Made by a program: the position numbers and the translations under genes
The notes under the pieces: model-generated
The model's input: the letters and a program-made list of their open reading frames with translations, nothing else
Database searches by the model: none
What the model was told of the DNA's origin: nothing
Shown: one piece after another, positions 1 to 64,000 of the stretch
Layout: each line of letters begins with the position of its first letter
Position numbering within the stretch: position 1 is the stretch's first letter
Assembly: GCA_050179755.1 (NCBI GenBank)
Contig: JBFXEV010000001.1
Span: forward strand, 1,001,994-1,065,993
Length of the DNA stretch: 64,000 nucleotides
Origin: Candidatus Babeliales bacterium
Lineage (GTDB): Bacteria; Babelota; Babeliae; Babelales; JBFXEV01
Direction: 5' to 3'

Positions 1-908
1 AACTGCCTGATCATCTTGAAATTGTACATGATGCAAAAGATCGCAGATTTTACGCTGTTGAGCGTTATGCAGAAGTTGCAGGGCGTGACGTGCGCAATGC
101 ATTTGCAGCTCCTGGTGGCAAATCTGGTACTGACATTGTGGTGAACTTTGAATTAAAGCCAGAAGGCGGCGAACGTTTTTATGAATTAACGCGTAAAAAT
201 GTTGGCAAAAAATTGGCAATTATTGTTGATAACTCAGTGCTTTCAGCGCCGAATATTTCACTGGGCATTCGCGATCAAGGATATATTACCGGTGGGTTTA
301 GCCTTGATTCTGCAAAAGAGCTTGCAACCATGATTAAATCGGGTTCCTTTGTGGCGCCCGTTACGTTTGAAGAAGAGCGCCAAGTAGGGCCGTCACTTGG
401 TCAAGAATCAATCCGTAAAGGCTTGCTTGCATGTGGGCTTGCATTGGCGTTGCTTGCTATATTTGGCGTGCTAATTTATAAAATGGCTGGTTTCTTTGCT
501 GTGCTTGCATTGGCATTTAACTTACTTTTAATGCTTGCAATACTTTCATGGCTTGGTGCAACACTTTCATTGCCTGGGATTGCTGGTATGGTGCTTACTA
601 TTGGCATGGCAATTGATGCTTCTATCTTGATTTATGAAGGTATTAAAGAAGATTTGGCTGCAGGAGTTACGCCACGAAAAGCTGTAGAAAAAGGCTTTAG
701 TGATGCTATGGTGGTTATTTTAGATTCTAATATTACCACGTTCTTAATGGGTATCGTTCTTTACAAATTTGGATCAGGCCCTATACAAGGATTTGCAGTA
801 ACTATGATGGTAGGTATTATTTCTACCCTTCTTACTGGATTGTTCTTTTTGAGAGCTACACTTAATTATTATTTAATTAATTTAGGTGTTCAAAAGCTTA
901 GTATTTAG
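1..908 (+). CDS. secD: Protein translocase subunit SecD (5' partial; frame continues upstream of the window)
   Basis: SecD motifs LAIIVDNSVLSAPNI, VGPSLGQESI, LSLPGIAGMVLTIGMAIDASILIYE, GPIQGFAVT. Confidence 0.95.
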   Translation, partial: LPDHLEIVHDAKDRRFYAVERYAEVAGRDVRNAFAAPGGKSGTDIVVNFELKPEGGERFYELTRKNVGKKLAIIVDNSVLSAPNISLGIRDQGYITGGFSLDSAKELATMIKSGSFVAPVTFEEERQVGPSLGQESIRKGLLACGLALALLAIFGVLIYKMAGFFAVLALAFNLLLMLAILSWLGATLSLPGIAGMVLTIGMAIDASILIYEGIKEDLAAGVTPRKAVEKGFSDAMVVILDSNITTFLMGIVLYKFGSGPIQGFAVTMMVGIISTLLTGLFFLRATLNYYLINLGVQKLSI

Positions 909-989
909 GTATACTAATAATATCTGTCTGAAGGCCTTTTAGACTATAGAAAGTTGCCTGGCCTTTTCAGATAATAACTTTGAATAAAC

Positions 990-1066
990 GGCGACGTAGC
1001 TCAGTTGGTTAGAGCGGCGGAATCATAATCCGAAGGTCAGAGGTTCGAATCCCCTCGTCGCTACCA
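990..1066 (+). tRNA. tRNA-Met (CAT), probably elongator
   Basis: Cloverleaf: acceptor GGCGACG/CGTCGCT, anticodon loop ATCATAA, GTTCGAAT T-loop, encoded CCA. Confidence 0.93.
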
Positions 1067-1069
1067 TCA

Positions 1070-1170
1070 GCCTTCGCGCAGAGCGCTACGGCGTGATGCG
1101 CCAAATGAGGCTTTAGCCGAATTTGAAGGCGTGATGCTACGCCATAGCTCCGTAGGAGCGAAGGCGAGCT
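1070..1170. repeat. REP-like inverted doublet (family 1) directly after tRNA-Met
   Basis: GCCTTCGCGCAGAGCGCTACGGCG ... CGCCATAGCTCCGTAGGAGCGAAGGCG; near-identical copy at 32017-32120. Confidence 0.85.
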
Positions 1171-1195
1171 GGCCCAGCTTCTTTAATGGACTTTC

Positions 1196-1801
1196 ATGCA
1201 AAAAAATACTATCCTCTCTCTCCCTCTCACACTCACTGGCATCCGCCTTATCATAGCACCCTTACTTTTACCATTTTTAGTAGTATATCTTTTGCCGCTT
1301 AATCTACTGTGGCTTAATTGCCTTATTGGCGTGTTATTTTTTGCGTTTGGGCTGACCGATTTTTTTGATGGGTATTATGCGCGTAAAAATAATCAAGTTA
1401 CTTTACTTGGCGCGTTGCTTGACCCTATAGCAGATAAGTTTTTGAATCTATCAACATTGCTTGGTTTATTGGTGGTGCATAAAATTTCATTCTTTTGGGT
1501 AATGCTTTTTATTGCACGGGAGTTGTTTGTAATGAGCTTGCGGCTTATTGCAGCAGAACATGGCAAGAGTATTTCGGTATCTTGGCATGGTAAATTAAAA
1601 ACAACCGCGCAATTTGTGTATATTACGGTAGCAATCTGCAATCCACTGGCAAGTTCTTATACTACATTTACCCGCATTGAAGAGATTTTATTATGTATCG
1701 CAGTAGTTTCTACGTTGCTCTCAGCATATGCGTATTATCGCTCATTTATTGCGATATTCCCCGATATACTGTATCGAAAGTCGCACGACACCACTTTGTA
1801 A
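1196..1801 (+). CDS. pgsA: CDP-diacylglycerol--glycerol-3-phosphate 3-phosphatidyltransferase
   Basis: CDP-alcohol phosphotransferase motif TDFFDGYYARKNNQVTLLGALLDPIADK; GKLKT. Confidence 0.92.
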   Translation: MQKNTILSLPLTLTGIRLIIAPLLLPFLVVYLLPLNLLWLNCLIGVLFFAFGLTDFFDGYYARKNNQVTLLGALLDPIADKFLNLSTLLGLLVVHKISFFWVMLFIARELFVMSLRLIAAEHGKSISVSWHGKLKTTAQFVYITVAICNPLASSYTTFTRIEEILLCIAVVSTLLSAYAYYRSFIAIFPDILYRKSHDTTL

Positions 1802-1812
1802 AGGTTAAGAGT

Positions 1813-3585
1813 ATGAATTTTAGTACCGTTGCCTATTATTTTGATGCAATAAATAACACCAGTTCGCGTACTGAGATCACGCAGCTTCTTGCCACACTTT
1901 TTAAAGCAGCAAATGCGCAAGAAATTGAAATTATTTGTAACGCATCATTAGGGCTTTTACGTCCGCCATATCGTGGCACGCAATTTAACGTGGCTGAAAA
2001 AAGCATGATCGGTATTGTGGCGCAATTGCTTGGCATTTCACCAGAAGAGGTGAAGACTCGCGCGAATGACCTTGGGGATCTTGGCTCAGTAGTTGCCCAA
2101 GGGTATGCTGCGCAAACGGCATCTGAACTTTCAGTAGTAGATGTGTATGCTGCGTTGAGCGAAATTGAAGATATCTCAGGCAGTGGTAGTACTGAACTTA
2201 AAGCGCACAAAATAGTGAGTTTGTTGCAGCAACTTTCGCCAGCAAGTGGTCAATACGTTGTACGTATCATTTTAGGCACCTTGCGCCTTGGTTTTTCTGA
2301 TATGACTATTGTGGATGCACTTTCTTGGATGCTTGTGGAAAGTAAAGCGTTAAGAGCGCGTATTGAACACGCGTATAATTTGTGCGCTGATATTGGCTTT
2401 ATTGCACGAGAGCTTAAAAGCGGCGGCATAGAAGCACTTGATAAATTATCTATAAAAATTGGTATACCCATTCGGCCTGCAGCAGCAGAGCGTTTGCCTA
2501 ATGCTCAAGCAATTATTGATAAAATTGGTGATTGCGTGGCGCAACCTAAACTTGATGGCTTTCGTTTGCAAATTCATATGGATGCAACACATTCTGAGCA
2601 GCCCGAGATTCATTTTTTTTCGCGCAATTTGCTTGATATGTCAGCTATGTTTCCTGATTTAGTAGAGGCACTTAAAAAGTTACCGGTCAAACAACTCATT
2701 TGTGAAGGTGAAGCAATAGTTTTTGATCCAAATACGGGTCACTTTTTACCGTTTCAAGAAACAGTCAAACGCAAACGCAAACATGGTATTGACCAGGCAA
2801 TCTCTGAATTTCCCTTGCAATTTTATGTGTTTGATTTGTTGTATGCCGATGGCAAAGAGTATTTATCAGTAGGTCATGAAGAGCGTAGAAAAGCATTACT
2901 TGCATTATTTGCGCAGTCAAAAACTGCTACTATTCAGGTAATTGCAGAGCGGCACGTGCATACGGCAGCTGAGCTAGAAGAATATTTTTTTGAAAACATT
3001 AACGCAGGGCTTGAAGGCCTGGTGGTCAAGAAACCAAATTCAATCTATGAACCTGGTAAACGTAATTTTAATTGGATCAAATTAAAACGCCATGAAGAAG
3101 GCCATTTAGAAGATACCATCGATTGTGTGATATTGGGTTATTATGCTGGTGCTGGCAAACGATCTCAATTTGGCATTGGTGCATTTTTGGTTGGCATATT
3201 TAACCCGCACGAAGATTGTTTTCAAACCATTGCAAAGATTGGCACGGGTCTTAAAGATGCCGAGTGGATAGATCTAAAAAAACAATGTGATGCACATGCG
3301 GTGCATGAAAAGCCGCGTAACGTGGTGTGCGCTCCAGCATTATACCCCGACGTGTGGACTGCCCCTGAAATTGTGTGCAGCATTCTTGCTGATGAAATTA
3401 CGCGATCGCCGCTCCATACTGCTGGTAAAACTACTGAGCAACTGGGGTATGCATTGCGTTTCCCGCGTATACTTGGCTATCGAGAAGATAAGTCTGCGCA
3501 TGAGGTGACTACCGTGCATGAGATTAAGCGGCTTTATGAAGATCAGTTTGTTCCTTCGATACATTCTTCTGCGCCGAAGGCTTGA
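1813..3585 (+). CDS. ATP-dependent DNA ligase (DNA-binding + adenylation + OB domains; LigB/archaeal-like)
   Basis: KxDG (QPKLDGFR), EGLVVK, YEPGKRNFNWIKLK, ALRFPR; start placed at ATG 1813 (MNFSTV) to avoid overlap with pgsA. Confidence 0.93.
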   Translation: MNFSTVAYYFDAINNTSSRTEITQLLATLFKAANAQEIEIICNASLGLLRPPYRGTQFNVAEKSMIGIVAQLLGISPEEVKTRANDLGDLGSVVAQGYAAQTASELSVVDVYAALSEIEDISGSGSTELKAHKIVSLLQQLSPASGQYVVRIILGTLRLGFSDMTIVDALSWMLVESKALRARIEHAYNLCADIGFIARELKSGGIEALDKLSIKIGIPIRPAAAERLPNAQAIIDKIGDCVAQPKLDGFRLQIHMDATHSEQPEIHFFSRNLLDMSAMFPDLVEALKKLPVKQLICEGEAIVFDPNTGHFLPFQETVKRKRKHGIDQAISEFPLQFYVFDLLYADGKEYLSVGHEERRKALLALFAQSKTATIQVIAERHVHTAAELEEYFFENINAGLEGLVVKKPNSIYEPGKRNFNWIKLKRHEEGHLEDTIDCVILGYYAGAGKRSQFGIGAFLVGIFNPHEDCFQTIAKIGTGLKDAEWIDLKKQCDAHAVHEKPRNVVCAPALYPDVWTAPEIVCSILADEITRSPLHTAGKTTEQLGYALRFPRILGYREDKSAHEVTTVHEIKRLYEDQFVPSIHSSAPKA

Positions 3586-3605
3586 AGAACACTCAGGATG
3601 AGCGG
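3581..3605 (-). repeat. REP-like palindrome (family 2) between convergent genes
   Basis: Reverse complement CCGCTCATCCTGAGTGTT resembles 41995-42037 and 63000-63024. Confidence 0.5.
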
Positions 3606-3613
3606 TAAAAGCG

Positions 3614-4231
3614 CTACATCTTTTCTTTGAGTAACCGCGCAACTTCTTGCGGATTATCAGCCTGCGTAATCGCACGCCCCACAAATACGCCATTAGGCTG
3701 TATTTCGCGAATATTGTCTATATTTTCAAGTGAAATTTTTCCTGTTAAATATATAGGTAGTGGCGTGTTGCCACGAATCATGGTCCATTGATCTTTAAAT
3801 AATAATTGTTCATTGGCGTCATACATGGTGCGTAATAAAAGACCATCAGCCCCCATGCTTTGAGCTTCAAGCGCAATTTGACCATACGCGCTTGCATTAC
3901 TTACATCAAGTAACACTCGCTTATTCATAGTATGCGCTTGCGTGCAAGCTGCATGTATTACTTCTTTGCGTGTGCCGCCCATCACGGTGATAGAATCAGC
4001 GCCAGCTTGAGCAAATAGCGCAACTGTTTCTTTGCCATGCACCACTAATTTTGCGTCAACATTGATTATTTTATTTTTGAATTGTGTTCTAAATTGTTCG
4101 ATTGCCTGTACGCCATATTTATAGAGTAAGAGTGACCCTACATCAAAGCCGGTTGCATAGGGCTCCACCCGCTCAGCTATCGCAAGTGCTTGATCGAGAT
4201 CGGGAAAATCAAATGAAATATACAGTTCCAT
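3614..4231 (-). CDS. OMP decarboxylase / 3-hexulose-6-phosphate synthase family TIM-barrel protein
   Basis: LYISFDF, VGSLLLYKYG, DAK, AGADSITV, VGRAITQADNP. Confidence 0.8.
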   Translation of the reverse strand: MELYISFDFPDLDQALAIAERVEPYATGFDVGSLLLYKYGVQAIEQFRTQFKNKIINVDAKLVVHGKETVALFAQAGADSITVMGGTRKEVIHAACTQAHTMNKRVLLDVSNASAYGQIALEAQSMGADGLLLRTMYDANEQLLFKDQWTMIRGNTPLPIYLTGKISLENIDNIREIQPNGVFVGRAITQADNPQEVARLLKEKM

Positions 4232-4285
4232 ACGGTTCCTTTTTACGATGTTTGGTCTGGCTTTTTTTAGTATACCAGTCTCATG

Positions 4286-4993
4286 TTAGGGCACAAGTTG
4301 CTGCGCATAATCAACATCACTTTGCTTGCTAAAGTTAAAAATAACTGGGCCAAAGAAATGGCGAATTTTTAATGAACGTAAAGCTTCAACAGTAACATTA
4401 AGTTCTTGAGTAGCATAGAGATCGGGTAGCATGAGCATAGGGCTATCATCAGTTTCTGTTATACCTAGGGGTACTTTAATGGTATCAGGTTTGGCAAATA
4501 AAATGATAGTATCAAGTGAAATTCTTTTATTGTTAGGCACATCGGTTTTTTGTACGTCCCAATAAAATATTTTTGTTGAGGGCGCTTGCTTGCGGGTGAT
4601 GGTATACATTTCTGCTGGCAAGGAGTTTAAAAGCTCCAGATGATGTACGGTGGCGCCAATCATCATTATCGGCTCTATCATGGGCGTAATTACTAATTTA
4701 ACTTCAGGGGGTTGATGTAAACGGGGAAACGTGATTTGTCCTGCAAAGTCAGAAACGGTTACATATCCCATATAACTTGCAATAACCCCTTGATAGTGGC
4801 CAACTTCAACCAGCCGCTTGAGTATGAGCTCTGCCAATCTTCCGGTGTTTTGAAGTGCATCAAGAAAGTCTGTTTGACTCATTGCAGGTGGCGTATGATA
4901 GGGGCGTATAAAAAAAGTTATAATGTTTTCACTCTTTGCCAATGTTGCAACTATGAGCATGATAAGTACTAGGCAGCGTGTGGTGCGTATCAT
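4286..4993 (-). CDS. Hypothetical exported protein
   Basis: 235-aa ORF with N-terminal signal peptide; no family recognised. Confidence 0.7.
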   Translation of the reverse strand: MIRTTRCLVLIMLIVATLAKSENIITFFIRPYHTPPAMSQTDFLDALQNTGRLAELILKRLVEVGHYQGVIASYMGYVTVSDFAGQITFPRLHQPPEVKLVITPMIEPIMMIGATVHHLELLNSLPAEMYTITRKQAPSTKIFYWDVQKTDVPNNKRISLDTIILFAKPDTIKVPLGITETDDSPMLMLPDLYATQELNVTVEALRSLKIRHFFGPVIFNFSKQSDVDYAQQLVP

Positions 4994-5102
4994 AATGTCC
5001 TCATTATTTTAGAGCATGTTTATTTTAAAAAAAGCTACTTTATGCTATTTTAACTATAACAACGACGTTATATCAAAATCCATAGTTGAGGAGCTTTATT
5101 AC

Positions 5103-5783
5103 GTGGATCTTAGTCAACAAGACTCAAATGCGCGGGCAGCCGTTGCAAAACTTTCAAGAACCTATGCATTGAATGATCATCAGTTAGATCAATTTGCAAA
5201 ATATCTGTCTATGCTCCAAGAATGGAACAAGATGATGAATTTAACGGCAATTACCGATACGCAGGGTATAGTATCGCTTCATTTTGACGATTCGTTGCAG
5301 CTATCTAAAGCCATGGATTTATCGCACGTAAAAATGCTTGCAGACGTGGGCACTGGCGCCGGCTTTCCTGGCCTTGCGCTTAAAATTATGTTTCCAGCGC
5401 TTCCGGTGCTTTTAATTGAAGTGGTACAGAAAAAAATTGAGTTTTTACAAGCAGTCGTCTCTGCGTGCGGTCTTGAAGGTGTGGAAATTTCTGGCCTTGA
5501 TTGGCGTAATTTCTTACGTTATCCTGACTATGAAATAGATCTTTTTGTCAGCAGAGCTGCATTGCCTACTGAAGAACTTATTAGGTTGTTTAGACCTTCA
5601 TGCTCATACAAAAATGCGCAACTTGTCTATTGGGCTTCTAAAAATTGGCAAGCAAGTTCACCAGAAGAAATCGATCTTAAAGTAAAAGAATTTAATTACA
5701 CGGTTGATGGCAAATCGCGCAAATTGGTTTTTTTTAAGCGCCAGGATTCATCTAAGGATAACTATTCTTTAAGTAGCAAATAA
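5103..5783 (+). CDS. rsmG: 16S rRNA m7G527 methyltransferase
   Basis: WNKMMNLTAI, HFDDSL, DVGTGAGFPG, SRA; GTG start at 5103 with upstream GAGGAG. Confidence 0.93.
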   Translation: MDLSQQDSNARAAVAKLSRTYALNDHQLDQFAKYLSMLQEWNKMMNLTAITDTQGIVSLHFDDSLQLSKAMDLSHVKMLADVGTGAGFPGLALKIMFPALPVLLIEVVQKKIEFLQAVVSACGLEGVEISGLDWRNFLRYPDYEIDLFVSRAALPTEELIRLFRPSCSYKNAQLVYWASKNWQASSPEEIDLKVKEFNYTVDGKSRKLVFFKRQDSSKDNYSLSSK

Positions 5784-5811
5784 ATAATTTTCACTTACTA
5801 AAAGGGTCTCT

Positions 5812-6597
5812 ATGAAAAAGTTGTCACTCTCATTGTTATTAGCATGCATAGGATTTTGCAATGCAATGGAGCCTGTACCAAGTAAGGAGAAATCAAGAAC
5901 AGTAGCGCCAGCAAGACAAAGAAGATGTTGTTGCATATCAGTGGAATCTGCTGTTGAGCCTGGTTCGCATGAAGAAAAAACGCTAACGCTTTCTGATAAG
6001 CCGTTCGAATTTTCAATTGGGGAAGATCAAGTTAATGAACTTATGGAACCACTTTCTCAGCAAAAAATGGCACGTGTTTATGCTGTAAATGCCAATAAAA
6101 TAACCAGATCACGCAGCTTAACGTCGGAACGAATGCAGCAATTGGTTACCAAGGTGCTGCGTGAGGAAGCCACAAAAGACATGTTTCATGCGGTCGTGAA
6201 CAATCATCCAGGCCTTGTTGCAGCATCTATTGGTGATGGTGCATACGTGAATGCCACTATTAATAATAAATGGACGGCGCTTCATTTTGCAGCACGTGAT
6301 AGAAATGTAGAGGTTGCTAAAATACTTTTGGCCGTGCGTGGCATTAATACAGCGCTTGTTAATGGTAGTGGCGATACTGCAGAGCAAGTAGTGCTGCAGC
6401 GTAGATCTGGCGCAACGCCTGAGCATCAAGCATTATGTGATAAAATTTTGGAATTACTCGGTTTGCATAAAAGAGGCAAGTATCCCTATAGCTTAAAAAA
6501 TGGCAACTTGATTCCAAAGGAAACAGTTGCTCAAGCAGTTGAGCAACCTCGCACTGTTTCATTTGCACCTACTATGGAGCCTGTGGTGTTTCAGTAA
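5812..6597 (+). CDS. Secreted ankyrin-repeat protein
   Basis: Signal peptide ending CNA-MEP; ankyrin motif WTALHFAA...VAKILL. Confidence 0.8.
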   Translation: MKKLSLSLLLACIGFCNAMEPVPSKEKSRTVAPARQRRCCCISVESAVEPGSHEEKTLTLSDKPFEFSIGEDQVNELMEPLSQQKMARVYAVNANKITRSRSLTSERMQQLVTKVLREEATKDMFHAVVNNHPGLVAASIGDGAYVNATINNKWTALHFAARDRNVEVAKILLAVRGINTALVNGSGDTAEQVVLQRRSGATPEHQALCDKILELLGLHKRGKYPYSLKNGNLIPKETVAQAVEQPRTVSFAPTMEPVVFQ

Positions 6598-6675
6598 GCA
6601 AAGAGTGTTTAAGAATATATGGCTAGATTATGATTATGATAACGATAGTTTTTAAGTAAGGAACAGGAAATTATC

Positions 6676-7071
6676 ATGAAAGATAAAGATACAACATTTC
6701 AAACACTCAAAGATACGTTAGCTCCTTTGTTTAAAGAGCGTGAGTGGGGCCAATTCCATACGCCAAAAAATCTGAGCATGAACTTAGTAGCAGAGGCTGC
6801 TGAACTTATGGAATTATTTTTGTGGTCAAACACACGAGAGCAGGTAGACGTAGAGCTTAAAGAAAATCGGCAAGAAGTAGAAGATGAACTTGCCGATGTT
6901 GTTATTGCTGCAATTACGTTTGCAATAGCAACTGATATAGATATTGCAAAAGCTATTGAACATAAAATTGAAATTTTTAAAAAAAAATATCCGGTTGAAC
7001 TGGCCAAAGGTACGAGTACTAAATATACAAAGTTGCATAAAAAAATAGTTAGATTAGAGTTTTGCCCTTAA
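6676..7071 (+). CDS. MazG-like nucleotide pyrophosphohydrolase (dCTP pyrophosphatase type)
   Basis: EREWGQFHTPKNL, EAAELMELFLW, DELADV, KYPV. Confidence 0.9.
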   Translation: MKDKDTTFQTLKDTLAPLFKEREWGQFHTPKNLSMNLVAEAAELMELFLWSNTREQVDVELKENRQEVEDELADVVIAAITFAIATDIDIAKAIEHKIEIFKKKYPVELAKGTSTKYTKLHKKIVRLEFCP

Positions 7072-7455
7072 TCCTATACGTTTAGCTATTGCTTGTAGTT
7101 GTTCTGGGTGATCTTTAAAGAGAGCCATGAGCACGGTACCTCGGCGCGCATTCAGAAAATACATGGTCTGCATATGTGCTGCATCACTCGGTGTTACTAC
7201 ATTTGAACTTTGTCTTGCACCAATATAATTCTTATTATAGGTTTCAATACTTTTATCTACAATTTTCGCAATTTCGAGCGCTGGCAGTTCTTTTTCAGCC
7301 AATTGCTCAATTATCTTTGTTGTTTTTACAAAGATAGGTTGAGACTTTAAGCGATCTTGCAATACAGCTGCAGTAGGCATTTTGATTTTGACCATAGCAA
7401 TGCATTGCGTGCCAAATGTTATGAGGGTAATTAAAAGAACATATTTTGAATTCAT
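7054..7455 (-). CDS. Hypothetical secreted protein
   Basis: Signal peptide ending CIA-MVK; AAAGGA upstream of start. Confidence 0.7.
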   Translation of the reverse strand: MNSKYVLLITLITFGTQCIAMVKIKMPTAAVLQDRLKSQPIFVKTTKIIEQLAEKELPALEIAKIVDKSIETYNKNYIGARQSSNVVTPSDAAHMQTMYFLNARRGTVLMALFKDHPEQLQAIAKRIGLRAKL

Positions 7456-7620
7456 ACGTTTTTCCTTTTAAAATGTTATTCAGATGCTCAATATTCATTT
7501 TAATAATAGCAATATTTCTTTGAGAACAAAATACTTTCTCTCATAATCTACCCCATTTACTTTTATGTCATATCTTATACCTTAATGTCAGAGTTGGACA
7601 CTGAATATGAAAGGCATCCA

Positions 7621-9099
7621 ATGGCACAACAAGATTTAAATAAAGAAACAACAGTTGTTAAAGAAAAACCTGTCATAAAAATAATGCCGGCAGTCACCGA
7701 TCAAAAACCCATACTTGCAAGCTATATTGCGGGTATTAAAGATACTGAGAATGGAGAGAGTATCTCTAAAATACTAAGTTATTTTGTGCCTGAATTTATT
7801 ACGGCATTAGTATTATATTCATTAACCTATTTTTATGATTCATGGTTAATTGCTCATTTAAAATCAACATCGTTATCCGGAACTGCAGGTACCACCAATA
7901 CCTTATTGCACGTGTTAACAAAAATGGCTGAAGGATTCACTGTTTCCACCATGATCCTTGCAGGCCTGTATAACGGCCGTAAAGAAGATAAACGTATTGG
8001 TAGAGCGCTTGTTGATGCCTTTTGGGTAACAACACTAGCAGGAACTTTGGTCGCATGTATGCTTTTTTTTGGCGCCTATTGGATTTATTATTTTCTGCGC
8101 GTACCAGAAAAAATGATTAGCCTAGGTACTCCCTATTTGCGCACGCGCGCAGTAGCAATTCTTTTTATGTACGTATACTTTGCATTAATTGGTTTCTTGC
8201 GCGGTATCAAAAATACGCGTGCTCCTATGATGATATTTATTCTTGGCGCATCAGTATTTATGTTTTTTGATTATGCACTTATTTTTGGTGCATTTGGATT
8301 GCCAGCACTTGAATTACAAGGCTCTGCGGTGGCTTCATTGATACAATTTGGCGTAATGCTTGTTGCAGCCTTTATATATATTTTTACTCATAAAGAATAT
8401 CAAAAATATGGCCTAAGTTTATTTAGCGATATTGGTGACTGGTCGCGCATTAAAGATTTATTGCGCCTCACTTGGCCTGTTATGCTTGATAAGGTCACGT
8501 TTGCCATGGGCTATTTATGGCTTGCTGGCATGATAAACCCAATGGGTAAATACGTGATTGCAAGTTTTTCAGCCATTAAAGATTTAGAACGTTTGGCCAT
8601 TATGCCTGCAGCTGCCTTTGCGCAGGTGATTACCTTTTTGGTCAGTAACAGTTATGGTATTGGTGATTGGCAGGCAATTAAGAGCAACTTAAAGAAGGTT
8701 GTCTTTTTGGCATCTATTTTTGTGTTTGCTATTCTGTTTATCTTTTCTATGTGGCCAGCCTTCTTTATTGGCATTTTTGACCATAAAGGTAAATATACCG
8801 AATTTGCGGCAGCTATTTTGCCCCTTGTGAGTGTACTTGTTTTCTTTGATTTGCTACAATTGATATTTGCAGGCGCTTTACGTGGTGCCGCCAATGTTAA
8901 GCTGGTCATGTACGCACGTTTGGGCGTTATGTTTCTGTTTTTTATACCAACCACATTGTTTATTGATTGGTTGGCGCTTGATAATGTCAAGTTATCGTTT
9001 CTTTTGATGTATGGGTCATTTTATGTAGGCAACGGCTTGATAAGCCTGGTATACATGTGGCGATTCCGTGGCCAGAGATGGACTACGAAGTCTGTTTGA
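7621..9099 (+). CDS. MATE family efflux transporter
   Basis: About 12 hydrophobic segments; GFLRGIKNTRAPM, PALELQGSAVAS, GALRGAAN. Confidence 0.88.
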   Translation: MAQQDLNKETTVVKEKPVIKIMPAVTDQKPILASYIAGIKDTENGESISKILSYFVPEFITALVLYSLTYFYDSWLIAHLKSTSLSGTAGTTNTLLHVLTKMAEGFTVSTMILAGLYNGRKEDKRIGRALVDAFWVTTLAGTLVACMLFFGAYWIYYFLRVPEKMISLGTPYLRTRAVAILFMYVYFALIGFLRGIKNTRAPMMIFILGASVFMFFDYALIFGAFGLPALELQGSAVASLIQFGVMLVAAFIYIFTHKEYQKYGLSLFSDIGDWSRIKDLLRLTWPVMLDKVTFAMGYLWLAGMINPMGKYVIASFSAIKDLERLAIMPAAAFAQVITFLVSNSYGIGDWQAIKSNLKKVVFLASIFVFAILFIFSMWPAFFIGIFDHKGKYTEFAAAILPLVSVLVFFDLLQLIFAGALRGAANVKLVMYARLGVMFLFFIPTTLFIDWLALDNVKLSFLLMYGSFYVGNGLISLVYMWRFRGQRWTTKSV

Positions 9100-9120
9100 A
9101 TTACGCCGCGAAAGGGTTTT

Positions 9121-9408
9121 ATGTCAATTTTAAGTAAAGAAGAATTAAAAAAATTAGCGCAGATAAGTAGCTTGCAAATTAAAGATGAAGAGCTTTCTTC
9201 TTTCTCTGAGCAAATAAATGGCGTGCTAGCCTATGCAGCTCGTGTTGCAGATATTGCAAAAGATGTCTCTATTGCCTCAAATAAACGTGTAAATGTATTC
9301 CGTGAAGATGTGGTGGTGGAAACAGATAAAGAAGAAGTGCTGAGAGGAGCACCTGAGCGCGAGCAAGATTACTTTGTGGTGCCAGTCATTATTCAAAGCA
9401 ATAAATAG
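9121..9408 (+). CDS. gatC: Asp/Glu-tRNA amidotransferase subunit C
   Basis: NVFREDVV, APEREQDYFVVP; directly upstream of gatA. Confidence 0.92.
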   Translation: MSILSKEELKKLAQISSLQIKDEELSSFSEQINGVLAYAARVADIAKDVSIASNKRVNVFREDVVVETDKEEVLRGAPEREQDYFVVPVIIQSNK

Positions 9409-9419
9409 GATTATCGTTC

Positions 9420-10868
9420 GTGAACAACTATGCATTTGCAACTATCAAGGAATTACGAGCAGCCCTTGAAGCCAAAAAGATTACCTCACAAGAACTGCTT
9501 GATTATTACATTGAACGTTTTAAAACATATGATCCTCACGTATTGAGTGCGTTAGAGATTTTTGATAAGCAGTCGGTGTTAGATGCCAGCGCCAAACAAG
9601 GCATGCTTGCAGGTATTCCTGGTCTTATAAAAGACACTATTTGCCAAAAAGATCGCATTGCCTCATGTTCTTCTAAAATTCTAGAAAATTTTGTATCGCC
9701 TTATGATGCAACTGCCGTAGAGCGGTTAAAGCAGCAGGGAGCATTACTTTTAGGTCGCGCAAATTGTGATGAATTTGCGATGGGCAGTTCTGGTGAAACC
9801 TCTGCGTTTCAAAAAACTACTAATCCATGGGATAAAAGCCGCGTACCTGGTGGTTCAAGTTCAGGTTCGGCTGCATGCGTTGCAGCAGGGCTTGTGCCGT
9901 GGTCGCTTGGCACAGAAACCGGTGGTTCGGTGCGTCAGCCTGCCGCATTGTGCGGTATTGTGGGGTTAAAACCTACGTACGGTTTAGTATCGCGCTATGG
10001 TTTAATTGCATATGGATCTTCACTTGATCAAATTGGTATTTTCACGCGCACTGCCTATGATAATGCATTAGTGCTTTCTGCAATGGCAGGGCACGATACG
10101 CATGATTCCACGTCATTGCCAGAGTCACCCAAAGATTATACCAAAGATCTTACGGGTAAGATTAAGCCGGGGCTTACTATTGGTGTGATTGATAATGCGT
10201 TGCATGCAGAAGGTATTGATCCTGAAATTGTGCATTGTATTGAAGATGCAATTAAGGTATATGAAAAGCTTGGCGCAACTATTAAACGCATTACGGTGCC
10301 AACGCTTGATTATGCAGCAGCGGTTTATTTTATTATTAGCCGTGCAGAAGCTGCTTCTAATTTAGCGCGCTTTGATGGCGTGCGCTATGGCTACCGTGAT
10401 AAATCTGCAAAAACACTTGCCCAAATGTATACGCAAACGCGCCAACATGGGTTTGGTGATGAAGTAAAAGCGCGTATTCTAATTGGTAACTATGTGTTAT
10501 CGTCTGGCCATGCCGACGCCTATTACAATAATGCAGAAAAAGTGCGTCGTTTAATGCGCAAAGAGTTTGCCGATCAATTTAAAAATGTTGATCTCATGCT
10601 TGCGCCAGTGCATCCTGCGCCCGCGTTTAAATTTGGGGCGTTTGATAATGATAAATTGCAAATGGACTTGCAAGACTATTTTACCTGTGCAATGAACTTG
10701 GTGGGTATTCCAGCACTTGCGTTTCCGTGCGGTATGAGTTCAAGCAAATTGCCTATTGGCATGCAGCTCATTGGTCCAGAACTTTCTGAAGGGTTGCTCT
10801 TTCAAACAGCCCATGCCTATGAGCAACTAACACCGTGGCATACACAACACCCGGAATCATTTAAATAA
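9420..10868 (+). CDS. gatA: Asp/Glu-tRNA amidotransferase subunit A
   Basis: Amidase signature DEFAMGSS, PGGSSSGSAA, GGSVRQPA, SNLARFDGVRYG. Confidence 0.97.
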   Translation: MNNYAFATIKELRAALEAKKITSQELLDYYIERFKTYDPHVLSALEIFDKQSVLDASAKQGMLAGIPGLIKDTICQKDRIASCSSKILENFVSPYDATAVERLKQQGALLLGRANCDEFAMGSSGETSAFQKTTNPWDKSRVPGGSSSGSAACVAAGLVPWSLGTETGGSVRQPAALCGIVGLKPTYGLVSRYGLIAYGSSLDQIGIFTRTAYDNALVLSAMAGHDTHDSTSLPESPKDYTKDLTGKIKPGLTIGVIDNALHAEGIDPEIVHCIEDAIKVYEKLGATIKRITVPTLDYAAAVYFIISRAEAASNLARFDGVRYGYRDKSAKTLAQMYTQTRQHGFGDEVKARILIGNYVLSSGHADAYYNNAEKVRRLMRKEFADQFKNVDLMLAPVHPAPAFKFGAFDNDKLQMDLQDYFTCAMNLVGIPALAFPCGMSSSKLPIGMQLIGPELSEGLLFQTAHAYEQLTPWHTQHPESFK

Positions 10869-10950
10869 AACCTTTGTGTTATTTGAGCCTCTTTTGCTAC
10901 ACTCTGTGATGTGGAGTGAAGTGTGGAGGCTATAATATAACACAAAGTCT

Positions 10951-11790
10951 ATGAAAAAAGTTGTTGGAGTAATGCTTTTCTTGAGCATGTGCACCTTGCA
11001 TGCTGATCACCCGCATACGCGACTTGTTGAATATCAATGTGATGGTGTGGCTCTATCTCCTCAAAAAAAAACATTTGGCACGTACGTGATGGGTGGGCTT
11101 GCCACTGTTTTTAAGGACGCCATTGCGTTAAACCGTAATTTAATTTCACTAGATACGGTGAAAGTACTCGTGGGCTTTACGCCATTCTATATTAGTTCTC
11201 GTTTTATTGACCAACGTGTGCAAAAACGGTTTTATGATCCTGCACATCACAAAAACATTAATCAAATGCCTTCAACCTTTTGTAAAGTAGTAGAAGAAGG
11301 TGCATTTGGCATTATGATAGGGCTTTCTACACTTACTTTTTTTGGACAATCTGAGCATGCACGTACCACTGGCCGTGTGTTTGGCATTGGCGCAATCTCT
11401 GCATTACTTGGTAAAAAGATTGTGAAAGAATTTAAGTTTGAAGGCGGCAAACGGCCGTGGCATGAAAAATTTAGTTGTAAAAGCCGTTCAGATGGTGGCT
11501 TTCCTTCCGGGCATATGGTAGAAGCTGCGTATAGTGCCACCGTATTTGGCTGGCAATATGGATATAAAGCTGGCATTCCACTTGGCATTTATGCAGGGAT
11601 CATGTTTGGGGTGAGCGTGAATCGTAATCGGCATTATGTTTCTCAAGTGGTTGCAGGCACTGCGGTAGGTATTATATATGGTCTTGCTGCTAATCGCGTG
11701 ATTGATTGCCATATGTGCAAGGACCTGACGTTGAATGTTGGCACTAATGAGCAAGGTTATTCTGAGGTTTGCATTTCTTATAAATTTTAA
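10951..11790 (+). CDS. PAP2-family membrane phosphatase, paralog 1
   Basis: KxxxxxxxxRP, FPSGH, RHYVSQV; signal peptide. Confidence 0.85.
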   Translation: MKKVVGVMLFLSMCTLHADHPHTRLVEYQCDGVALSPQKKTFGTYVMGGLATVFKDAIALNRNLISLDTVKVLVGFTPFYISSRFIDQRVQKRFYDPAHHKNINQMPSTFCKVVEEGAFGIMIGLSTLTFFGQSEHARTTGRVFGIGAISALLGKKIVKEFKFEGGKRPWHEKFSCKSRSDGGFPSGHMVEAAYSATVFGWQYGYKAGIPLGIYAGIMFGVSVNRNRHYVSQVVAGTAVGIIYGLAANRVIDCHMCKDLTLNVGTNEQGYSEVCISYKF

Positions 11791-11851
11791 AGCATATGCT
11801 TTGTTTGTGATTTTTTGATACAGTTAAAATACAAACTTAAGAAGGAGCATA

Positions 11852-12487
11852 ATGGTATTTGAAGATCGCTTTCATGCAGGGCACTTGCTTGCCAAAAAAT
11901 TAGCACAGTACAAAAACAATAAAGATGTGGTGATAATTGCGATCCCCCGTGGCGCGCTTGAAATTGGCTACGTATTAGCAAAAGAATTGCATGCACCACT
12001 TGACGTTGCATTTATCAAAAAAATTTCTGCGCCAGGCCAACCGGAATTTGCAATTGGGGCCGTGAGCATGGATGCTATGGTTATTGCGCCCGAATATGCA
12101 CATATTCCGGGCATACAAGAATATGCTCAACAACAAGCCGCACAAATTCGTGATCTACTTCAAGAACGCAGCATGCTGTATCACCGTGAAGTAAAGCCGC
12201 AAAGTCTGCAAGATAAAACGGTGATTGTGGTTGATGATGGTGTTGCCACTGGGCGCACGCTCCTTTTAACATTAGATCTTATTAAAGAACAAAAACCACA
12301 AAAAATTATTGTAGCATTGCCTGTTGGCCCAAAGCACACGATCGATGCGATTAAACAAAAAGCTGATGAAGTAATATGCGTGCATGTGCCAGAGCAGTTT
12401 CTCTCGGTTGGTCAATTTTATAAAAACTTTGCTCAAGTCCAAGATTATGTGGCAATTGATTTGCTTAAACGAGCAAACGCATCATGA
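11852..12487 (+). CDS. Type I phosphoribosyltransferase family protein
   Basis: FEDRFHAG, IPRGA, PEFAIGA, PRPP loop VIVVDDGVATGRT. Confidence 0.9.
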   Translation: MVFEDRFHAGHLLAKKLAQYKNNKDVVIIAIPRGALEIGYVLAKELHAPLDVAFIKKISAPGQPEFAIGAVSMDAMVIAPEYAHIPGIQEYAQQQAAQIRDLLQERSMLYHREVKPQSLQDKTVIVVDDGVATGRTLLLTLDLIKEQKPQKIIVALPVGPKHTIDAIKQKADEVICVHVPEQFLSVGQFYKNFAQVQDYVAIDLLKRANAS

Positions 12488-13320
12488 TATTTTATATTCC
12501 TTCATCAGAACAACTTGCGCGCGCAATTTCATTACCCAAAGGCCATGCAACATTCAAGCAATTTACCGACGGGGAATGGCACGTGCAGATCCATGATGAG
12601 GTGAAAGGTAAATCAGTCTGGGTGCTTGCGCAAACAGGTGCGCCTGCTGATACTATTATTCAATTATTATTGCTATGTGATGCGTTGCAACGAGCCGGCG
12701 CCACTCTCAATATATTTTTATCATACATGGGCTATGCGCGGCAAGATAAACTGTTTGCAGGCCAAGCCTTGAGCGTGGAAGTTATGTGCAAGCTGATTGC
12801 ACTTTCTCAACCAAAAAGTCTTCATGCATTGCAATTGCATAATCCTGCAATATGCTCATCATTATTTACCAATCATATTCCCTATCCTTTTTTTGATGAA
12901 TGTATAGGCGACAACGATATTGTGGTAGCGCCTGATAAAGGAGCGGCTTTATGGGCAGGGCCCATTGCTGCAAATCACATGCGCCAACTGGTGCGTATTG
13001 AAAAGCAACGGCCTGCGCCCGAACGCGTTATCATGCAATTATCGGGTGACGTGTGTGGCAAACGAGCGCTTATTGTTGATGATATGATTACAACGGGTAA
13101 CACTATTTTGGAGGCTGCACGCGTGCTTTTTGAGCATGGCGCCGTGAGTGTGCAAGTTGCATGTACGCATGGTTTGTTTACAGGTGATGCAAAAAAGAAT
13201 TTGCTGCAAAGCACTATTCAAAAAATATATGTTACAAATAGCTTGCCACAAGAGCATGCGCACGATAAAATTACCGTGGTAGATATTGCGCCCTTTATTA
13301 ATGAAATACTAAAAGAGTGA
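12484..13320 (+). CDS. prs: Ribose-phosphate pyrophosphokinase
   Basis: FTDGE, YMGYARQDK, VVAPDKGA, IVDDMITTGNT, THGLF; ATGA overlap with the PRT gene. Confidence 0.9.
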   Translation: MIFYIPSSEQLARAISLPKGHATFKQFTDGEWHVQIHDEVKGKSVWVLAQTGAPADTIIQLLLLCDALQRAGATLNIFLSYMGYARQDKLFAGQALSVEVMCKLIALSQPKSLHALQLHNPAICSSLFTNHIPYPFFDECIGDNDIVVAPDKGAALWAGPIAANHMRQLVRIEKQRPAPERVIMQLSGDVCGKRALIVDDMITTGNTILEAARVLFEHGAVSVQVACTHGLFTGDAKKNLLQSTIQKIYVTNSLPQEHAHDKITVVDIAPFINEILKE

Positions 13321-13335
13321 TAGTACAAAATCAAC

Positions 13336-14133
13336 ATGAACAGAAAATGGTTGCTTCTTGGTATAAGTTTATTTATGAGCTCGCGAGCGTTCGCAGTCAT
13401 TCGGCCAGATGCAAGCATTCCTAATAAAGTAGGTAATTTCTTCCGTGATATAGTAAAAGATGCCATTCGTTTGCATGTCAATTTATTCTCGGTAGATTCA
13501 GCCAAAGTTGTAGCAGGAGTTACACCGTTTTATATATCAACACGTTTTATTGATGAAAAAATTCAATGCAACTTCTATGATCCTGCATGCCACAAAAATG
13601 TGTGCCAGTTTCCTAATGCTGCGCATACCATGGCCAAATGCAGTGTTGCCGTGCCCATGATAGTGTTATCAACCGCCTATTTGTGGGGATGGAATGAAGA
13701 TATTCGTTACACGGGGTGGATGACTGCTGTTGCACTTCCGTTTGTGCAGTCGGGCAAAGACATAATTAAAAAAGCGCGCACTAAAGCATGCTTGCGCCCT
13801 TGGAATGAACATTTTAGCAAGCACGAGCGTTCCTCTGGCGGATTTCCCTCGGGCCATATGGCAAACGTTGCATTTTTGACTACGTTATGGGGCATGCGGC
13901 ATGGCCCAAAATGGGCCGTACCTATTGCATTAGTTGGGACGTTTGTGGCAGCTGATTTTGTAAATTGCAATCGGCATTATGTTTCGCAATTAGTTGCTGG
14001 CATTGGTCTTGGTGTGATTTATGGATTTGCAGCATCTAAAGTGGTGGATTGTAAGTTGCAAGAGCATTGGAGTGTAAATGTTTGTGCGGACAAGCAGGGT
14101 GAGCCCTGCTTGCAAATTGGGTATAAGTTTTAG
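13336..14133 (+). CDS. PAP2-family membrane phosphatase, paralog 2
   Basis: RPWNEHFS, GGFPSGHM, NRHYVSQLVAG; paralog of 10951-11790. Confidence 0.85.
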   Translation: MNRKWLLLGISLFMSSRAFAVIRPDASIPNKVGNFFRDIVKDAIRLHVNLFSVDSAKVVAGVTPFYISTRFIDEKIQCNFYDPACHKNVCQFPNAAHTMAKCSVAVPMIVLSTAYLWGWNEDIRYTGWMTAVALPFVQSGKDIIKKARTKACLRPWNEHFSKHERSSGGFPSGHMANVAFLTTLWGMRHGPKWAVPIALVGTFVAADFVNCNRHYVSQLVAGIGLGVIYGFAASKVVDCKLQEHWSVNVCADKQGEPCLQIGYKF

Positions 14134-14137
14134 TTGA

Positions 14138-14300
14138 TTACGATTTTGAACTTGTTTTTTGTTGCGTATCATACATTGCTCGCAATTCATTATAGAGCGA
14201 GTGCGCATTATCAAGTTAGGTAAATTTTCCATTTTTTTCAAAGGCTACAAATGATTTTGAGTCAAATTCATGGCCGCCACTCCAGGAATATGTGTACTTT
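14138..14300 (-). pseudogene. Degraded member of the small secreted protein family at 15360-17151
   Basis: Hand translation ...SFVAFEKNGKFT*LDNAHSLYNELRAMYDTQQKTSSKS*, similar to IRAFEKTG...LETIYNQVKHAYELQ of 15767-16108; internal TAA at 14216-14218. Confidence 0.55.
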
Positions 14301-14357
14301 CATATAATAATCAAGATATAAAGCATTGTTAATGAGCGTAGTCAGAAACAATCGTCA

Positions 14358-15275
14358 TTAGCTTGCCGGTTCGAGTAATTCCAGTAATGTTTCTAAAGCA
14401 AGAGCATCGTGATAACTTTCTGTGATCATATCCTTGTAAAAGGCAATGCACTCTTTTAGGGAAAGATGATCGTAAGGAATGTGCGCCATGTTTGCAAGAG
14501 CAACCAGTTCATCTAGCCTTATATGTAATTTCTTTGGAGGAAATTGTGTAATGAGTTTGCAAAGCATTTTTCTATACATTTCGAGCGCTTCAAGTTCTGG
14601 AGCGGTGAATTGATGGCGGTTATCACGATGGAGTCGTAATAATTGGCATATTGCTTCTTTACAGAGATTTTGGCCATAAGCATTTGCCATATCAATACCG
14701 CAAAAACTATTGGTTATTTCATCATAAAATAAATTGGTGCGCGCACGGTCGTTATTGCCAATAAACGTATCAAAAGCAACAAGAGCAGGAAGTTGCGGAT
14801 GCAAAGCCATATGCTCAATGGCGGTAGCGGTAAGTCCTCTCCATTTGAGCGATAACATGCCCTCTTTTTTCCATAACCAACCACCAATTGCGCGGTAGCG
14901 TTGCTGAATTTCTAATTCATTAAATTGCTTTGATTCAGTCAGCATAACGCCTTGCGCAAAAGTGTGTAGTGTTGCTGGCAAATGATGCCACTGTTTGCCC
15001 ACATGATCTTGAAAAGCGGGTATCAAGGTGATTTTATTGCAGGGGATTCCCGCTTGCGCAGCTATTTCTGCTGTTAGACAATCCATTATTAATAAGAATT
15101 GCTGTTTTAGATCTTCTTCAAGTACTTGTTTAATTACATAATTATTGGCATGTTCATCGCGGATAAAGGTAATACGACTATACGGTTCGTTATGGCAAGA
15201 AAGAATTTTAAATTCGATTGCGTGCATAGTAAAATTGAGCATTAGTGAGAGAAGTAAAACAATGTTGTAGTGCAT
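14358..15275 (-). CDS. Secreted HipA / PI3-PI4-kinase-like atypical kinase
   Basis: Signal peptide; YVIK, FDTFIGNNDRARTNLF, GIDMA. Confidence 0.7.
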   Translation of the reverse strand: MHYNIVLLLSLMLNFTMHAIEFKILSCHNEPYSRITFIRDEHANNYVIKQVLEEDLKQQFLLIMDCLTAEIAAQAGIPCNKITLIPAFQDHVGKQWHHLPATLHTFAQGVMLTESKQFNELEIQQRYRAIGGWLWKKEGMLSLKWRGLTATAIEHMALHPQLPALVAFDTFIGNNDRARTNLFYDEITNSFCGIDMANAYGQNLCKEAICQLLRLHRDNRHQFTAPELEALEMYRKMLCKLITQFPPKKLHIRLDELVALANMAHIPYDHLSLKECIAFYKDMITESYHDALALETLLELLEPAS

Positions 15276-15359
15276 AAGCTGATTTATTTCTTGAATTTAT
15301 AGTGTTATGTATTTTATTGCAGGCTCGTGTTGTGCATGCATTACGCAAGTTGGCAACAA

Positions 15360-15767
15360 TTAATAAATATCCGGAAAATGTGATTTTTCTTGAAACGCCG
15401 TTTGAAGCATAATAAAAACTTTTTCTGCGTCAGTAAGCACAACCACATTCTTTCCCATTTTTCTACTGGTTTTTATATCTAGCGCTGTGGTATGCCGTGC
15501 TGCCTCGTAACGGTGCGTAATTTTATTATCCTCAACGATTGGTTGACTCATAGCAGTTATGGTAGATCCTTTGGCAACTTCTGCTTGATAAAAAGTACGA
15601 TTAGCAATTGTCCACGTAGTGACATCTTTAATATATTCAATGCCTGTTTGTGCGGGATTAGCTTGCGCAGCATTCGATTGTGGGTCCATAGCGAGCAGGT
15701 GGCTGCTTGAAATAATACTTGCTATAAAAAGAAGATATGTAGATAATGTGAAAAAATGTTGTAGCAT
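15360..15767 (-). CDS. Small secreted protein (array member)
   Basis: Signal peptide ending LLA-MDP; C-terminal helix AEKVFIMLQTAF. Confidence 0.75.
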   Translation of the reverse strand: MLQHFFTLSTYLLFIASIISSSHLLAMDPQSNAAQANPAQTGIEYIKDVTTWTIANRTFYQAEVAKGSTITAMSQPIVEDNKITHRYEAARHTTALDIKTSRKMGKNVVVLTDAEKVFIMLQTAFQEKSHFPDIY

Positions 15768-16108
15768 TAGGTACCCTTTTGTTGCGCACTTTTGGCTGCT
15801 TCTTGCAGCTCATATGCATGTTTAACTTGATTATAAATTGTTTCTAAGCGTTCTTGCTCTATAGCAATTGTCGCATTATTACCTGTTTTTTCAAATGCAC
15901 GAATGTCCTTGAGTTCCGTGTCATAAAACACTGTGTACAATTTTAAACCATCTTTAGAAGGTCCTCTATATATGGGTTTTGTTTCAGTACCCCATTTAAC
16001 ATAGAGTTCTTTGTTAGCAGGGCCAGTTTTTTCCATTGCAAAGCTTGTAGCATTTTGAAGTCCAATCAAAAAAGTAATGGTGAGCGTATTGATAGTATTT
16101 TTTAGCAT
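15767..16108 (-). CDS. Small secreted protein (array member)
   Basis: Signal peptide ending SFA-MEK; C-terminal helix LETIYNQVKHAY. Confidence 0.75.
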   Translation of the reverse strand: MLKNTINTLTITFLIGLQNATSFAMEKTGPANKELYVKWGTETKPIYRGPSKDGLKLYTVFYDTELKDIRAFEKTGNNATIAIEQERLETIYNQVKHAYELQEAAKSAQQKGT

Positions 16109-16137
16109 TATTGAGCTTTCTCTAGTAAAATCGCTAT

Positions 16138-16461
16138 TTATTTTGGTGTTGTGTTGTTATTCATTGCTTGTTGGGTTGTATGTTTATTTTTAAGCAGAGT
16201 AAAAAGTTCTTCAGCGCCAACTAAAGTTATTACTCTTGGCTGACCATCATGACTTGTTTCTTCTCCAGCAAAATAGATTTGCCTTTCTTTATGATACTGT
16301 GCGTATATAACATGGTTAGGATTTACAGCTGAATAATAGGCTAGAACTGTCTTGCAATCAAATGTATATACTTTAGCATTCTCCATTGCCAATGTATGGT
16401 TGCCTGAAATAATACTGACTGCAAGAAGAATAAAGTTAAAAGCTATAAGTTTTTTTAACAT
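16138..16461 (-). CDS. Small secreted protein (array member)
   Basis: Start placed at MLKKL; signal peptide ending TLA-MEN; AEELFTLLKNKH. Confidence 0.72.
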   Translation of the reverse strand: MLKKLIAFNFILLAVSIISGNHTLAMENAKVYTFDCKTVLAYYSAVNPNHVIYAQYHKERQIYFAGEETSHDGQPRVITLVGAEELFTLLKNKHTTQQAMNNNTTPK

Positions 16462-16480
16462 TGTATTGATTTTTCTTTGA

Positions 16481-16825
16481 TTATTTTTCAGAAACATTAT
16501 CGCCATGACTAATCACTAATGATTTGCGTTGTAACATATAAGCAAGTTTTAATTGTTCAAATTTCTTCTTTGCAGCGCTCTCGGGGTATTCTGTTTCTAA
16601 TATATCACCATCTGCGCATACACCGCGATAGGTGGCGCAATATTTGCCGGTTGCCTTATTGAATGAAGCTACTTCAGAATCTCTTTGATCGGTAGTTGGG
16701 CCTGTGTATGTTTCAATTTGTTTGTCGGCATCAAAAGTAAACGTGTGCATTGCATGCGCAGAATGTATCATGATAATGCTCATGATGAGTGCTGCATAGC
16801 TTACATGTTGTTTAATTTTTTTCAT
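16481..16825 (-). CDS. Small secreted protein (array member)
   Basis: Signal peptide ending AHA-MHT; FNKATGKYCA; AKKKFEQLKLAY. Confidence 0.75.
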   Translation of the reverse strand: MKKIKQHVSYAALIMSIIMIHSAHAMHTFTFDADKQIETYTGPTTDQRDSEVASFNKATGKYCATYRGVCADGDILETEYPESAAKKKFEQLKLAYMLQRKSLVISHGDNVSEK

Positions 16826-16869
16826 TGTAGGTGTAGCATTCTTTCTAAGTGTTGAACACTGGTAACGTG

Positions 16870-17151
16870 TTATTTTTTTGTTTTTTCTTGCTTTGCATGA
16901 TCTTGCGCTAATTGATGATACACTGATTTGGGGCTTGCATAGTAAGCTACCGTATCAGAGCCTATATGGCAAGCAGCGTAGTTTCCCGTATGAGGATTAT
17001 ACGTGGTTACTACACGTCCTTTAGAATCTGGTATTGAATAGGTAATGGTGTCGTCTTTAGTCTCTTTGGTAATAGTACGCTTCATTGCAAACAAAGATGC
17101 ATTGCTGGTGAGGATGCAAAGTATTAGTACATATTTTATGTGATGTATCAT
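16870..17151 (-). CDS. Small secreted protein (array member)
   Basis: Signal peptide ending LFA-MKR; YNPHTGNYAA; PKSVYHQLAQDH. Confidence 0.72.
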   Translation of the reverse strand: MIHHIKYVLILCILTSNASLFAMKRTITKETKDDTITYSIPDSKGRVVTTYNPHTGNYAACHIGSDTVAYYASPKSVYHQLAQDHAKQEKTKK

Positions 17152-17460
17152 TAATGTTCCTTTTGGCGGTATGGTATGTTTAATTACTAATCTTTCTTAT
17201 GTCTTTTTGTATCACCCTGGTGAATTTCATCATAGAAGAGCTTTCTTTAAAGTGTAAAAATGCTTACCGATCGCACCTAGTATAGCATGAGCGGTATAAA
17301 GTAACTATGCACCACTCACCTGGTTATGTAGTATATCACTTGGCTCGAGCGAGTGCATATATATAACACATAATACCTTTAAATATTGCTTTACTTTAGG
17401 GCTTTTTGGCATACTTAGGGTAAGTCAGGTCTAGATCCCTGCCCTGATTGTGAGGTTATC

Positions 17461-18363
17461 ATGAAATCAATATGGAGCGGCACGATATCCTTTGGGTTAG
17501 TGCAAATCCCTATTCAATTGCTTTCCGCCATACAAGCCCATAGATTTGGTTTTAAGATATTGCATAGTATGTGCAATACACCACTTTCTTATGAGCGCTG
17601 GTGCCCGCATTGCAATAAAAAAGTTGCGTGGGACGATGCCGTTAAAGGCTTGCCCACCGGCGAAGGGTCTTACTATGTGTTCTCTCAAGAAGATATTAAA
17701 GAACTCAAGCCAGAGCGCACTGATACTATTGATATTATTTCGTTTGTAAATCGTGATCTGGTGCCTGATATTTATTTGGATTCCCATTTCTATATTGCAC
17801 CCGATAGAAAATCGTCAAAATCATTCTTTTTATTTATGCAAGCTTTGGCCGATACCGGCCTGGTTGCTATTGGCAGGTTTGTAATGCGTGATAAAGATTA
17901 TATGTGCCTTATTGAACCCTATGAAGATGGTTTATTGTTAACCACGCTTAATTATGACTATGAAATACGGCCGCTTGAAGATGTGCCAGCGCTTAAAAAA
18001 GCGCCAAAACTAACGCAAAGTGAAGTTAATTTGGCAAAGCAGCTTATCAAGCAAATGACCAAAAAGAAGTTTGATATTAGTAAATATAAAGACACATTTG
18101 TTGAGCAGCTTAGAAAAGAATTAAAATCTAAAAAACGCACTGCCCCCAAAGGCACGCGTAAAACAAAATTAAAAGTGCCGGAACGGCATAAAGAAGATCT
18201 TATTACGGCACTTAAAGGGAGCTTGCAAGCGCCAGCGCGTGAACGCTCAGCAGCGTATGCAAAGAGATCTACTAAGACTGTTGCAAAACGCGCTCCTGCA
18301 AAACGTGTAATGCGTAAGAAAGTTACTAAAACTTCTCCAAAACGCAGAAAGGTGCGCTCATGA
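17461..18363 (+). CDS. ku: NHEJ protein Ku with a basic C-terminal tail
   Basis: MKSIWSGTISFGLVQIPI, GRFVMRDK, LAKQLI, YKDTF; K/R-rich tail. Confidence 0.95.
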   Translation: MKSIWSGTISFGLVQIPIQLLSAIQAHRFGFKILHSMCNTPLSYERWCPHCNKKVAWDDAVKGLPTGEGSYYVFSQEDIKELKPERTDTIDIISFVNRDLVPDIYLDSHFYIAPDRKSSKSFFLFMQALADTGLVAIGRFVMRDKDYMCLIEPYEDGLLLTTLNYDYEIRPLEDVPALKKAPKLTQSEVNLAKQLIKQMTKKKFDISKYKDTFVEQLRKELKSKKRTAPKGTRKTKLKVPERHKEDLITALKGSLQAPARERSAAYAKRSTKTVAKRAPAKRVMRKKVTKTSPKRRKVRS

Positions 18364-19295
18364 AAAAATACGCACCAATGCTTGCCGAGATTGGATCGCA
18401 AGATGATCTTGCAAGAAAAGATTTAATTTTTGAGCCTAAGCTCGATGGTTATCGCGTGATAGTGCATGTTGGCAAAACGTTTGAATTGATTTCCCGCAAT
18501 GGTAACGATATGACCATGCAGTTTCCGGAACTTGAGAGCGTGCAAGATGCCATAAAAGCAGATTCATGCGTGCTTGATGGCGAGCTTGTGTGCTATGATA
18601 AAGAGGGCAACCCTAGTTTTGATTTGATTCAAGGCCGTAGCCAACTTGGCAGCCGCATGATTATTCATATTCGAGCAGCGGAATCGCCAGCAACCATTGT
18701 GCTTTTTGATGTGCTTGAATATAATGGCAAATCAATGCTTGATACGCCACTTATTGAACGCAAGAAATTGTTAGATAAAATTATTCTCAAATCTGATCGC
18801 ATGGTAACCGTGCCTTACACTACTGACGGCAAAAAAATGTGGAAAGAAATTACAAAGCGTGATACTGAAGGCGTGATTGCAAAAGAGGCAAAAAGTCATT
18901 ATTATCCGGGCAAGCGCAAAGATGTATGGCTTAAGATTAAGCACTATGAAACTGCAGATTGTGTGGTTATTGGTTATACACAAGAGCGCAGGTTAATATC
19001 GTCACTTAGTTTAGGCATGTATGATAAAAAAGGTGAATTAGTTTCTGTGGGGTCGGTGGGTACCGGGTTCACTGAAGCGGTGCAAAAAGAATTGTATAAA
19101 AAGTTATATCCGTTGCATGGCAAGATTACGCTTGATGGTAGAGCTAAAATTGCGGGGATTAAATGGGTGAATCCGGTGTTAGTGGTGGAGGTTAAGTTTT
19201 TAGAGTTTACTAAAGATAAGAAGTTGAGGCATGTTAGTTTTTTAAGAATTAGGACTGATAAAAAAGCTGATGAATGTGTTTTCCCGTCTAAATAA
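18360..19295 (+). CDS. ligD: NHEJ ATP-dependent DNA ligase (LigD ligase domain only)
   Basis: PMLA, FEPKLDGYR, EGVIAK, YYPGKR..WLKIK, VGSVGTGF, LRHVSF; ATGA overlap with ku. Confidence 0.88.
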   Translation: MKKYAPMLAEIGSQDDLARKDLIFEPKLDGYRVIVHVGKTFELISRNGNDMTMQFPELESVQDAIKADSCVLDGELVCYDKEGNPSFDLIQGRSQLGSRMIIHIRAAESPATIVLFDVLEYNGKSMLDTPLIERKKLLDKIILKSDRMVTVPYTTDGKKMWKEITKRDTEGVIAKEAKSHYYPGKRKDVWLKIKHYETADCVVIGYTQERRLISSLSLGMYDKKGELVSVGSVGTGFTEAVQKELYKKLYPLHGKITLDGRAKIAGIKWVNPVLVVEVKFLEFTKDKKLRHVSFLRIRTDKKADECVFPSK

Positions 19296-19439
19296 TTCTC
19301 TTTTCCGCTAAAGTATTTATAGAAGTTCTACTGACATTATACATATATTAATCTCTGGTGCCGCTACGCGCAGAAAAAAGGACTCAAAAAATAAACATTT
19401 TTTTTATTAGTTGTGTAGAAAAAGTCTTAATAGGTCCAT

Positions 19440-19905
19440 TTGATGTTCACTGGGCCACTACGCGTGGCAGCGCACAAATCTTTTTGGTGGCAAAAAGATT
19501 GTGAAGAAAAACCAGTTAAGGGCGCCTTCGCCCCCTAACTACCCCATCTCCCGGTGAAGACGCCTATCTCGAATTTCATTTCATGAAATTCTCACTAGAC
19601 TCCACCGTTTCGTGTAGGATTTACATTATTAAAAATGCCATAAGCAGCACATGCGCTCTGCACTGTGCTGCAAATAACGCTAAGAACCAAGAAAACACAT
19701 CACTCGTTACAGGCTGCTTTGGCAGGCTGTATACGTGGAAAGTTAGGCGTTACCGGCGGGTCAAGCTTTAGCTTGGCTCCTTTTTGTTGAGACCTTTTGG
19801 AGAAGCCCTCCTACGCCAAGGCTCCGAAGGGCAGGCAAAAAATTGGCCGCCTTTAGTCCGCCGTAGTTTGCCGAGCTTGAGTGCCCGGATAAACGAAGGC
19901 GGAAC
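19440..19905. repeat. GC-richer intergenic cluster of hairpins including REP family 1 units
   Basis: Stems GCCAC/GTGGC, AATCTTTTTG/CAAAAAGATT, GAATTTCAT/ATGAAATTC, CAAGCT/AGCTTG; 19858-19903 resembles 32270-32315. Confidence 0.6.
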
Positions 19906-20054
19906 AGGCTCTTGAGATAAAATATAAGAAAATGAGTGTCCAGCTCTGAAAGGTGTATCTATAAAAAAAGCTAAACTTCTTAAAAATACTGTTATACTTA
20001 ATTATATAAGCATTTTTTAGCACCAAACCCTATTTAATAAGTAAAAAACCGATC

Positions 20055-21029
20055 ATGAACTACTGGCAATCAAAAGTAACCATCGGCCCCTACTCTTTTC
20101 CCCGTTTTATCGGCGGCCCGCTTGACGGCATCACCGATTCGCCGTTCCGCCAGTTAGTGCGCGATTTCTCTAAAGATGAGCTTTTGTATACCGAAATGCG
20201 GCACGTGGCATGTATAGCCAATGATAAAGGCGGCCAGCGCGCGCTCAAATTTTTGCAGACCGAACGGCCTATCAATTACCAAATTGCTGCAAATGAACCA
20301 CGTTTTGTGGTAGAGGCGTGTGAAAAAATTATGGCAGCAGGTGTTGATATTATTGATTTAAACGTTGGGTGCCCTGCGCCGGCCGTTACTGCCAATAAGT
20401 CAGGTTCTGCGCTTATGGATGATTTGCCGCGTTTAAAATCCATTTTAACTACCATGGAGTCATGTCTTAAAATTCCATTTACGGTAAAAATTCGAGCGGG
20501 CTTTACGTGCAAAAATGCGGTGGACGTTGCAAAGTTGATTCAAGATTGTGGTGCTGCTGCAGTGGCTATTCACCCCCGCACGCGTGCACAAAAATTTAAC
20601 GGCCGCCCTGATTATGAGTTGGCAGCGCAGGTTAAACAAGCAGTGCAAATACCGGTATTGCTTTCTGGCAACGTGGTGAATTATAAAACAGCACAACTTG
20701 CCTATAATCAAACGGGCGTTGACGGCTTTTTGATTGGCAGAGGCATTTGGGGCAAGCCATGGCAATTGCGTGAAATGCAGGAACATGCAGAAGGTAACCC
20801 TTATAAAATTGATCAAGTGACCATGCTCTATTATGCGCTGCAACATTTGCATAAAATGTTAGAGCATTATGGGCCAAAAGGGTTATACTGTTTTAGAAAA
20901 CATATGCCGTTTTATTTAAGAGGTTTTGAAAATGCCTCAAGCGTGCGGCAGCAATTGGTGATTGCAAATTCAGTAGATGAAGTAACAGAGTTGTTAAGTA
21001 AATTACAGGAAGTAGGCGGTGCTCAATAA
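20055..21029 (+). CDS. dusB: tRNA-dihydrouridine synthase (DusB-like)
   Basis: PLDGITDSPFR, DLNVGCPAP, GSALM, TVKIRAG, IGRG. Confidence 0.88.
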   Translation: MNYWQSKVTIGPYSFPRFIGGPLDGITDSPFRQLVRDFSKDELLYTEMRHVACIANDKGGQRALKFLQTERPINYQIAANEPRFVVEACEKIMAAGVDIIDLNVGCPAPAVTANKSGSALMDDLPRLKSILTTMESCLKIPFTVKIRAGFTCKNAVDVAKLIQDCGAAAVAIHPRTRAQKFNGRPDYELAAQVKQAVQIPVLLSGNVVNYKTAQLAYNQTGVDGFLIGRGIWGKPWQLREMQEHAEGNPYKIDQVTMLYYALQHLHKMLEHYGPKGLYCFRKHMPFYLRGFENASSVRQQLVIANSVDEVTELLSKLQEVGGAQ

Positions 21030-21819
21030 GTGGTTGAAGCAGTATGCAGTATGGTTTGTGTGTAGTGCGGTCTTTTTCTTTGGTTTACATCGTTTTTTTG
21101 CGGCAACGCCGGGCATAGTAGAGTACGCAGCTTCTTATATTACGTATCCCTTTTTAATTATGCAATCATATGTAACACGTTCACTCACTGATTTTTTTGC
21201 TGAACGAGAAAAAAGTAGCATATTGCGAGCGGCAGTAGAAAAATTGGAAGAGCAACTTATCAACGCGCAATCGCAAATGATTGTTCTTGAATCTCAATTA
21301 GATTTTGCAAAAGATACATACGAAGTGCGTGAATTTGCCGAGCGCTATGAAACTGAACATGCTATTCTTTCGCACGTATTGGTGCGGCAACTTACCGAGC
21401 AACAACAACTCTATGTTATTGATAAAGGCAGTAATCAAGGAGTTACTGTTGATATGGTTGCTGTATATAAAAACTGTTTGCTTGGCCGCGTTGCAATGGT
21501 GTATCCTACCTATTCAAAAATACAACTAATTACCGATATTGGGTGTAAAGTTGCAGCGTTTTGTGGCAGTACGCAAGCGCAAGGCATTCACGAAGGCCGC
21601 AATAATGCACAAGAATCAGCGCTTAATTTTGTGAGTCATTTAGAAACTATCTGTGTTGGTGATCTAGTGATTTCAAGTGGCAGTGGGCTTGTGTTCCCGC
21701 GTGGGTTTATGCTTGGCAGTATTAAAGAAGCCAAGATTGATGGTTTGTATTATGCTATTACGATAACTCCACCACTTGATTTACACAACGTTGAGTATGT
21801 GTATCTTATCAAAAAATAA
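21019..21819 (+). CDS. mreC: Rod shape-determining protein MreC
   Basis: N-terminal TM, coiled coil, IDKGSNQGV, LLGRV, SSGSGLVFPRG. Confidence 0.88.
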   Translation: MLNKWLKQYAVWFVCSAVFFFGLHRFFAATPGIVEYAASYITYPFLIMQSYVTRSLTDFFAEREKSSILRAAVEKLEEQLINAQSQMIVLESQLDFAKDTYEVREFAERYETEHAILSHVLVRQLTEQQQLYVIDKGSNQGVTVDMVAVYKNCLLGRVAMVYPTYSKIQLITDIGCKVAAFCGSTQAQGIHEGRNNAQESALNFVSHLETICVGDLVISSGSGLVFPRGFMLGSIKEAKIDGLYYAITITPPLDLHNVEYVYLIKK

Positions 21820-21929
21820 TTCTGACAACTGATTGTTCAATCTCATAATTTAGCATAAAATGTATGCATCACATTGCATGATAGCAGTGAAACATAAAGC
21901 ATATCAAATATTACAACATCAGGATTCAC

Positions 21930-24900
21930 ATGCATAAATGTTTTTATAGCTTGTTTTTAGTATCGTCATTTGTTGTTGCGATGGAACCAAATTTAACTAT
22001 TCAATGTGATCCTGCGTTAATTCCTACCTATCATGAATGTGCACAGGAACTTCAAAATAATTCTTGGCACAAAGCTGTTGATACAGCATTGCTTTCAGCA
22101 TATGCAGAGCATGGTGATCTACACATGTTTGAGTCAAGGATTGGGCGTGAAAAAAAATTACGTGATAATCAATTACTTTCATGGGCCATGGGCAGTGAAT
22201 TTGATGTGGTAAGAACACTTTTAAGGCGTGGTATTGCGCAAACTATAGGTGATAGTAGTTGGTGCAGTTATATAGAATCCGCATTGTCTGACAATAATGA
22301 TCTTCTTGCAACTGAGTTATTACAAGCAAAAGCAGATTTTGATCCACAAGCAGGTAAAATGGATTGGGTAACGTTATTGCAATGGGCAGCATCAACTGGT
22401 GCAATCAACACGGCACGTACTCTACTTGAAGGCCCGTATGGTGCAAAAATGGTTGATGCTTCTACAAAGAGTGCTCCTTTTACACCATTGCAACTTGCAG
22501 CGCAATGGCAGCAGGTTTCTAATGGCGTATGTTATGCTGAACCATTATTTAGCGCACGCAAACGTGAAATGATTAATTTGTTGCTCACACATAGAGCAAA
22601 ATTTGATGTGATAATTACTACAAGATTTGGTGACCGTTGTGTAGTTGGTAATGAACATACGCAATCATTTGTTAATTGGTGTGTGTCACAAAAATATGAT
22701 GATTGTTTAGCGCGTTTAGTTGAACGTAAGCAATTATGTGGAGATAATGTTATTAAGAATGATTATTCTGGTGTAGAACAAACATTATCATCTTGGGCCG
22801 CAGGGCAGGGCAGTTTGCCGCTCGTAAAAGCATTAGTGCCGATGGTAGATGAAAAACCTAAGTATCAGGTAGATTTTACTGAATTGATTAAGCGAGCAGT
22901 AAATTGGGGCCGTAAGCCTGTTATCGATTATTTAGGCATGCATCCAGCCACTAAAAGAAGAAAATCTACCGCACAATTAATGATGCATTGCGCTGTAAGC
23001 CATGGTTGGTTGGGCACAGCGCGCGCACTTGCAACGCATTATGGTATTGAAAATCTTACTGGTGAAGATGATTGGTATCATACTAGTGAATATTTTCATG
23101 ACATAGCACCAAACGTATCTCCTGCAATGGTGCGGCAACTTCTTGCGTGGGATTGTAATCCGCGTGCAAAAAATGAACAAGGTAACGTGCCGCTTATGTC
23201 AGTTACTGCTGCAAATAACGTGCAATCAACAGCTGTTATGCTTGCAGCAGGTTGTTTGCTCGATGAAGGAAATATTTCAGCACTCGCTGCAACTTTTTCT
23301 TCAAACAAGACAACACCAGAACTGTTTGAACAACTACTTGCCTATACATCTGATCGTGCGCATGTGCGAGAGATTTGTGTTGCGCAGACTGGCATGACTC
23401 CTGTTGAATTTGCTGTTGGCAAAGGCTACCGCATGACCAAGCTAGTGCTAGAAGCTGGATTTGATCCGAATGAATATAAGCAAGAGCATCCTCTTGCATT
23501 TGCAGTTGGCCATAAGGATAGTGAACTAGTGGCATTGCTTTTGCGCCATGGCGCAGATGCCGATATAACATTTGAAGATGGCAGTACGTTGTTGCATAGA
23601 GCTGCACAACATGGCAGCGTTGTTATGTTGCAACATTTGTTTAATGCCGGCGTGCAACCGTCAGTAGATGAAAATGGGCACACGCCTTTGTTGAATGCTG
23701 CTTATTTCAATACTCCTGAAGTTGTTTCATTCTTGCTTAATCGCAATGGCCCAGAGGCAATTCGTCAAATAGCATATACATTAGAATCTCATAATGATGG
23801 CCCTGATATTTCGCAAACGCTATTTGAATATGTGATTCACCAAAGAAGAAATGATGTAGTGCCAGTATGCCAATTACTTTATGAGCTTGGCGCTGATTTA
23901 GAACGCGTTAATGAACTTGGTGAAACGCCGATATTTTGGGCAGTCAGAAATAGCAACGCTGCCGCACTTGAATGGGCAGTGGCACAAGGTGCTCGCCTTG
24001 ATGTAACAAATCAAGAAGGTGAAACGCCTCTTTCATTTTTGGCATCGCAAATAGAATGGGTTCAAGAAGAATTATTAATTGCTGTGCTTAAAGGGCTTTC
24101 TGCTTATGCCGGCGGCGTTGTGCCAGTGATGGATGCTATAGAGCTTAGTAAAAAATATCCATTAGATAACTATTGGGTTTCTGATGAGCACGTTAAAGTT
24201 TGGAAAGCATCACTGAAGTTTGATCCATTTGAACAAATTGGGCTTTATTGTGGCACTGGTTTGCATAAAGAGTATCTGCGTGAGCGTGAGGTTAAACCAA
24301 CACTTGCAGCTCGGTTAAAAGAGATTGAGCAAAAAAATTGCCGGCATGGTGCGTATTTGTTTGCACAAAAAATGAAGGAGATGTTTACTGGTAATGATCT
24401 TGAAGCGGTAAAGCAATTTGTGGCGACTAATGTTAATTTGTGTACATATGACGTGCAACATGGTGCTACGGTGCTCCATTGGGCTGCCCAAAATGGTCAT
24501 GCTGATTTGGTAAGAGATTTGCTTGAAAATCATGGCCTTAAAGAAGTAATCAATAAAGAAACTATTCATAAATGCGCTGCATTAAGTGAAGCGGCAACTG
24601 CTGAATGTGCGCAGATACTACTTGATAATGGTGCCGCAATTACGCCAAACGTGATCTCTCGATTAATTTTTCAAACAAATAACGAGGCATGTGGTGTAAT
24701 TCTTGCGCATCTTGATGGGGCAGCGTTTTCGCAGGAAGATGTTCAACGTCTTTATGAAAGTGCGGCTCATAATGGTAACGTGCTGATTACCCAAAAATTT
24801 TTGGAGCTTGGTGCTCAGCCTAAAATAGCAGATCTTGAGCATGCGGTGCGTGAGCAACGTGTTGGTGTGGCGACTTTGCTTGCAGCACGAGGCATTTCAA

Positions 24901-25799
24901 TTGCAGATGCTAATACGGCAGCACAACAAAACAAGTGGAACCCTTTATCTTCTCTTGCTTATCTTGCAGTGGAAAAGAAAAATTCTGCTTTACTTAAAGA
25001 AGTTATTGAAACAGCAGATGAGTCATTGTTAACAAGTGCAGTGTGGCGGGATTTTCATGAAGGTGTTGCTATCTTATTAGAAGCTGGTATTGTTCCCACC
25101 AATACACATCCAAGTGATCCCTTGATGGATGCAATACGAGCTAAATCTGTTGAGTGTTGTAAACTACTAGTGGAACATCAAACCGTGCGGTTTGTGCATG
25201 TAGAAAAAGCATTGCTACATGCACCAATTATGCGCATATTATTGCCAAAATTTGAACCATCACAAGAACAGTGTGCAGCGCTACTTGAAAAAGCAGTTGA
25301 TTCGTGTGCTGCAGATTCGGTGCGCATTTTGCTTGAGAAAACGCGTAATTTAAGTGGTGTTACTTCTAAGGGGCTTACGTATTTTCATATGATTGCACAA
25401 AAAGCACATCACTTTGGTGTTGATGAACGCAGCGCGCAAAATAAAGGTGCTCATTGGAGTGAACGAGTTAAAAATATTACCTGGTTGCAATCTTGGAAAA
25501 CGCGCGTTTTAGAAGGTAATGAATGCGCAGATACTCAATCAGAATCACGAGGAAAGGTTCAAGGCATTGTTGCAACTTTGCATGCGTTAATGACAACGCC
25601 TGTTTGCGCTAGCGCGCAAACGCACAAAAACGCACTTTTTTGGGCATTGCACGGGGGAGTTGGCAAACAGCAAATAAAGCCTTTTGATATGGCACAGAAA
25701 GCTGGTAATTCCACTACATTTTCTGATCTGTTTGATGTTGCTAAAGTTGAACAGTGGCATGCGGCAATTGATCGGGAGTATGAGAAGAAGGATGTATGA
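21930..25799 (+). CDS. Large secreted ankyrin-repeat protein (1289 aa)
   Basis: Signal peptide ending VVA-MEP; many ankyrin motifs (GSTLLHRAA, GHTPLLNAA, GETPIFWAV, GATVLHWAAQNGH). Confidence 0.9.
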   Translation: MHKCFYSLFLVSSFVVAMEPNLTIQCDPALIPTYHECAQELQNNSWHKAVDTALLSAYAEHGDLHMFESRIGREKKLRDNQLLSWAMGSEFDVVRTLLRRGIAQTIGDSSWCSYIESALSDNNDLLATELLQAKADFDPQAGKMDWVTLLQWAASTGAINTARTLLEGPYGAKMVDASTKSAPFTPLQLAAQWQQVSNGVCYAEPLFSARKREMINLLLTHRAKFDVIITTRFGDRCVVGNEHTQSFVNWCVSQKYDDCLARLVERKQLCGDNVIKNDYSGVEQTLSSWAAGQGSLPLVKALVPMVDEKPKYQVDFTELIKRAVNWGRKPVIDYLGMHPATKRRKSTAQLMMHCAVSHGWLGTARALATHYGIENLTGEDDWYHTSEYFHDIAPNVSPAMVRQLLAWDCNPRAKNEQGNVPLMSVTAANNVQSTAVMLAAGCLLDEGNISALAATFSSNKTTPELFEQLLAYTSDRAHVREICVAQTGMTPVEFAVGKGYRMTKLVLEAGFDPNEYKQEHPLAFAVGHKDSELVALLLRHGADADITFEDGSTLLHRAAQHGSVVMLQHLFNAGVQPSVDENGHTPLLNAAYFNTPEVVSFLLNRNGPEAIRQIAYTLESHNDGPDISQTLFEYVIHQRRNDVVPVCQLLYELGADLERVNELGETPIFWAVRNSNAAALEWAVAQGARLDVTNQEGETPLSFLASQIEWVQEELLIAVLKGLSAYAGGVVPVMDAIELSKKYPLDNYWVSDEHVKVWKASLKFDPFEQIGLYCGTGLHKEYLREREVKPTLAARLKEIEQKNCRHGAYLFAQKMKEMFTGNDLEAVKQFVATNVNLCTYDVQHGATVLHWAAQNGHADLVRDLLENHGLKEVINKETIHKCAALSEAATAECAQILLDNGAAITPNVISRLIFQTNNEACGVILAHLDGAAFSQEDVQRLYESAAHNGNVLITQKFLELGAQPKIADLEHAVREQRVGVATLLAARGISIADANTAAQQNKWNPLSSLAYLAVEKKNSALLKEVIETADESLLTSAVWRDFHEGVAILLEAGIVPTNTHPSDPLMDAIRAKSVECCKLLVEHQTVRFVHVEKALLHAPIMRILLPKFEPSQEQCAALLEKAVDSCAADSVRILLEKTRNLSGVTSKGLTYFHMIAQKAHHFGVDERSAQNKGAHWSERVKNITWLQSWKTRVLEGNECADTQSESRGKVQGIVATLHALMTTPVCASAQTHKNALFWALHGGVGKQQIKPFDMAQKAGNSTTFSDLFDVAKVEQWHAAIDREYEKKDV

Positions 25800-26744
25800 A
25801 ATTAATTTTGCTGTGTTTATTAATGAGTGCGCATGCTGTTGCAATGGATACGCAGAATTCATGTGAAGCACATGAAACTCCACGTGTACTTGAGGGTGCT
25901 CTCCTTTCAAAAGAAGCGCGCCAAGCAAAGCTTGCTGAATGGTGGGGCACTAAAAAAATAAACGTGAAACAGTATCCAATGGCCAGTGCAAGTGGCTCTG
26001 GAAGATGGGATATATGCTTGTTGTTGGCACAAGAATATGGAGATGCATTAATAGAAGACGATATTCAAAAAGTATTTTCGCATGCAACTGCAATTAGTAG
26101 TTGTGGACGTATTGATGATTGCATTCCAGTATGTAGCGCATTCGTGCGTCTTGGCGCAAAGCCCACTGCCGATCAATTGTTATTTGCAATAAAGTGCCTT
26201 AATAATCCAATGGCACAATTTTTGATACAGAATGGTGTGACCATTGCGCAAGCTGCTGAACACCGAAAAATTGTGTATCACGGCAAACCATCATCTCTTG
26301 CAGAATTGGTAGTGTGTCTATCACGGCCTCATCTTAATAGGACCAAAGGGCTTGCGATGCTCCAAACAGTTATTGAGACAGCAAATGCAGGAACTCTTTT
26401 TAGTGCTTTGCGTGCTCATTGGGTTGAAGCGGTGGCACTAGTGATCAAGCAGCTTGCTGTGCGCGGTGAACCGTTACCCGCACAGGCTTTGAGCATTGCA
26501 ATAGTGGAGGAATCAGTTGAGTGTTGTAAGTTATTACTGGCCGCATGGTCAAGTGGTTACTTGGGAGCATATTCAATTACCGCATGATCCTGCAGTTCTT
26601 GAATGTTTGTTGTCTGAGTATGATGCTACACCAGAGCAACTGGCACGGTTTGAGGATTTTATCAATAACCCGCATAATGGTGGTTATGATATGAAAGAAG
26701 TAATGCGTGCCTATATTAAGCGAAGGAATTCGGAGTTGGCTTGA
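25796..26744 (+). pseudogene. Secreted degenerate-ankyrin protein, frameshifted near 26540; paralog of the C-terminal part of 21930-25799
   Basis: SVECCKLL shared with the upstream protein; similarity (HQTVRFVHV vs HGQVVTWEHI) continues in the ORF 26517-26744 frame. Confidence 0.65.
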
Positions 26745-26753
26745 AATCTAAAG

Positions 26754-26918
26754 CTATTTTTTAAATAATTTTAGATATTCACCATATCCTTCTTTTTGTA
26801 AATCTTCTACCGGCACAAAACGCAGTGCTGCAGAATTCATGCAATAGCGTAAACTGGTAGGCATTGGGCCATCAGTAAAAATGTGCCCCAAATGTGAATT
26901 TGCTTGTTTACTATGAAC
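26754..26918 (-). pseudogene. msrB: Detached duplicate of the msrAB 3' end (MsrB C-terminus)
   Basis: Translates [54 protein letters not shown]; 48-bp exact match 26802-26849 = 29785-29832. Confidence 0.92.
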
Positions 26919-26939
26919 TACCAAGCTTGCGTCCAGTAG

Positions 26940-27293
26940 TTACTGCACAATTTCTAATATTAAAAGATTATTTAATTGGAATAAATAAAACCATATTTTA
27001 TTATAAAGTTGTTGTCGTTCGCTGTAAGAATTATCTTGCTTTTGTGTAGCTTCTGCAATGAGAGCCTGAACTCTTTCATAGTGGTTTTCATATTGAGTAT
27101 GCATTAGACTGGCAAGCTCTAAAACATATGTATTGTCTATGATGATATTTTGGCTCAAAAGCACAATTGCAATGGTTGAGCAAAATTCACTGTCAATAAA
27201 TTTATGTTCAAGTCCATATCTTAGCAATTCCAGAATATCAATCTTTTTTAATTCAATAATTTTTTGAATAATTTTTTTATTTTGTTCTAACAT
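26940..27293 (-). CDS. Putative immunity protein (resembles the N-terminal part of DUF2247), possibly truncated
   Basis: LLRYGLEHKFI, VLELASL, KIWFYL pattern recalled for DUF2247; lies in the toxin operon. Confidence 0.5.
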   Translation of the reverse strand: MLEQNKKIIQKIIELKKIDILELLRYGLEHKFIDSEFCSTIAIVLLSQNIIIDNTYVLELASLMHTQYENHYERVQALIAEATQKQDNSYSERQQLYNKIWFYLFQLNNLLILEIVQ

Positions 27294-27310
27294 AATTATC
27301 TCTTAAATAG

Positions 27311-27850
27311 TTACTTTGAATGTTCAATTAAGTATTTATATTCAGATGGGGTTATGCCCTTCAGAACAAAGGAGCAAATATTTAAATCAATATCCGTAAG
27401 AACACCAAAATTATTATTCATTATACATAAAACTGGCTTTGGCATAGTGGCTATTGAGATTTTCAATGCATCATTATAAACATCCACTTTACAAGCTTCT
27501 GTCATTGTATAATTAAAGCCATCATCAAGGTATGGCCTTCTTATTAATTGATTAATATCTTTAATTTTTAGTGCAATGGTGCTATTATTATAAGGAAGTT
27601 CTGCAAGTGAAATATTGCCTTTTATAAAATTATATTTTTTATTGCAAAGAAGAGTGATGCTAACTAATTCCCCAAATTCTTTTCCAATTTGAAAATACAT
27701 ATAATAATCTTGAGTACGATATTCAACTCGATTATGCGTATTTGAATATATGTCATATTCAAATGTTATATTCATGGGTATATATTCATCAATTAGTCTT
27801 TTTACATTAATGACTTTATTGGTAGCGAATTGAAAAAATAGGTCATTCAT
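27311..27850 (-). CDS. Putative immunity protein
   Basis: Starts 2 bp after the toxin stop; very AT-rich; no family recognised. Confidence 0.6.
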   Translation of the reverse strand: MNDLFFQFATNKVINVKRLIDEYIPMNITFEYDIYSNTHNRVEYRTQDYYMYFQIGKEFGELVSITLLCNKKYNFIKGNISLAELPYNNSTIALKIKDINQLIRRPYLDDGFNYTMTEACKVDVYNDALKISIATMPKPVLCIMNNNFGVLTDIDLNICSFVLKGITPSEYKYLIEHSK

Positions 27851-27852
27851 AA

Positions 27853-29610
27853 TTATTTCTTCTTAAAAGCATGGAAAAGGGCTGGATGTCCATCTTCAAC
27901 TCGCGGATAGCCGAATATTAATTCCCAAGAATTTATAATTATTAATTTCCCGTATTCTATACCCGAATCAGATTTTATTGCTTCCTGAATTGCTTCATAA
28001 AAATCATTAAGTAGTAATTCATGTGACAGTTTATATTCTTTTGCAGGAATATCCCAAGGGGATCTTTGCGGATCCATATATGGCCTGTCATTTTTACGTG
28101 GACTAGTATTTTCCATAATATGTTCGGATGCATTTGGGCTTACCCAGATTAATTGCCCATCAACATTAATTACAAATGATTTCGGTATTAGAGAATGTGG
28201 ATTATAAAGTTCTTGAGTAGGAGTAATTTTTAACCAAATTTTTTCAGGATTTTGATTGCTCAACGCTTGGATTATAGCTATAGTTTCTTCGAGAGTGATT
28301 TCAGGATTCGTTTTTATAGGAAAGCCAATATTAGTTTTATCTGTTTGATGATTTGAGTCTTCTGAATAATTATAGCTACGTTCATCAATTCTTTTGCTAT
28401 GGTTCCTAGAATCATTAACTCGCTTTATATGTGCATTATTAATTTGATTTTTGTCAGATACTTCTAATTGACTTAAATCAAATTTTGTGGGATTTTTGCT
28501 CCAGTTACATGAAGTTATTGGCTCAGCTATAGGTTGTAAGCCCGTGCCACAAGTATAACTTTCTCCGTCATTTATTTCTTGGGTGTAAGTAGGGTTATTT
28601 GCATTAATATCTTCAAATGATGGCATTCTTAAAGTTGTACCGCAAAAGCGCTCTTCGCTTTTTCTAGATTCTTGAAGACATGATGGGATATTGTCGTCAA
28701 GGCCCTGCGGTGCAGGCAATAATCCAGTTCCGCAACCAATAACATTAACGTCGTCAAATTTTGGAATAGGAAATGATCTAGTGTCATGTACGCTAGGTGG
28801 CCTTGGTAATTTCTTATGATCATAATGAGTTAGTTGGCTTTTTGTTGATTGCGGGTCATGAGCAAATACAGCGTTAGAACTATTATTTTCATTACCCAAA
28901 TACCCACGAACACTAGAATCTTTATTTGTTTCAAAGACACTACCTTTGCAATGCCCTGGAGAATTCAAAAGAGGATTAATTGAATCAAAGAGGTTAGAAT
29001 TAGAAATATCTAAATTCATATCTGTTGTGGCATGCGTATTTTTTGCTACAAAGTCATAAACCAAATATGTTGCCGCACCAACAGCAACTGCCTTTAAAAT
29101 CGGCATGACTCCAAGAGTTATTGGTATTACAATCATAAAATTATGAGCAACTATACCGCTGGGTGTGACACAAAATGTATGTGGCGCTTCAAGAGTAAGA
29201 TCATAGATAACAGCGTTTATATGCACTTGATTCACATTTTTGACCACAATCTGTTGCTTATAACAACTTTGTAATATTGTCTCAGGTATTAGATCAGGCG
29301 CGCAGCGCCACGCTTTTTCAATAGGTAAAAAAAATGATTGTTGGGTATCGGTAAGTATATGATTAGCATTTGTTTGAATATGAATAAGAGTAGAAACTTC
29401 GTGACAAGTGATCTCAATTATTGTTCGTAATGCAAACTCATTTGTAGACTCATCAAAGCAATAAACCTCATCATTAATTTGAAGTGCTTCTATTGGAATA
29501 AATCCATGTAACGTTTTGACTAATGTGCCTTCGACAAAACCTGCTTGCAAACATGCAAATTTAAGAAATACTATATAAGCAAATACGAAAGAAATTTTGT
29601 GCGATGACAT
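27853..29610 (-). CDS. Secreted Hint-domain polymorphic toxin 1 (C-terminal tip resembles CdiA-CT RNase/tRNase-type domains)
   Basis: Signal peptide, GFVEGTLVKT...IYDLTLEAPHTFCV...VAHN Hint domain, TSCNWS, tip IPKSF...IWVSPNASEH...WELIF...PALFHAF. Confidence 0.8.
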   Translation of the reverse strand: MSSHKISFVFAYIVFLKFACLQAGFVEGTLVKTLHGFIPIEALQINDEVYCFDESTNEFALRTIIEITCHEVSTLIHIQTNANHILTDTQQSFFLPIEKAWRCAPDLIPETILQSCYKQQIVVKNVNQVHINAVIYDLTLEAPHTFCVTPSGIVAHNFMIVIPITLGVMPILKAVAVGAATYLVYDFVAKNTHATTDMNLDISNSNLFDSINPLLNSPGHCKGSVFETNKDSSVRGYLGNENNSSNAVFAHDPQSTKSQLTHYDHKKLPRPPSVHDTRSFPIPKFDDVNVIGCGTGLLPAPQGLDDNIPSCLQESRKSEERFCGTTLRMPSFEDINANNPTYTQEINDGESYTCGTGLQPIAEPITSCNWSKNPTKFDLSQLEVSDKNQINNAHIKRVNDSRNHSKRIDERSYNYSEDSNHQTDKTNIGFPIKTNPEITLEETIAIIQALSNQNPEKIWLKITPTQELYNPHSLIPKSFVINVDGQLIWVSPNASEHIMENTSPRKNDRPYMDPQRSPWDIPAKEYKLSHELLLNDFYEAIQEAIKSDSGIEYGKLIIINSWELIFGYPRVEDGHPALFHAFKKK

Positions 29611-29733
29611 AATTGAACCTTTTTTAAGTTACAATTTCTTTGCCTCAGAACTGTTCATTTTTTTGATCAGAACAATTGTATCGCATTTCTCAAAACTAGC
29701 AAGTTCATATCTTTAGTATTTCACCTGGCAAAT

Positions 29734-30801
29734 TTATTTTTGTTCAAATAACTGAATATAGTCTCCATAACCTTCTTTTTGTAGATCTTCTACCGGCACA
29801 AAACGCAGTGCTGCAGAATTCATGCAATAGCGAAGACCTGTTGGCAAGGGGCCATCAGTAAAAACGTGCCCCAAATGTGAGTCAGCTTGTTTACTACGAA
29901 CTTCTGTGCGTGTCATAAACCAGCCGCGGTCTTCTCGCTCAATCACCGCATCGGGCGCAATTGGTTTGGTAAAACTTGGCCAGCCAGTTTTTGCGTCATA
30001 CTTATCTGTTGAACTAAAAAGCGGCTCGCCAGAAACAATATCCACATAAATGCCTGGCGCATTGTTATCCCAGTATATATTGTTGTGCGCAGGCTCGGTG
30101 CCATTTTCTTGGGTTACACTATATTGCAATGGCGTGAGAATTTTTTTGAGTTCTTCTTGAGACGGTTTTTTAAATGTACCCATTTTCTTGGCCCATGCTT
30201 TTTCTATGAATGTATCTCGCCCTGAAAGATAGCGAAACGTTTTATAACGTATTGGATTTTTTTTGTAATAATCTTGGTGATAGTCTTCTGCTGCATAAAA
30301 CTGGGTTGCAGGTAAAATTTCAGTGGCAATTGGTTTATCAAAGCGGCCTGAACTGTTGAGTGTTATTTTTGAATTTTCAGCTTCTCTTTTTTGTTCATCA
30401 GTATGATAAAAAATTGCAGAGCGGTATTGAGGGCCGCGGTCATTAAATTGGCCATCAGCATCGGTGGGGTTAATGTTATGCCAAAACGTATCAAGTAATT
30501 TGCTGTATGAGACCACTTTTGGATCATAGATTACGTGCACTACTTCCACATGCCCTTTTTGAGCGTAATCTTGATAGGTTGGGTTTGCTCCTGCACCACC
30601 CATGTACCCAGATTGCACACTGTGCACGCCTGCAAGTTTTTCAAAAGGCGGCTCCATGCACCAAAAACATCCGCCTGCAAATGTTGCTTGTTCTGTTGCC
30701 ATAGTAGCCCCCTTGGAAGAATCACGTTTAGTACGCGAAGCATAATGATAGAGAAAAAGAAACATAATGAGGCCAAGAAGTATAAGAAATTTTTTTGTCA
30801 T
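29734..30801 (-). CDS. msrAB: Bifunctional peptide-methionine sulfoxide reductase MsrA/MsrB with N-terminal anchor
   Basis: [38 protein letters not shown] before MTKKF. Confidence 0.95.
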
Positions 30802-30869
30802 TACATTCTCCTTTTGCATGTACACTTTCAGCGTAGCATAAACTCAGATGCAAAATAAATAAACTGCTT

Positions 30870-31784
30870 TTAGTGAGCGTACGCGTAGCGTGTCTCCAAA
30901 TAACTGCATACGTTATCAAGAGTAGCCTGTAAGAGCGAGCTTTGCAGTTCAGTACTGTTTTCACGATCTCCGCCAAAAAGAGAAAGCAACGAGCTTTTTG
31001 GTTCCGGTTTGACCCATTCAATTTCACCTACTACGATTGCCATTTCCTTTATCTTACGCACAGCATCTGATTGTGAGCCAATTTCATCAATTAAGCCTAA
31101 TTTAAAAGCTTGGTTGCCGGTAAATATTTTGCCGTTTGCCCATTCGCTTGCTTTTTCTTTAGAAAGCTTATGCCGTTGCTTTGCCACATGTTCTATAAAG
31201 TTTTGGTAACTATCGTCTGAAAGGTCTTGCAGCATGGCAAGCTGCTCTGGTGTGGTTTCTATAAATGGATCAGTGCTGTTTTTATAGTCCCCGGAGCTTA
31301 GGTCTTTGTACTCAATATTATGATATTTAAGCAGCTTATCAAATCTAAATTGATAGGGAATTGTTGATCCAATAGAGCCCACAAAGGTAGAGGGTGCTGC
31401 AATGATATAATCGGTACTTGAGGCAATGTAATAAGCACCTGAGGTGCAAATATTTTCACAAAGGGTTATGATGGGCTTTGGGTATTCTTTCTTTAAAAGT
31501 TCAATTTCATGGGCGATAATTTCCCCCGTTGCAGCGGCGCTGCCTGGGCATTCTACACGCAAAAGAATTGCTTTAATTTCGTTATCTTTAAAATATTTGC
31601 GCAGATAGTGCACATAATCAGTGGAATCATAGAGCACGCCTTTGAGCGGCAGGTAGGCAATCTTGGTTTGCGGCTCAAGCATGTTGGTATAGTTTTTCAT
31701 GAAACTTTTAATGATAGGCGGGGCGATTTGCAGGAGTACCAGAAGAAAAAAGAGCGCTTTTAAATAATCAGTAAATTTTGCCAT
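30870..31784 (-). CDS. sppA: Signal peptide peptidase SppA (S49)
   Basis: ILLRVECPG, SGAYYIAS, VGSIG, SGDYK, GKIFTGNQAFKLGLIDEIG. Confidence 0.9.
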   Translation of the reverse strand: MAKFTDYLKALFFLLVLLQIAPPIIKSFMKNYTNMLEPQTKIAYLPLKGVLYDSTDYVHYLRKYFKDNEIKAILLRVECPGSAAATGEIIAHEIELLKKEYPKPIITLCENICTSGAYYIASSTDYIIAAPSTFVGSIGSTIPYQFRFDKLLKYHNIEYKDLSSGDYKNSTDPFIETTPEQLAMLQDLSDDSYQNFIEHVAKQRHKLSKEKASEWANGKIFTGNQAFKLGLIDEIGSQSDAVRKIKEMAIVVGEIEWVKPEPKSSLLSLFGGDRENSTELQSSLLQATLDNVCSYLETRYAYAH

Positions 31785-31885
31785 AATACGTCCTATGTTT
31801 TTGTAGCCAGAGCATTTTTTTCTTAGTATACTAAAATCCTGTAAAAATAATCTGCAAAATGGGCGAGAAAAGTTTGATTTTTTCT

Positions 31886-31914
31886 TTGACTTTTAGGCAA
31901 ATTACCATTACAAT
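31886..31914 (+). promoter_or_regulatory. Sigma70-type promoter for the tRNA cluster
   Basis: TTGACT-17 nt-TACAAT, 26 nt upstream of tRNA-Val. Confidence 0.7.
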
Positions 31915-31940
31915 TTCTTGCATCTAGTTATTGAAATAGC

Positions 31941-32016
31941 GGGCGGTTAGCTCAGTTGGTAGAGCATCAGTCTTACAAACTGGGGGTCACAGGTTCGAGC
32001 CCTGTACCGCCCACCA
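31941..32016 (+). tRNA. tRNA-Val (TAC)
   Basis: Acceptor GGGCGGT/ACCGCCC, anticodon loop CTTACAA, CCA end. Confidence 0.96.
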
Positions 32017-32120
32017 TCCGCCTTCGCGCAGAGCGCTATGGCGTGATGCGCAGATGAGGTTTTAACCGAATCTGAAGGCGTGATGCCACGCCATAGCTCC
32101 AAAAGGAGCGACGGCGGGCT
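32017..32120. repeat. REP-like inverted doublet (family 1) directly after tRNA-Val
   Basis: Near-identical to 1070-1170 including the linker. Confidence 0.85.
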
Positions 32121-32149
32121 GTTTCTTTATTGAAATATAAAAAATTGAT

Positions 32150-32225
32150 TCCTCGGTAGCTCAGCTGGTAGAGCACACGACTGTTAATCGTTAGGTCGCA
32201 GGTTCGAGTCCTGCCCGAGGAGCCA
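32150..32225 (+). tRNA. tRNA-Asn (GTT)
   Basis: Acceptor TCCTCGG/CCGAGGA, anticodon loop CTGTTAA, CCA end. Confidence 0.96.
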
Positions 32226-32269
32226 AACAAACGAAGTTTATTTGGCAACAAGGGCATTTGCCCGGCCTG

Positions 32270-32315
32270 TCCGCCGTAGCTTGCCGAGCCTGAAGGCCCG
32301 GATAAGCGTAGGAGG
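32270..32315. repeat. REP family 1 long-loop variant
   Basis: CCGCCGTAGCTTGCCGAGCCTGAAGGCCCGGATAAGCGTAGGAGGA, similar to 19858-19903. Confidence 0.75.
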
Positions 32316-32390
32316 AAGGAGCCAAAGCTTTGAAAATTCACCTTAACTATGTATACTAACATATATAGTTTATCTTCTCATGAAATATTG

Positions 32391-32468
32391 GGGGCTGTAG
32401 CTCAGTTTGGTTAGAGCGTTCGCCTGTCACGCGAAAGGTCGCGAGTTCGAGTCTCGTCAGCCCCGCCA
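32391..32468 (+). tRNA. tRNA-Asp (GTC)
   Basis: Acceptor GGGGCTG/CAGCCCC, anticodon loop CTGTCAC, CCA end. Confidence 0.96.
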
Positions 32469-32651
32469 TAAGTTACGTTCAGTACTTTTTACTAACAAAT
32501 TGAATGGCGGATAAAGCTCCCAGACGATGTTCCCAGTGGTTATCGATAAGTTCTGAAATAGAAATTTGATAATCAATCGTTTTTCCTCCATTTCTGAACT
32601 CACAAAAATCTCAAAAGCTCAGCTTGCCAGATCCAGTACGTATTTTGCGGT
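32457..32651 (-). pseudogene. C-terminal remnant of a probable large serine recombinase ending inside tRNA-Asp
   Basis: Hand translation TAKYVLDLAS*AFEIFVSSEMEEKRLIIKFLFQNLSITTGNIVWELYPPFNLLVKSTERNLWRG*; family recalled, not searched. Confidence 0.65.
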
Positions 32652-32787
32652 ATTCTTTGCAAATATCATCCTAGCCTGTTATTTTTTCAAGAATTTTGTA
32701 TAGTAAAGACATGCAAGATTTCTTAAAAATAAAAATGATATCAAGTAAAATACGTAATGAAATTCACTGTGCACAAAGGGCCCGGAA

Positions 32788-33396
32788 ATGATATTAAGAA
32801 GCTTAGATGGCAAAAAGCGCTGTTTTGGTGGCCAACCGGGTAAAGAATTTTATGCAGAATATCATGATAATGAATGGGGCATTCCTGTTCATAATGATCA
32901 GCACTTATTTGAAATGCTCATTTTGGAGGGTGCCCAAGCGGGATTAAGTTGGGAAACTATTCTTAAAAGACGTACAGGTTATCGCAAAGCTTTCCATGAT
33001 TTTGATCCAGTTAAAGTGGCGTCAATGAGCGATGCTGAACTGGATGTATTATGTTCCAACCAGGAGATTATTCGTAATAAACGCAAAATATATACCGCAC
33101 GCCAGAACGCTCAAGCTTTTTTACGCATCAAGCAAGAATTTGGATCATTTGATCAGTATCTTTGGGATTTTGTTGGTAGCAAGCCTATGGTAAATCATTG
33201 GCAGCGGTTTGAAGATGTTCCGATTACCACGGTTGAAAGTGATGCATTATCAAAAGATCTCAAAAAGCGCGGGATGGCATTTGTTGGTTCTACAATTATG
33301 TATGCATACATACAGGCGGTAGGTCTAGTCAATGACCACTTGATCGAGTGCTGGAGGTATGGCCATGCTATCGCAGATAAGCAAAATAATTATTAG
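32788..33396 (+). CDS. tag: DNA-3-methyladenine glycosylase I
   Basis: YHDNEWGIP, LFEMLILEGAQAGLSW, IIRN, FVGSTIMYA, NDHL..C. Confidence 0.95.
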   Translation: MILRSLDGKKRCFGGQPGKEFYAEYHDNEWGIPVHNDQHLFEMLILEGAQAGLSWETILKRRTGYRKAFHDFDPVKVASMSDAELDVLCSNQEIIRNKRKIYTARQNAQAFLRIKQEFGSFDQYLWDFVGSKPMVNHWQRFEDVPITTVESDALSKDLKKRGMAFVGSTIMYAYIQAVGLVNDHLIECWRYGHAIADKQNNY

Positions 33397-34412
33397 TTTT
33401 TTGAGGAACTAGCTGATTTAGGTATCCGAGGACTTTCTTTAATTGCTTTATTGATATTATAGATAATATCTCTTTGTAATTGAGCGTCAGGTGCATCAGG
33501 AAAATATTTTTTTGCTAATGCTAATTTATCGCGAACAATTTCTGGAATTAATTGAGCAGCAACAAGCCTTCCCATATCTCTACCAAGAATATTTTGTTTT
33601 TTAGTTAAGGCAATAATTGCCGGTATTACATGCTGAATCTCACTTGGAGAAACTCTCGTGAGTAATATTCTTAGCACTCCGCTAATATTCTGAATAATAA
33701 GTTGTCTTAATTCTTCCTCTTGACGAGGCAATAGCTCTTTTGCAGCATTTAATTTTTGTGTAACTAATTCGGGAACGAGCTGAGCTGCAACAACACTGCC
33801 AACAGTTTGCCCCAGGGCTGGATTAATTAGATGTTGTATTGAGGCAAGGTTTGGCAGTATAGATACTAATTCTAGGGGGGAAACTGATGTGCTTAAAGCA
33901 CGAATAGCTTGAACATTATTCGATTGCCGGGCACCTTGCATTGGAGTCAATTCAAATTTATCAGGTGTGTTAATATTGGCACCATACGCAATAAGAATTG
34001 GAATTGCGTTTGCACCAAGAAACCCAGAAGAAACTGCAGCATGCAATGGTGTTTGGCCATTGTTATCGAGTGCCTCAATATTTGCACCAGCTTGAATGAG
34101 CGTGCTCACGCCCACAGTATTTCCAGCTCTTGCAGCGTGATGAAGAGGTGTTTGGCCTTCTAGATCTTTGTAATGTAAGTCAGCGCCATAGTTAAGAAGC
34201 TGATTAATTTGTTGTATATGGGGGTCTATCTGCTCAATGTTTCTATAATAAGGCACAGATCCGGCTAGACTCAATAATATTTCATTCCTGATATCTTGGG
34301 ATCTCCCTTTACTATCTTGTGTTAACTGTACAGGTTCTTGCATAGCATGCACTAAGCAAGTCTGTGGCAGCATTAAGCCAATTAAGATAAATAACATACG
34401 TTTTCTATTCAT
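33393..34412 (-). CDS. Secreted ankyrin-repeat protein with a duplicated C-terminal helical unit
   Basis: Signal peptide ending VHA-MQE; GQTPLHHAA, GQTPLHAAV. Confidence 0.88.
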   Translation of the reverse strand: MNRKRMLFILIGLMLPQTCLVHAMQEPVQLTQDSKGRSQDIRNEILLSLAGSVPYYRNIEQIDPHIQQINQLLNYGADLHYKDLEGQTPLHHAARAGNTVGVSTLIQAGANIEALDNNGQTPLHAAVSSGFLGANAIPILIAYGANINTPDKFELTPMQGARQSNNVQAIRALSTSVSPLELVSILPNLASIQHLINPALGQTVGSVVAAQLVPELVTQKLNAAKELLPRQEEELRQLIIQNISGVLRILLTRVSPSEIQHVIPAIIALTKKQNILGRDMGRLVAAQLIPEIVRDKLALAKKYFPDAPDAQLQRDIIYNINKAIKESPRIPKSASSSKN

Positions 34413-34596
34413 GGTAATCCTTTTTTATCCGTAAATGAGCAGATAAGCCATATCTGGGGCATACTTTCTCACTTTCAAAGTACCAAATCTGAGGCATAAA
34501 AAGCAATGGTTTGGGGGCAAGAAGCCCCTTTGTTTCAGGTTTTTTACTCTTGAGCCTTGCGCAAATTTTGAGTTGCCTGGGCAAGGTTAGTAATGC

Positions 34597-35289
34597 TTAA
34601 TTATGGCTGTCTGCAGTGCATGAATTATTCTTTAATGCCGCTTTGTGACGCATTTCTAGAAACAATTGAGATGTTTTCAGCCTTCTAACTTTTTCCTTTT
34701 GGTCAGCATCGTGCCATGCATTTTGTAAGTATTTAATTGTTTCATAGCCACCAAAGATAATTCCTGGTATAACGCTCCCTATCACATTAATACTCAATGA
34801 AGCAGCATCAATACTTGTGGGCGTTTGCTGCAGTTGGCAATAGGAAAGTATGCTTAACGTGAGATTTACTACGGAGAAAGCGGTGACAGCTGCTGGAAAT
34901 ACTACTGTTCTATAGCGGGGGCAACACCGTGCACATTTCTTGGTGGCAATGCGATCTTGCTGCAAATTTACTTGCTCGTGAGTATAGTTGAGTGCATGGA
35001 GTAATTGGTGAGTGCACTGCGCAGTATCCGTCTGATTAATCTCGTTTGCATCTTGTTTGAATAGTTGACTGAGTTCCAGTATATTGCCATCTCCTATGTG
35101 TTTTTTTAATTCAACAGATAATGCGGTTGAGGCTTTCCCTTCTTCGATACTAACATTAACTTCAGGGGTCTGCTGGGATATAGTTGCAAGAGCAGTTCCT
35201 TGCACCTCCATCCCATTGAGTGTATGGCCTAATGCACAGGGTAAAACAACTATTGATTTGCATAACAAATATAAAAAGAGATTGTTCAT
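34597..35289 (-). CDS. Hypothetical exported protein with two internal hydrophobic helices
   Basis: Signal-like N-terminus ending LNG-MEV; two TM-like segments. Confidence 0.7.
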   Translation of the reverse strand: MNNLFLYLLCKSIVVLPCALGHTLNGMEVQGTALATISQQTPEVNVSIEEGKASTALSVELKKHIGDGNILELSQLFKQDANEINQTDTAQCTHQLLHALNYTHEQVNLQQDRIATKKCARCCPRYRTVVFPAAVTAFSVVNLTLSILSYCQLQQTPTSIDAASLSINVIGSVIPGIIFGGYETIKYLQNAWHDADQKEKVRRLKTSQLFLEMRHKAALKNNSCTADSHN

Positions 35290-35477
35290 TTATTTTTCTT
35301 TTAAGAGTAAATCTTTTGGTACATAAAAATGCATAATTACAAAGCGTTGTTATTTTATCTGTGCATTCAAGAGTCGATTCATTTTGCCAAAAAAAATTGA
35401 CTTTATGTGTTTGAATAATGCTGCAATAAGCATTTGCTTAGATAAATAATGTGTGTGGTATGCAATGTAGATGTTAT

Positions 35478-35864
35478 TTAGAATGTAAGGCAGGCGGGGG
35501 GAGCTCGTAAAAACCGTGTCGTAAGAGAAATGACTTGTATAAAAGAGGTGAATTCTTCTTTTCTAAGAGTATTGAGTATTTGTAGCTTTAATAAGGTGGG
35601 GACAAATTTTTTAAAGGCAGTGGAAAGCCGCTGAGCAAATAACAATCGTTGGGGTTTGTGATTTTGTAATTGTGTAAGCGGTTGATAGCACTGTGCTTGA
35701 TCAAGGTGGGCTACTTTTGCCGCGGCAGAGATTGCTACTTGCTTGGATGGAGTGCTTGCAACGTATGAAGAATCTTGCGCCTGTGCCCCACGAGGCACTA
35801 AAAATGCCTCGAGTAAAAATAAGATTATTAGAAATTTTTTTAGCACATTAAATCCAGTTACCAA
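35478..35864 (-). CDS. Signal-peptide protein with a C-terminal RAPP motif (candidate ribosome arrest peptide)
   Basis: Hydrophobic N-terminus ending AQA; C-terminus RFLRAPPACLTF. Confidence 0.55.
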   Translation of the reverse strand: MVTGFNVLKKFLIILFLLEAFLVPRGAQAQDSSYVASTPSKQVAISAAAKVAHLDQAQCYQPLTQLQNHKPQRLLFAQRLSTAFKKFVPTLLKLQILNTLRKEEFTSFIQVISLTTRFLRAPPACLTF

Positions 35865-35928
35865 TAGAGTATATATGTTACCTTACCATTCTATGGTAAA
35901 AAGTACAATTGTTTAAACATTAGTAACT

Positions 35929-36408
35929 CTAAAATGTGCGTGGTTCTGTAAAATCGAGCACCTGCGCATTAGTAATGCGCATAAGATCCTGCGTGTTAAT
36001 CTTTAGGGTTGTTTTTGGAGCGCCTGAACCGCCATAACAATACGTGTTTTTTAGCACGGCTTCATCAACGATGGTTGGTACATCAAGATTGATTAAACAA
36101 ACCTCACCAATAGTTGCACCGGTGATTTCTTTAATAGTCTGTGGATCAGCCATACTGATATCTTTAACATCAAGTGCATGTTTTAATTTTTTAAATGAAA
36201 TCTTGGTATTTCCTGCAATAATGGCAGCTAGATAACCATCTTTTGTTTTTAATATGAGGGTAGGTGCAGCTTCGTGAAGTGCAATACCATATTGATTAGC
36301 ACCACTTTGTGCAGTTGCAAGACTAATTTCATCAGTAAGAATAGTAAAGTCTATGTTTTCTTTTTGAAGTAAGTTTTTTAATTGTTCTAATTTAATTGTT
36401 TCATTCAT
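35929..36408 (-). CDS. YbaK/ProX-family aminoacyl-tRNA editing domain protein
   Basis: TLILK, ISMAD, ITGATIGEV, YGGSG. Confidence 0.85.
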   Translation of the reverse strand: MNETIKLEQLKNLLQKENIDFTILTDEISLATAQSGANQYGIALHEAAPTLILKTKDGYLAAIIAGNTKISFKKLKHALDVKDISMADPQTIKEITGATIGEVCLINLDVPTIVDEAVLKNTYCYGGSGAPKTTLKINTQDLMRITNAQVLDFTEPRTF

Positions 36409-36856
36409 ATTTAAATCTCTTTACTATACCAAAATGATAGTTTTTCTTTTCTCGTTCTTTGGTAAGTTCCACAAACGCCCATGCACCCATAAACATAGCA
36501 AGCGCCCGTAAAGCTGTGTCATACTGTGAAACGGGTACGTAGCCTAGAGGTACATACCATCCTATGCTTATCAAATTAATAATTACCACCATGAGTAATG
36601 CCATGGTAATATAGCCGCCAAGCAGAGGTTTTATAAATACAAGCAGCCCTGTGGCAATTTCTAGTGCAGCAAGCATATACATAAATTGTGCCATTTCCAA
36701 ATGCAGTAATTTGGGAATATAGGGGTTAATATAATGCTGCCACTGCGCAAATATATTGCAGCATTTATCAATACCTACAATAATTGAAAATAGGCCATAG
36801 GTATAATACAATATATACCACGCTTTTTGTAGGTGAGCGCGCATTTGCGAGGCCAT
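36401..36856 (-). CDS. DoxX-like membrane protein
   Basis: GIDK...W..YI, EIATGLLV, YDTALR; four hydrophobic segments. Confidence 0.7.
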   Translation of the reverse strand: MASQMRAHLQKAWYILYYTYGLFSIIVGIDKCCNIFAQWQHYINPYIPKLLHLEMAQFMYMLAALEIATGLLVFIKPLLGGYITMALLMVVIINLISIGWYVPLGYVPVSQYDTALRALAMFMGAWAFVELTKEREKKNYHFGIVKRFKYE

Positions 36857-36870
36857 TTTTTGCTCCCGTA

Positions 36871-37764
36871 TTACGTTAACACGCCTTTGGCAAGTAACAA
36901 GTTTTCTATTTCTGTATTATGTTGTTCACGCGCGTAAGAAAGTGCTGTATAGCCTAGGTCGTCTTCACGAGCGATATCAGCATTATGTTCAAGTAAATAT
37001 GCCACAAGCTCTTTATGGTTGCCTTGCACTGCCATAATGAGCGGTGTTTGGCCGTTTTGATCTTGAGCATCGATATTATAACCGTGTGCAGCTAGTAGCT
37101 TTACAATTTCTATGTGCTCTTGCATACAAGCTTCTACCAAGAGTGGTGGGTTTTGTTCATAATTTCTGCAATCTGCACCTTTTGCTAGCAAATAGGCAAC
37201 AATTTCACTATTGCCTGACGCAACAGCATTGTAAAGCGGTGCATATGATTCTTCAGGGCTAAGCGTAACGCCATGTTCTACTAAAAATTGCACAACATCA
37301 AGGTGGCCTGCACGGCAAGCAACGGGCAATGGTGTTTCAAAAGCGTTATACATATTATCCGCAATTGGTTGTGTTTCTTCTTGCACGTTAGCGCCATGAG
37401 CAACAAGTAATTCTAAAAGTGCAAGATGGCCAAACGCAGCTGCTTGATGGAGTGGCGTCCAGCCAGCTTCATAACTTTTTGCATGTACGTCAGCGCCGTG
37501 TTCTAAAAGTAATTTTGCAAGTGCCAGATCGCCTTTTTGTGCTGCTGCATGCAGTGCACTTTCACCTTCATAATCATTTACATTAATGCCTGTTGCAAGC
37601 AATTGTTCAACTTCTTCATATGATCCGTTCATAACGGCATCCCATAATGATGAATAACTAGTTGTCTCTGCCGATTCGGTTTGGATATGAGTAGCATCTT
37701 TTTGCAAGATAATAATGCTCAGTATGGTGATGATGATGCCGGTGGTAAGAAGTTTTTTGAGCAT
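36871..37764 (-). CDS. Ankyrin-repeat protein with N-terminal signal/anchor
   Basis: About 7 ankyrin repeats (GESALHAAA, GWTPLHQAA, GQTPLIMAV, GYTALSYA). Confidence 0.92.
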   Translation of the reverse strand: MLKKLLTTGIIITILSIIILQKDATHIQTESAETTSYSSLWDAVMNGSYEEVEQLLATGINVNDYEGESALHAAAQKGDLALAKLLLEHGADVHAKSYEAGWTPLHQAAAFGHLALLELLVAHGANVQEETQPIADNMYNAFETPLPVACRAGHLDVVQFLVEHGVTLSPEESYAPLYNAVASGNSEIVAYLLAKGADCRNYEQNPPLLVEACMQEHIEIVKLLAAHGYNIDAQDQNGQTPLIMAVQGNHKELVAYLLEHNADIAREDDLGYTALSYAREQHNTEIENLLLAKGVLT

Positions 37765-37941
37765 AGAAGATCCTTTTTTGTTATGTAATTTTATATGCTA
37801 GTTCTAATATAACCAGGTATTGTATGTATAAGCAAGTGCTGTAATGCACAAGAGTTTTTAAAATGTGATTAGTGTTGTGCTATTTGACAGTCGTTTGCAG
37901 TTGTTGCACACTTTGTAATAGTAAAAATGTAAGGATTTGGC

Positions 37942-38913
37942 ATGTCATATACTAGAATATTTTTGTTGGCTCTTTGGCTAACTTGTGCATGTAGGAGCGC
38001 GCTCTCAAGCCCACCATTGCTTGCAGTGCATGATGAAGCAAGTATTTGCAATGCCCTGTGTAATGAACTGCCTTCATTATCTATTCAGTCTTGCAAGTTA
38101 CTTATGAGTGGGTGGGATAATACGGTGGTAGAAGTAAACGGCCACTGGATTTTCCGTTTTCCACGCAAAGAACACATGGCTGTTACTCTTGAGCGTGAAA
38201 TCAAATTGCTTGATCGCCTACAAGGAAAAACATCGCTGTGCGTACCACACTATATTTTTATTGGTAAAGAGGTGGCTATGGTAGGCTATGCAAAATTGCA
38301 GGGAACAGATTTTTTAGCGCCAGATTATGCACTATTAGCAGAGCATGAAAAACAAGATATTGCACAATCGATCGCACAGTTTGCAACGCAACTACATAGA
38401 GCCATTTCTTTTGATGAAGCGCGTGTTCTTGGTTACGGTGACTATTGCCCACCGCTTGATGCTATTGAATGCAACATACTTGGTGCGTTACCTTCTCCAG
38501 AACTTGAATCTATGGTGCAATCTGCGGTTAGGTATGCAAGAAGTCATGCTCGTAAAGCAGCACGCCTTGCTCTTATTCATAATGATTTACATGGCGAAAA
38601 TATGGCATATAATTCTTTAGAAAAAAAAATTGTAGGCATATTTGATTTTTCAGATGTCATTATCGCGGATGTTGCCATTGAATTTGCCAAATTATTTTTG
38701 ATAGATGTTGATCTTGCTCTACGCACAATTTGTGAATATGAACTTTTGACGGGCCATACAGATATGGTGATGGTTGCAGCAACAGATTATGTTATTCGGC
38801 GTGCAACGTATGTGCTTGAATTTAGGCGAAATGGCGAGTTTGCAAAAGAAGCGGAAATGATAAACATGCTTGCATCATTTTTACCTCTATGGCACGAACT
38901 TTCATCTTTTTAA
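37942..38913 (+). CDS. Aminoglycoside phosphotransferase (APH)-family kinase with a signal peptide
   Basis: GWDN, IFRFPR, LIHNDLHGEN, GIFDFSD. Confidence 0.85.
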   Translation: MSYTRIFLLALWLTCACRSALSSPPLLAVHDEASICNALCNELPSLSIQSCKLLMSGWDNTVVEVNGHWIFRFPRKEHMAVTLEREIKLLDRLQGKTSLCVPHYIFIGKEVAMVGYAKLQGTDFLAPDYALLAEHEKQDIAQSIAQFATQLHRAISFDEARVLGYGDYCPPLDAIECNILGALPSPELESMVQSAVRYARSHARKAARLALIHNDLHGENMAYNSLEKKIVGIFDFSDVIIADVAIEFAKLFLIDVDLALRTICEYELLTGHTDMVMVAATDYVIRRATYVLEFRRNGEFAKEAEMINMLASFLPLWHELSSF

Positions 38914-40125
38914 CAATAAGATTAGTAAGCTTGAAAGAAGACTCAGTATAAATGCATACAGAAATGCAATTTGATGCCCGAGGTTCGACCAAAGTGCTCC
39001 AATAACAATGCTTGCAAGTAAATTTGCAACACCGTCCATACTTTGTAAAAAGCCAAAACCTATGCCGCGTACATGTATTGGTAAAAGTTCCGCTGTATAT
39101 GATTTTCCTACAGCGGTGATAATGCCAGCGCTTAGACCTGCGCTGACAAAAATGACGAGCCAGAATAGCATATTCGCTTTTGCAAAAATCATGCATAATG
39201 TAACGATCGAGAATAGTGCGTAGCCAAAGGACATGATAAATTTTCTGTTTATAAAGTCACTGATCGAGCCACTGCATAATTCTGCAAAGGATCGCACTAC
39301 ATTAAAGAGCACATAAAGTAGTATTGCCCGACTTGACGCAATTAAAGTTGAATTGCCTGCAGCTTGGAATACTTCTTGCGCGCGATACATGATGAGCGTT
39401 TTATGAAAATTTGAAATACCAAAAATAAACATTACCAATACAAAATAGTTAAAATTGTTTGGTAATGCTCTAAGATGTGCCATAAAAGAACCATTTACTC
39501 TTTCAATCGAAGGTGCTTTATAATTACTGGTGAAGAATAAGACAATCAACACGGAGATAATGCCAGGAATAAATGCAATTGCGTAATTAAAGCGCATAGT
39601 AAAAAGCTGGATAGTAAAAAAAGCAACCAAGGGACCTGCAATAGCTCCTAATGTATCAAGCGCTCGTTCTAAACCAAAAACTTTGCCATAATACTGAGGT
39701 AAAGAAATATTAGTCAACCAAACGTCACGCAACGGTTCTCGCAAGCCACGGCCCATCCATGCCAAAGCTTGATAGATAAATACTTGCCAAATATAGGTGG
39801 CAGTGCCCGTTAAGCTGACGAACAAAGTAATGACAAAATAGCCCAAGACAACAAATGGTTTAAAGTTGATGATATGATGGCTAAGCCATCCGGAGACTAG
39901 TTTCATGGCGCTTGAAGCAGCATCAGCAAATCCGGTAATTATACCCAGTGCCAAGGGTGCATGTGCCACCCCAGTGAATTGCTGCACAAATGTAGGTAAT
40001 AAAGCAGTTGACATTTCATGGCAAAAATTACTAAAAAAACTAGTAAAGCTAAAAGCTAAAAGATCTCTTGAAAGCCAACTGGTTGCTGCCAATGAGCGTA
40101 ATGGGTTGAGGTATGGTCTGTGCAT
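38902..40125 (-). CDS. MFS transporter
   Basis: About 12 TM segments; GRGLREPLRD, GKVFGLERALDTLGA. Confidence 0.9.
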   Translation of the reverse strand: MHRPYLNPLRSLAATSWLSRDLLAFSFTSFFSNFCHEMSTALLPTFVQQFTGVAHAPLALGIITGFADAASSAMKLVSGWLSHHIINFKPFVVLGYFVITLFVSLTGTATYIWQVFIYQALAWMGRGLREPLRDVWLTNISLPQYYGKVFGLERALDTLGAIAGPLVAFFTIQLFTMRFNYAIAFIPGIISVLIVLFFTSNYKAPSIERVNGSFMAHLRALPNNFNYFVLVMFIFGISNFHKTLIMYRAQEVFQAAGNSTLIASSRAILLYVLFNVVRSFAELCSGSISDFINRKFIMSFGYALFSIVTLCMIFAKANMLFWLVIFVSAGLSAGIITAVGKSYTAELLPIHVRGIGFGFLQSMDGVANLLASIVIGALWSNLGHQIAFLYAFILSLLSSLLILLLKR

Positions 40126-40267
40126 AGTAGATATCCTTTTTTTTACTCTAGCACGTGACTAACTACATTTAATAGAGTTACGTTTCTTTTGATATAACTC
40201 TTTAAATCATTATTTGCTTTTGCTATGCTGGTGTAATATAATTAAAAACCTTGTCTGCGGAGGATAT

Positions 40268-40981
40268 ATGAGTAGGCACTTTTCTTTTATAGTAATTTGT
40301 GGTGGCATTATTCTGCAGGCAACATTAGTGCATGCGCATCAACGCATGGTAATTTCTGGTGGCCCTGGTATTGGCAAAACTACCGTGCTTAAAGAATTGC
40401 GCAAGCGAGGATATCAAACAATTTCAGAAACGTTTACTTCATTATTCGAGCAAGCGGCAACGCAAGATGCATTGGATGTTTTTTTTAACGGGCCAAAACA
40501 ATTAGAAATGCTTTTTCTTACTGAACAAGTGCGTAAAGAATCATTACTAGCGCCCCAGCTGCCTGCGTTTCTTGATAGATCAGTTGTTGATATCATGGCA
40601 TATGGTTATTATTTGCACGTGCCGATATCAGATGAAATGCTCCGGCTATCTGATAGAAAGTATGATTTAGTATTTTTTCTTGAGCCGCTGCCAGAAGAAT
40701 ATTATAGAAATTCGTCTGTACGTAGAGAATCACGGGAGGTAGCTCTTGATATTCACCAGATGCTTAAAGCTGCCTACATGCAACGTGGTTATTATCCACA
40801 TCAAATGATTGATGTGCCATTTGGCACACCGCAAGAACGTGCGCAATTTATTATTGATGTAATGTTAGAGCGCTGTTTTCATATTGATGTGTTTGATAGT
40901 TTTGCAACTCAGAATGCATCAAACAAAGGCATATTCTTAGTGAATGTATTGCGTTTCCTTTCTCATATGCAAGTAGCATGA
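40268..40981 (+). CDS. AAA_28 (NadR/Ttd14-like) P-loop NTPase, paralog 1
   Basis: ISGGPGIGKTT, FLDRS, YDLVFFLEP; GGAGG before ATG 40268; signal peptide ending VHA. Confidence 0.85.
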   Translation: MSRHFSFIVICGGIILQATLVHAHQRMVISGGPGIGKTTVLKELRKRGYQTISETFTSLFEQAATQDALDVFFNGPKQLEMLFLTEQVRKESLLAPQLPAFLDRSVVDIMAYGYYLHVPISDEMLRLSDRKYDLVFFLEPLPEEYYRNSSVRRESREVALDIHQMLKAAYMQRGYYPHQMIDVPFGTPQERAQFIIDVMLERCFHIDVFDSFATQNASNKGIFLVNVLRFLSHMQVA

Positions 40982-41595
40982 TAATTAAAGCAGTATTTTT
41001 TGTGAGCCTAACGTCAATTTCTCTTCCGGCAGCATGTGATGCTAAACGATTTGTTATAACGGGCGGGCCAGGCGTAGGCAAAACAACGCTTATTAATGAA
41101 TTGAAACAACAAGGATATCAAACTGTTCCCGAGATATATGGCGAGCTTTATGCGCATGCAGTAGCGCACAATATGCTTGCTAGTTTTTTTGCAGATCCTT
41201 GCGCATTATATACTCAGCTACTTGAGGAGCAAATTAAGTATGAATCTTTGTTAGATATGCACATGCCTGCTTTTCTTGATAGATCAGCAATTGATATATT
41301 AGCGTTTGCGCAGTATTTTAATGTGCCTCTATCTGAGCAATTTTGTGAACGCGCGCTCAGAGAGTATGATACAATATTTCTTTTAGACCCACTTCCACGG
41401 CACTTATATGAGCAATGCGCACGACGCAAAGAAACGCAAGAAGAAGCAGCTTGCTTGCATGCAATGATTAAGTTGATGTATATAAGTAAGGGGTATCAAG
41501 AACAGCAACTCATAGATGTACCTTTTGGAACTCCTTTACAACGCATTGAATTTATATTTGCAGCACTAAAATCAATTAATGGCATTGTTCCATGA
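40978..41595 (+). CDS. AAA_28 (NadR/Ttd14-like) P-loop NTPase, paralog 2
   Basis: ITGGPGVGKTT, FLDRS, IDVPFGTP; ATGA overlap with paralog 1. Confidence 0.85.
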   Translation: MIIKAVFFVSLTSISLPAACDAKRFVITGGPGVGKTTLINELKQQGYQTVPEIYGELYAHAVAHNMLASFFADPCALYTQLLEEQIKYESLLDMHMPAFLDRSAIDILAFAQYFNVPLSEQFCERALREYDTIFLLDPLPRHLYEQCARRKETQEEAACLHAMIKLMYISKGYQEQQLIDVPFGTPLQRIEFIFAALKSINGIVP

Positions 41596-41665
41596 TGCCA
41601 ATAAAAAAGAAACTCATCTGGTATACTAAAAATACTGTTAATCTCAAGTTCATAAAGGAGTAGCA

Positions 41666-41989
41666 ATGAACGTTCTTGTTTCAAATCAATTTTTACATAC
41701 CATTCGCGATGCAATAGGTCTTATTGGCGTGGCCATTATTTGCATTGGTGCAATACGGGCAGTATATCAATTGTATAAAGGATTTGTGGATCACGCATAT
41801 GATATGAATGCTGTGCGGTTAGGGTTTGGCGATAGCATCATTCTTGGTTTAGAATTTATGATGGGCGCCGATATTATTGCTTCGCTCGTGGCACCCGACT
41901 ATTATAACCTTGGTCTTTTGGCAATTATTGTGGTCATTCGCACGGTTTTAAGTTATTTTTTAAGCCGAGAATTAGAGCAGCGCGCATAA
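41666..41989 (+). CDS. DUF1622-family membrane protein
   Basis: RLGFG..IILGLEFMMGADII...IRTVLSYFLSRE. Confidence 0.85.
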   Translation: MNVLVSNQFLHTIRDAIGLIGVAIICIGAIRAVYQLYKGFVDHAYDMNAVRLGFGDSIILGLEFMMGADIIASLVAPDYYNLGLLAIIVVIRTVLSYFLSRELEQRA

Positions 41990-41994
41990 TACAT

Positions 41995-42037
41995 CACTCA
42001 CTCTGAGTGTTTTTCCGATGGGAAAAGTATCGAAGGG
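41995..42037 (+). repeat. REP-like palindrome (family 2)
   Basis: CACTCACTCTGAGTG TTTTTCC..GGAAAA GTATCGAAGGG. Confidence 0.5.
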
Positions 42038-42149
42038 TTTTGAGCGATAGTACCCGTGTGACTTGCTATAATAGCTTGCATATTACAACCCTGGCAGGTA
42101 TCATTGAAGTGTTTTAGATGCATTATAACCAGTTAATTATCAATGAAAG

Positions 42150-43016
42150 ATGATAAGCATGACTCAAATTAAAGACAAATTTTTGGACACGGTAAAATCG
42201 CTTTTGATTATTTTACCAATCGCTTTTTTTATACGCACGTTTGTATATGGTTTATATCAGGTGCCAACAAGCTCCATGGAAACCACTATGCTTGTGGGAG
42301 AGCGATTTTTGGCAGATAAGTTTTCTGTATGGCTTGGCAGGCTAGAGCGCGGCAATATTATTGCCTTTAATGATTATTGGCGATTTAAATATTCTACCAA
42401 TCCTGCAAAGCGTCTGTTCCAGATGTATGTCTGGGGACCCGAAAATTGGACCAAACGAATCATTGGAAAACCAGGAGATCATGTAAAAGGTGTGATTGAA
42501 GATGGTAAGCCGGTGGTATATTTGAATGGTCAAAAACTAGATGAGCCCTATGTAAATAAATATCCTCTTATTGCCACCTACGTGCCAGGAGGCGCACCAA
42601 TAGATGGTAGTTCTTATTTATATCGTTCATACGATCCCTCTGTATCACTTGAAGCGCAGCCGTTTTACCGTTTGGAACAAGCAAATGTAGCTCTTGCAAA
42701 ACGTATGTTCACGGCAATGGGTGCATCACCAATTCTTGAACCAGGTACTCCGGTGACTGATGGTAACCGTAACGTTGATGAATTTGACGAGCAGCTGGGT
42801 GAGAATGAATATTGGGTAATGGGTGATAATAGAATGAATAGTGGCGATTCCCGATTTAATGGGCCACTCCCTGCAGAATATATTCATGCAAAGATTGTGT
42901 TGAGATTATGGTCAATTGATAGTGCTGAATCATGGTGGATTGTTGATTTGATTAAACATCCTATTGATTTTTGGACACGCGTGCGTTGGTCAAGGTTCTT
43001 TCAAATTCTTTCATAA
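42150..43016 (+). CDS. lepB: Signal peptidase I
   Basis: VPTSSMETT (Ser), KRIIGKPGD (Lys), VMGDNRMNSGDSR. Confidence 0.93.
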   Translation: MISMTQIKDKFLDTVKSLLIILPIAFFIRTFVYGLYQVPTSSMETTMLVGERFLADKFSVWLGRLERGNIIAFNDYWRFKYSTNPAKRLFQMYVWGPENWTKRIIGKPGDHVKGVIEDGKPVVYLNGQKLDEPYVNKYPLIATYVPGGAPIDGSSYLYRSYDPSVSLEAQPFYRLEQANVALAKRMFTAMGASPILEPGTPVTDGNRNVDEFDEQLGENEYWVMGDNRMNSGDSRFNGPLPAEYIHAKIVLRLWSIDSAESWWIVDLIKHPIDFWTRVRWSRFFQILS

Positions 43017-43028
43017 AGAATAAAATGC

Positions 43029-43054
43029 AAGGGAGCATCGCAAGATGCTCCCTT
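43029..43054. terminator. Hairpin between convergent genes (probable bidirectional terminator)
   Basis: AAGGGAGCATC-GCAA-GATGCTCCCTT, 11-bp perfect stem. Confidence 0.8.
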
Positions 43055-43062
43055 AATTGTTT

Positions 43063-44013
43063 TTAAAGAAGGCCTTCCCATTCTTTGCAATATGCAATAC
43101 GTTCAGACAGCAATGGGTGCAAATTATCTCCCAAATTGTCGCCATTTTTATCAATAACTATACGGTGTTTCCAGCTTAGCTCACGCATTGGCTTTTGTTG
43201 TTCTTGTATCCGACTGAAAAAGTCACACGCACCTTTGCTTGATTTAAGGTGTTTTATTGCAAACCAATCAGCATCGCGTTCTACTTGGCGTGACCATGCA
43301 TTATATAATTTCCAAGCCACAAAGCACGTAGTAACGCCACATGTTGAAACCCAATTATTTGTGGTGTTAATGTTGGTGAGTGTAGTATCTGCAAAGCTGT
43401 GTGGAGCAACACGTTCTTTTAGATACGTTGTAGCTTTATTTACACCTGCATCCCATGCGCGTAAACCATAGTGGGCAATAAACGGTGCTGCCAAAGCAAC
43501 CACGATTCCTTCTGCATTATCTTTAGCTTGCAGATGTGCAAGTTCATGACCTACCAGAAATTCAAGTTCTTCTAATGAATAGTTGGCGACCATAGATTGA
43601 TTAATAAGCATAACGTTGCTACCTATTGCCAATGCAGGCTGTACATAAGGCGACGTGCTATTAAGCACGCGTATTGTCTTTGGATCAATGCCAAATTTTG
43701 TAAGAATAGTATTAATAGTTTCTTGTAGCTCTGGAGAAAGATCCTCACTTGCGCCAAATGTTGTTTTTGCCGTTTGAATAGGATCAAACTCCCGCAAGAT
43801 GCTTACCATTGCTGTGCGAGGAAAGCTCCACGTGGCCAGGAACCAATAACCATACTTTTTCATTTCTGGCGTGAGCCAGGCGTTGGCTTGCCCCGATGCT
43901 ACTTGATCAGCGCGCACAGGTGCCGAAAAGCACAGCAGGCCAATCAAAAGAATAGTTAAAGGTTTTTTTGTAAGGGAAGTGATTTTTTGAAAGATCATGA
44001 TGACCCCTTTCAA
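43063..44013 (-). CDS. M48-family zinc metallopeptidase, exported
   Basis: GHELAHL (HExxH), SRQVERDAD, LHPLLSERI. Confidence 0.88.
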   Translation of the reverse strand: MKGVIMIFQKITSLTKKPLTILLIGLLCFSAPVRADQVASGQANAWLTPEMKKYGYWFLATWSFPRTAMVSILREFDPIQTAKTTFGASEDLSPELQETINTILTKFGIDPKTIRVLNSTSPYVQPALAIGSNVMLINQSMVANYSLEELEFLVGHELAHLQAKDNAEGIVVALAAPFIAHYGLRAWDAGVNKATTYLKERVAPHSFADTTLTNINTTNNWVSTCGVTTCFVAWKLYNAWSRQVERDADWFAIKHLKSSKGACDFFSRIQEQQKPMRELSWKHRIVIDKNGDNLGDNLHPLLSERIAYCKEWEGLL

Positions 44014-44380
44014 GTAGAAGTGAGTATATTTTTGCCAGCTGAATTACTATTATATCTATTTTTTATATACTATAGTCCATTGTATGCCTGATAATGCATA
44101 AGTCAATTGAAAATAATGCAAAGATTACTTTCTTGCCAGTCAATTTGCGCACATTATGCGTTTTCCGCTGTATTTATTGCCTTTTTTAGGAAAAAGTTTA
44201 TAGTAATAGACGGTGCATTCGAGCGTATTTGGCAAGGTGTCTTGCAAAATAACTAGTTTAGTTAGATAGTATATTTTTAATACTACCAATAATTATGACA
44301 ATCTCCCTCGTTAAAAAGGGTATGTTGCACCGATTGGCATTACCATTGGTGTGATATTAATTTTTAGATAGAGGAGAGCT

Positions 44381-45775
44381 ATGCTCAGTTCCTTAATTCA
44401 TTATTTTTATCCGGATTTAAAACCAAATGAGGTAAAGAAATTCGGAATTTTAGCGTTAATTTTCTCATTAATTATTGGCGGCTATTGGTTAATACGTCTT
44501 CTTAAGAATACGTTATTTATTAAAGTTTGTTTCCCTGAAGATTTAGGTTGTATTCCAAACCAAGGTCTTCTTTTGCAACCTACAGCAAAATTAATTTCTC
44601 CACTAGTAGTGTTTGCCTTGGTGCTTGTCTACTCCAAGTTAGTAGATATGTATAAAAAGCACGTACTCTTCTATATTATTGCTTCTGTATATGTATTGCT
44701 TTTTGGTTCATTTACCGTGATGCTTTTTTTGAGAAACATGTATGGTAATGCTTTCTTGGGTAAAACATTGCTTGGAGCATTTGGTTGGGTGTCATACTTT
44801 ACCATTGAAAGTTTTGGCTCGTTAATTGTTGCGCTTTTCTGGTCTTTCACTAACAGTATCACTGCATCTGATTCTGCAAAACGTGGCTATCCGCTTATTA
44901 TTGCGTGTGCTCAAGTCGGCGCAATTATTGGTGCAGGGCTTATGATTTTTTCTCACACGTTTGGTTTGCCACAATTATTGGCAGTTGTAACTTTGACTAC
45001 AGCGGCTATTATTCCCGCTGTTTATTACTTTATGAAAGAAGTTCCTGCTTCTGATCAAGTGGGTGATCCAAAAAGTGCAAAAACTGAAGGTAAATCGGAA
45101 GGTTCTGCTGGCTTTTTAGAAGGTATTCGTTTACTTTTCACTAAGCCATATTTGATGGGTATTTTACTTGTTTCTACTATTTATGAAGTTATGAACCAAG
45201 TGCTTGAATATCAAATGCAGTATCAAGTTAATAGCTCATCTACTTTTGCTGGTGAATTAGGTTTTGCACAGTTCCAAGGTTATTATGGTGTGGCAACAAA
45301 CACGCTATCATTCTTAATGGCGCTTCTTGGCACAAGCTATTTGATTAAAAAGTATGGCTTACGTTTTGGTCTTTTATTCTTCCCAGCGTGCCTTGTAGCA
45401 GCGCTTGCGAGCTTGCTTGCATTCTACTATTTTGGCAATCCAACTGCTGGTGCATTGCTTGCAGCAACGTTTGTTGCCATGATGATTGCAAAAGGTCTTG
45501 GCTATGCGGTGAACAACCCAGTTAAAGAAATGATGTATATTCCAACAAGTAAAGATGCTAAATTCAAAACCAAAGGTTTCATTGACGTCTTTGGTAGCCG
45601 TATGGCAAAAATGGGTGGTGGTCAGATCAACAATATGTTTAAAACGAGCTTTAACGATCTTATTGTGTATGGCACGCTATTCAGCTTTGGTTTATCGGCA
45701 GTGTGGATCTTGGCAGCAGTCTATGTTGGTAACAAGAATGCTCAATTGATTAAAGATAATCAAATTGTTGAGTAA
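44381..45775 (+). CDS. NTT/TLC family nucleotide (ATP/ADP) transporter
   Basis: EVKKF, LFWSFTNSI...AKRGYP, KEMMYIPTSKDAKFKTKGFIDVFGSRMAKMGG. Confidence 0.92.
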   Translation: MLSSLIHYFYPDLKPNEVKKFGILALIFSLIIGGYWLIRLLKNTLFIKVCFPEDLGCIPNQGLLLQPTAKLISPLVVFALVLVYSKLVDMYKKHVLFYIIASVYVLLFGSFTVMLFLRNMYGNAFLGKTLLGAFGWVSYFTIESFGSLIVALFWSFTNSITASDSAKRGYPLIIACAQVGAIIGAGLMIFSHTFGLPQLLAVVTLTTAAIIPAVYYFMKEVPASDQVGDPKSAKTEGKSEGSAGFLEGIRLLFTKPYLMGILLVSTIYEVMNQVLEYQMQYQVNSSSTFAGELGFAQFQGYYGVATNTLSFLMALLGTSYLIKKYGLRFGLLFFPACLVAALASLLAFYYFGNPTAGALLAATFVAMMIAKGLGYAVNNPVKEMMYIPTSKDAKFKTKGFIDVFGSRMAKMGGGQINNMFKTSFNDLIVYGTLFSFGLSAVWILAAVYVGNKNAQLIKDNQIVE

Positions 45776-45776
45776 T

Positions 45777-45803
45777 CCGCCTTCGCGCAATGCGCTACGG
45801 CGT
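45777..45803 (+). repeat. Single REP family 1 unit immediately after the NTT stop codon
   Basis: CCGCCTTCGCGCAATGCGCTACGGCGTGA. Confidence 0.8.
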
Positions 45804-45840
45804 GACTTTGGTCCGCTTTAGCATTAATAAATAATTTTTG

Positions 45841-45872
45841 TGGCATGAGAGTAAGCGATTATTCTCATGCCA
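45841..45872 (+). terminator. Hairpin TGGCATGAGA...TCTCATGCCA (repeated near 46492-46523 and 48128-48157)
   Basis: 10-bp perfect stem after the NTT gene. Confidence 0.65.
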
Positions 45873-45953
45873 TATTTAATGTAAAAAGTATTGGTGATAT
45901 GAATGAAGTGCGTATGTATAATAGCATTAATCTTAATATATTAAGGACGTGTC

Positions 45954-46478
45954 ATGTCATCTTCAAACTATGAATGGTCAAAAATTGTTCTCATGTTAGT
46001 GTTGCTTTGTTCAGCAGCAAGCAACTGTATGGACGCAGGATTTGCTGTGTCTGGGCAAATTAAAGTGGAAAAGCCAGCTGCGCCAAATGCATTAAAAATC
46101 ACAGAAATAATTAAAGACACTGATTTAAGATATTTGGCAACACTAGGTGCAGGTGCGGGTTTAACGGCAGCGGGAATTGCAGTATTGCTTAAAAGTTGTT
46201 GGGCTTCAAAAAATGTTGATGATTATAAAAAGGCATCTACGTTAGAAGAGTGGGAACGCTTGCGCTATCACTATGGTGAAGATAATATTCGCGGTGGCTC
46301 TGGATTTTTTTATATTTGTACTGGTTTATTTATTATTGCAAATGCTAAGAATATTCCGGCATTTTATGACAGAGTTGGTGAATGGCTAGGTACTGGGCTA
46401 CAAAGATTTTTAAATACGTATTCCGTGGTAAATGTACTTTCTAATGGTGCAAAAGATGTTCCAAAGTTTGATATATAA
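45954..46478 (+). CDS. Hypothetical exported membrane protein, copy 1
   Basis: Signal peptide ending SNC-MDA; Gly-rich TM LATLGAGAGLTAAGIAVLL. Confidence 0.75.
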   Translation: MSSSNYEWSKIVLMLVLLCSAASNCMDAGFAVSGQIKVEKPAAPNALKITEIIKDTDLRYLATLGAGAGLTAAGIAVLLKSCWASKNVDDYKKASTLEEWERLRYHYGEDNIRGGSGFFYICTGLFIIANAKNIPAFYDRVGEWLGTGLQRFLNTYSVVNVLSNGAKDVPKFDI

Positions 46479-46506
46479 AGTATGACATTTTATGGCATGA
46501 GAGCAG
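46127..46506 (+). repeat. 380-bp direct repeat, copy A (copy B at 47762-48141)
   Basis: About 8 substitutions by eye, no indels. Confidence 0.93.
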
Positions 46507-46576
46507 AATGGTTCTCATGCCATTTTCCATTTAAAACTGGTACAACCAATAATACTATAACAGCAGAAAAGATACG

Positions 46577-46923
46577 TGTCATATTCAAAATTATTACTTT
46601 TGGTATGCTTGAGCACTCATAGTTTTACATTTGGGCATTTTGCCTGATGATCAAAAAGGCATAAAGATTTCAGATTATTTCAGATTCTGATTATAGATAT
46701 TTGACATATGTTGGGCTAGGTGGCGCAACTTCATTGGGCGGGATTGCGCTTATGGTTAAAAGCTTCTGGAAAACGCGAGCTGCTGAAGAGTATAAAAATA
46801 CAAACTTTTTGGAGAGAGTGCAGGAAGATTGTAAACAAAGTGGGCAATTTATTAATGGTGCTATTACAACGTGTGTGGATTGGCAATCATAGCAAACTTA
46901 AAAACTATGCCAACGTATTGTGA
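46577..46923 (+). pseudogene. Frameshifted paralog of 45954-46478
   Basis: SDYRYLTYVGLGGATSLGGIALMVKSFWK matches TDLRYLATLGAGAGLTAAGIAVLLKSCWA; signal peptide lies in another frame. Confidence 0.7.
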
Positions 46924-46991
46924 CGCAAATGCGCAGGCAGATCTTAATCGACGTGGTTTGTAAATAAATTTTAATTTTTCTAGAGGATATT

Positions 46992-47582
46992 ATGAAAATT
47001 ATTGGTTATATATCATTGGTGATTTCTTTAATGGTATCGCCTCTCTTTGGAATGGAGCTAGATGGTAGAGGAAAAGACGAAAGGCGCTCAATTCAATTTT
47101 TGGACCAAGCTGCCTATGTTAATGGTAGTTTGATAAATTCAGAAACAAGCCGTGCAATAGAAACATGGAAAAAAGCTGAGGATAAATTAACTGACTTAGA
47201 AGAACGTCAAAATAATAAGCCTGTTATAAGTCGATTGGCCTCTTTAGGTTTCCCCTCTGCTGTTGTATTATTGCATAATTTGTTTCCTAATGGTGTACCT
47301 CTGTGGGATGTACAAGGCCAATGGGTAGCTGGAGCAATACTTGTTGGTGGTTTGGCGGCATCTTTCTGGGGATTGAGCAAAGCAGATGAAGTAAAAAAAG
47401 TTGAAGAATTAGAAACAAAAACAATGAGTACTGATTTGCCTGCGTTGCGTCAAGTATTTCAGCAGTTAAAACCGGATGCAAGAGTTGATGCAAGTAATCT
47501 ATTACTATTACATGCTAAGTCTTACAAAGACTGGGACAAAGTAAGATCAGCGTTAGACGTCAATAATAATAATAACGATTAA
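46992..47582 (+). CDS. Hypothetical exported membrane protein
   Basis: Signal peptide ending LFG-MEL; two hydrophobic segments; GAGG upstream. Confidence 0.75.
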   Translation: MKIIGYISLVISLMVSPLFGMELDGRGKDERRSIQFLDQAAYVNGSLINSETSRAIETWKKAEDKLTDLEERQNNKPVISRLASLGFPSAVVLLHNLFPNGVPLWDVQGQWVAGAILVGGLAASFWGLSKADEVKKVEELETKTMSTDLPALRQVFQQLKPDARVDASNLLLLHAKSYKDWDKVRSALDVNNNNND

Positions 47583-47603
47583 TATAAGTATATTATGCAT
47601 ACT

Positions 47604-48113
47604 ATGAATATGTTGCAAAAAATAGTGGTAATGGTTTTCTTGCTTAATCTAAGCGCTGGTTGAGTGATAGCTTCTGACAATGCGTGCAATGCTTTGCAGG
47701 AATTTGTTGCTGTATTGGAGCCTATTAAAACAAATGCTGAAATAATACCAAACAGTGACCCAAGATATTTGGCAACACTAGGTGCAGGTGCGGGTTTAAC
47801 GGCAGCGGGAATTGCAGTATTGCTTAAAAGTTGTTGGGCTTCAAAAAATGTAGATGATTATAAAAAGGCATCTACGTTAGAAGATTGGGAACGCTTGCGC
47901 TATCACTATGGTGAAGATAATATGCGCGGTGGTTCTGGATTTTTTTATATTTGTACTGGTTTATTTATTATTGCAAATGCTAAGAATATTCCAGCATTTT
48001 ATGACAGAGTTGGTGAATGGCTAGGTACTGGGCTACAAAGATTTTTAAATACGTATTCCGTGGTAAATGTACTTTCTAATGGGGCAAAAGATGTTTCAAA
48101 GTTTGATATATAA
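47604..48113 (+). pseudogene. Copy 3 of the 45954 family, signal peptide interrupted by an in-frame TGA
   Basis: MNMLQKIVVMVFLLNLSAG*VIASDNA... in frame; TGA at 47661-47663. Confidence 0.65.
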
Positions 48114-48141
48114 AATATGACATTTTATGGCATGAGAGCAG
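47762..48141 (+). repeat. 380-bp direct repeat, copy B
   Basis: Matches 46127-46506. Confidence 0.93.
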
Positions 48142-48194
48142 TAATGTGCTCACGCCTTTTATCATAGGTACATACATAGTATGGAAGGTTTATT

Positions 48195-49244
48195 ATGTCT
48201 TTTAAGAATTATATAATGCTCAGCATTATGGCTAGTTTGTTTAGTGAAGCTACAGCTTATCGCTTTGATTATCATGATGCACCTATTCGCCAATCGGATA
48301 GTCGTAGATACGTTGAAGATAATCGTTATTGGGTGCATACCGAATATTTTAATTCAAAAATAGGTAAAACTATTCGCTGTATTGATTATTGTGTTGATTC
48401 AAGACATTACTCGGTGAACTTGCATATTTGGTATCCGGATGCATTAAATCACAATGAAATTTTTATGTTTGCACCCTATCGCAAAAATGATCTTGATGCA
48501 AGAATAAAGGCGCTTATTAAGCGTGGTTTTTCACATGAAGATGCTTTTAAGCTTGATGATGTATATTGTTATGCGATTGATAATTGCCAATTAACATCAG
48601 AAACACTATGTCCTTTGCTATTTTTTTGCACGGGTGATTTGGGTACGTGCGCTGGTGATTATACAGCCATGTGCGAAAAGCTTGCAAGCAAAGGTTACGT
48701 GGTGGTTGCGCTTGAAAATACGCATGAAAACAGGCTTACAATTAATGATATAGAATATGCTTATCTGGCGATGCGTACATATAATACTACCACAGAAGAT
48801 ATGTTTTATAATCAGATGGATTTTGCTCGTGCGGGTATTATTGGGCATTTGCATGGCGGATCTCTTGCCTATACAATGTGCACACAAAATGATCGATTTA
48901 AAGCAGGTATTAGTTTAGATGGTATGCCTTTTATTACTGATAAAGCGTATTGCGATAATGATGTGCCTTTTATGATTATGTTTTCTGAAGAAATGCATAA
49001 TGATACAGAAACATATAATGTACCAAACGCTCATTTGTATCAACAGTATGTTCCCATTGCCGTGACCATTCCTAAGTTAAAAAGAAATGGTTTTTCTGAT
49101 TTGGCAATTCTTAAAGATCTGCCACCTTATAAAGATAATAAGCAATTGCTTGATCTGGAAGCTCTAGCAGGTACTGTTGAGGGTGAAAAAACCATTACGT
49201 TGATCAATACGTATATTGTTGATTTCTTTGCAAAAAACTTATAA
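48195..49244 (+). CDS. Secreted alpha/beta-hydrolase fold protein (PAF-acetylhydrolase-like), nucleophile Ser absent
   Basis: IWYP, LASKGYVVVAL, GIIGHLHGG, RFKAGISLDG. Confidence 0.75.
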   Translation: MSFKNYIMLSIMASLFSEATAYRFDYHDAPIRQSDSRRYVEDNRYWVHTEYFNSKIGKTIRCIDYCVDSRHYSVNLHIWYPDALNHNEIFMFAPYRKNDLDARIKALIKRGFSHEDAFKLDDVYCYAIDNCQLTSETLCPLLFFCTGDLGTCAGDYTAMCEKLASKGYVVVALENTHENRLTINDIEYAYLAMRTYNTTTEDMFYNQMDFARAGIIGHLHGGSLAYTMCTQNDRFKAGISLDGMPFITDKAYCDNDVPFMIMFSEEMHNDTETYNVPNAHLYQQYVPIAVTIPKLKRNGFSDLAILKDLPPYKDNKQLLDLEALAGTVEGEKTITLINTYIVDFFAKNL

Positions 49245-49301
49245 GCTTTGCATACTATACAACACTAGAATTTCCGTTTAATTTTTTCCAAAGGATTATA
49301 C

Positions 49302-49991
49302 ATGCACAATATGAGTAAACTTTTGTTACAGGGCAGTTTATTAAGCGCATTAGTTCTTTTACCCGTACATCTTAAGTCTGATGGCTTTAAGATTATGGCT
49401 GCAGAGACTAAGCAGCATGAAAGTTTATCTTCGCACAAGTTGGTGCAAAAATCATTTTATTTTATACGCCATGGTCAAACAGATTGGAACATAGAAAATC
49501 GTTTGCAAGGGCAATTAGATATTCCTCTTAATGCTACAGGGCGTGCGCAAGCCAAGGCTTTGCAAGAGGATGTACGTGGATTAGATATTTCATGTGTGTA
49601 TTTTAGCCCGCTTTCTCGTACGCAAGAAACAATGGCAATTGTATGTAAGAATTTACCAGCGATTACCAAGATTTCAGTGCCTTCCTTGATGGAGCGTAAT
49701 TTTGGGGAATGGCAGGGGGAAATTTGGGATAATGAAGCTGCTCAGAAATATCGCAATGCATCGCCAGTTTCTGGTGAGACAGAAGAAGAATATTTTGATC
49801 GCGTGCTTACGTGCGTAAATGATCTATTGGCAACTACTGAAGGCCACGTGCTTATGGTGGCTCACGGCGGCGTGTTTTGGTCATTATGCAAAGCTGCAGG
49901 TATTGAGTATGATGTAATTAATAATTGCCGTATTTTACATTTTGTAGCGCCAAATGAAGCTACTGATCAATGGACGATTTACGAAATCTAA
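49302..49991 (+). CDS. Histidine phosphatase (phosphoglycerate mutase family)
   Basis: FIRHGQTDWN, SPLSR, ERNFGEWQG, VAHGG. Confidence 0.9.
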   Translation: MHNMSKLLLQGSLLSALVLLPVHLKSDGFKIMAAETKQHESLSSHKLVQKSFYFIRHGQTDWNIENRLQGQLDIPLNATGRAQAKALQEDVRGLDISCVYFSPLSRTQETMAIVCKNLPAITKISVPSLMERNFGEWQGEIWDNEAAQKYRNASPVSGETEEEYFDRVLTCVNDLLATTEGHVLMVAHGGVFWSLCKAAGIEYDVINNCRILHFVAPNEATDQWTIYEI

Positions 49992-50043
49992 GGGCTCGTA
50001 TATTCCAGAGTAGCATATGAGAAATAAGAGCCGGATTTTAATT

Positions 50044-50934
50044 TTACGTAAAAAAATCATCAAGAAATTCGCGGTTATAGCGATATAACCGTGCGTCTTG
50101 ATTTTGCCATGTTCCACGTTTGACGGTAAAGCCAATTACCGCAAGTGCTTTGCAAAGGCGCAAAAGTGGCATTATCGCATGGTAATCTGGAATTGCTCGA
50201 ATGCTTGCATAACCTTGCATAAAAGATTCTTTGTGCTCGGGATTTGCAGGCCAATTGTTATGCTCGAGTGAACAAAAATCTTCTTGCGCAAAACTAGCGC
50301 GTGCTGCCGACCAATCAATGATTCCTTGCAATTTGCCATTGTTAATTATTATATTTCCAGGCCTAAAGTCTCGGTGCACAATGCATGGCCCATCCGCTTG
50401 CAAAAGCAAATCAATTTGTGCATTAAAGTATGCACGGCATTGATCAACTAATGTTTGTGGCAGTAATGTGCCGCATTCTGCCAAACCTTCTTCAAATTTG
50501 TGTATAAAATAAGTGCGAGGGTCATTGCTCAGTGAATCGGGCTGCGATAGATCACCGTAGCTTGTTGTGCGTTGTTGATGAATACGCGCAAGCGTTTGGC
50601 CTATTTGATACGCAAGTTCATTGGTAAAATCATTCAGAGTCAGTAGCGTGCCGGGGATATATTCCATTAAAATGGCACCATTCACACCTTCCTCTGGTTC
50701 AATAACTTGAATAATTCGTGGCACGGTTAGTATGTTTGCAAAGTAGTTCAAGAAGTATACTTCATTAAGATAATCTTTTGCACGTGTGCATATTTTTAAA
50801 ATGTATGATGTGTTGCTACTTTGTATTCTTATTTTATAGACAATCGCAACAATTGCATTCTCGTGAATGATTGGCTCAAAAATAGCGTCTCTTAAGTTTA
50901 GATGTTGTTGATAGAACGCAATATGACTTTTCAT
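50044..50934 (-). CDS. APH-family phosphotransferase
   Basis: YILKI, ILMEYIPG, IVHRDFRPGNII, GIIDW. Confidence 0.88.
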   Translation of the reverse strand: MKSHIAFYQQHLNLRDAIFEPIIHENAIVAIVYKIRIQSSNTSYILKICTRAKDYLNEVYFLNYFANILTVPRIIQVIEPEEGVNGAILMEYIPGTLLTLNDFTNELAYQIGQTLARIHQQRTTSYGDLSQPDSLSNDPRTYFIHKFEEGLAECGTLLPQTLVDQCRAYFNAQIDLLLQADGPCIVHRDFRPGNIIINNGKLQGIIDWSAARASFAQEDFCSLEHNNWPANPEHKESFMQGYASIRAIPDYHAIMPLLRLCKALAVIGFTVKRGTWQNQDARLYRYNREFLDDFFT

Positions 50935-51170
50935 AGAAGTTGATCGTTTTGTTTTGTAATTATAAAGTGATATCTAGAATAACATTTTTTTCATATTCGC
51001 GATAATTTGGAAAAGCTTTAAAATAAAGGGCTTTTAAGCATTATACGCATCTACAAGTTTAATGCATGCTTGCAACTCTTGATAAATGGCCGTAGTCTAT
51101 CAATGCGTAAGTTGTATTGAATCTCGTTAAATGGCCTAGAATAATTGCAAACTTAAAAAGGGTTACAACA

Positions 51171-52946
51171 ATGATATACCGCAAAGCGTCTCTATTTTTA
51201 TTTTTTGCAACATTTTTTATTTGTTCACGTATAAAAGCTGGCTTTATTGAAGGAACGCTCGTTAAAACCTCTCAAGGCTTTGTGCCAATACAAGAATTGA
51301 GAATTGATGACGAAGTCTATGCATATGATACACGCACAGAAGAATTTGCAATACGCAGCATTGTGGCTAGTAATAGTCATGCAATATCTTCTTTGATCCA
51401 TCTGCAAGCCAATGGAAAACACCTTTTTGCTGATGCTGAACAGTTGTTTTACTTAGTCCTTGAAAAGAAATGGTGTTGTGCAAAAGATCTTCAGCCCGGA
51501 ATGTTGATGCAATCTTATCATGGGCAAAAAATTTTGGTGGAAAAGGTCAATGAACTCAATGTAAATAGCACTGTACATGAGATTACGCTTAATGAACCTC
51601 ACACTTTTTGCGTGACTGGCGATGGCATAGTTGTTCATAATTTTGCTTTTACCATCCCAATTTTGATTTTTGGTGCAGAAGGTATATCTCTTGCTAGTGG
51701 TATTGGTTCCGCATTAGTAAGCGGCGTCTGTGCAATAATTTGTTATAAAATTATTGCAGACACCGCTGGAGCAACCGTTGACCCTAATTTAGGTGTTTCT
51801 CAAGCTGATTTTTTAGGATCACAACAACAAAATATTAATCAAACAATAAATTATAACGCTCAAGCGAAGCATTATTCTCTAGCGCCTGATCACTCTCAAG
51901 CTACTGCAAAAAATACTGTCTTTTCTAGTCCAAAAACATCTGCTGACTTGGCAAGTAGCAGTTTTGAAAGATATCCTGGTGTGCATGATACACGGTCTTT
52001 CCCTGTCCCAAAATTGCCTATAGTCAATGCATGTGAAATTCCTGAAAAAAATAAGAATGGGCAGGAAATATCCACGTGCCCACCACCCAAAGAAGAAGAA
52101 CTATTACCAACGCTTGGTTGCGGCCAACCTCAAATGCCTGAGCCAATTATTTCTGGAGAATGTTTGCCCGATGTGCCAGAAGCGGACAGACTACAGTGTC
52201 CAGGAATTATTGGAGCATGGAAGCCGGAAGATGCGCAGACCTCATGCAATTGGAGCCGATCTCCACAGATACCCGGTTTGCTTGATATAAGTCCTGAAAA
52301 CGATTTACAAGAAGATTCAGGTGATAGTGAAGATGAAGCGCAAGTTGCCGACGATGAAATAACTGGCCAAAATGATGATGTTGCTCCCGCCAAGCCCAAA
52401 GAGAAAAATCAAAGGCAATCCAAAAAGAACTCACGACCATGGGATCTACCTAATCATGACCCAGCAATCGATATTGAGAAAATTGATTTTTCTGAAGTGC
52501 CTTATTTAACTCAAGAAGAAATCGAATTAATTAAAGAATGTATTGAACGATTTTTAGAGGTAGAAGGCTTTCTAGCAAATGATGGTGCTTTGTGGAGAAT
52601 ACTTAAATTTGAGGATCAAAAAAATGGAGCATTGTTTGAATTAGAATACATCAGTGAGTTGACTGATCAAGGCAGTACCATTATCAAAATGGGCTATGAA
52701 GTAAAAATACAAGGTGAAGTAATAGAAATTGATATTGAAACTGATACTGAATTAATAGAATGTAAATCTGGTACCTGGGAACTAAAAGAAGAAAATTACA
52801 TTAAGAAACTAAAGAAAAAGCTGCAGTTGGGAAAAGAACATAGCAAGAATCTGCAAAAGGAATTTGTAGTTGTTTCGAAAAAGTCAATTCCTACAATGTG
52901 GAAAAATTGGTTCATCGAAAACAATATAAATTTTAGAGAAAAATAA
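51171..52946 (+). CDS. Secreted Hint-domain polymorphic toxin 2 with a PD-(D/E)XK nuclease-like tip
   Basis: Signal peptide ending IKA, GFIEGTLVKT...VVHN Hint domain, TSCNWS, tip GALFELE...EIDIETDTELIECKSG. Confidence 0.82.
   Translation: MIYRKASLFLFFATFFICSRIKAGFIEGTLVKTSQGFVPIQELRIDDEVYAYDTRTEEFAIRSIVASNSHAISSLIHLQANGKHLFADAEQLFYLVLEKKWCCAKDLQPGMLMQSYHGQKILVEKVNELNVNSTVHEITLNEPHTFCVTGDGIVVHNFAFTIPILIFGAEGISLASGIGSALVSGVCAIICYKIIADTAGATVDPNLGVSQADFLGSQQQNINQTINYNAQAKHYSLAPDHSQATAKNTVFSSPKTSADLASSSFERYPGVHDTRSFPVPKLPIVNACEIPEKNKNGQEISTCPPPKEEELLPTLGCGQPQMPEPIISGECLPDVPEADRLQCPGIIGAWKPEDAQTSCNWSRSPQIPGLLDISPENDLQEDSGDSEDEAQVADDEITGQNDDVAPAKPKEKNQRQSKKNSRPWDLPNHDPAIDIEKIDFSEVPYLTQEEIELIKECIERFLEVEGFLANDGALWRILKFEDQKNGALFELEYISELTDQGSTIIKMGYEVKIQGEVIEIDIETDTELIECKSGTWELKEENYIKKLKKKLQLGKEHSKNLQKEFVVVSKKSIPTMWKNWFIENNINFREK
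52407..52562 (+). repeat. 156-bp exact direct repeat shared by toxin 2 and the orphan tip (54020-54175)
   Basis: Identical by eye from AATCAAAGGCAATCC to TTTTTAGAGGTA. Confidence 0.92.
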
Positions 52947-52948
52947 TC

Positions 52949-53812
52949 ATGAAAAGAACTTATTCATTTTGCGTTATGCTTAATTTAGATTATTCAGAGG
53001 AAAATATTTTTTCAATTCTCGAAAATGGTTCAAAATTAGGCTGCGTCTATAGAGATCATGGCCTCGGTGATACTCTTTCAAATATAGTTAATAGCAAAGA
53101 TGCCACAAAAGTTGTGTTGACTCGTTTTATCCAAGAATATGAATATGGACCTTATATTTTAGCAAAATTGGGTAAAACACATTATACTATTTGGTTTTAT
53201 CGTAGAAATAGTAAAATTTACTTGTGTATCGACCCTGATCATATCACATGGAAAAAACGTTATGAGCTGTGTGATTGGCAGGGTATCAATTTCTATCGCT
53301 ATCAAAGTTTTATATTAAGCTTAGTCGGTAACAATGTAATCACACATTTTAAAACGTATGAGTATTATAATGCAATTTATGCTGCAGAGTACAAAGAGCG
53401 TGATAAAAAAATATATGTAAAATTGAATACATATTGGGCGTATGATGTGTATCATCACCTAAAAGTGAATGGCAAGATACTAGGCATCATTTGGTTAGAT
53501 GCGAAGATGCAACCAATAAACATTAAAACTGAAGATAATACGCTTGAAAATATAATATATGATGAAAATAGGCAGCAATGTTGGTACGCTCTACACAACA
53601 ATATTGTATTAAAATTTTCTCTTATCGTAGGTCCAATTTTTATCATTGAGCCTATGAGTAATGGTAATTCCACCACAATGGATCAAGCACACGTGCTTGA
53701 TAGTGGCTTAAGAACTACTATTGAATTATTTAAAAATATGCCTGTTTTTAGATTTATCACCTTCAAGAGCGATGAAGACATAATTAATATCAACAAAATG
53801 GATGATAGATAG
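52949..53812 (+). CDS. Putative immunity protein, paralog 1
   Basis: Starts 2 bp after the toxin stop; two close paralogs downstream. Confidence 0.7.
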   Translation: MKRTYSFCVMLNLDYSEENIFSILENGSKLGCVYRDHGLGDTLSNIVNSKDATKVVLTRFIQEYEYGPYILAKLGKTHYTIWFYRRNSKIYLCIDPDHITWKKRYELCDWQGINFYRYQSFILSLVGNNVITHFKTYEYYNAIYAAEYKERDKKIYVKLNTYWAYDVYHHLKVNGKILGIIWLDAKMQPINIKTEDNTLENIIYDENRQQCWYALHNNIVLKFSLIVGPIFIIEPMSNGNSTTMDQAHVLDSGLRTTIELFKNMPVFRFITFKSDEDIININKMDDR

Positions 53813-53848
53813 TTATGTTTTCCGCATTAGCTTGGTTTTCTTGATTAG

Positions 53849-54565
53849 AGCAGGCATCCACATATATCCGGACTGCTTGATATAAGTCCTGAGAAAGATT
53901 ATCAAGAAGATGCTGACAATCAAGAAGATCCTGGTAATTGTGAAGATGATGCACCAGTTGTCGAAGGTGAAATAACTGGCCAAAATGATGATGTCGCTCC
54001 AACGAAGCCTAAAGAGAAGAATCAAAGGCAATCCAAAAAGAACTCACGACCATGGGATCTACCTAATCATGACCCAGCAATCGATATTGAGAAAATTGAT
54101 TTTTCTGAAGTGCCTTATTTAACTCAAGAAGAAATCGAATTAATTAAAGAATGTATTGAACGATTTTTAGAGGTACAAGGATTTATTGCAAAAGATGGTG
54201 CTCTCTGGAGAATACTTAAATTTGAAGCTCAAAAAGATGGGGCATATTTTGAATTAGAATACATCATTGAGCTGAGTGATCAAGGCCGTAAAATTATTAA
54301 AATGGGTGAGGAAGTCAAAGTACATGATGGATTAGTTGAAATTGACATTGAAACTGACATTGAATTAATAGAATGTAAATCCGGTATTTGGGAAATTAAG
54401 AATGCGCAAATAATTAAGAATTTACAAGATAAACTATTGTCTGCAAAAGAATATGGCAAACAGTTACAAAAATCATTTGTTGTAGTTACTAAAAAACAAA
54501 TTCCACCGATGTGGCAAAACTGGCTTGATCAAAATAATATTAACCATAGAGATTGGGAACCATAA
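53849..54565 (+). pseudogene. Orphan toxin C-terminal cassette (no signal peptide or Hint domain)
   Basis: Open frame from 53849 SRHPHISGLLDISPE... aligns to toxin 2 from NWSR onward; EIDIETDIELIECKSG intact. Confidence 0.85.
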
Positions 54566-54639
54566 GGAATAGTTATTCTTTGAAAAATTAGTTAATTAAA
54601 AATACTTAAAATGATTTTTTGGTTATTGAATAATTTCTT

Positions 54640-55016
54640 ACAAATGCTAATGCTCTCTTGAGTTACTCGAATCCGTAGAGCAAAAATTGAGCATTATTTA
54701 AATTAGAATATATCATGGAGCTGAAATGAACAAGACTAGACCAATTATTAAAATGGGACATAAGTTTGCAGTGCAGGAGGAACTAATAGAAATTGATATT
54801 GAAACTGATACTGAATTAATAATATGTAAATCTAGCGTTTGGGAGCAAACGAGAACAGATAAAATTAATAATTTAAAAAATAAGTTATTCCTTGCAGGAA
54901 AATGTGGCAATGGCATGGGAAAGCCATTCGTCATAGTTTCTAAAAAAATCATTCCGCTAGAGTGGAAAAATTGGTTTAATAAAAATAATATTAAATATAG
55001 AGAATGGCAACGATGA
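54640..55016 (+). pseudogene. Second, degraded orphan toxin tip
   Basis: IIKMG...EIDIETDTELIICKSS...W.NWF; upstream ALFKLEYIMEL in another frame; ATGA overlap with the next gene. Confidence 0.78.
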
Positions 55017-55873
55017 GTAAAAATTATGAATTTTTAGCTATGTTAGACTTAAAATATTCAAAAGAGAACAGTCTATTAATTCTTGAAAATGGAACAAGAA
55101 TGGGATGCATTTTCAAAAACCAAAGATTTACTAATCCTGAGGTAGCTATAATTGATAAATTTTCTGCCATGGAACTTGTTTGGTCACGTCATCTAGAAAA
55201 TTATGAATATGGGCCACTTGTATATGCTAAATATTATAAAACGCATTTTGCAATTTGGTTTTACAATAAAAATAATAAAATATATTTATACTTAAGCCCG
55301 ACTCATATTGGATGGAAAAAACGATATGATCTGTGTGATTGGTATGGCATTCATTTTTACCGCTATCAAAGTTTTATGTTGCGCTTAATTGGCAACAATA
55401 AAATTACACATTTTGAAACGTATGAGTACTTTAATGCTTCCTATGATGCTGAAGATATGTCTTATAACACCAAAATATATGTAAAATTGTATACGTATTG
55501 GGCTTATGATGTGCACCATCACTTAAAAGTAAATGGCAAGATACTAGGCATTATTTGGTTAGATGCTAAGATGCAACCAATGAGCATTAAAACTGAAGAC
55601 AATTCGATTGAAAATATTCTATATGATGAAAATAGGCAGCAATGTTGGTTCGCTATACACCATAACATCTTATTAAAATTTTCTATGCCAGCAGACCGTA
55701 CTTTTATCATTGAGCCTATGAGTAACGGCAGCTCTGCCATAAATCAAGCAGAATTGCTCGATAGTGGTTTAAGAACTATTATTGAACTATTTAAAAATAT
55801 GCCTGTTTTTAGATTAATTACCTTTAAGAGCGATGAAGATCTAATTAATATCAATAAGATGGATGATAGATAA
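55013..55873 (+). CDS. Putative immunity protein, paralog 2
   Basis: WKKRY.LC, FYRYQSF, HHLKVNGK, FKSDEDLININKMDD shared with paralog 1. Confidence 0.72.
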   Translation: MSKNYEFLAMLDLKYSKENSLLILENGTRMGCIFKNQRFTNPEVAIIDKFSAMELVWSRHLENYEYGPLVYAKYYKTHFAIWFYNKNNKIYLYLSPTHIGWKKRYDLCDWYGIHFYRYQSFMLRLIGNNKITHFETYEYFNASYDAEDMSYNTKIYVKLYTYWAYDVHHHLKVNGKILGIIWLDAKMQPMSIKTEDNSIENILYDENRQQCWFAIHHNILLKFSMPADRTFIIEPMSNGSSAINQAELLDSGLRTIIELFKNMPVFRLITFKSDEDLININKMDDR

Positions 55874-55951
55874 TTGCATTTTATGTATTTGCATTATTTT
55901 CTTGAAGAGTTGACTTGATTTAAATAATATTAAATATACGAAATGGCAATC

Positions 55952-56818
55952 ATGAGTAGAAATTTTGAATTTTCCGCAATGCTAAATTTATGCCATTCTA
56001 AGGAAAATATTTTTTCAATTCTAGAAAATGGGGCAAAATTAGGTTGCGTTTATAAAAACACCAGATTTACAAATCCTAATGTTAAGATAGTTAATATTTC
56101 TCTTGCTGCTGAACTTGTTTTGTCTCGTTTTATTGAGGACAGCGAAGAGGGTCCGCTTATTTATGTTAAATATCATAAAAATAATTTTGCTCTTTGGTTT
56201 TATAATATAAGCAACAAAATCTATTTGTTTATGAGCCCGACTCATATTGGATGGAAAAAAAGATATGATCTTTGTAATTCCTATGGTATTAATTTCTATC
56301 GTTATCAAAGTTTTATGTTGCGCTTAATCGGCAACAATATAATCACACATTTTGAAACTTTTGAATATTTCAATGAAGCCTTTGATGCAGAAGATATGCT
56401 TCATAACACCAAAGTATATGTAAAATTGTATATGTATTGGCCATATGATGTGTATCATCATCTAAAAGTAAATGGCAAGATGCTAGGCATTACCTGGTTA
56501 GATGCAAACAAACAGCCAATAGATCTTAAAGCTAAAGATAATGCGCTTGAAAGCATGCTCAACGATGAAGAAAGTGAGCAATGTTGGTATGCTATTCGTA
56601 ATAATATTGTATTAAAATTTTCTCTTACCGCAGGTCCTATTTTTATCATTGAACCTATGATCTCACCTTCGCTGAATTCCGGTACGCTAGATCAAGCACA
56701 AGTGTTTGATACTGGCTTGAGAACGACTATCGAATTATTTAGAAACGTGCACGTTTTTAGATTAATTACCTTTAAAAGTAATGAAGATCTAATTAATATC
56801 AACAAAATGGATGATTGA
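55952..56818 (+). CDS. Putative immunity protein, paralog 3 (orphan)
   Basis: Same motifs; preceded only by a roughly 30-bp remnant of a toxin 3' end. Confidence 0.72.
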   Translation: MSRNFEFSAMLNLCHSKENIFSILENGAKLGCVYKNTRFTNPNVKIVNISLAAELVLSRFIEDSEEGPLIYVKYHKNNFALWFYNISNKIYLFMSPTHIGWKKRYDLCNSYGINFYRYQSFMLRLIGNNIITHFETFEYFNEAFDAEDMLHNTKVYVKLYMYWPYDVYHHLKVNGKMLGITWLDANKQPIDLKAKDNALESMLNDEESEQCWYAIRNNIVLKFSLTAGPIFIIEPMISPSLNSGTLDQAQVFDTGLRTTIELFRNVHVFRLITFKSNEDLININKMDD

Positions 56819-56863
56819 TAATTACCGTATTGTGCATTCGTATTGTTTTTTTGTAACGACTTT

Positions 56864-57313
56864 TTACAAAACAATACTCTTGCTTTCATTGTGACTCTTG
56901 AGTAGTTCTTCTATGTGGTGCTGCTGTAAGTGTATGATCTTTTTAATATTTGGATGCAACGCACTATGCTCAAGTTCATCAAGTTTAATCCATCTAAAAC
57001 TATCATGCTCACGCGGACTAATCGTAACATCTTTGGTATCAACTACAGCACAGAACAAATACTCTAACACCATCTTGCCAGAGGGATGCGGCCATTCGTG
57101 AGTAGTTAATTGTTGCATCCTTTTTAGAGTTAAACCCGCTTCCTCTTGAACTTCACGTACTGCCCCATCTGCTACAGACTCGCCACTCTCAATCGTGCCG
57201 CCAGGAAGATCTTCCATTCCAGGGCTCACTAGAGCTTTTGAAGTTCGCTTAAGTAAAAGGAGTAAAGGTTGTTCGCCTACATTATAAAAAACAAGAACTT
57301 TAGCAACTAACAT
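56864..57313 (-). CDS. Nudix hydrolase
   Basis: Nudix box PGGTIESGESVADGAVREVQEEAGL; EHDSFRW. Confidence 0.92.
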   Translation of the reverse strand: MLVAKVLVFYNVGEQPLLLLLKRTSKALVSPGMEDLPGGTIESGESVADGAVREVQEEAGLTLKRMQQLTTHEWPHPSGKMVLEYLFCAVVDTKDVTISPREHDSFRWIKLDELEHSALHPNIKKIIHLQQHHIEELLKSHNESKSIVL

Positions 57314-57718
57314 GACATGCTATACCTTGATTACAAATACGTTGTTAAGACTGATTAATTTTAAGGTTACCTATCTTTTGGAAAATGTTAATTTATATTC
57401 GTAAACAGGATGTATTTTATAACCACATGTAAGTAAACTAATATTCATAAACTATAAGTAAATATTCAAACCCACAAGGGCTATTCAATGAAAATGCGTA
57501 AATTCATACGTCTCAGAAGTCATAGACACAATGTGTGCTTTGCATGTAATAAGTAAAGAAGAAATTCAAATTCTTCAAACAAAAACATAATGAGCGTGGT
57601 GGCTTTTTAGAGCGCTAATATGTTACTACTGCTGAACATCCTGAATGTAGTTAGGGAGTGGAGTATTGCTTGGCTCAACCAGAGAAATATCCGGAAATTA
57701 AGTGAGGGCAATGTTATT

Positions 57719-58435
57719 ATGAAAAAAAAAAGTGCTATCTTGGGTTTTATATTAGTAGTGTCTGCAAGTAAGATATTCGCACAAACTTATCAATCTCACT
57801 TTCCTAAGTTAGTATTCAAGTATGATTGGCGTGGTAAAAGCCTCGATCTTATTGGCAGATGGAGTTTGGATGGGGTTACATTAGCGCAACTTAAAGAACA
57901 ATATGATCTTCTTTCTCCAGAATTAGTGAGATCTTGTGAGCATGATTTGCCGTTATTTTTCGAAGAACTTTTTTCTGTTTTTAATCGGGGTATTAAGGCA
58001 AAAGAAAGAACAGTATTGATTTCCTTAACTAATCGTTGGTCGTATGGGAGCCACCGTTTTTTAGTTTTGGGACTCCGCAATATCCTTGACCCCAGCCCTT
58101 GGTGCAGAAAAGGCAGTCGTAGCGATGAATTTACTACTACTATGTTTCATGAATTATTACATGTTTGGGTTGATGAGAATGTGAGCCAGGAATCACCTCT
58201 TGTGAAAAAGTATAGTAAAGAAGATATTGTTGTAAATGCACATATACATTTGATGGCTTTACAAAAGATGGTATATCTAAATCTTAATAGACCAGATTTA
58301 CTGGAGATGATTGATGATGGCTATCGTAATTACGCTCCGCTTTCATATAAGCGGGCATGGGAGATAGTTAATGATATTGAAGGGTATGAGGCAGTGCTTA
58401 AAGATATTACGCACTGCAAAAACCTTGAGGCTTAG
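57719..58435 (+). CDS. Secreted protein with an HExxH motif (putative zinc metallopeptidase)
   Basis: Signal peptide MKKKSAILGFILVVSASKIFA; MFHELLHVW. Confidence 0.65.
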   Translation: MKKKSAILGFILVVSASKIFAQTYQSHFPKLVFKYDWRGKSLDLIGRWSLDGVTLAQLKEQYDLLSPELVRSCEHDLPLFFEELFSVFNRGIKAKERTVLISLTNRWSYGSHRFLVLGLRNILDPSPWCRKGSRSDEFTTTMFHELLHVWVDENVSQESPLVKKYSKEDIVVNAHIHLMALQKMVYLNLNRPDLLEMIDDGYRNYAPLSYKRAWEIVNDIEGYEAVLKDITHCKNLEA

Positions 58436-58827
58436 TGTTGCGCAGCTTGTGCTTTATGACTTGCTATCGATCTTTGTATAAGAAATTGCATTCGTTCCAT
58501 GTACCTCTCACCAAGATCATTTTCATAGAAGTTGGCAATTTGTAAAGCATGGAGCAACAAATCGGGAAGTACTTCATTAATTAACTGTGCAGGATCAGGT
58601 TCTATTTTTCCATGCTCCTTAACTTCACAGTATGTCGCCATTTTACCCGTTGTTTTAACAAGATGAAGTAAGATATGTCGTAATTTCTCAAAATCATGAT
58701 TGATTTCAAAGTATTTTTCATCAAACTCATATTGAAATAGTTGTGCATCATGGGTATTGATAACAGTTGCATGCGTATAAGAAGTAGATGCTGTAAAAGC
58801 GAGGATAAAAAGTAATCGTTTCGTGAT
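58432..58827 (-). CDS. MazG-like helical protein with a signal peptide; non-canonical (ATC) or mutated start
   Basis: Frame open from 58839: ITKRLLFILAFTASTSYTHA...LRHILLHLVKTTGKMA...EVLPDLLLHALQIAN. Confidence 0.55.
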   Translation of the reverse strand: MTKRLLFILAFTASTSYTHATVINTHDAQLFQYEFDEKYFEINHDFEKLRHILLHLVKTTGKMATYCEVKEHGKIEPDPAQLINEVLPDLLLHALQIANFYENDLGERYMERMQFLIQRSIASHKAQAAQH

Positions 58828-58943
58828 GTTACAGTTTCTCTATTATAAAGCTAAAAGAGTTTTGACATGAGTAGTGCTATGGCATTATTCTTAGAAAATA
58901 GTATACTGGAATTTCAAAATATTTTCCGCTACTAAAGGCTTTT

Positions 58944-59882
58944 ATGTCTATTCTAAAAGTACAAAACCTCACAAAAACGTTCACATCTGGTTGGTGGCCA
59001 TTCAGTGTGCGTAAAACTTATACTGCTGTGAATGGTATTTCTTTTGAAGTGCAAAAAGGTGAAATTGTAGGCTTTCTTGGCCCCAATGGCGCTGGTAAAA
59101 CCACTACTATTCAAATGCTTCTTGGCACATTAACGCCAACTTCTGGATCAATTTCTTTTTTTGGAAAAAATTTTGAACAGCATAAAATTGAAATTCTCAA
59201 AAAAGTTGGCTTTGCAAGTGGCTATGATAGACTGCCAGCGCGGTTAACCGTGTGGGAAAATTTAGACATTATTGGCCGTTTATATGGTGTGCCAGATCAA
59301 GAGCGCAGTGTGCGTATTGAAAATTTACTTACTTTTTTTGGTATGTGGCACATGCGTGATCATGAAATGGGTTCACTTTCTGCAGGGCAAGCAACGCGCG
59401 TATTGCTTGCAAAAGCATTTATTAATAATCCAGAAATAGTGTTGCTTGATGAGCCAACAGCATCACTTGACCCTGATATTGCATTTGAAGTGCGGCAATT
59501 TATTTTGGCGCAGCGTAAAGAACGGGGTGTTTCTATTTTGGTAACATCTCACAACATGGAAGAAGTTACTGAACTTTGTGATCGCGTTTTGGTGCTTAAA
59601 CAAGGTACTATTATTGCTGATAACACGCCAGAAATGCTTGCCACGTCAGTTTCTAAAGTTCGCGTGCATTTGACAGTGCTTTATGATAGCCCAGCACTTA
59701 TTGCTTATTTAACGCAAAATAAATTAATCTATGCGCAGCATGATGTAACGTTTTCAATTGAAGTTGATGAAACGAATATTGCTGCATTGCTTGCGGATTT
59801 GGCACAGTATAAAATTATGTATACACAAATTAGTATTGATAAACCTACGCTTGAAGATTATTTTTTAAGCATTGCAAAGTAA
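58944..59882 (+). CDS. ABC-2 type exporter ATP-binding protein
   Basis: GPNGAGKTT, LSAGQ, LLDEPT, SHNM. Confidence 0.95.
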   Translation: MSILKVQNLTKTFTSGWWPFSVRKTYTAVNGISFEVQKGEIVGFLGPNGAGKTTTIQMLLGTLTPTSGSISFFGKNFEQHKIEILKKVGFASGYDRLPARLTVWENLDIIGRLYGVPDQERSVRIENLLTFFGMWHMRDHEMGSLSAGQATRVLLAKAFINNPEIVLLDEPTASLDPDIAFEVRQFILAQRKERGVSILVTSHNMEEVTELCDRVLVLKQGTIIADNTPEMLATSVSKVRVHLTVLYDSPALIAYLTQNKLIYAQHDVTFSIEVDETNIAALLADLAQYKIMYTQISIDKPTLEDYFLSIAK

Positions 59883-59886
59883 CATT

Positions 59887-60681
59887 ATGTTTTCTTTATC
59901 CCCCATTTGGGCCATCGTGCTGCGTTATACCAGGTTATGGCGCCGTGATTTAAATTCATTATTATTTGCTTTTTATTGGCCTATTCTCGATGTGCTAGTC
60001 TGGGGGTTCATGGGTGCATGGATACAGAGCGCGCAGACTGACGGTTTTCAAAACTATCAAGCGGTTGCATTGCTTGGCATATTGCTTTGGCAAACGGCAT
60101 CGCGTGGAGCTAACGTTATTGGTATTGCCTTTATGGAAGAGTTATGGTCGGCAAACGTGGTGAATTTATTTTCACTGCCCATACGCATTAGGGAATGGAT
60201 TATGGGAGTAATTCTGTATACTATGATCATGATGCTCATGACCACGCTGTTTTCTATGGTTCTTATTTATCTATTGTATACTGTTTCAGTGCTGCAAGTC
60301 CTCAAAACATTTCTTATTTTTTTTCTTCCCATGTTTTTTTGTGGTATTTGGCTTGGGTTTACTATTTTGCAGCTTTTGGTGCTTTTGGGTAAACGTGGCA
60401 TGGAACTTGCCTTTGTGATTGCTTGGTTTTTACTGCCATTTAGTGGAGCGTTTTACCCTATTGATGTGTTGCCCTACTGGCTGCAAGTGGTGAGTAATGT
60501 ATTCCCTATGAACTATGTGTTTGAAGGAATGCGTGGTTATTTGATGCATCAACAAGATCCGACGCTCTATCTCATTAAAGGCTTTGTTTTAAGCGTCTTG
60601 TATGCTGCCTTTGCGATCGCTATGTTTGTGTATTGCTTTAACAGAAGTAAGCAAAAAGGGCTTGCTCGATTAGTGGATTGA
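59887..60681 (+). CDS. ABC-2 type exporter permease
   Basis: Six TM segments; FSGAFYPIDVLP. Confidence 0.9.
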   Translation: MFSLSPIWAIVLRYTRLWRRDLNSLLFAFYWPILDVLVWGFMGAWIQSAQTDGFQNYQAVALLGILLWQTASRGANVIGIAFMEELWSANVVNLFSLPIRIREWIMGVILYTMIMMLMTTLFSMVLIYLLYTVSVLQVLKTFLIFFLPMFFCGIWLGFTILQLLVLLGKRGMELAFVIAWFLLPFSGAFYPIDVLPYWLQVVSNVFPMNYVFEGMRGYLMHQQDPTLYLIKGFVLSVLYAAFAIAMFVYCFNRSKQKGLARLVD

Positions 60682-60767
60682 GCGTGGAGAAATGCTCACC
60701 TGCCAGGCTATTTACTCTATTGAAAACTTAGAATGCATAATGGACATGTTGCTTTAGAGAATTAACG

Positions 60768-61409
60768 ATGCGCAAAGTTTTTTGGGATAACCCCTATCAA
60801 CATACTCTTGTTACCAAAGTTGTCTCTGTAGATCGCGATATACTACTTTTTGAGTCAACGATTGCTTATTCTTTTGCTGGTGGACAGGAAAGTGATAAGG
60901 CTTTTGTTAATGGGATTTCTGTCTTAGATTCCAAAAGTGAGGGTAATCTCATTTACTATACTTTACCTGACGGTCATGAACTTAGAGTGGGCGATGAAGT
61001 TACCATGATAATTGATTGGCCACGTAGGCATAAACTGATGCGATTACATTTTGCGGCAGAACTAATTTTGGAAATAGTAACGCAAAAATATGGGCTAGAA
61101 AAAGTTGGTGCTCATATTGCAGAAACTAAATCTCGCATTGATTTTATCTCAGATACTAATATTTCTACACTATTTGATGCAATATTAAGCGAATATAGTC
61201 ACATAATTAGAAGTAATCTCCCTATAGAAAAAGGGTATTCAGATGTCCTGAATCAAAGGAGGTATTGGAAGATTGACAATTTTGCTCAGGTGCCTTGTGG
61301 TGGTACGCATGTTGACACAACAGGTGAAGTTGGATTTGTAACCTTAAAAAGGGACCGTCCGGGTAAATCAATTGAAAGAATTGAAATTAGGTTAGTTGAT
61401 TCATACTAG
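60768..61409 (+). CDS. alaX: Alanyl-tRNA editing protein AlaX
   Basis: GGQESD, IDWPRRHKLMRLHFAAE, PCGGTHV. Confidence 0.88.
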   Translation: MRKVFWDNPYQHTLVTKVVSVDRDILLFESTIAYSFAGGQESDKAFVNGISVLDSKSEGNLIYYTLPDGHELRVGDEVTMIIDWPRRHKLMRLHFAAELILEIVTQKYGLEKVGAHIAETKSRIDFISDTNISTLFDAILSEYSHIIRSNLPIEKGYSDVLNQRRYWKIDNFAQVPCGGTHVDTTGEVGFVTLKRDRPGKSIERIEIRLVDSY

Positions 61410-61656
61410 TTGTTGTAGCACTTATTTTTCTGGTGAAGTTGTATGGAAGATAGCATTTTGATTATACATTAGAACCCAACGATTACATGATGTTCGTGTT
61501 CTTTGCGAATGCTGTGGCATACCTGTTTTTTGGCTTTTAACGCCACCCTTAGATCATAGACTAAGTCGTAATTGGATATTTGCGGGTATAATCGGGTATA
61601 ATCGGATACATAGTTATACGCTTGGTAATCGCAACTATTTGTAAAGATAATAAAAA

Positions 61657-62088
61657 ATGTTAGCAAAAACCGTAGCAAAAATTCTTATTTTTTATCTTAA
61701 AGATGAAAAGCCGCTCCTTTTGGTTCTTACGCGTTCTGCAAGTTCCTCTGCACCAGGTCTTGGTGATTTGCCTGGTGGTAAAATTGAAGATCATGAATCG
61801 ATAGAAGAGGGTGCAAAAAGGGAAGTGATTGAGGAAACAGGCCTATGTTTGCAGGAACTGCACTCTATTTGTTCTTACACTATGCCGCATCCTTCTGGCA
61901 TTGATAAAATTGAACATTTATTTTGTGCCATTAGTGATATAAAAGATATCAGGCTTAATCCAGATGAGCATAGTGAGTATGATTGGATTACGCTTGATTA
62001 CTTATCAGCAAGCAAAATACATCCGGTAACACTTGGTGCAATTAAAGATCAGATCTCATCTATTGAGGACATGTTGCTTAAAAATTAA
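61657..62088 (+). CDS. Nudix hydrolase (paralog of 56864-57313)
   Basis: PGGKIEDHESIEEGAKREVIEETGL; EHSEYDW. Confidence 0.92.
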   Translation: MLAKTVAKILIFYLKDEKPLLLVLTRSASSSAPGLGDLPGGKIEDHESIEEGAKREVIEETGLCLQELHSICSYTMPHPSGIDKIEHLFCAISDIKDIRLNPDEHSEYDWITLDYLSASKIHPVTLGAIKDQISSIEDMLLKN

Positions 62089-62101
62089 CTGCTTCTGTGA
62101 A

Positions 62102-62827
62102 TCATTTTAGGTGATTTGCAAGTTCGGCAAATGCTTTTGGCGCTCGTTCATGCGTAATAAAGTTATAAATCTTGTGTGCACATTGCTCTGCTGTTAATTT
62201 GGAAGTATCAACGCGCAGGTCATAGTTGTTATCAAAGTGATCATGCACCGTTATATAATGGCTGCGCGCATGGCCTTCTACAAAGCTTCTACCGCGTGCT
62301 TTTTCACGCTCTTCTAATATTTCAATTGGGCAATCAACACCAATAAGGTATACGGTGGCGGCAGAGTGCCATGCTGCGTATAAATTGCTTATCCATGAAC
62401 GTTTATATGCAATGTAATCAACAATACAATTACTGCCTTGCTGTGCATAGGCTGCTATGGCATAATGCATGCCGTGCATTACTTTATCACCTTCGGGGCC
62501 CACGAGTAAAGTAAATAAGCGATTGCCTTGATCATCTTTCCCCACTTCGCCTTTCATAACAAGTTCGTGACTAATATCGTGGGGCAATTGTGGGCCAGTA
62601 ACAAATCGTAGGGGCAATACGCCTACAAAAAAAGAATCAAGCCCCATGCCTAAATAGGGTGTAGAAAAAAGTTTTTGTAATTCTTTTTGTATACTTGATT
62701 TGCCACTTGCTGATGCACCATTTAAAAGAATAATAATGGGTTTTGGTTGTTCAAGTTTGTTGCAGAGCACAAGCAGTGTTGTGAGAGCGCAGATGCTTAA
62801 AGCAATACTAATACTATATTTTTTCAT
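62102..62827 (-). CDS. Chloramphenicol phosphotransferase-like P-loop kinase with a hydrophobic N-terminus
   Basis: IILLNGASASGKSSI, NCIVD, EREKARG, YDLRVDTS. Confidence 0.85.
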   Translation of the reverse strand: MKKYSISIALSICALTTLLVLCNKLEQPKPIIILLNGASASGKSSIQKELQKLFSTPYLGMGLDSFFVGVLPLRFVTGPQLPHDISHELVMKGEVGKDDQGNRLFTLLVGPEGDKVMHGMHYAIAAYAQQGSNCIVDYIAYKRSWISNLYAAWHSAATVYLIGVDCPIEILEEREKARGRSFVEGHARSHYITVHDHFDNNYDLRVDTSKLTAEQCAHKIYNFITHERAPKAFAELANHLK

Positions 62828-62999
62828 ACTAAATAGTTGATCATTGGGTGAAATGTGGCTACCTTCTAATAATGTAACTTAGCATGTGGGAAACTGCAAA
62901 TGTGATAATAAGTTACCAATCGAATATTGGTGAGTGCGCACAGGTGATTGTTACAAAAGGCCACAATGAATTCTTTTAAAATCCAGCCTACGCTGAGGT

Positions 63000-63024
63000 C
63001 CGCTCATGCTGAGCTTGTCGAAGG
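63000..63024 (+). repeat. REP-like palindrome (family 2)
   Basis: CCGCTCATGCTGAGCTTGTCGAAGG. Confidence 0.55.
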
Positions 63025-63050
63025 AAGGCGGACTAGAGAGTGTCACTAAT

Positions 63051-63812
63051 ATGTGTACGCAACAATTTTTATTAACATGTCTTCTTTTTTTAAATGAAGG
63101 TACGGGGTTTAACGTTAACCAGATAACAGAAAATTGCCGTTTGTTTAATAGTGGTAGTGCTGTAGAAACATGCAATAGAGTGTTGCATAATGGCATACCC
63201 ACGTCTGCTGAAATATCGCTTATTAAAGAACAGTTTGGTAAATTGCCTTTTACGTGGGCAACTAATCCTGCGGATAAAAAGACGCATGCATTATTAGCAG
63301 CGCATGGCTTTACTTTGATTAATACGTTCCCCGCTATGTCAGTTTCTCTTACTGATTTTACGTGCTCTCCTTGTGATAATGATATTAGCATCCAAGAACT
63401 TACGCTTGCAGATCCAGAATTAATTGAATGGGCTTCAATCTTGGTGAGTTCCTTCTCTAATTTTGGGCATACCAAGCACGTGCTAAAAATGTTGCACACA
63501 TTCCAAGAACAATTAGGTTCAAAGACTTATACTATTTTTCTTGCTCGCTATAATGGTGAGCCTGCAGCAGCGGGGCTTGTAGTAATTCATGGGGAGATTG
63601 CGAGCTTGCATAAAATTGGCACGCGGCCAGAATTTCGCCATAAAGGATTGGGGTATGCAGTAACGCAAGCGCTCTTGGTACATGCAAAGAATAGAGGGTG
63701 TAAACAAGCTTTATTGATAGCATCTCCGCTTGGTAGGCCAGTATATGAACGGTTAGGGTTTAGAGAATATGCAACATATACGTTTTATCGCTATGGTAAA
63801 TTGCCTGAGTAG
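63051..63812 (+). CDS. GNAT-family N-acetyltransferase
   Basis: IGTRPEFRHKGLG, ASPLGRPVYERLGF. Confidence 0.88.
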   Translation: MCTQQFLLTCLLFLNEGTGFNVNQITENCRLFNSGSAVETCNRVLHNGIPTSAEISLIKEQFGKLPFTWATNPADKKTHALLAAHGFTLINTFPAMSVSLTDFTCSPCDNDISIQELTLADPELIEWASILVSSFSNFGHTKHVLKMLHTFQEQLGSKTYTIFLARYNGEPAAAGLVVIHGEIASLHKIGTRPEFRHKGLGYAVTQALLVHAKNRGCKQALLIASPLGRPVYERLGFREYATYTFYRYGKLPE

Positions 63813-63875
63813 GCACACTGTTGTAGTATTCTTGCTTTCGGAACAGTTTTTTTTTACGGAAAATGAAGGAGTTTT

Positions 63876-64000
63876 ATGATTGAATATATGGTTCGTCAAG
63901 TAATATTAGTAATAATAGTAGCGAGTCTTTTTGCAAATGTAACAGCTCAGACGTTGCTGCATTTATTTGAAGCGTTTCCTCAATTAAAAGCACAGATCCC
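63876..64000 (+). CDS. Start of an exported protein (3' truncated by the window edge)
   Basis: AAGGAG then MIEYMVRQVILVIIVASLFANVTAQ...; open to the window end. Confidence 0.6.
   Translation, partial: MIEYMVRQVILVIIVASLFANVTAQTLLHLFEAFPQLKAQI

Follow-up and report, generated by a model that had tools for sequence, protein, structure and literature searches.

Thirteen ORFs in the window, the whole 64,000-nucleotide stretch of DNA analysed here, encode a methionine directly behind a predicted signal peptide, mostly followed by an acidic residue, in what looks like an undescribed N-terminal tag. The genome belongs to the Babeliales (phylum Dependentiae), a bacterium of the amoeba-parasite type. 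This +1 methionine rule covers accessory, putatively host-directed exports (ankyrin proteins and lineage-specific orphans) and not exported enzymes or conserved envelope proteins; that it is genuine, restricted to one class and under selection we consider very probable. We read it best as a mature N-terminus under selection that either imitates the N-terminus of eukaryotic cytosolic proteins or acts as an export tag. No published description of the motif was found in the literature.

Occurrence and class specificity of the motif

All thirteen ORFs were present in the window (Table 1). A script check confirmed in each an in-frame, ATG-encoded Met directly after the small-residue –3/–1 site of a Sec-type signal peptide, which bears out the recurrent motif described in an earlier sequence-only reading. 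The ORFs share an N-terminal basic or polar stretch, an uncharged hydrophobic core and a c-region. The residue preceding Met is Ala (n = 10), Gly (n = 2) or Cys (n = 1), position –3 holds a small or aliphatic residue in all thirteen, and Met is followed at +2 by Glu (n = 6), Asp (n = 3), Gln, Val, His or Lys (n = 1 each). Fifteen further signal-peptide proteins were identified by eye in the window and none has Met at +1, as had been noted for housekeeping exported proteins. Enzyme or toxin Pfam domains are present in 12 of these 15 proteins versus none of the 13 Met-class proteins. Genes of the Met class lie in lineage-specific insertions within a gene order that is conserved across L002–L007; the ankyrin gene at 5812..6597, for example, lies between rsmG and a MATE gene.

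Table 1. Met-class proteins, other signal-peptide proteins and Sec processing enzymes encoded in the window
Feature	Coordinates	Strand	Start after signal peptide	Met residue	Met codon	Pfam
Ankyrin-repeat protein, 261 aa	5812..6597	+	Met-Glu	19	5866-5868	
Orphan, 133 aa	7054..7455	-	Met-Val (non-acidic)	21	7393-7395	
Array member 1, 135 aa	15360..15767	-	Met-Asp	27	15687-15689	
Array member 2, 113 aa	15767..16108	-	Met-Glu	25	16034-16036	
Array member 3	16138..16506	-	Met-Glu	41	16384-16386	
Array member 4, 114 aa	16481..16825	-	Met-His	26	16748-16750	
Array member 5, 93 aa	16870..17151	-	Met-Lys	23	17083-17085	
Ankyrin-repeat protein, 1289 aa	21930..25799	+	Met-Glu-Pro	18	21981-21983	
Protein, 263 aa	25796..26587	+	Met-Asp	17	25844-25846	
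Ankyrin protein with conserved helical C-terminal domain, 339 aa	33393..34412	-	Met-Gln	24	34341-34343	
Orphan, 230 aa	34597..35289	-	Met-Glu	27	35209-35211	
Orphan, 174 aa	45954..46478	+	Met-Asp	26	46029-46031	
Orphan, 196 aa	46992..47582	+	Met-Glu	21	47052-47054	
Signal peptide peptidase SppA (Peptidase_S49), Sec processing context	30870..31784	-				PF01343, E=4e-36
Type I signal peptidase (Peptidase_S26)	42150..43016	+				PF10502, E=1e-33
Non-Met signal-peptide proteins	4286-4993, 10951, 13336, 14358-15275, 27853-29610, 35478-35864, 37942, 40214, 40978, 43063-44013, 48195, 49302, 51117, 57620, 62102-62827					

Within the window, Met at +1 is enriched over background: it occurs in 13 of 28 signal-peptide proteins (P(>=13 of 28) = 9e-15), against a Met frequency of 2.23% in 68 gene calls with start codons left out. 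Counting by family (P(>=8 of 23 families) = 2e-8) or counting only sites ranked first by our scorer (P(>=9 of 28) = 6e-9) gave the same picture. Elsewhere, the dipeptide Ala-Met shows no enrichment (26 observed vs 28.5 expected beyond residue 45), and a scan of ORFs of 35–94 aa yielded no additional genuine case of +1 Met. Cleavage sites were predicted by a crude rule-based scorer that is blind to the +1 residue. Cleavage at Met was supported for most but not all proteins, the Met site ranking first in 9/13 and first or tied in 11/13. A site two residues upstream ties with it in array member 2 (16108) and at 25796, and a site further upstream outscores it in the remaining two proteins, by 8.2 to 6.2 at 45954 (two residues upstream) and by 7.8 to 7.3 in array member 5 (17151; four residues upstream).

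The thirteen proteins had been described as about 13 unrelated orphans, which needs revision. The five array proteins form one very diverged family without BLAST similarity, and 25796..26587 is a paralogue of the C-terminal part of 21930..25799, leaving about eight independent families. Ankyrin repeats are clear in three proteins, with a weak match in one more. Array member 1 had no homologue among 1.84 billion representatives other than itself and two repeat-protein matches, and 46992..47582 matched only itself in a search of 5.8 billion proteins. The longest ORF of array member 3 shares 26 nt with the upstream gene; its true start is likely at 16461, giving a protein of 107 aa with Met as residue 26. 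Three of the thirteen may be membrane proteins, having additional hydrophobic segments (two more hydrophobic 19-mers in 34597..35289, one extra segment each in 45954..46478 and 46992..47582). The gene at 47664-48113 encodes an 85%-identical paralogue of 45954..46478 that has neither signal peptide nor Met-acidic start.

Conservation in relatives and the residue at +2

The sequence compared amounted to 64 kb of this genome and, from relatives, about 135 kb. In the family of 33393..34412, all nine signal-peptide-bearing homologues (28–50% identity) have Met at +1, followed by Glu (n = 7), Lys (n = 1) or Gln (n = 1), and only the start Met, one Leu and the +1 Met are near-invariant in the first ~60 columns. 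The other signal-peptide-bearing ankyrin proteins in the same match list have no +1 Met (0/48). The L001 orthologue of 21930..25799 (46% identity) retains the signal peptide and both the Met and the Pro but has Asp in place of Glu, and this Met-acidic-Pro start is kept despite about 90 residues inserted just behind it. The small tandem array family has Met in 6/6 members as one of four invariant columns, at 17–30% identity to the reference member. A counter-example is 7054..7455, as its L001 homologue (31% identity) has Gly instead of Met after the signal peptide. More distant Dependentiae loci contained four +1 Met cases among 48 signal-peptide-like ORFs (P = 0.022), none of the four with a Pfam match. 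Judged from these alignments, the +1 Met is very probably under purifying selection while the surrounding residues drift.

The acidic residue is coupled to the Met, with Asp/Glu at +2 in 9/13 Met-class proteins vs 2/15 others (Fisher p = 0.006). None of 26 Met-class sequences (13 from the window, nine homologues and four from other loci) has Ala, Ser, Gly, Thr, Cys or Pro at this position. A NatB-type dipeptide (Met-Asp/Glu/Asn/Gln) is formed in 10/13 window proteins, 8/9 homologues and 3/4 proteins from other Dependentiae loci.

Possible imitation of a eukaryotic cytosolic N-terminus

The presumed processing enzyme is the type I signal peptidase encoded in the window, whose cleavage after Ala or Gly at –1 would leave a flexible tail that newly begins with Met-Asp/Glu. 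The AF2 model of 33393..34412 gives residues 16–34 a pLDDT <50 and shows a low-confidence tail of about ten residues extending from Met to the first helix. We tentatively propose, only slightly ahead of the export tag discussed below, that a Sec-exported protein in this way comes to start like any ordinary cytosolic protein of a eukaryote. In the cytosol, Met is universal as the first residue; a bulky second residue keeps methionine aminopeptidase from removing it, a hydrophobic one would create a Met-Φ degron and a basic one impedes Sec export. These constraints leave Asp, Glu, Asn and Gln, as seen here, which are also the second residues of the NatB substrate class. Of the 15 signal-peptide proteins without the Met, 11 would start with residues that the eukaryotic Arg/N-degron rule treats as destabilising. 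Since Ala, Ser, Thr and Gly would also be stabilising under this rule, stability cannot by itself account for a motif that uses only Met.

That the mature N-termini are NatB substrates, as had been suggested, stands only in part. NatB is specific for Met-Asp/Asn/Glu/Gln (PMC11735805), and most Met-class proteins begin with such a dipeptide after predicted cleavage. Eukaryotic substrates are, however, made on host ribosomes and acetylated co-translationally, whereas Met-class proteins would arrive already synthesised; because NatB is ribosome-bound (PMC11735805), acetylation of an imported protein would be unexpected. N-termini of the NatB type that stay unacetylated may in turn become targets of UBR1/UBR4 (PMC11735805).

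Arrival of the Met-class proteins in the host cytosol is putative. Of the 126 ankyrin proteins of Babela, 79 carry signal peptides, and their secretion into the amoeba is presumed (PMC4378268); among the ankyrin proteins of Chromulinavorax, 78% have signal peptides (PMC6561590). Babela lives inside a vacuole, and no secretion system other than type II was detected in it (PMC4378268); this combination was counted against a host-cytosol reading.

Alternative explanations

If the Met-acidic N-terminus were instead read after cleavage by bacterial or vacuole-boundary machinery, it would separate leaving cargo from envelope residents. Such an export or sorting tag, which the sequence-only reading had also raised, is possible and only slightly less likely than the imitation reading. 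It predicts the observed class contrast (13/13 orphan or ankyrin vs 0/15 enzyme or envelope proteins), and strict conservation of a single residue fits recognition by a receptor, yet to our knowledge no linear N-terminal signal for type II secretion has been described. Dependentiae are reported to have Sec and type II secretion only, with two gspD copies (PMC4776705, PMC4378268), so that a discriminator would be needed, and a precedent exists in Plasmodium falciparum, where export requires only signal-peptidase cleavage that yields the correct mature N-terminus (PMC10653839). On the other hand, the Met is absent from the two pretoxin-HINT proteins with signal peptides, although these are presumably released from the cell, the extra hydrophobic segments in 3/13 are unusual for soluble type II cargo, and a tag gives no reason for Met and an acidic residue over anything else. 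The Met-acidic(-Pro) start might also shield exports against proteolysis, by aminopeptidases or otherwise, in the periplasm, vacuole or host, which we regard as unlikely. Pro is found within a few residues of Met at 5812, 15767, 34412 and 21930 with its L001 orthologue, but aminopeptidases readily remove an unmodified N-terminal Met, and no modifying enzyme was identified. The Q-rule of Bacteroidetes shows that one +1 residue can be fixed phylum-wide for stability (PMC5837995, PMC10653852); it applies, however, to most signal-peptidase-I substrates, and the Met start to one export class.

Two readings in which the Met is, or once was, a start codon appear very unlikely. A second initiation codon would yield two products, one exported and one cytoplasmic, the latter with the sequence of the mature protein, as the sequence-only reading had considered, and would account for the conservation of ATG in particular and for the exact coincidence of Met with the mature N-terminus. 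SD-like 4-mers, however, precede 1/13 Met codons vs, by inspection, 9/13 upstream starts (Fisher p = 0.004; 38/67 at starts overall), and Asp/Glu follows 9/13 of these Met codons but 1/67 true starts. The signal peptide itself is conserved in homologues, and neither of two relatives without it (P0033 and 47664-48113) begins at the Met position; internal starts are accordingly disfavoured. The Met could alternatively be a functionless initiator left behind when older, perhaps eukaryote-derived ORFs gained signal peptides through extension at the 5' end. This agrees with the accessory and partly eukaryote-like (ankyrin) nature of the genes and with the loss of Met in the 7054-7455 family, but not with its retention in 9/9, 2/2 and 6/6 members of three families at 17–50% identity and with changing neighbours, nor with its invariable position next to the –3/–1 motif. 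The +2 residue is moreover unlike the start context of this genome, and the small residues usual after eukaryotic starts (Ala, Ser, Gly, Thr) are missing in 26/26 sequences.

Comparison with known systems

In diderms, often acidic residues after a signal-peptidase cut decide the compartment of lipoproteins, as in the lipoprotein +2 sorting rules and the lipoprotein export signal of Bacteroidetes; these involve signal peptidase II and a lipidated Cys, whereas the Met class has no Cys at +1. The Sec-secreted Listeria proteins LLO and ActA are reportedly under N-end-rule control in the host cytosol, where likewise the first residue left after removal of the signal peptide determines what becomes of a bacterial protein. 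Listeria is said to have no fixed +1 residue, in contrast to the single residue common to the whole Met class.

Plasmodium PEXEL proteins resemble the Met class as host-directed proteins of an intracellular parasite with a hydrophobic ER/Sec signal and a cleavage-exposed N-terminus that tells exported from resident proteins and whose second residue is typically Glu, Gln or Asp; they use the eukaryotic secretory pathway and plasmepsin V, with an RxL motif before the cut (PMC10653839). Unlike these, the Met class has a signal-peptidase-type –3/–1 site, a first mature residue fixed as Met and no known translocon. The Q-rule of Bacteroidetes, in which Gln at +1 of signal-peptidase-I substrates is cyclised to pyroglutamate (PMC5837995, PMC10653852), is likewise a lineage-specific single residue fixed right after the signal-peptidase-I cut and visible as +1 enrichment, with its function in the mature N-terminus and not in cleavage. 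A term search of the Q-rule paper (PMC5837995) found no mention of methionine, TM6 or Dependentiae. The Met rule has no known modifying enzyme comparable to pyroglutamate formation, and whereas the Q-rule fixes Gln in most exports, the rule in this Dependentiae window combines Met with an acidic +2 residue in the accessory, ankyrin and orphan class only (13/28).

A methionine follows the signal peptide in one class of exported proteins

All thirteen ORFs that the sequence-only reading had named were found in the window, each encoding an N-terminal polar or basic stretch that leads into a hydrophobic core free of charge and then a c-region with small residues at −3/−1, after which comes an ATG-encoded Met as predicted first mature residue (+1; codon positions verified). 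The −1 residue is Ala (n = 10), Gly (n = 2) or Cys (n = 1), the −3 residue is small or aliphatic in all thirteen, and +2 is Glu (n = 6), Asp (n = 3), Gln, Val, His or Lys (n = 1 each). The proposed enrichment held: Met occupies +1 in 13 of 28 signal-peptide proteins of the window, while the background frequency of Met, initiators excluded, is 2.23% (68 gene calls). Chance would give this count with P = 9e-15, a more conservative 9/28 with P = 6e-9, and 8/23 families with paralogues collapsed with P = 2e-8; the Met excess thus lies well outside what chance would produce. A general Ala-Met dipeptide bias was rejected (26 observed elsewhere in proteins versus 28.5 expected), as was a common signal-peptide ‘cassette’, BLAST finding no similarity among the thirteen signal peptides. 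A short-ORF scan of the window added no genuine case.

The description of these proteins as unrelated orphans was only partly right. The five array genes and a gene found at the corresponding site of L001 (a ‘Candidatus Babeliales bacterium’ chromosome) form one very diverged family with 17–30% identity to the first member, a relatedness undetected by BLAST among them; the genes 21930-25799 and 25796-26587 are paralogues; and three Met-class proteins have clear ankyrin repeats, with one further weak match. Given the array family and the paralogue pair, about eight independent Met families remain.

The N-termini look like those of the Sec/signal peptidase I type, with an n-region, an uncharged core of at least eight residues in the first ~35, and small or neutral −3/−1 residues. 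Cleavage sites were ranked with a rule-based scorer that ignores +1 and uses only −3/−1 preferences and a hydrophobic window (8 residues, mean Kyte-Doolittle of at least 1.9, zero charged residues), and all thirteen proteins have a hydrophobic core by this measure. For most proteins cleavage was not predicted elsewhere: this crude scorer placed the Met site first in nine and first or tied in eleven of the thirteen, an upstream alternative tying with it in two and a site 2–4 residues upstream outscoring it in 45954-46478 and 16870-17151. Among 36 signal-peptide-like ORFs called in a non-overlapping set, the top site has Met in twelve, one of them a false positive within an MFS transporter gene. 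Both a signal peptidase I (Peptidase_S26, E = 1e-33) and SppA are encoded in the window, and we infer that the former cuts before Met, so that the mature protein would start with Met-Asp/Glu.

The motif pairs the Met with an acidic residue. Asp or Glu stands at +2 in 9/13 Met-class versus 2/15 other signal-peptide proteins (Fisher p = 0.006), and a NatB-type dipeptide (Met then Asp, Glu, Asn or Gln) follows predicted cleavage in 10/13 (P = 1e-5 versus a 19.3% background). Small +2 residues (Ala, Ser, Gly, Thr, Cys, Pro) are absent from all 26 Met-class sequences (13 from the window, nine homologues, four from other loci). Residues 16–34 have low confidence in an AF2 model of 33393-34412 (mean pLDDT 75), which suggests a flexible stretch of ~10 residues that starts at Met24 and leads up to the first helix; the model of the array family has a mean pLDDT of 51.5.

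Coordinates of features in the window
Feature	Position	Strand
tRNA-Met	990-1066	
Second ATP-dependent ligase-like ORF (translation read by eye)	1693-3585	+
Insertion holding Met-class genes	5812-7455	
Insertion holding Met-class genes	14358-19295	
Insertion holding Met-class genes	21930-30825	
Signal-peptide-bearing nucleotide-dependent enzymes	14358-15275, 37942-38913, 40214-41595, 62102-62827	
Tandem array of five small genes	15360-17151	−
Ku and ATP-dependent DNA ligase (NHEJ pair)	17461-19295	+
MreC	21019-21819	
Region with the other pretoxin-HINT protein	26940-29610	−
Pretoxin-HINT protein	27853-29610	
Fused MsrA-MsrB	29734-30825	−
SppA	30870-31784	
tRNA-Val, tRNA-Asn, tRNA-Asp cluster	31941-32468	
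Ankyrin-repeat protein, Met class	33393-34412	−
Ankyrin-repeat protein, no Met motif	36871-37764	−
Signal peptidase I	42150-43016	
TLC ATP/ADP translocase	44381-45775	
Met-class protein of paralogue pair	45954-46478	+
Paralogue without signal peptide	47664-48113	+
Polymorphic-toxin-like locus	51117-56818	+
Pretoxin-HINT protein	51117-52946	
Orphan toxin-end copy (70% identity)	54110-54565	
Orphan toxin-end copy (56% identity)	54726-55016	
Paralogues of the 287-aa gene (61–66%)	55004-55873, 55943-56818	

The Met-class genes lie in insertions into a conserved backbone

The window has a G+C content of ~40% and encodes an ATP/ADP translocase, Ku and ATP-dependent ligases, MreC, type I signal peptidase, SppA and many signal-peptide proteins. 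Homology search with MreC found relatives in Dependentiae/TM6 genomes only, the best match being L001 (70% identity), followed by six further loci (L002–L007, 34–40%). The window thus belongs to a protist parasite of the Babeliales type. The gene order of L002 is that of Dependentiae, and the backbone order is kept across L002–L007 (orthologue of 4286-4993, rsmG, MATE, gatA, PAP2, dus, mreC, sppA). Met-class genes are held in insertions into this backbone, and are therefore accessory and fast-evolving, of the type treated in the Dependentiae literature as candidate host-interaction proteins. The Ku/ligase pair adjoins the tandem array within a lineage-specific insertion common to the window and L001, and the tRNA-Val/Asn/Asp cluster adjoins the accessory region ending at sppA.

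The methionine is conserved in homologues

In the 33393-34412 family, all nine signal-peptide-bearing full-length homologues (P0002, P0004, P0008, P0013, P0023, P0024, P0077, P0084 and P0125; 28–50% identity; P0023 and P0024 nearly identical) have Met directly after the signal peptide, with Glu (n = 7), Lys or Gln (n = 1 each) at +2. Over the first ~60 columns of the family alignment, the near-invariant ones are the start Met, a single Leu and the +1 Met. P0033, a tenth homologue, lacks both a signal-peptide-like N-terminus and Met at this position. Residues ~170–339 of 33393-34412 form a conserved helical C-terminal domain that supplies most invariant columns, is apparently present in two copies here and in one in most homologues, and has no Pfam match at gathering score; a search with this domain only found one new member, P0125.

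The 21930-25799 protein has an orthologue in L001 (46% identity over ~1300 residues) in which an SD-like GGAT and a signal peptide are followed by Met-Asp-Pro (Met-Glu-Pro in the window) and, shortly thereafter, by an insertion of ~90 residues. In this orthologue (L001 12099-16241) the longest ORF begins 15 codons before the signal-peptide start; by DNA alignment, the conserved start is the SD-like GGAT with the signal-peptide ATG. Across the six members of the array family only four columns are invariant, the +1 Met among them. A counter-example is 7054-7455 (Met-Val), whose L001 homologue (31% identity) has Gly after the signal peptide. These families say that Met is selected in three cases and not in one. 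Searches were uninformative for two members: orphan 46992-47582 retrieved only itself from 5.8 billion proteins, and array member 15360-15767 retrieved itself and two repeat-protein matches from 1.84 billion representatives, of which P0123 was judged spurious.

As a control, 54 of the 120 matches listed for 33393-34412 have a signal-peptide-like N-terminus by the scorer. Five of these have Met at +1, all in the 33393-34412 family, and for a sixth member the scorer picked a neighbouring site; the other 48 with such an N-terminus, ankyrin proteins outside the full-length family, include none with Met (0/48). Met stands at the top site in four of 48 signal-peptide-like ORFs of L002–L007 (P = 0.022), and Pfam gave no match for these four. 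The Met rule seems to hold most strongly in this Babeliales lineage and more weakly across the phylum.

Two classes of exported protein

The statement that exported housekeeping proteins lack the motif was borne out: none of the 15 remaining signal-peptide proteins of the window (assigned by eye) has Met at +1. Twelve of these 15 carry enzyme or toxin domains, namely PAP2 (n = 2), HipA-like kinase (an assignment below the Pfam cut-off), pretoxin-HINT (n = 2), APH, AAA_28 (n = 2), peptidase M48, PAF acetylhydrolase-like, histidine phosphatase and CPT-like, versus none of the thirteen Met-class proteins, all of which are ankyrin proteins or orphans. The motif is real, conserved and specific to one class of exported protein. 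Signal peptides on ankyrin proteins are frequent elsewhere in the phylum, published genome descriptions giving 79 of 126 in Babela (PMC4378268) and 78% in Chromulinavorax, where signal peptides are reported on up to 44% of CDS (PMC6561590). Both a clear −3/−1 site and the Met motif are missing from a further ankyrin-repeat protein of the window, 36871-37764, which has strong Pfam matches and an N-terminal hydrophobic segment and may depart from the rule by being signal-anchored.

Several proteins outside the Met class deserve mention in their own right. The nucleotide-dependent enzymes with signal peptides comprise the HipA-like kinase, an APH-family phosphotransferase, two tandem AAA_28 P-loop proteins and the CPT-like kinase. 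ATP-using enzymes are unusual outside the cytoplasm, and these may act in a periplasm fed host ATP, or in the host. The two signal-peptide-bearing pretoxin-HINT proteins share 31% identity across their N-terminal ~420 residues. Downstream of the second lie, in order, a 287-aa gene, two orphan copies of this HINT protein's C-terminal ~90–150 residues and two paralogues of the 287-aa gene. The arrangement looks like a polymorphic-toxin locus with spare toxin-tip and immunity cassettes, and Pfam found no match in these genes beyond HINT. The fused MsrA-MsrB methionine sulfoxide reductase, which has an N-terminal hydrophobic anchor and adjoins sppA in L001 as well, is an extracytoplasmic Met-sulfoxide repair enzyme of note beside exported proteins that start with Met.

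Residue or start codon

The suggestion that the Met is an internal start was disfavoured by comparison with the true starts. An SD-like 4-mer (−18..−4) precedes 38 of 67 gene starts overall; in the Met class it is found at 9/13 upstream starts versus 1/13 Met codons (Fisher p = 0.004), the single one before a Met codon being poorly spaced. True starts here are followed by Lys, Asn, Leu, Ile or Ser, with Asp or Glu after only 1/67 versus 9/13 after the +1 Met. Homologues keep the signal peptide as coding sequence, and neither signal-peptide-less relative (P0033; 47664-48113) starts at the Met position. For these reasons a dual start, with the Met codon as second initiation site, is very improbable, and we give equally little credence to a functionless fossil start codon. 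A Kozak-like context (purine at −3, G at +4) is also unlikely to explain the motif, because it would equally allow Ala, Gly or Val codons, while Glu and Asp dominate +2 and Ala and Gly never occur. The Met-class protein 45954-46478 and its paralogue 47664-48113 are 85% identical over ~144 residues; the latter has a GTG start and neither signal peptide nor Met-acidic N-terminus, a hydrophobic segment is kept in both, and they form a natural with/without pair for the function of the N-terminal module.

Possible roles of the exposed N-terminus

Our tentative preference is that Sec-exported proteins are here given a eukaryote-type N-terminus. Met would serve as the universal first residue of cytosolic proteins, and a bulky +2 residue would shield it from methionine aminopeptidase; a hydrophobic +2 would give rise to a Met-Φ degron, and Sec export would be hampered by a basic one. 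With small, hydrophobic and basic residues excluded, Asp, Glu, Asn and Gln would be left, which are the set observed and the NatB class (PMC11735805). Of the 15 non-Met signal-peptide proteins, by contrast, 11 would expose a residue classed as destabilising by the Arg/N-degron rule, for whose action on Sec-secreted proteins Listeria LLO and ActA are reportedly precedents. Against a eukaryote-type N-terminus, small residues are stabilising too, arrival in the host cytosol is hypothetical, and NatB acts co-translationally according to the same source (PMC11735805).

An export tag read after signal-peptide cleavage is a possible, if doubtful, alternative, and the two readings remain close. Plasmodium offers a parallel, in that signal-peptidase cleavage giving the correct mature N-terminus suffices for export and N-termini divide exported from vacuole-resident proteins (PMC10653839). 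Dependentiae are described as exporting through Sec and type II secretion, with no further system known (PMC4776705, PMC4378268), the type II system being common to the TM6 genomes compared (PMC4776705) and the sole one detected in Babela, which grows inside a vacuole (PMC4378268). Against such a tag, the HINT toxins lack the Met and three Met-class proteins have extra hydrophobic segments. Nor is type II secretion known to use a linear signal. A merely protective N-terminus seems improbable. One may speculate, with some reserve, that the Met-Asp/Glu exposed by cleavage is the defining label by which Dependentiae effectors are addressed, a bacterial counterpart of the Plasmodium export signal read by a post-Sec translocation step or by host N-terminal machinery; if so, the host-directed secretome of an uncultivated, genetically intractable phylum would be readable directly from genome sequence.

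Dependentiae are widespread obligate protist parasites with reduced genomes. The Met rule bears on how their ankyrin and orphan proteins are distinguished from envelope residents and persist in the host, and, being class-specific, would offer a simple sequence handle for effector prediction. It would also make a testable case of either a Sec-exported protein shaped by eukaryotic N-terminal rules or a new export signal.

Comparison with known signals

The Met rule does not match the hallmarks of a lipoprotein, Tat, type IV pilin or PEXEL signal. No lipobox Cys occurs at +1, which is Met in all thirteen, and the sole nearby Cys is the −1 residue of 45954. By inspection, Arg-Arg is present in none of the thirteen n-regions. 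Type IV pilin-like (class III) signals are cut after Gly before the hydrophobic segment, with Phe or Met at +1 and Glu at +5, whereas here the hydrophobic segment precedes the site and the acidic residue is at +2. PEXEL (RxLxE/Q/D downstream of a hydrophobic signal, cut after Leu) is resembled only in the acidic or amide second mature residue, as −3 to −1 is of signal-peptidase type in all thirteen and Arg is absent from −3.

A +1 Met motif was not found described in the literature searched on Dependentiae/Babeliales signal peptides and ankyrin or effector proteins, nor in that on signal peptidase I cleavage sites, methionine and secretomes. The closest formal precedent is the Q-rule of Bacteroidetes, under which signal-peptidase-I substrates carry Gln at +1 throughout the phylum (PMC5837995, PMC10653852); a term search of PMC5837995 returned neither methionine nor TM6. 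The window itself does not follow the Q-rule, having Gln at +1 in only two of 28 signal-peptide proteins (35478-35864, 57620-58435) versus Met in thirteen. The Met rule differs from it in the residue, in the coupled acidic +2 and in being confined to one protein class. We regard it as a rule, particular to this lineage, that governs the first mature residue; after the Q-rule, it would be a second case of a lineage fixing the +1 position of its signal-peptidase substrates.

What the first reader, a model, noticed from the sequence alone, without database searches (positions are those of the whole stretch)
27853..29610. Hint domain remodelled for C-terminal cleavage only (Cys1 to Gly, His-Asn-Phe)
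Seen in both toxins: predicted signal cleavage (LQA|GFVEGT, IKA|GFIEGT) puts the Hint domain at the mature N-terminus with Gly where Hint domains have Cys/Ser1. The terminal HN is intact, and the +1 residue is Phe followed by a 25-35 aa hydrophobic stretch. Established: splicing needs Cys/Ser1 and a +1 Cys/Ser/Thr, whereas Asn cyclisation alone gives C-terminal cleavage. Inference: signal peptidase replaces the N-terminal reaction, and the Hint acts as a self-removing cap that unmasks a membrane-inserting N-terminus.
Basis: partly seen in the sequence, partly recalled or inferred. Interest (0 to 1): 0.8.

Follow-up and report, generated by a model that had tools for sequence, protein, structure and literature searches.

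The report
Cysteine-less Hint cap on Babeliales toxins
These secreted bacterial toxins start with a self-cutting intein-like domain that has lost the parts needed to cut at its front end and kept those for its back end, and the same design recurs in many relatives, pointing to an undescribed way of maturing toxins.

Summary
Toxin A (27853-29610, minus) and toxin B (51171-52946, plus) share one layout, as does a third copy elsewhere in the genome. The layout is a Sec-type leader, a Hint domain starting with Gly where Hint domains have Cys/Ser, an intact His-Asn end, then Phe and a 33-39 aa Gly-rich hydrophobic stretch, a linker and a variable toxin domain.

The Hint fold is confident (AF2 pLDDT 87; Foldseek hits to bacterial intein-like domains and mini-inteins).

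Among the best 150 relatives, 120 Hint domains sit at the N-terminus.
- 108 have Gly1.
- Block B His is Gln in 86, and block B Thr is kept in only 12.
- The Asn-cyclisation residues are kept: block F His 113/120, His-Asn 117/117.
- The 28 internal, classical pretoxin Hints keep Cys1 (24), Thr (23) and His (23), and lack the hydrophobic tail.

The family matches 74 of 151 sampled genomes of the phylum (Babeliales/Dependentiae). Each gene is followed by a leaderless immunity-like gene.

Best reading: a Hint domain that cuts only at its C-terminal end. No cleavage has been shown. Whether the freed hydrophobic N-terminus inserts into a target membrane or is a stop-transfer anchor stays open. I rate it a new variant of a known kind, and my searches found no published description.

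The parts
27853..29610 (-). Toxin A gene (585 aa): leader, Hint, hydrophobic stretch, linker, variable C-terminal domain
   Evidence: ORF; PT-HINT 29.0 bits against a 27.7 cut-off; conserved upstream context at the ATG
29542..29610 (-). Toxin A residues 1-23: Sec-type leader ending L-Q-A
   Evidence: Read directly from the sequence; AF2 helix at residues 3-19; family-wide [LIVA]-x-[AGS] motif before Gly. No SignalP run.
29140..29541 (-). Toxin A residues 24-157: Hint domain. Gly24 codon 29539-29541; block B D88..Q91; block F His144; His156-Asn157 codons 29140-29145
   Evidence: Alignment to 2lwy; AF2 pLDDT above 94 across 21-150; Foldseek hits to BIL and intein structures
29041..29139 (-). Toxin A residues 158-190: Phe+1 and the Gly/Ala-rich hydrophobic stretch, followed by K/N/T
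   Evidence: Read directly from the sequence; AF2 helix 170-191; family pattern
28339..29040 (-). Toxin A residues 191-424: low-complexity linker shared with toxin B (VHDTRSFP[IV]PK, repeated C-G-T-G ... S-C pairs)
   Evidence: A and B align up to A418/B403 at 31% identity, E 5e-65
27856..28338 (-). Toxin A residues 425-585: variable C-terminal domain of unknown family (presumed toxin)
   Evidence: Does not align with toxin B; only one other homologue found, P0156 at 64% identity; no Pfam family; AF2 model unusable, pLDDT 41
27311..27850 (-). Candidate immunity gene of toxin A (179 aa, no leader), starting 3 nt after the toxin's stop
   Evidence: 66% identical to the ORF in the same position after the homologous toxin in a Babeliales MAG (L004); no Pfam or NCBIfam family
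26940..27293 (-). Second small ORF (117 aa) downstream of toxin A; function unknown
   Evidence: a 135-aa ORF lies in the same position in L004. Their similarity was not scored.
51171..52946 (+). Toxin B gene (591 aa from ATG 51171): leader 51171-51239, Hint 51240-51641 (Gly24 51240-51242; His-Asn 51636-51641), hydrophobic stretch 51642-51758, linker, variable C-terminal domain from about 52497
   Evidence: PT-HINT 41.3 bits
52949..53812 (+). Candidate immunity gene of toxin B (287 aa, no leader)
   Evidence: paralogues at 55004-55873 (65% identical) and at 55943-56818
54110..54565 (+). Orphan toxin C-terminal module (151 aa), 70% identical to the toxin B C-terminal domain
54726..55016 (+). 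Second, shorter orphan C-terminal module (96 aa)
   Evidence: The translation shows the same IEIDIETDTELI.CKS and KNWF..NNI motifs; not scored
55004..56818 (+). Two further immunity paralogues (55004-55873 and 55943-56818)

Best explanation
Toxin A and toxin B belong to a large subfamily of polymorphic toxins of Babeliales (Dependentiae). Their layout is a Sec leader, a Hint domain, a conserved Phe-led Gly-rich hydrophobic segment, a linker and a variable toxin domain. Each gene is followed by a gene for a cytosolic immunity protein.

The Hint domain derives from the pretoxin-HINT / type A bacterial intein-like lineage. It has lost the residues that act on the N-terminal junction: Cys1 is Gly, block B Thr is variable, and block B His is mostly Gln. 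It has kept the residues that drive cyclisation of the terminal Asn: block F His, the penultimate His and Asn.

Inferred mechanism:
1. Sec export and signal peptidase leave the Hint domain at, or one residue from, the mature N-terminus.
2. The domain then makes a single cut, between Asn157 and Phe158, by succinimide formation.
3. This releases itself and leaves a fragment that begins with Phe and the hydrophobic segment and carries the toxin.

Shown here: the fold, the residue pattern, its conservation, and the toxin-immunity gene order.
Inferred: export, the signal-peptidase site, the cleavage itself, and what the hydrophobic N-terminus does next (probably membrane insertion during delivery).
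For: Fold.
- AF2 gives pLDDT 87.1.
- Foldseek hits: 6y75 E 1.6e-12; 2lwy TM by target 0.92; mini-inteins follow.
- PT-HINT scores over Pfam's cut-off in both toxins.

Residue pattern in 120 N-terminal Hint rows.
- Position 1: G108 A4 S3 C3 D1 I1.
- Block B His position: Q86 H33.
- Block B Thr position: T in only 12.
- Block F His 113/120; His-Asn 117/117.
- +1 is Phe in 71 of 117.
- A TM-like stretch follows in 86 of 113.

Contrast in 28 internal Hint rows from the same search: C24, Thr 23, His 23, polar +1, TM-like stretch in 1 of 26.

Independent sample. Of 30 ORFs from related genomes, 29 of 29 scorable have Gly1, 27 have Gln at the block B His position and 29 have His-Asn.

Gly is selected for its own sake. 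It is invariant in a 68-sequence alignment at about 25-50% identity. It stays even where the signal-peptidase motif ends one residue earlier (49 of 103).

Chemistry. C-terminal cleavage by Asn cyclisation can proceed off-pathway without the N-terminal steps, with block F His and the penultimate His as helpers (PMC4031507, passages).

Polymorphic-toxin context.
- A and B share residues 1 to about 420 and differ after that.
- Orphan modules and immunity paralogues are present.
- A leaderless small ORF directly follows the toxin in the related loci.
- Named toxin domains occur in 32 of 92 relatives: Ntox37 18, Ntox21 11, Cytotoxic 2, Ntox33 1.

Envelope. The genome has two signal peptidase I genes, two Omp85 genes and two secretins.
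Against: - No cleavage product has been observed; everything rests on sequence and a predicted fold.
- In some inteins C-terminal cleavage is strictly coupled to the earlier steps (PMC4031507). Loss of Cys1 and block B His could therefore leave a slow or dead domain.
- The block F Asp position is only moderately kept (D 58 of 120).
- 33 of 120 still have block B His, so the N-terminal site is not uniformly dismantled.
- Signal-peptide cleavage was judged by rule of thumb only.
- K/R residues after the hydrophobic stretch fit a stop-transfer anchor, which would leave the toxin in the producer's cytoplasm.
- A Cys-parity test for an exported location gave nothing either way.
Confidence: 0.6

Rival explanations
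1. Type I membrane anchor with a shed ectodomain. The hydrophobic stretch is a stop-transfer helix. After leader cleavage the Hint domain sits in the periplasm, and the linker and toxin stay in the producer's cytoplasm bound to the immunity protein. Hint cleavage only sheds the ectodomain, as a timer or a regulatory step. The toxin leaves the cell by another route such as vesicles or lysis. This rival shares the C-terminal cleavage with the best explanation and differs in topology and purpose.
For: - K/R median is 3 in the 15 aa after the stretch, against 0 in the 15 before HN, as the positive-inside rule expects for N-out/C-in.
- The best 19-aa window passes the Kyte-Doolittle 1.6 threshold in 86 of 113.
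- AF2 draws a helix at 170-191.
- Immunity proteins lack leaders.
- Outer-membrane vesicles are reported for a cultured Dependentiae species (PMC6561590, passages).
Against: - The segment is Gly-rich and has a conserved W-x-F-G-x-G / Glu motif rather than a generic helix.
- With the recalled Hessa scale, only 2 of 104 best windows have a negative transfer energy (median +2.75), against 13 of 43 control segments from membrane proteins of the window. The difference is not significant (p 0.16).
- The linkers of this genome's copies carry repeated Cys pairs, which would be unusual in the cytoplasm (read from the sequence).
- A toxin that never leaves the cytoplasm does not explain the orphan modules and immunity arrays.
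Confidence: 0.25
2. Catalytically silent Hint. The domain no longer cuts anything and serves as a folded N-terminal module, for example for receptor binding, secretion recognition or solubility. His-Asn is then kept for structural reasons.
For: - Two of the classical catalytic positions are lost.
- In some inteins Asn cyclisation depends on the prior steps (PMC4031507).
- The block F Asp position is variable.
Against: - Invariance of His-Asn (117/117) and near-invariance of block F His (113/120) at 25-35% overall identity point to retained chemistry.
- The one relative with Tyr-Asn and no block F His is a short 213-aa ORF that looks degenerate.
- The residue after Asn is also constrained (Phe 71 of 117).
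Confidence: 0.1
3. Residual N-terminal chemistry. The domain would splice, ligate or cyclise using another nucleophile, such as the Cys in the H-x-F-C motif, or the free alpha-amino group attacking the C-terminal junction.
For: - Cys147 is common (59 of 120).
- The N- and C-termini of a Hint fold lie together.
Against: - There is no N-extein to transfer: at most 0-1 residue remains after leader removal, and only 6 codons of open frame lie upstream.
- The +1 residue is Phe, not Cys/Ser/Thr.
- The class 3 signature is absent: the block F Asp position is Asp/Glu, not Cys, and block B position 12 is Phe, not Trp.
- Cys147 is replaced by F, L or Y in 55 of 120.
Confidence: 0.03

Closest known systems
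Pretoxin HINT domain (Pfam PF07591) of polymorphic toxins (Zhang et al. 2012, PMC3482391)
   Same: Same Pfam family by score. Same Hint fold. His-Asn end. No +1 nucleophile. Sits in toxins with variable C-terminal domains and adjacent immunity genes. Predicted to release the toxin by autoproteolysis.
   Different: - The classical domain lies just before the toxin domain and inside the protein (passages). It keeps Cys1, block B Thr and His (24, 23 and 23 of 28 internal rows) and has no hydrophobic tail (1 of 26).
- Here it is the first domain after the leader, starts with Gly, mostly has Gln for block B His, and is followed by a conserved hydrophobic segment and a long linker.
- The 2012 paper names ZU5 and PrsW, not HINT, as the N-terminal processing peptidases.
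Type A bacterial intein-like (BIL) domains (C. thermocellum BIL, PDB 2lwy; Tetrahymena BIL2, PDB 6y75)
   Same: Best sequence and structure matches. C-terminal His-Asn. Non-nucleophilic +1 residue. Found in variable secreted proteins. Cleavage products dominate over splicing (PMC4031507 and PMC7765530, passages).
   Different: Type A BILs use a Cys1 thioester, so they can cut at both ends and splice. This family has no Cys1 and no N-extein.
Engineered C-terminal-cleaving mini-inteins (position 1 mutated to Ala or Gly, used as self-cleaving purification tags)
   Same: Same logic: remove the first nucleophile, keep His-Asn, and obtain Asn cyclisation alone. That reaction is favoured at low pH (PMC4031507).
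   Different: Those are laboratory mutants. The specific examples are recalled, not taken from a call: a search for 'C1G' with 'intein' returned one paper, which I did not open. Here the state is natural, conserved, and paired with a signal peptide.
CdiA-CT processing after VENN and the cytoplasm-entry domain (Bartelli et al. 2022, PMC9424206, abstract)
   Same: A precise proteolytic cut creates a new N-terminus that activates a domain for crossing the target inner membrane and carries a nuclease toxin. This is the closest functional parallel to the 'unmasking' idea.
   Different: No sequence or fold relation. Cleavage there is not by a Hint domain, and delivery is by a type V system. Membrane activity of the segment here is untested.
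Hedgehog Hog/Hint domain
   Same: A Hint fold used for a single, one-sided cut in a secreted protein.
   Different: Hedgehog cuts at its N-terminal junction with Cys1 and has no terminal Asn. This family is the mirror image.

Membership tests
HINT superfamily (fold) | Horseshoe-like all-beta Hint fold with N- and C-termini brought together | tested here: met
   AF2 pLDDT 87.1 and pTM 0.75. Foldseek: 64 PDB matches at E <= 0.001, led by BIL and mini-intein chains.
Pfam PT-HINT (PF07591) | Profile score over the curated cut-off (27.7 bits) | tested here: met
   Toxin A 29.0 bits and toxin B 41.3 bits, over residues 30-157
Pfam PT-HINT (PF07591) as described for polymorphic toxins | Placed immediately N-terminal to the toxin domain | tested here: not met
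   The domain occupies residues 24-157 of 585. About 270 residues (hydrophobic stretch plus linker) separate it from the variable domain.
Class 1 intein | Cys/Ser at position 1 | tested here: not met
   Gly24 aligns to position 1; Gly in 108 of 120 relatives
Class 1 intein | Cys/Ser/Thr at +1 | tested here: not met
   Phe158 in both toxins; Phe in 71 of 117 relatives and Ser or Cys in 4 of 117
Class 1 intein | Block B Thr and His | tested here: not met
   Asp88 and Gln91 in toxin A. In the family, Thr in 12 of 120 and His in 33 of 120.
Class 1 intein / type A BIL | Penultimate His and terminal Asn, plus block F His | tested here: met
   His156-Asn157 and His144. In the family 117/117, 117/117 and 113/120.
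Class 3 intein | Cys at the block F Asp position, Trp at block B position 12, and a +1 nucleophile | tested here: not met
   Asp137 (Glu in toxin B), Phe93 and Phe158. The definition is from PMC4031507.
Type A BIL domain | N-terminal Cys forming a thioester | tested here: not met
   Gly at position 1
Type A BIL domain | His-Asn end with a non-nucleophilic +1 residue, in variable secreted proteins | tested here: met
Polymorphic toxin system | Shared N-terminal part with an exchangeable C-terminal toxin domain | tested here: met
   A and B align over residues 1 to about 418 and not beyond. The third copy ends in Ntox37.
Polymorphic toxin system | Immunity gene directly downstream; orphan toxin tips and extra immunity genes | tested here: met
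   ORFs at 27311-27850 and 52949-53812. Orphan module 70% identical. Immunity paralogue 65% identical. Same gene order in the related loci. Protective function not tested.
Autoprocessing Hint domain (any kind) | Observed self-cleavage | not testable with these tools
   Needs protein expression and mass spectrometry

The most novel reading that the evidence does not exclude
A natural, single-cut Hint domain works as a self-removing periplasmic cap. Signal peptidase supplies its free front end, and Asn cyclisation then exposes a Phe-led, Gly-zipper-like peptide. That peptide acts as the membrane-entry device carrying nuclease toxins into rival cells. This would be a delivery mode of polymorphic toxins that needs no dedicated secretion machine, found so far in Dependentiae.
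Probability: 0.3. Interest if true: 0.8.

Novelty: new variant of a known kind. Interest (0 to 1): 0.65.

Why it matters
For intein and Hint biology, this would be a natural lineage in which the two halves of the splicing active site have been uncoupled by evolution. It has a clean residue signature (Gly1, Gln for block B His, His-Asn kept). The many diverged members could show which residues suffice for Asn cyclisation alone. They could also offer ready-made self-cleaving tags that work outside the cytoplasm.

For bacterial conflict systems, it adds an architecture that the 2012 survey of polymorphic toxins did not list: a Hint domain as the first domain, followed by a conserved hydrophobic segment.

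It also shows that Dependentiae, obligate parasites of protists with genomes of 1-1.5 Mb, invest in toxin-immunity arrays. That implies competition between strains inside hosts.

Tried and rejected
- Prepilin-type processing (Gly|Phe). Considered because of the G-F junction and the Phe-led hydrophobic product. Rejected from the sequence alone: the hydrophobic run precedes the G-F rather than following it, there is no Glu at +5, and the topology would be the reverse of a pilin.
- Lipoprotein signal. Rejected from the sequence: no lipobox before the Cys in either leader.
- Cys-parity test for an oxidising location. Uninformative. The Hint domain gave 42 even and 56 odd, the C-terminal part 37 even and 40 odd, so even the presumed periplasmic control shows no bias. 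The genome has VKOR; DsbB and Thioredoxin_4 were not found at 96% completeness.
- Transfer free energy of the hydrophobic stretch. Inconclusive.
- Fold of toxin A's C-terminal domain. AF2 with two sequences gave pLDDT 41, unusable, so no fold search was made. Pfam at E up to 10 and PDB sequence searches of the C-terminal domains gave nothing credible.
- My guess that toxin B's tip is a PD-(D/E)xK nuclease rests only on a D...E-C-K motif.
- Single origin of the Gly1 group. On a tree built without the trait columns, the N-terminal/internal label needs 7 changes, against about 25 when shuffled. A tree holding the 26 Cys1 rows together is not rejected (p-AU 0.228, two long-branch rows left out). 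One origin is therefore possible, not shown.
- The first attempt to scan genomes with the 68-row alignment failed because it was too diverse. A closer 8-row alignment was used instead.
- Earlier notes of this scan held nothing for this genome or this sequence.
- No binding prediction was run for toxin and immunity proteins.
Full report
WHAT IS THERE

The ORF at 27853-29610 on the minus strand encodes a 585-aa protein, toxin A. A second gene at 51171-52946 on the plus strand encodes a 591-aa protein, toxin B. The ORF lister starts toxin B at a TTG at 51117, but both genes share the upstream context AACTTAAAAA(A/G)GG before an ATG. I therefore take ATG 29610 and ATG 51171 as the starts.

In toxin A the open frame runs only 6 codons further upstream (591 against 585 aa). 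Nothing can precede the leader.

The two proteins align from residue 1 to about residue 418 of A (403 of B) at 31% identity, E 5e-65. They do not align after that. A third copy lies outside the window (L003, 424 aa, ending in an Ntox37 domain). A fourth profile match in the genome is only the Ntox37 part of that third copy.

Both window proteins read as follows:
- a leader ending in Ala
- Gly-Phe-[Val/Ile]-Glu-Gly-Thr
- about 130 residues ending in His-Asn
- Phe and a hydrophobic stretch: 33 aa in A (158-190) and about 39 aa in B

Pfam's PT-HINT model passes its own cut-off in both (29.0 and 41.3 bits against 27.7). The Intein_splicing and Hint_2 models match below their cut-offs.

The best solved relative by sequence is the C. 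thermocellum bacterial intein-like domain 2lwy (E 1.8e-6). In that alignment Gly24 falls on the first residue of the domain. That residue is Ala in the deposited chain, which as far as I recall is a Cys-to-Ala construct. The chain's T-F-D-H-P-F block B aligns with D-T-Q-Q-S-F.

An AlphaFold2 model of residues 1-200, built on a 68-sequence alignment, has mean pLDDT 87.1 and pTM 0.75, with pLDDT above 94 across residues 21-150. It shows a leader helix (3-19), an all-beta domain (24-157), a poorly defined segment (158-169) and a helix (170-191). Foldseek against the PDB returns 64 matches at E <= 0.001. The leading ones are Tetrahymena BIL2 (6y75, E 1.6e-12), 2lwy (TM by target 0.92, rmsd 1.4) and then mini-inteins.

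A LARGE FAMILY, NOT A LOCAL ODDITY

A full HMMER scan of 1.84 billion representative proteins with residues 1-200 found 2775 proteins at E <= 0.001 and 290 at E <= 1e-10.

I re-aligned the best 150 plus the query (151 proteins, 161 domain rows). Position 1 is aligned in 148 rows and unaligned in 13, which I dropped. I split the 148 by where the Hint domain starts.

| Feature | N-terminal class (start at residue <= 60; n = 120) | Internal class (n = 28) |
|---|---|---|
| Position 1 | G108, A4, S3, C3, D1, I1 | C24, S3, G1 |
| Block B Thr position | Thr in 12 | Thr in 23 |
| Block B His position | Gln 86, His 33 | His 23 |
| Block F His | 113 of 120 | 25 of 28 |
| Penultimate His, terminal Asn | 117 of 117 aligned, each | 27 of 27 aligned, each |
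| Residue after Asn | Phe in 71 of 117, mostly hydrophobic otherwise | mostly polar or charged (Ser 7, Lys 4, Thr 3 of 27) |
| 19-aa window over Kyte-Doolittle 1.6 follows | 86 of 113 | 1 of 26 |

The loss of the N-terminal-junction residues, the N-terminal position and the hydrophobic tail therefore travel together. The C-terminal-junction residues stay fixed. In the 68-row alignment the invariant columns are Gly24, Trp101, His156 and Asn157.

An independent sample gives the same picture. Of 30 toxin ORFs taken from loci in related genomes, 29 of 29 with position 1 present have Gly (one is cut by a contig end). The block B His position is Gln in 27, His in 2 and Asn in 1. His-Asn is present in 29 of 30. 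The exception is a short 213-aa ORF that also lacks the block F His.

WHERE THE FAMILY LIVES

The closest named genome record is a MAG of Candidatus Babeliales (OY970310.1; two loci). One relative is listed by NCBI as a hypothetical protein of a Candidatus Dependentiae bacterium.

A profile search of 151 genomes sampled from the window's phylum found matches in 74 of 151 genomes and 53 of 96 genera, often several per genome. All the genome rows printed were labelled as the same order; 57 non-matching genomes were not listed. The profile also holds some toxin-domain columns. By my hand count, about 10-12 of the 150 listed matches start beyond profile position 30, so the tally slightly overstates Hint matches.

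I could not test phyla outside this one.

GENOME CONTEXT

The window's genome is a 1.5-Mb single contig (96% complete) with many ankyrin-repeat genes. It has two Omp85 genes, two secretins, two signal peptidase I genes and a VKOR homologue. DsbB and Thioredoxin_4 were not found. A cultured member of the phylum has inner and outer membranes, relies on Sec export and appears to shed outer-membrane vesicles (PMC6561590, passages).

In the related loci the toxin gene is followed on the same strand by a small ORF without a hydrophobic N-terminus. These fall into recurrent families of about 100 aa (21 ORFs) and about 200 aa (9 ORFs). No conserved accessory or secretion gene appears beside them.

In the window:
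- The ORF after toxin A (27311-27850) is 66% identical to the ORF in the same place in the Babeliales MAG.
- Toxin B is followed by an immunity-like gene, two orphan toxin tips (the first 70% identical to toxin B's tip) and two more immunity paralogues (65% identity).
- Both loci are AT-richer than the rest of the window (GC 0.30-0.36 against about 0.39-0.42).

Named toxin domains in 92 relatives, at E <= 0.001: Ntox37 in 18, Ntox21 in 11, the colicin-E3-type Cytotoxic domain in 2, Ntox33 in 1, and none in 60. Three of these hits are under Pfam's own cut-off.

The tips of toxins A and B match no family. The AF2 model of A's tip is unusable (pLDDT 41).

THE LEADER AND THE FIRST RESIDUE

The presequence before Gly has a median length of 23 aa. 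In 86 of 103 Gly1 relatives it has a K/R-bearing start and an apolar run of at least 8 residues.
- In 42 of 103, a [L/I/V/A]-x-[A/G/S] motif ends directly before Gly, as in this genome's three copies.
- In 49 of 103, the same motif ([L/I]-x-[G/A]) ends one residue earlier and is followed by Glu, Gln or Asp and then Gly-Phe.
- 12 have another residue at -1.

Signal peptidase would therefore leave the Hint domain with zero or one residue in front of it. Gly is kept in both cases, so it is not merely a by-product of the cleavage site. I infer that it is needed by the domain itself, perhaps to make room for the bulky +1 Phe. I could not check this because model coordinates are not returned.

Relatives with Glu/Gln/Asp at -1 keep the block B His more often (23 of 53 against 8 of 50; Fisher p 0.003). 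These sequences are kin, so the p-value overstates the association.

MECHANISM

Established knowledge (Mills, Johnson and Perler 2014, PMC4031507, passages read):
- Step 1 of splicing uses Cys/Ser1, helped by block B Thr and His.
- Step 3 is cyclisation of the terminal Asn, helped by the block F His and the penultimate His.
- Asn cyclisation can occur off-pathway as C-terminal cleavage and is favoured at low pH.
- In some inteins, however, it is strictly coupled to the earlier steps.

This family fits none of those exceptions. It has no +1 nucleophile, no Cys at the block F Asp position, no Trp at block B position 12, and no N-extein at all.

The best-supported reading is a domain that makes one cut only, between Asn157 and Phe158. 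I put this at about 0.6, because no product has been seen and coupling could make such a domain slow or inert.

WHAT THE FREED END DOES IS OPEN

The post-Asn segment is not a generic helix. Its consensus is Phe, a Pro within the next few residues, then G-[I/L]-S-W-x-F-G-x-G, often a Glu, and then a Gly/Ala-rich run of about 18-20 aa. The median total length is 35 aa. A [G/A/S]xxx[G/A/S]xxx[G/A/S] pattern occurs in 66 of 104.

It is followed by K/R: median 3 in the next 15 aa, against 0 in the 15 aa before His-Asn. Two readings fit.

The marginally hydrophobic, Gly-rich segment passes the Sec channel, the Hint domain keeps it masked, and cleavage exposes it for insertion into a membrane during delivery.
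- Weak support: the linkers of this genome's copies carry repeated C-G-T-G...S-C pairs that hint at disulfides.

(b) The anchor model. The segment stops transfer, the toxin stays in the producer's cytoplasm with its immunity protein, and the Hint domain is a shed ectodomain. The K/R flank and the leaderless immunity genes fit this.

My attempts to separate the two were inconclusive: Cys parity and the free-energy comparison with membrane proteins of the window (p 0.16).

COMPARISON WITH WHAT IS KNOWN, AND NOVELTY

By profile score and fold this is a member of PT-HINT and of the HINT superfamily, and its nearest structures are type A BILs. It fails defining features of each narrower class:
- no Cys1 (inteins, BILs)
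- not adjacent to the toxin domain (PT-HINT as described)

[quoted passage not shown] Only the first 300,000 characters of that paper are held, and its additional files were not seen. A 2026 paper still calls PT-HINT release 'predicted' (PMC13483458, passages).

Full-text searches found no description of this form:
- 'Dependentiae' with 'polymorphic toxin': 0 papers.
- 'pretoxin HINT': 2 papers, neither on this topic by title and abstract.
- 'Dependentiae' with 'hint': the 8 papers listed (of 10 found) are community, microbiome or method studies by title and abstract; none was opened.
- Babeliales genus names with 'intein' or 'Hint domain': 72 papers held at least two terms, and none of the 15 listed held a term of both kinds.

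The library lacks most subscription journals, so this is absence in what was searched.

On a tree built without the trait columns, the N-terminal/internal label needs 7 changes, against about 25 when shuffled. A tree that holds the 26 Cys1 rows together is not rejected (p-AU 0.228). One origin of the Gly1 form is possible but not shown.

I rate the finding a new variant of a known kind.

VERDICT

- Observation: confirmed.
- Interpretation: partly supported. The C-terminal-cleavage-only reading is well grounded in conserved residues. The signal-peptidase point needs the one-residue refinement. The membrane-unmasking role is a reasonable but untested inference with a serious topological rival.
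- Interest: 0.65.

Noticed in passing
window 51171-56818: The toxin B locus is a classic polymorphic-toxin array. It holds the toxin, an immunity-like gene, two orphan toxin tips (54110-54565, which is 70% identical to the toxin's tip, and 54726-55016) and two further immunity paralogues (65% identity).
   Followed up: partly
window 26001-30000 and 52001-58000: Both toxin loci are AT-richer (GC 0.30-0.36) than the rest of the window (about 0.39-0.42). This may reflect fast turnover or acquisition.
   Followed up: no
window 29611-29635 (-) and 51146-51170 (+): The two toxin genes share a near-identical stretch just upstream of the ATG (AACTTAAAAA(A/G)GG...). It may be a shared ribosome-binding or regulatory context, or a trace of duplication.
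   Followed up: no
window 28339-29040 (-) and 51759-52496 (+): The linkers share a VHDTRSFP[I/V]PK motif and repeated C-G-T-G ... [S/T]-C pairs in otherwise low-complexity sequence. The motifs recur in the closest relatives (P0002, P0003, P0008). They could be disulfide loops or metal sites.
   Followed up: no
relatives P0009-P0151: Relatives with Glu/Gln/Asp just before Gly1 keep the block B His more often (23 of 53) than those with Ala/Gly/Ser there (8 of 50). This may hint that the free amino group at Gly1 takes over a role of that His. The sequences are kin, so the test overstates.
   Followed up: partly
window 30870-31784 (-) and 42186-42911 (+): A signal peptide peptidase SppA-like ORF (identified by eye from its translation, not scored) lies two genes upstream of toxin A. 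One of the genome's two signal peptidase I genes lies in the window (Pfam Peptidase_S26 hit). The proximity is probably coincidental.
   Followed up: no
window 21930-26587 and 33393-34412: Several large leader-bearing proteins appear to be ankyrin-repeat proteins (judged from the translations, not scored), as reported for secreted effectors of Dependentiae.
   Followed up: no
L014 2975-3616 (-): A 213-aa family member has Tyr-Asn instead of His-Asn and Gly instead of the block F His. It sits next to an intact copy and is probably a decaying paralogue.
   Followed up: no

Follow-up and report, generated by a model that had tools for sequence, protein, structure and literature searches.

We identified a previously unnamed cysteine-rich linker, which constitutes a new lineage-restricted pre-toxin element in an ordinary polymorphic-toxin locus of a Candidatus Babeliales bacterium. 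The locus lies in the window, i.e. the whole stretch of 64,000 nucleotides of contig JBFXEV010000001.1 that was analysed. The best explanation of our data, which we hold to be probable, is that the hexapeptide TSCNWS caps this ladder of cysteines, that it is kept by selection at the level of the protein and that it marks a loose zone of tip exchange. The linker lies between the trafficking part of the toxin on one side and an acidic spacer, predicted to be disordered, and the tip on the other, in polymorphic toxins of a few Babeliales (Dependentiae).

An earlier note on this DNA had placed TSCNWS in two full-length toxins encoded on opposite strands, and both copies were found where it had located them (Table 1). 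Toxin 1 (P0001) is read from a frame of 609 codons (51117-52946) and is also on record as a 591-aa protein; its parts follow the order leader, PT-HINT domain, hydrophobic segment, VHDTRSFP, Cys ladder, acidic spacer (15 Asp or Glu in the 60 residues after the motif) and PD-(D/E)xK tip. With toxin 2 (P0002) it has in common the leader, the PT-HINT domain and, as the same note had claimed, VHDTRSFP(V/I)PK and GCG(Q/T), all upstream of TSCNWS; this is confirmed by the sequences and by BLASTP, which aligned the two proteins at 31% identity (E 6e-65) and ended shortly past the motif. The claim that the toxins are unrelated downstream of TSCNWS agrees with our data as well, as no HSP at E<=1e-3 was found between those parts. 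The tip of toxin 2 was assigned to no family.

Table 1. Positions of toxin, linker, tip and candidate immunity features, numbered from the first nucleotide of the window.
Feature	Position	Strand	Remarks
Candidate immunity gene of toxin 2	27311..27850	-	179 aa
Full-length toxin 2 (P0002)	27853..29610	-	585 aa; PT-HINT carrier as in toxin 1, own Cys ladder
TSCNWS of toxin 2	28498..28515	-	ACT TCA TGT AAC TGG AGC
Full-length toxin 1 (P0001)	51171..52946	+	probable start ATG at 51171, 591 aa
PT-HINT domain of toxin 1	51258..51641	+	residues 48-175 of the 609-codon frame
Hydrophobic Gly/Ala-rich segment FAFTIPILIFGAEGISLASGIGSALVSGVCAIICYKII	51642..51755	+	directly after HN; assigned from sequence, topology putative
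VHDTRSFPVPK motif	51981..52013	+	end of the part common to HINT paralogues
Cys-ladder pre-toxin linker of toxin 1	52017..52256	+	6 Cys, spacings 12-16 residues
TSCNWS of toxin 1	52239..52256	+	last Cys of the ladder
Acidic low-complexity spacer	52257..52421	+	predicted disordered; pLDDT <50, model residues 30-140
Folded tip of toxin 1	52422..52943	+	predicted PD-(D/E)xK fold (EIDIETD...LIECK); pLDDT mostly >90
Candidate immunity gene 1	52949..53812	+	287 aa
Orphan tip 1	53843..54565	+	open from 53849; without start codon, without carrier
Orphan tip 2, 3' fragment in two pieces	54592..55004	+	starts ~94 residues past the motif position
Candidate immunity gene 2	55004..55873	+	289 aa
Candidate immunity gene 3	55943..56818	+	291 aa

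The PT-HINT domain (PF07591) was matched above the Pfam gathering score (cut-off 27.7 bits) in both toxins, with E 2.4e-10 and 41.2 bits in toxin 1 and E 1.4e-6 and 29.0 bits in toxin 2. Instead of an N-terminal Cys or Ser nucleophile combined with a C-terminal His-Asn pair, the domain of toxin 1 has Gly at the HINT Cys1 position (A|GFIEGT) and ends with VVHN|F, and His-Asn likewise closes the domain of toxin 2 (VAHN|F). The same start and end motifs recur in other genera, where a first HINT-start pattern recognised 16 frames in 28 loci (L016-L043) and a second one recognised 15 of 27 loci and failed in 12, L040 being left out; Gly at the first position was seen in both proteins of the window and in 15 frames from other genera. 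Since Gly takes the place of the first nucleophile, only C-terminal cleavage appears plausible, and both toxins are like PT-HINT and intein-like releasing domains in having the His-Asn pair for C-terminal cleavage by Asn cyclisation. According to the outline given by Zhang et al. 2012 (PMC3482391), the usual place of a HINT domain is just before the tip, whereas here it is found at the very N-terminus, right after the leader (AxA|GF), with Gly at the first nucleophile position and a hydrophobic segment after the domain.

By its predicted fold, the tip of toxin 1 belongs to the PD-(D/E)xK nuclease superfamily. Comparison of the tip model with solved structures in VIA gave Z 8.5 for 1y88 (rmsd 3.0, 101 residues aligned), 8.2 for 2okf and 8.0 for 2vld, as well as 7.2 for TseT (7dym) and 6.0 for CdiA-CT (4g6u); the top matches were mostly PD-(D/E)xK nucleases, and a Z near 8 is moderate by the tool's own scale. 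The core of the modelled tip is alpha-beta-beta-beta-alpha-beta and bears D...(D/E)xK on its strands, and among 10 sequences E242-I243-D244 and E253-C254-K255 show little or no variation. Searched against the PDB by sequence, the tip returned two chance-level matches (E 0.43 and 0.64), while a Foldseek search of the PDB with the model returned a best E of 1.1e-3, hence none at E<=0.001, and was counted as support only jointly with VIA. The tips had no relevant match in Pfam at E<=10, and none to Tox-REase. The toxin 1 tip resembles the Tox-REase/PD-(D/E)xK tips of TseT and CdiA-CT(EC869) in fold and in the D...ExK signature, and differs from solved PD-(D/E)xK chains in sequence, with 8-21% identity.

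The locus has the standard layout of polymorphic toxins, with extra immunity genes and orphan tips, as outlined by Zhang et al. 2012 (PMC3482391). In the module matrix, the N-terminal trafficking part stays constant and the C-terminal tips vary among paralogues or relatives. Judged by sequence, toxin 1 is followed by a candidate immunity gene, to which two paralogous candidates and two orphan tips are added further downstream. Candidate immunity gene 1, which matched no Pfam family, is 55-64% identical to paralogues after the same tip family in genomes G000 and G001, and the 179-aa candidate immunity gene of toxin 2 is 66% identical to the gene after the orthologous toxin in G001, where the toxin-immunity pairs are conserved. 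The similarity of orphan tip 1 had been said to begin at TSCNWS with the Trp codon TGG changed to TAG at 53846, and our alignment supports both statements: DNA similarity to the main tip begins right after the Cys codon, from ATT(G/A)GAGC onward, TAG (53846-53848) stands in place of the TGG of the main gene, and the 13 bases preceding ATT(G/A)GAGC have 2 identities to the main gene. Such a start, within one codon of the Cys, would be a striking coincidence if the motif were uninvolved in exchange, an observation that speaks against the explanation we prefer. Main tip and orphan 1 recombine or co-evolve downstream of the motif, with dN/dS 0.27 and one identical run of 156 nt located downstream of it. 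Among the orphan tip fragments of two genomes of the genus, one out of four starts at the motif; the remaining three begin 85-117 residues downstream.

The linker itself consists of 5-7 Cys over 60-110 residues, spaced mostly 12-18 residues apart, and often opens with CG(T)G and closes with (S)C(N/S/G)WS. Four Cys columns are invariant in all seven aligned linkers from three genera, and the motif reads C(N/S/G)WS among the relatives, with CNYG in the G104 lineage. Counted over the 115 residues up to the motif, proteins B, I, J and K of the module matrix have 5 Cys and E has 7, so that a simple all-paired disulfide scheme would not fit every member. The AlphaFold model, built on an alignment of only 10 rows, predicts linker and spacer to be disordered and the tip with confidence; that it gives the linker no fold is a further observation against our explanation. 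When all six frames of the complete 1.525 Mb genome were scanned, CNWS was detected seven times, on three occasions in frames of 591-912 codons and on four in frames of 5-28 codons, and because all the long frames are toxins, TSCNWS is found there beyond chance. The codons of the motif show synonymous differences between copies (three between toxin 2 and the copy at 52239), and its 18 bases differ in every copy compared, which argues for selection on the protein and not on a DNA recombination site. Two further readings of the motif were rejected: for an N-glycosylation sequon N-W-S, the Asn is replaced by Ser or Gly in relatives, and for an internal lipobox I/V-T-S-C, the residues in front are variable (Q, R, D, E, G, K) and no signal-peptide core lies upstream of the motif.

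The distribution of the linker is narrow. Of 261 genomes of the order, 4 were matched by its profile, which also retrieved 10 of 1.84 billion representative proteins, seven of them true relatives. The three matches dropped, all after their sequences had been read, were P0007 and P0011, long repeat proteins with GCGWS/SCSWS within a different repeat, and P0010, an Ala/Gly-rich repeat protein. The relatives comprise 13 linkers from about four genomes plus metagenome proteins and are mutually non-independent; among them, the motif precedes differing tips in three genera, which belong to separate families of the order. Residues 280-400 of P0001 retrieved only P0001 in a word-indexed protein search, and a related-locus search with the tip alignment retrieved one locus. 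Against Pfam at E<=10, the seven linkers gave nothing relevant, the sole match being IL23 (E 0.11, one member).

According to the module matrix, the linker is found on four carrier classes (HINT, N1, N2 and N3) and precedes at least four tip types, i.e. PD-(D/E)xK nuclease, EndoU and two further types. The PD-(D/E)xK tip is carried by HINT, N1 and N2, the EndoU tip by N2 and N3 (PF14436 is precomputed for P0008), and the two other types by HINT and N2. The same carrier occurs with different tips (A versus B; I versus J versus K) and the same tip with different carriers (A versus E-H and I). Junctions were read by windowed identity on MAFFT alignments and fall at about -76, -16, 0, +7 to +10 and +30 residues relative to the Cys; ends of BLAST HSPs were rejected as estimates, as they over-ran through the acidic spacer without composition correction. 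For P0001 versus P0002 and for the two G001 paralogues, identity is 3-5/10 at residues 0-9 after the Cys and then 0/10; for the G104-type protein I against J and K the successive windows give 7, then 2-3, then 0, and for J against K 10, 8, 5, then 0. The similarity of P0014 breaks 16 residues upstream, at the preceding Cys. The linker of P0001 resembles those of non-HINT carriers (43-48% identity to F, G and H; 32% to E) more closely than its counterpart in the HINT paralogue P0002. The whole ladder and tip of P0001 come from the non-HINT class, with the junction ~76 residues upstream of the Cys.

The earlier note had proposed TSCNWS as a family-defining boundary comparable to VENN or DPxG, and this holds insofar as the motif ends the conserved part ahead of variable tips in three genera. 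It is, however, the last Cys of a larger ladder and not a stand-alone signature, and homologs, predicted to diverge right after it, usually lose similarity after the motif yet at no fixed point. Relatives with the motif exist in three genera, but in the genus-level set it is missing from three of the seven HINT toxins, one of which has no linker at all, and it was present in none of the 16 pattern-recognised HINT frames of other genera (28 loci). Because no conserved protein element separates the linker from the tip, similarity between toxins with differing tips usually ends shortly past the linker. The start of one silent tip cassette coincides exactly with the motif. Exchange of tips is not tied to it: whole units of linker, tip and immunity gene also move between carriers with the junction ahead of the ladder, and other junctions lie inside the ladder or up to ~30 residues past it. 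After Sec export, the cysteines may form loops or a hinge presenting or releasing the tip; the HINT domain, by Asn cyclisation at HN|F, is the more plausible agent of release from the carrier.

Among the alternatives, a second processing site fares best, though we consider it unlikely; a protease, or thiol chemistry of the Cys, would sever tip and carrier at C(N/S/G)WS or next to it, in the manner of Rhs DPxG. Pre-toxin domains have been proposed as proteolytic processing sites (in the outline of Zhang et al. 2012, PMC3482391), and this role would suit a short motif that shows protein-level conservation and ends the constant part ahead of a disordered spacer, as it would suit non-HINT carriers without a recognised releasing peptidase (the 897-aa carrier matched no Pfam family). 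Nevertheless, no peptidase-like domain or fold was found around the motif, the position next to the Cys is variable (N, S or G, with CNYG in the G104 lineage), HINT toxins of the genus manage without the motif and in one case without the linker, and for HINT carriers release is already predicted at HN|F.

Somewhat less probable still is a strict recombination anchor, i.e. a conserved sequence where tip cassettes are exchanged, as proposed for VENN in CdiA. The start of orphan 1 beside the Cys and the loss of similarity 0-30 residues past the motif in proteins that share a carrier but not a tip are in its favour, but the synonymous differences among the 18 bases of all copies compared leave no anchor at the DNA level, and the carriers of P0001 and P0002, only 31-41% identical in protein, are too distant for homologous exchange. 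The upstream junctions of P0001 and P0014, the three orphan fragments that start far downstream and the identical DNA of main tip and orphan 1 beyond the motif also speak against this anchor, one of the two roles suggested in the earlier note.

We give an equally small chance to the ladder with its C(N/S/G)WS cap being a thiol- or redox-sensitive hinge, a new pre-toxin device serving four unrelated carrier types. If so, the tip would be tethered in an oxidising compartment and released or unfolded at the last Cys in the reducing cytosol of the target; the device would belong to obligate intracellular protist parasites and include an undescribed carrier (leader|HINT(Gly1)-HN|hydrophobic segment) widespread in Babeliales. 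The least credible reading, that the motif is functionless in itself and reflects only common descent of a recently spread linker, with a coincidental orphan boundary, would fit the very narrow distribution, the predicted disorder and the dispensability of the linker in some toxins, but four Cys columns and the Trp stay fixed across three genera (Trp to Tyr only in the G104 lineage) while intervening residues change freely, and the synonymous codon variation indicates purifying selection.

Our preferred reading, a protein-selected linker at a loose swap zone, extends a topic well studied in free-living and pathogenic bacteria. The titles and abstract openings of the literature searched yielded no report of polymorphic toxins in Dependentiae and none on such a system for Babeliales toxins; among the matches listed for Hint in Dependentiae, again judged by titles and abstract openings, nothing concerned such a system. 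The sequences suggest that parasites with reduced genomes retain a cassette-exchange system that works and comprises several carriers and tips together with silent cassettes; within it, a small cysteine-rich linker marks the tip-swap zone. The linker profile is of practical use for flagging toxin tips when Babeliales genomes are annotated, and the linker offers a testable site for release or translocation.

Several known boundary systems resemble the one described here. PT-TG (PF14449) likewise precedes tips as a pre-toxin element and has a TG signature of small residues, and ladder units often read CGTG; PT-TG is not known to be cysteine-based, and the seven linkers had no match to it at E<=10. 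Rhs tips are released by autoproteolysis at a DPxG...DPxG boundary. Rhs/YD toxins likewise possess a conserved motif between constant carrier and variable tips, with orphan tips downstream, whereas here RHS repeats and an aspartyl-protease core are absent, Pfam detected only PT-HINT in both toxins, the linkers lack a DPxG pair and any chemistry at CNWS would differ. VENN in CdiA is a fixed position at which tips diverge and a proposed region of tip-cassette exchange. CdiA PT-VENN is similar in that a short conserved element ends the constant part, followed by different toxin tips, cognate immunity genes and downstream orphan tip/immunity cassettes. In contrast to CdiA, the carriers here are not of the TpsA/FHA type, no VENN match was obtained in Pfam for the toxins or the seven linkers, and the motif supplies the final Cys of a ladder. 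Furthermore, junctions scatter from -76 to +30 instead of occupying one position, and the boundary rule is weaker than that of VENN or DPxG.

The genome holding the window is a single contig of 1.525 Mb with 39% G+C, and a TLC ATP/ADP transporter and a 1289-aa ankyrin-repeat protein among the window genes fit an intracellular parasite. The two toxins, P0001 (toxin 1) and P0002 (toxin 2), begin with a hydrophobic leader with an A-x-A end followed directly by GF(I/V)EGT, and both score above the cut-off of PF07591, the pre-toxin HINT model. Their HINT domain has HN at its end and is followed by a hydrophobic Gly/Ala-rich stretch and, further downstream, by VHDTRSFP(V/I)PK, a GCG motif and TSCNWS, the last three as described in the earlier note. 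The claim that the toxins are unrelated after TSCNWS was likewise confirmed: their BLASTP alignment (31% identity, E 6e-65) ends shortly past the motif, and the post-motif parts alone gave no HSP at E<=1e-3. The tips are unrelated apart from (R/S)PWD(L/I)P, which lies just ahead of a folded part at ~440-445 in P0001 and ~517-522 in P0002 and is not significant (E 0.71).

Positions of the toxin, motif and orphan features in the window
Feature	Position	Strand	Remark
P0001 frame	51117-52946	+	start probably ATG at 51171; database record 591 aa
P0002 ORF	27853-29610	-	
TSCNWS, toxin 1	52239-52256	+	
TSCNWS, toxin 2	28515-28498	-	
Carrier-family candidate, toxin 1	51171-51755	+	also loci L016-L043
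Carrier-family candidate, toxin 2	29050-29610	-	also loci L016-L043
Ladder, toxin 1	52017-52256	+	
Orphan 1	53843-54565	+	open from 53849, stop 54563-54565
TAG in orphan 1	53846-53848	+	TGG in main gene
Identical run, main tip	52540-52700	+	156 bases
Identical run, orphan 1	54050-54200	+	156 bases

The motif itself is real. Six-frame translation of the genome contains seven copies of CNWS, three in frames of 591-912 codons, all of them toxins, and four in frames of only 5-28 codons. The 18 motif bases carry synonymous differences in every copy (e.g. ACC TCA TGC AAT TGG AGC, ACT TCA TGT AAC TGG AGC and GAT TCT TGT AAT TGG AGT), so the motif is conserved at the protein level. It does not stand alone as a signature: four cysteine columns are invariant in an alignment of seven linkers, and the stretch of 115 residues that ends at the motif holds 5-7 Cys, spaced mostly 12-18 residues apart and often opening with CG(T)G. 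This makes TSCNWS the final rung of a cysteine ladder. The third toxin of this genome with the motif has DSCNWSQ in a frame of 912 codons that lacks a HINT domain (G000:C1, ~677-680 kb), a tip of the same family as toxin 1 and a homologous immunity gene; its counterpart in the related genome G001 has 942 codons and TSCGWSK, and two tandem HINT toxins of G001 have T(S/L)CSWSN. The 912-codon gene (G000:C1:677101-679900, minus strand; L003/L047) ends early at …KLRKNYNGQKK* and the last ~50 tip residues follow in a different frame that has a TGA, so it seems 3'-frameshifted; its immunity gene is intact.

The linker profile hit four of 261 genomes in the order (G000, G001, G104 and G164); G164, from a different family of the order, has two copies of AECNWSK, and the G104 lineage has (G/T)CNYGTQ. 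Among 1.84 billion representative proteins the profile found ten matches at E<=1e-3, seven of which proved true relatives on reading the sequences; three unrelated repeat proteins were discarded. The metagenome matches P0007 and P0011 read not as toxins but as long repeat proteins, each repeat of which carries TPEGCGWSRSDG or TPASCSWSSRDG. Three more proteins, P0012, P0013 and P0014, came from 5.8 billion clusters searched by word index. No Pfam model matched the linker even at E<=10, and C.W(S/T) or HDT was absent from all 16 HINT frames recognised by pattern in 28 loci fetched from other genera. The motif marks a pre-toxin linker that is new and of narrow distribution.

The proposal that TSCNWS, like VENN or DPxG, is a family-defining boundary, after which homologues diverge at once, was only partly borne out: the motif marks the linker before the tips, but the junction is not fixed. 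Same-carrier comparisons of toxins with different tips, with identities counted in 10-residue windows from the last Cys, diverge within ~+30 residues. P0001 against P0002 and the two G001 paralogues gave 3-5/10 identities in window 0-9 and 0/10 in the next; among the G104-type toxins, I against J and K gave 7, 2-3 and 0 in successive windows, and J against K gave 10, 8, 5 and 0, which places the J/K break near +30. Elsewhere the break lies upstream. The database protein P0014 (HINT + Ntox37), without the motif, is ~85-90% identical to the G001 toxins as far as the penultimate Cys, 16 residues upstream of the motif position, and similarity between P0001 and proteins of the non-HINT carrier class N1 (other carrier, same tip) sets in 72-76 residues before the Cys. 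The P0001 ladder has 48% identity to that of the 942-codon G001 protein (E 1.4e-13) and only 31% to that of its HINT paralogue P0002 (E 0.002). Because its ladder and tip are nearer to those of the non-HINT class than to those of P0002, toxin 1 is, on sequence comparison, a chimera of a HINT carrier through VHDTRSFPVPK and a ladder/tip unit of the non-HINT class, joined directly after VHDTRSFPVPK; the immunity gene probably also belongs to this unit. C(N/S)WS occurs in four of seven HINT toxins of the genus-level set; the linker is wholly absent from a 237-aa HINT toxin of G001 and ends after the first CGTG in a 424-aa one of G000. G000 and G001 together have four orphan tip fragments; one begins at the motif, the others ~85, 94 and 117 residues past it. 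Because it ends the constant part of the protein, TSCNWS is the usual, not obligatory, left edge of the exchanged part.

Thirteen proteins were divided into three parts, the carrier, the linker (110 residues ending at the motif) and the tip, and compared in all pairs, which gave one HINT and three non-HINT carrier classes (N1 and N3 distantly related, N2 to N1 only faintly) and at least four kinds of tip. The PD-(D/E)xK-like kind is found on one HINT carrier (P0001), on four N1 proteins and on one N2 protein; EndoU tips belong to P0008 of class N2 (PF14436, precomputed) and to two N3 proteins. One unassigned kind is found on the HINT carriers of P0002 and the two G001 paralogues, and a second on P0009 of class N2; Ntox37 lies on a third HINT protein of G000. 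A model of the toxin 1 tip from a 10-row alignment has pLDDT mostly >90 across the last ~170 residues. PD-(D/E)xK nucleases are its best Foldseek rows (E ~1e-3), and VIA-align Z values, moderate by the tool's own note, are 8.5 (1y88), 8.2 (2okf) and 8.0 (2vld), and for toxins 7.2 (TseT, 7dym) and 6.0 (CdiA-CT, 4g6u); the E-I-D and E-C-K columns of the tip family are invariant or nearly so.

With all of P0001 as query, 79 of 201 genomes in the order gave a match, nearly always just over residues 20-210, the HINT part. These carriers share an AxA-ended leader, directly a HINT domain with Gly for the first Cys, HN, a hydrophobic Gly-rich segment and variable tips; among HINT frames recognised in 27 loci of other genera, 15/15 start with GF..GT and 13/15 have HN and the hydrophobic stretch. 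By their shared layout, the leader-HINT(Gly)-HN-hydrophobic proteins look like one carrier family, and this family may merit more attention than the motif. In N1 and N2 carriers (L047, L046, P0008, P0013) the leader precedes a second hydrophobic segment, rich in Ala/Gly, that resembles the post-HN segment of HINT carriers.

The locus is of the polymorphic-toxin type and holds three candidate immunity paralogues (55-64% identity), a nearly complete silent tip and a tip fragment. The similarity of orphan 1 (...LGFLD*SRHPHISGLLDISPEKD...) begins at the motif as first read: DNA similarity to the main gene runs from ATT(G/A)GAGC on, the preceding 13 bases have two identities, and TAG takes the place of the main gene's TGG. 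Main tip and orphan 1 have a dN/dS of 0.27 (230 codons), and their single identical run, against a background of ~80% identity, suggests recent gene conversion. Over the first 160 codons their dS is ~0.2-0.4; it reaches saturation (3.0) over the last 70. From the run and the dS pattern, exchange or conversion therefore took place within the tip, past the motif, and the variable part of this pair is the tip end. In G001, locus L044 (G001:C1:1150000-1164000) has two tandem units, each a toxin with two-gene immunity, then orphan tip fragments, extra immunity copies and four tandem ~95-aa genes; the latter also flank an Ntox37 toxin in L045 and are probably its immunity genes.

Leader cleavage between AxA and G would make the HINT domain the start of the mature protein. 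Because Gly replaces the first nucleophile, HINT cleavage would be possible only between HN and F, by Asn cyclisation, and would release everything from the hydrophobic segment through ladder and spacer to the tip. A model with a shallow alignment predicts disorder for linker and acidic spacer, and we propose that the ladder is a hinge that depends on disulfide loops or on other thiol chemistry, with TSCNWS as its last rung; from its position and conservation, cleavage at TSCNWS is possible. Outside subscription journals, we found no paper on Dependentiae/Babeliales polymorphic toxins, a cysteine-rich pre-toxin element or this N-terminal HINT carrier family. In its arrangement of cassette exchange and immunity strings the locus fits Zhang et al. 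2012 (PMC3482391). Like VENN in CdiA and DPxG in Rhs proteins, TSCNWS is a conserved element ahead of variable tips and orphan cassettes; the linker nevertheless belongs to none of CdiA-VENN, Rhs-DPxG and PT-TG, as their Pfam models are unmatched, its junction is not fixed and it has no protease core.
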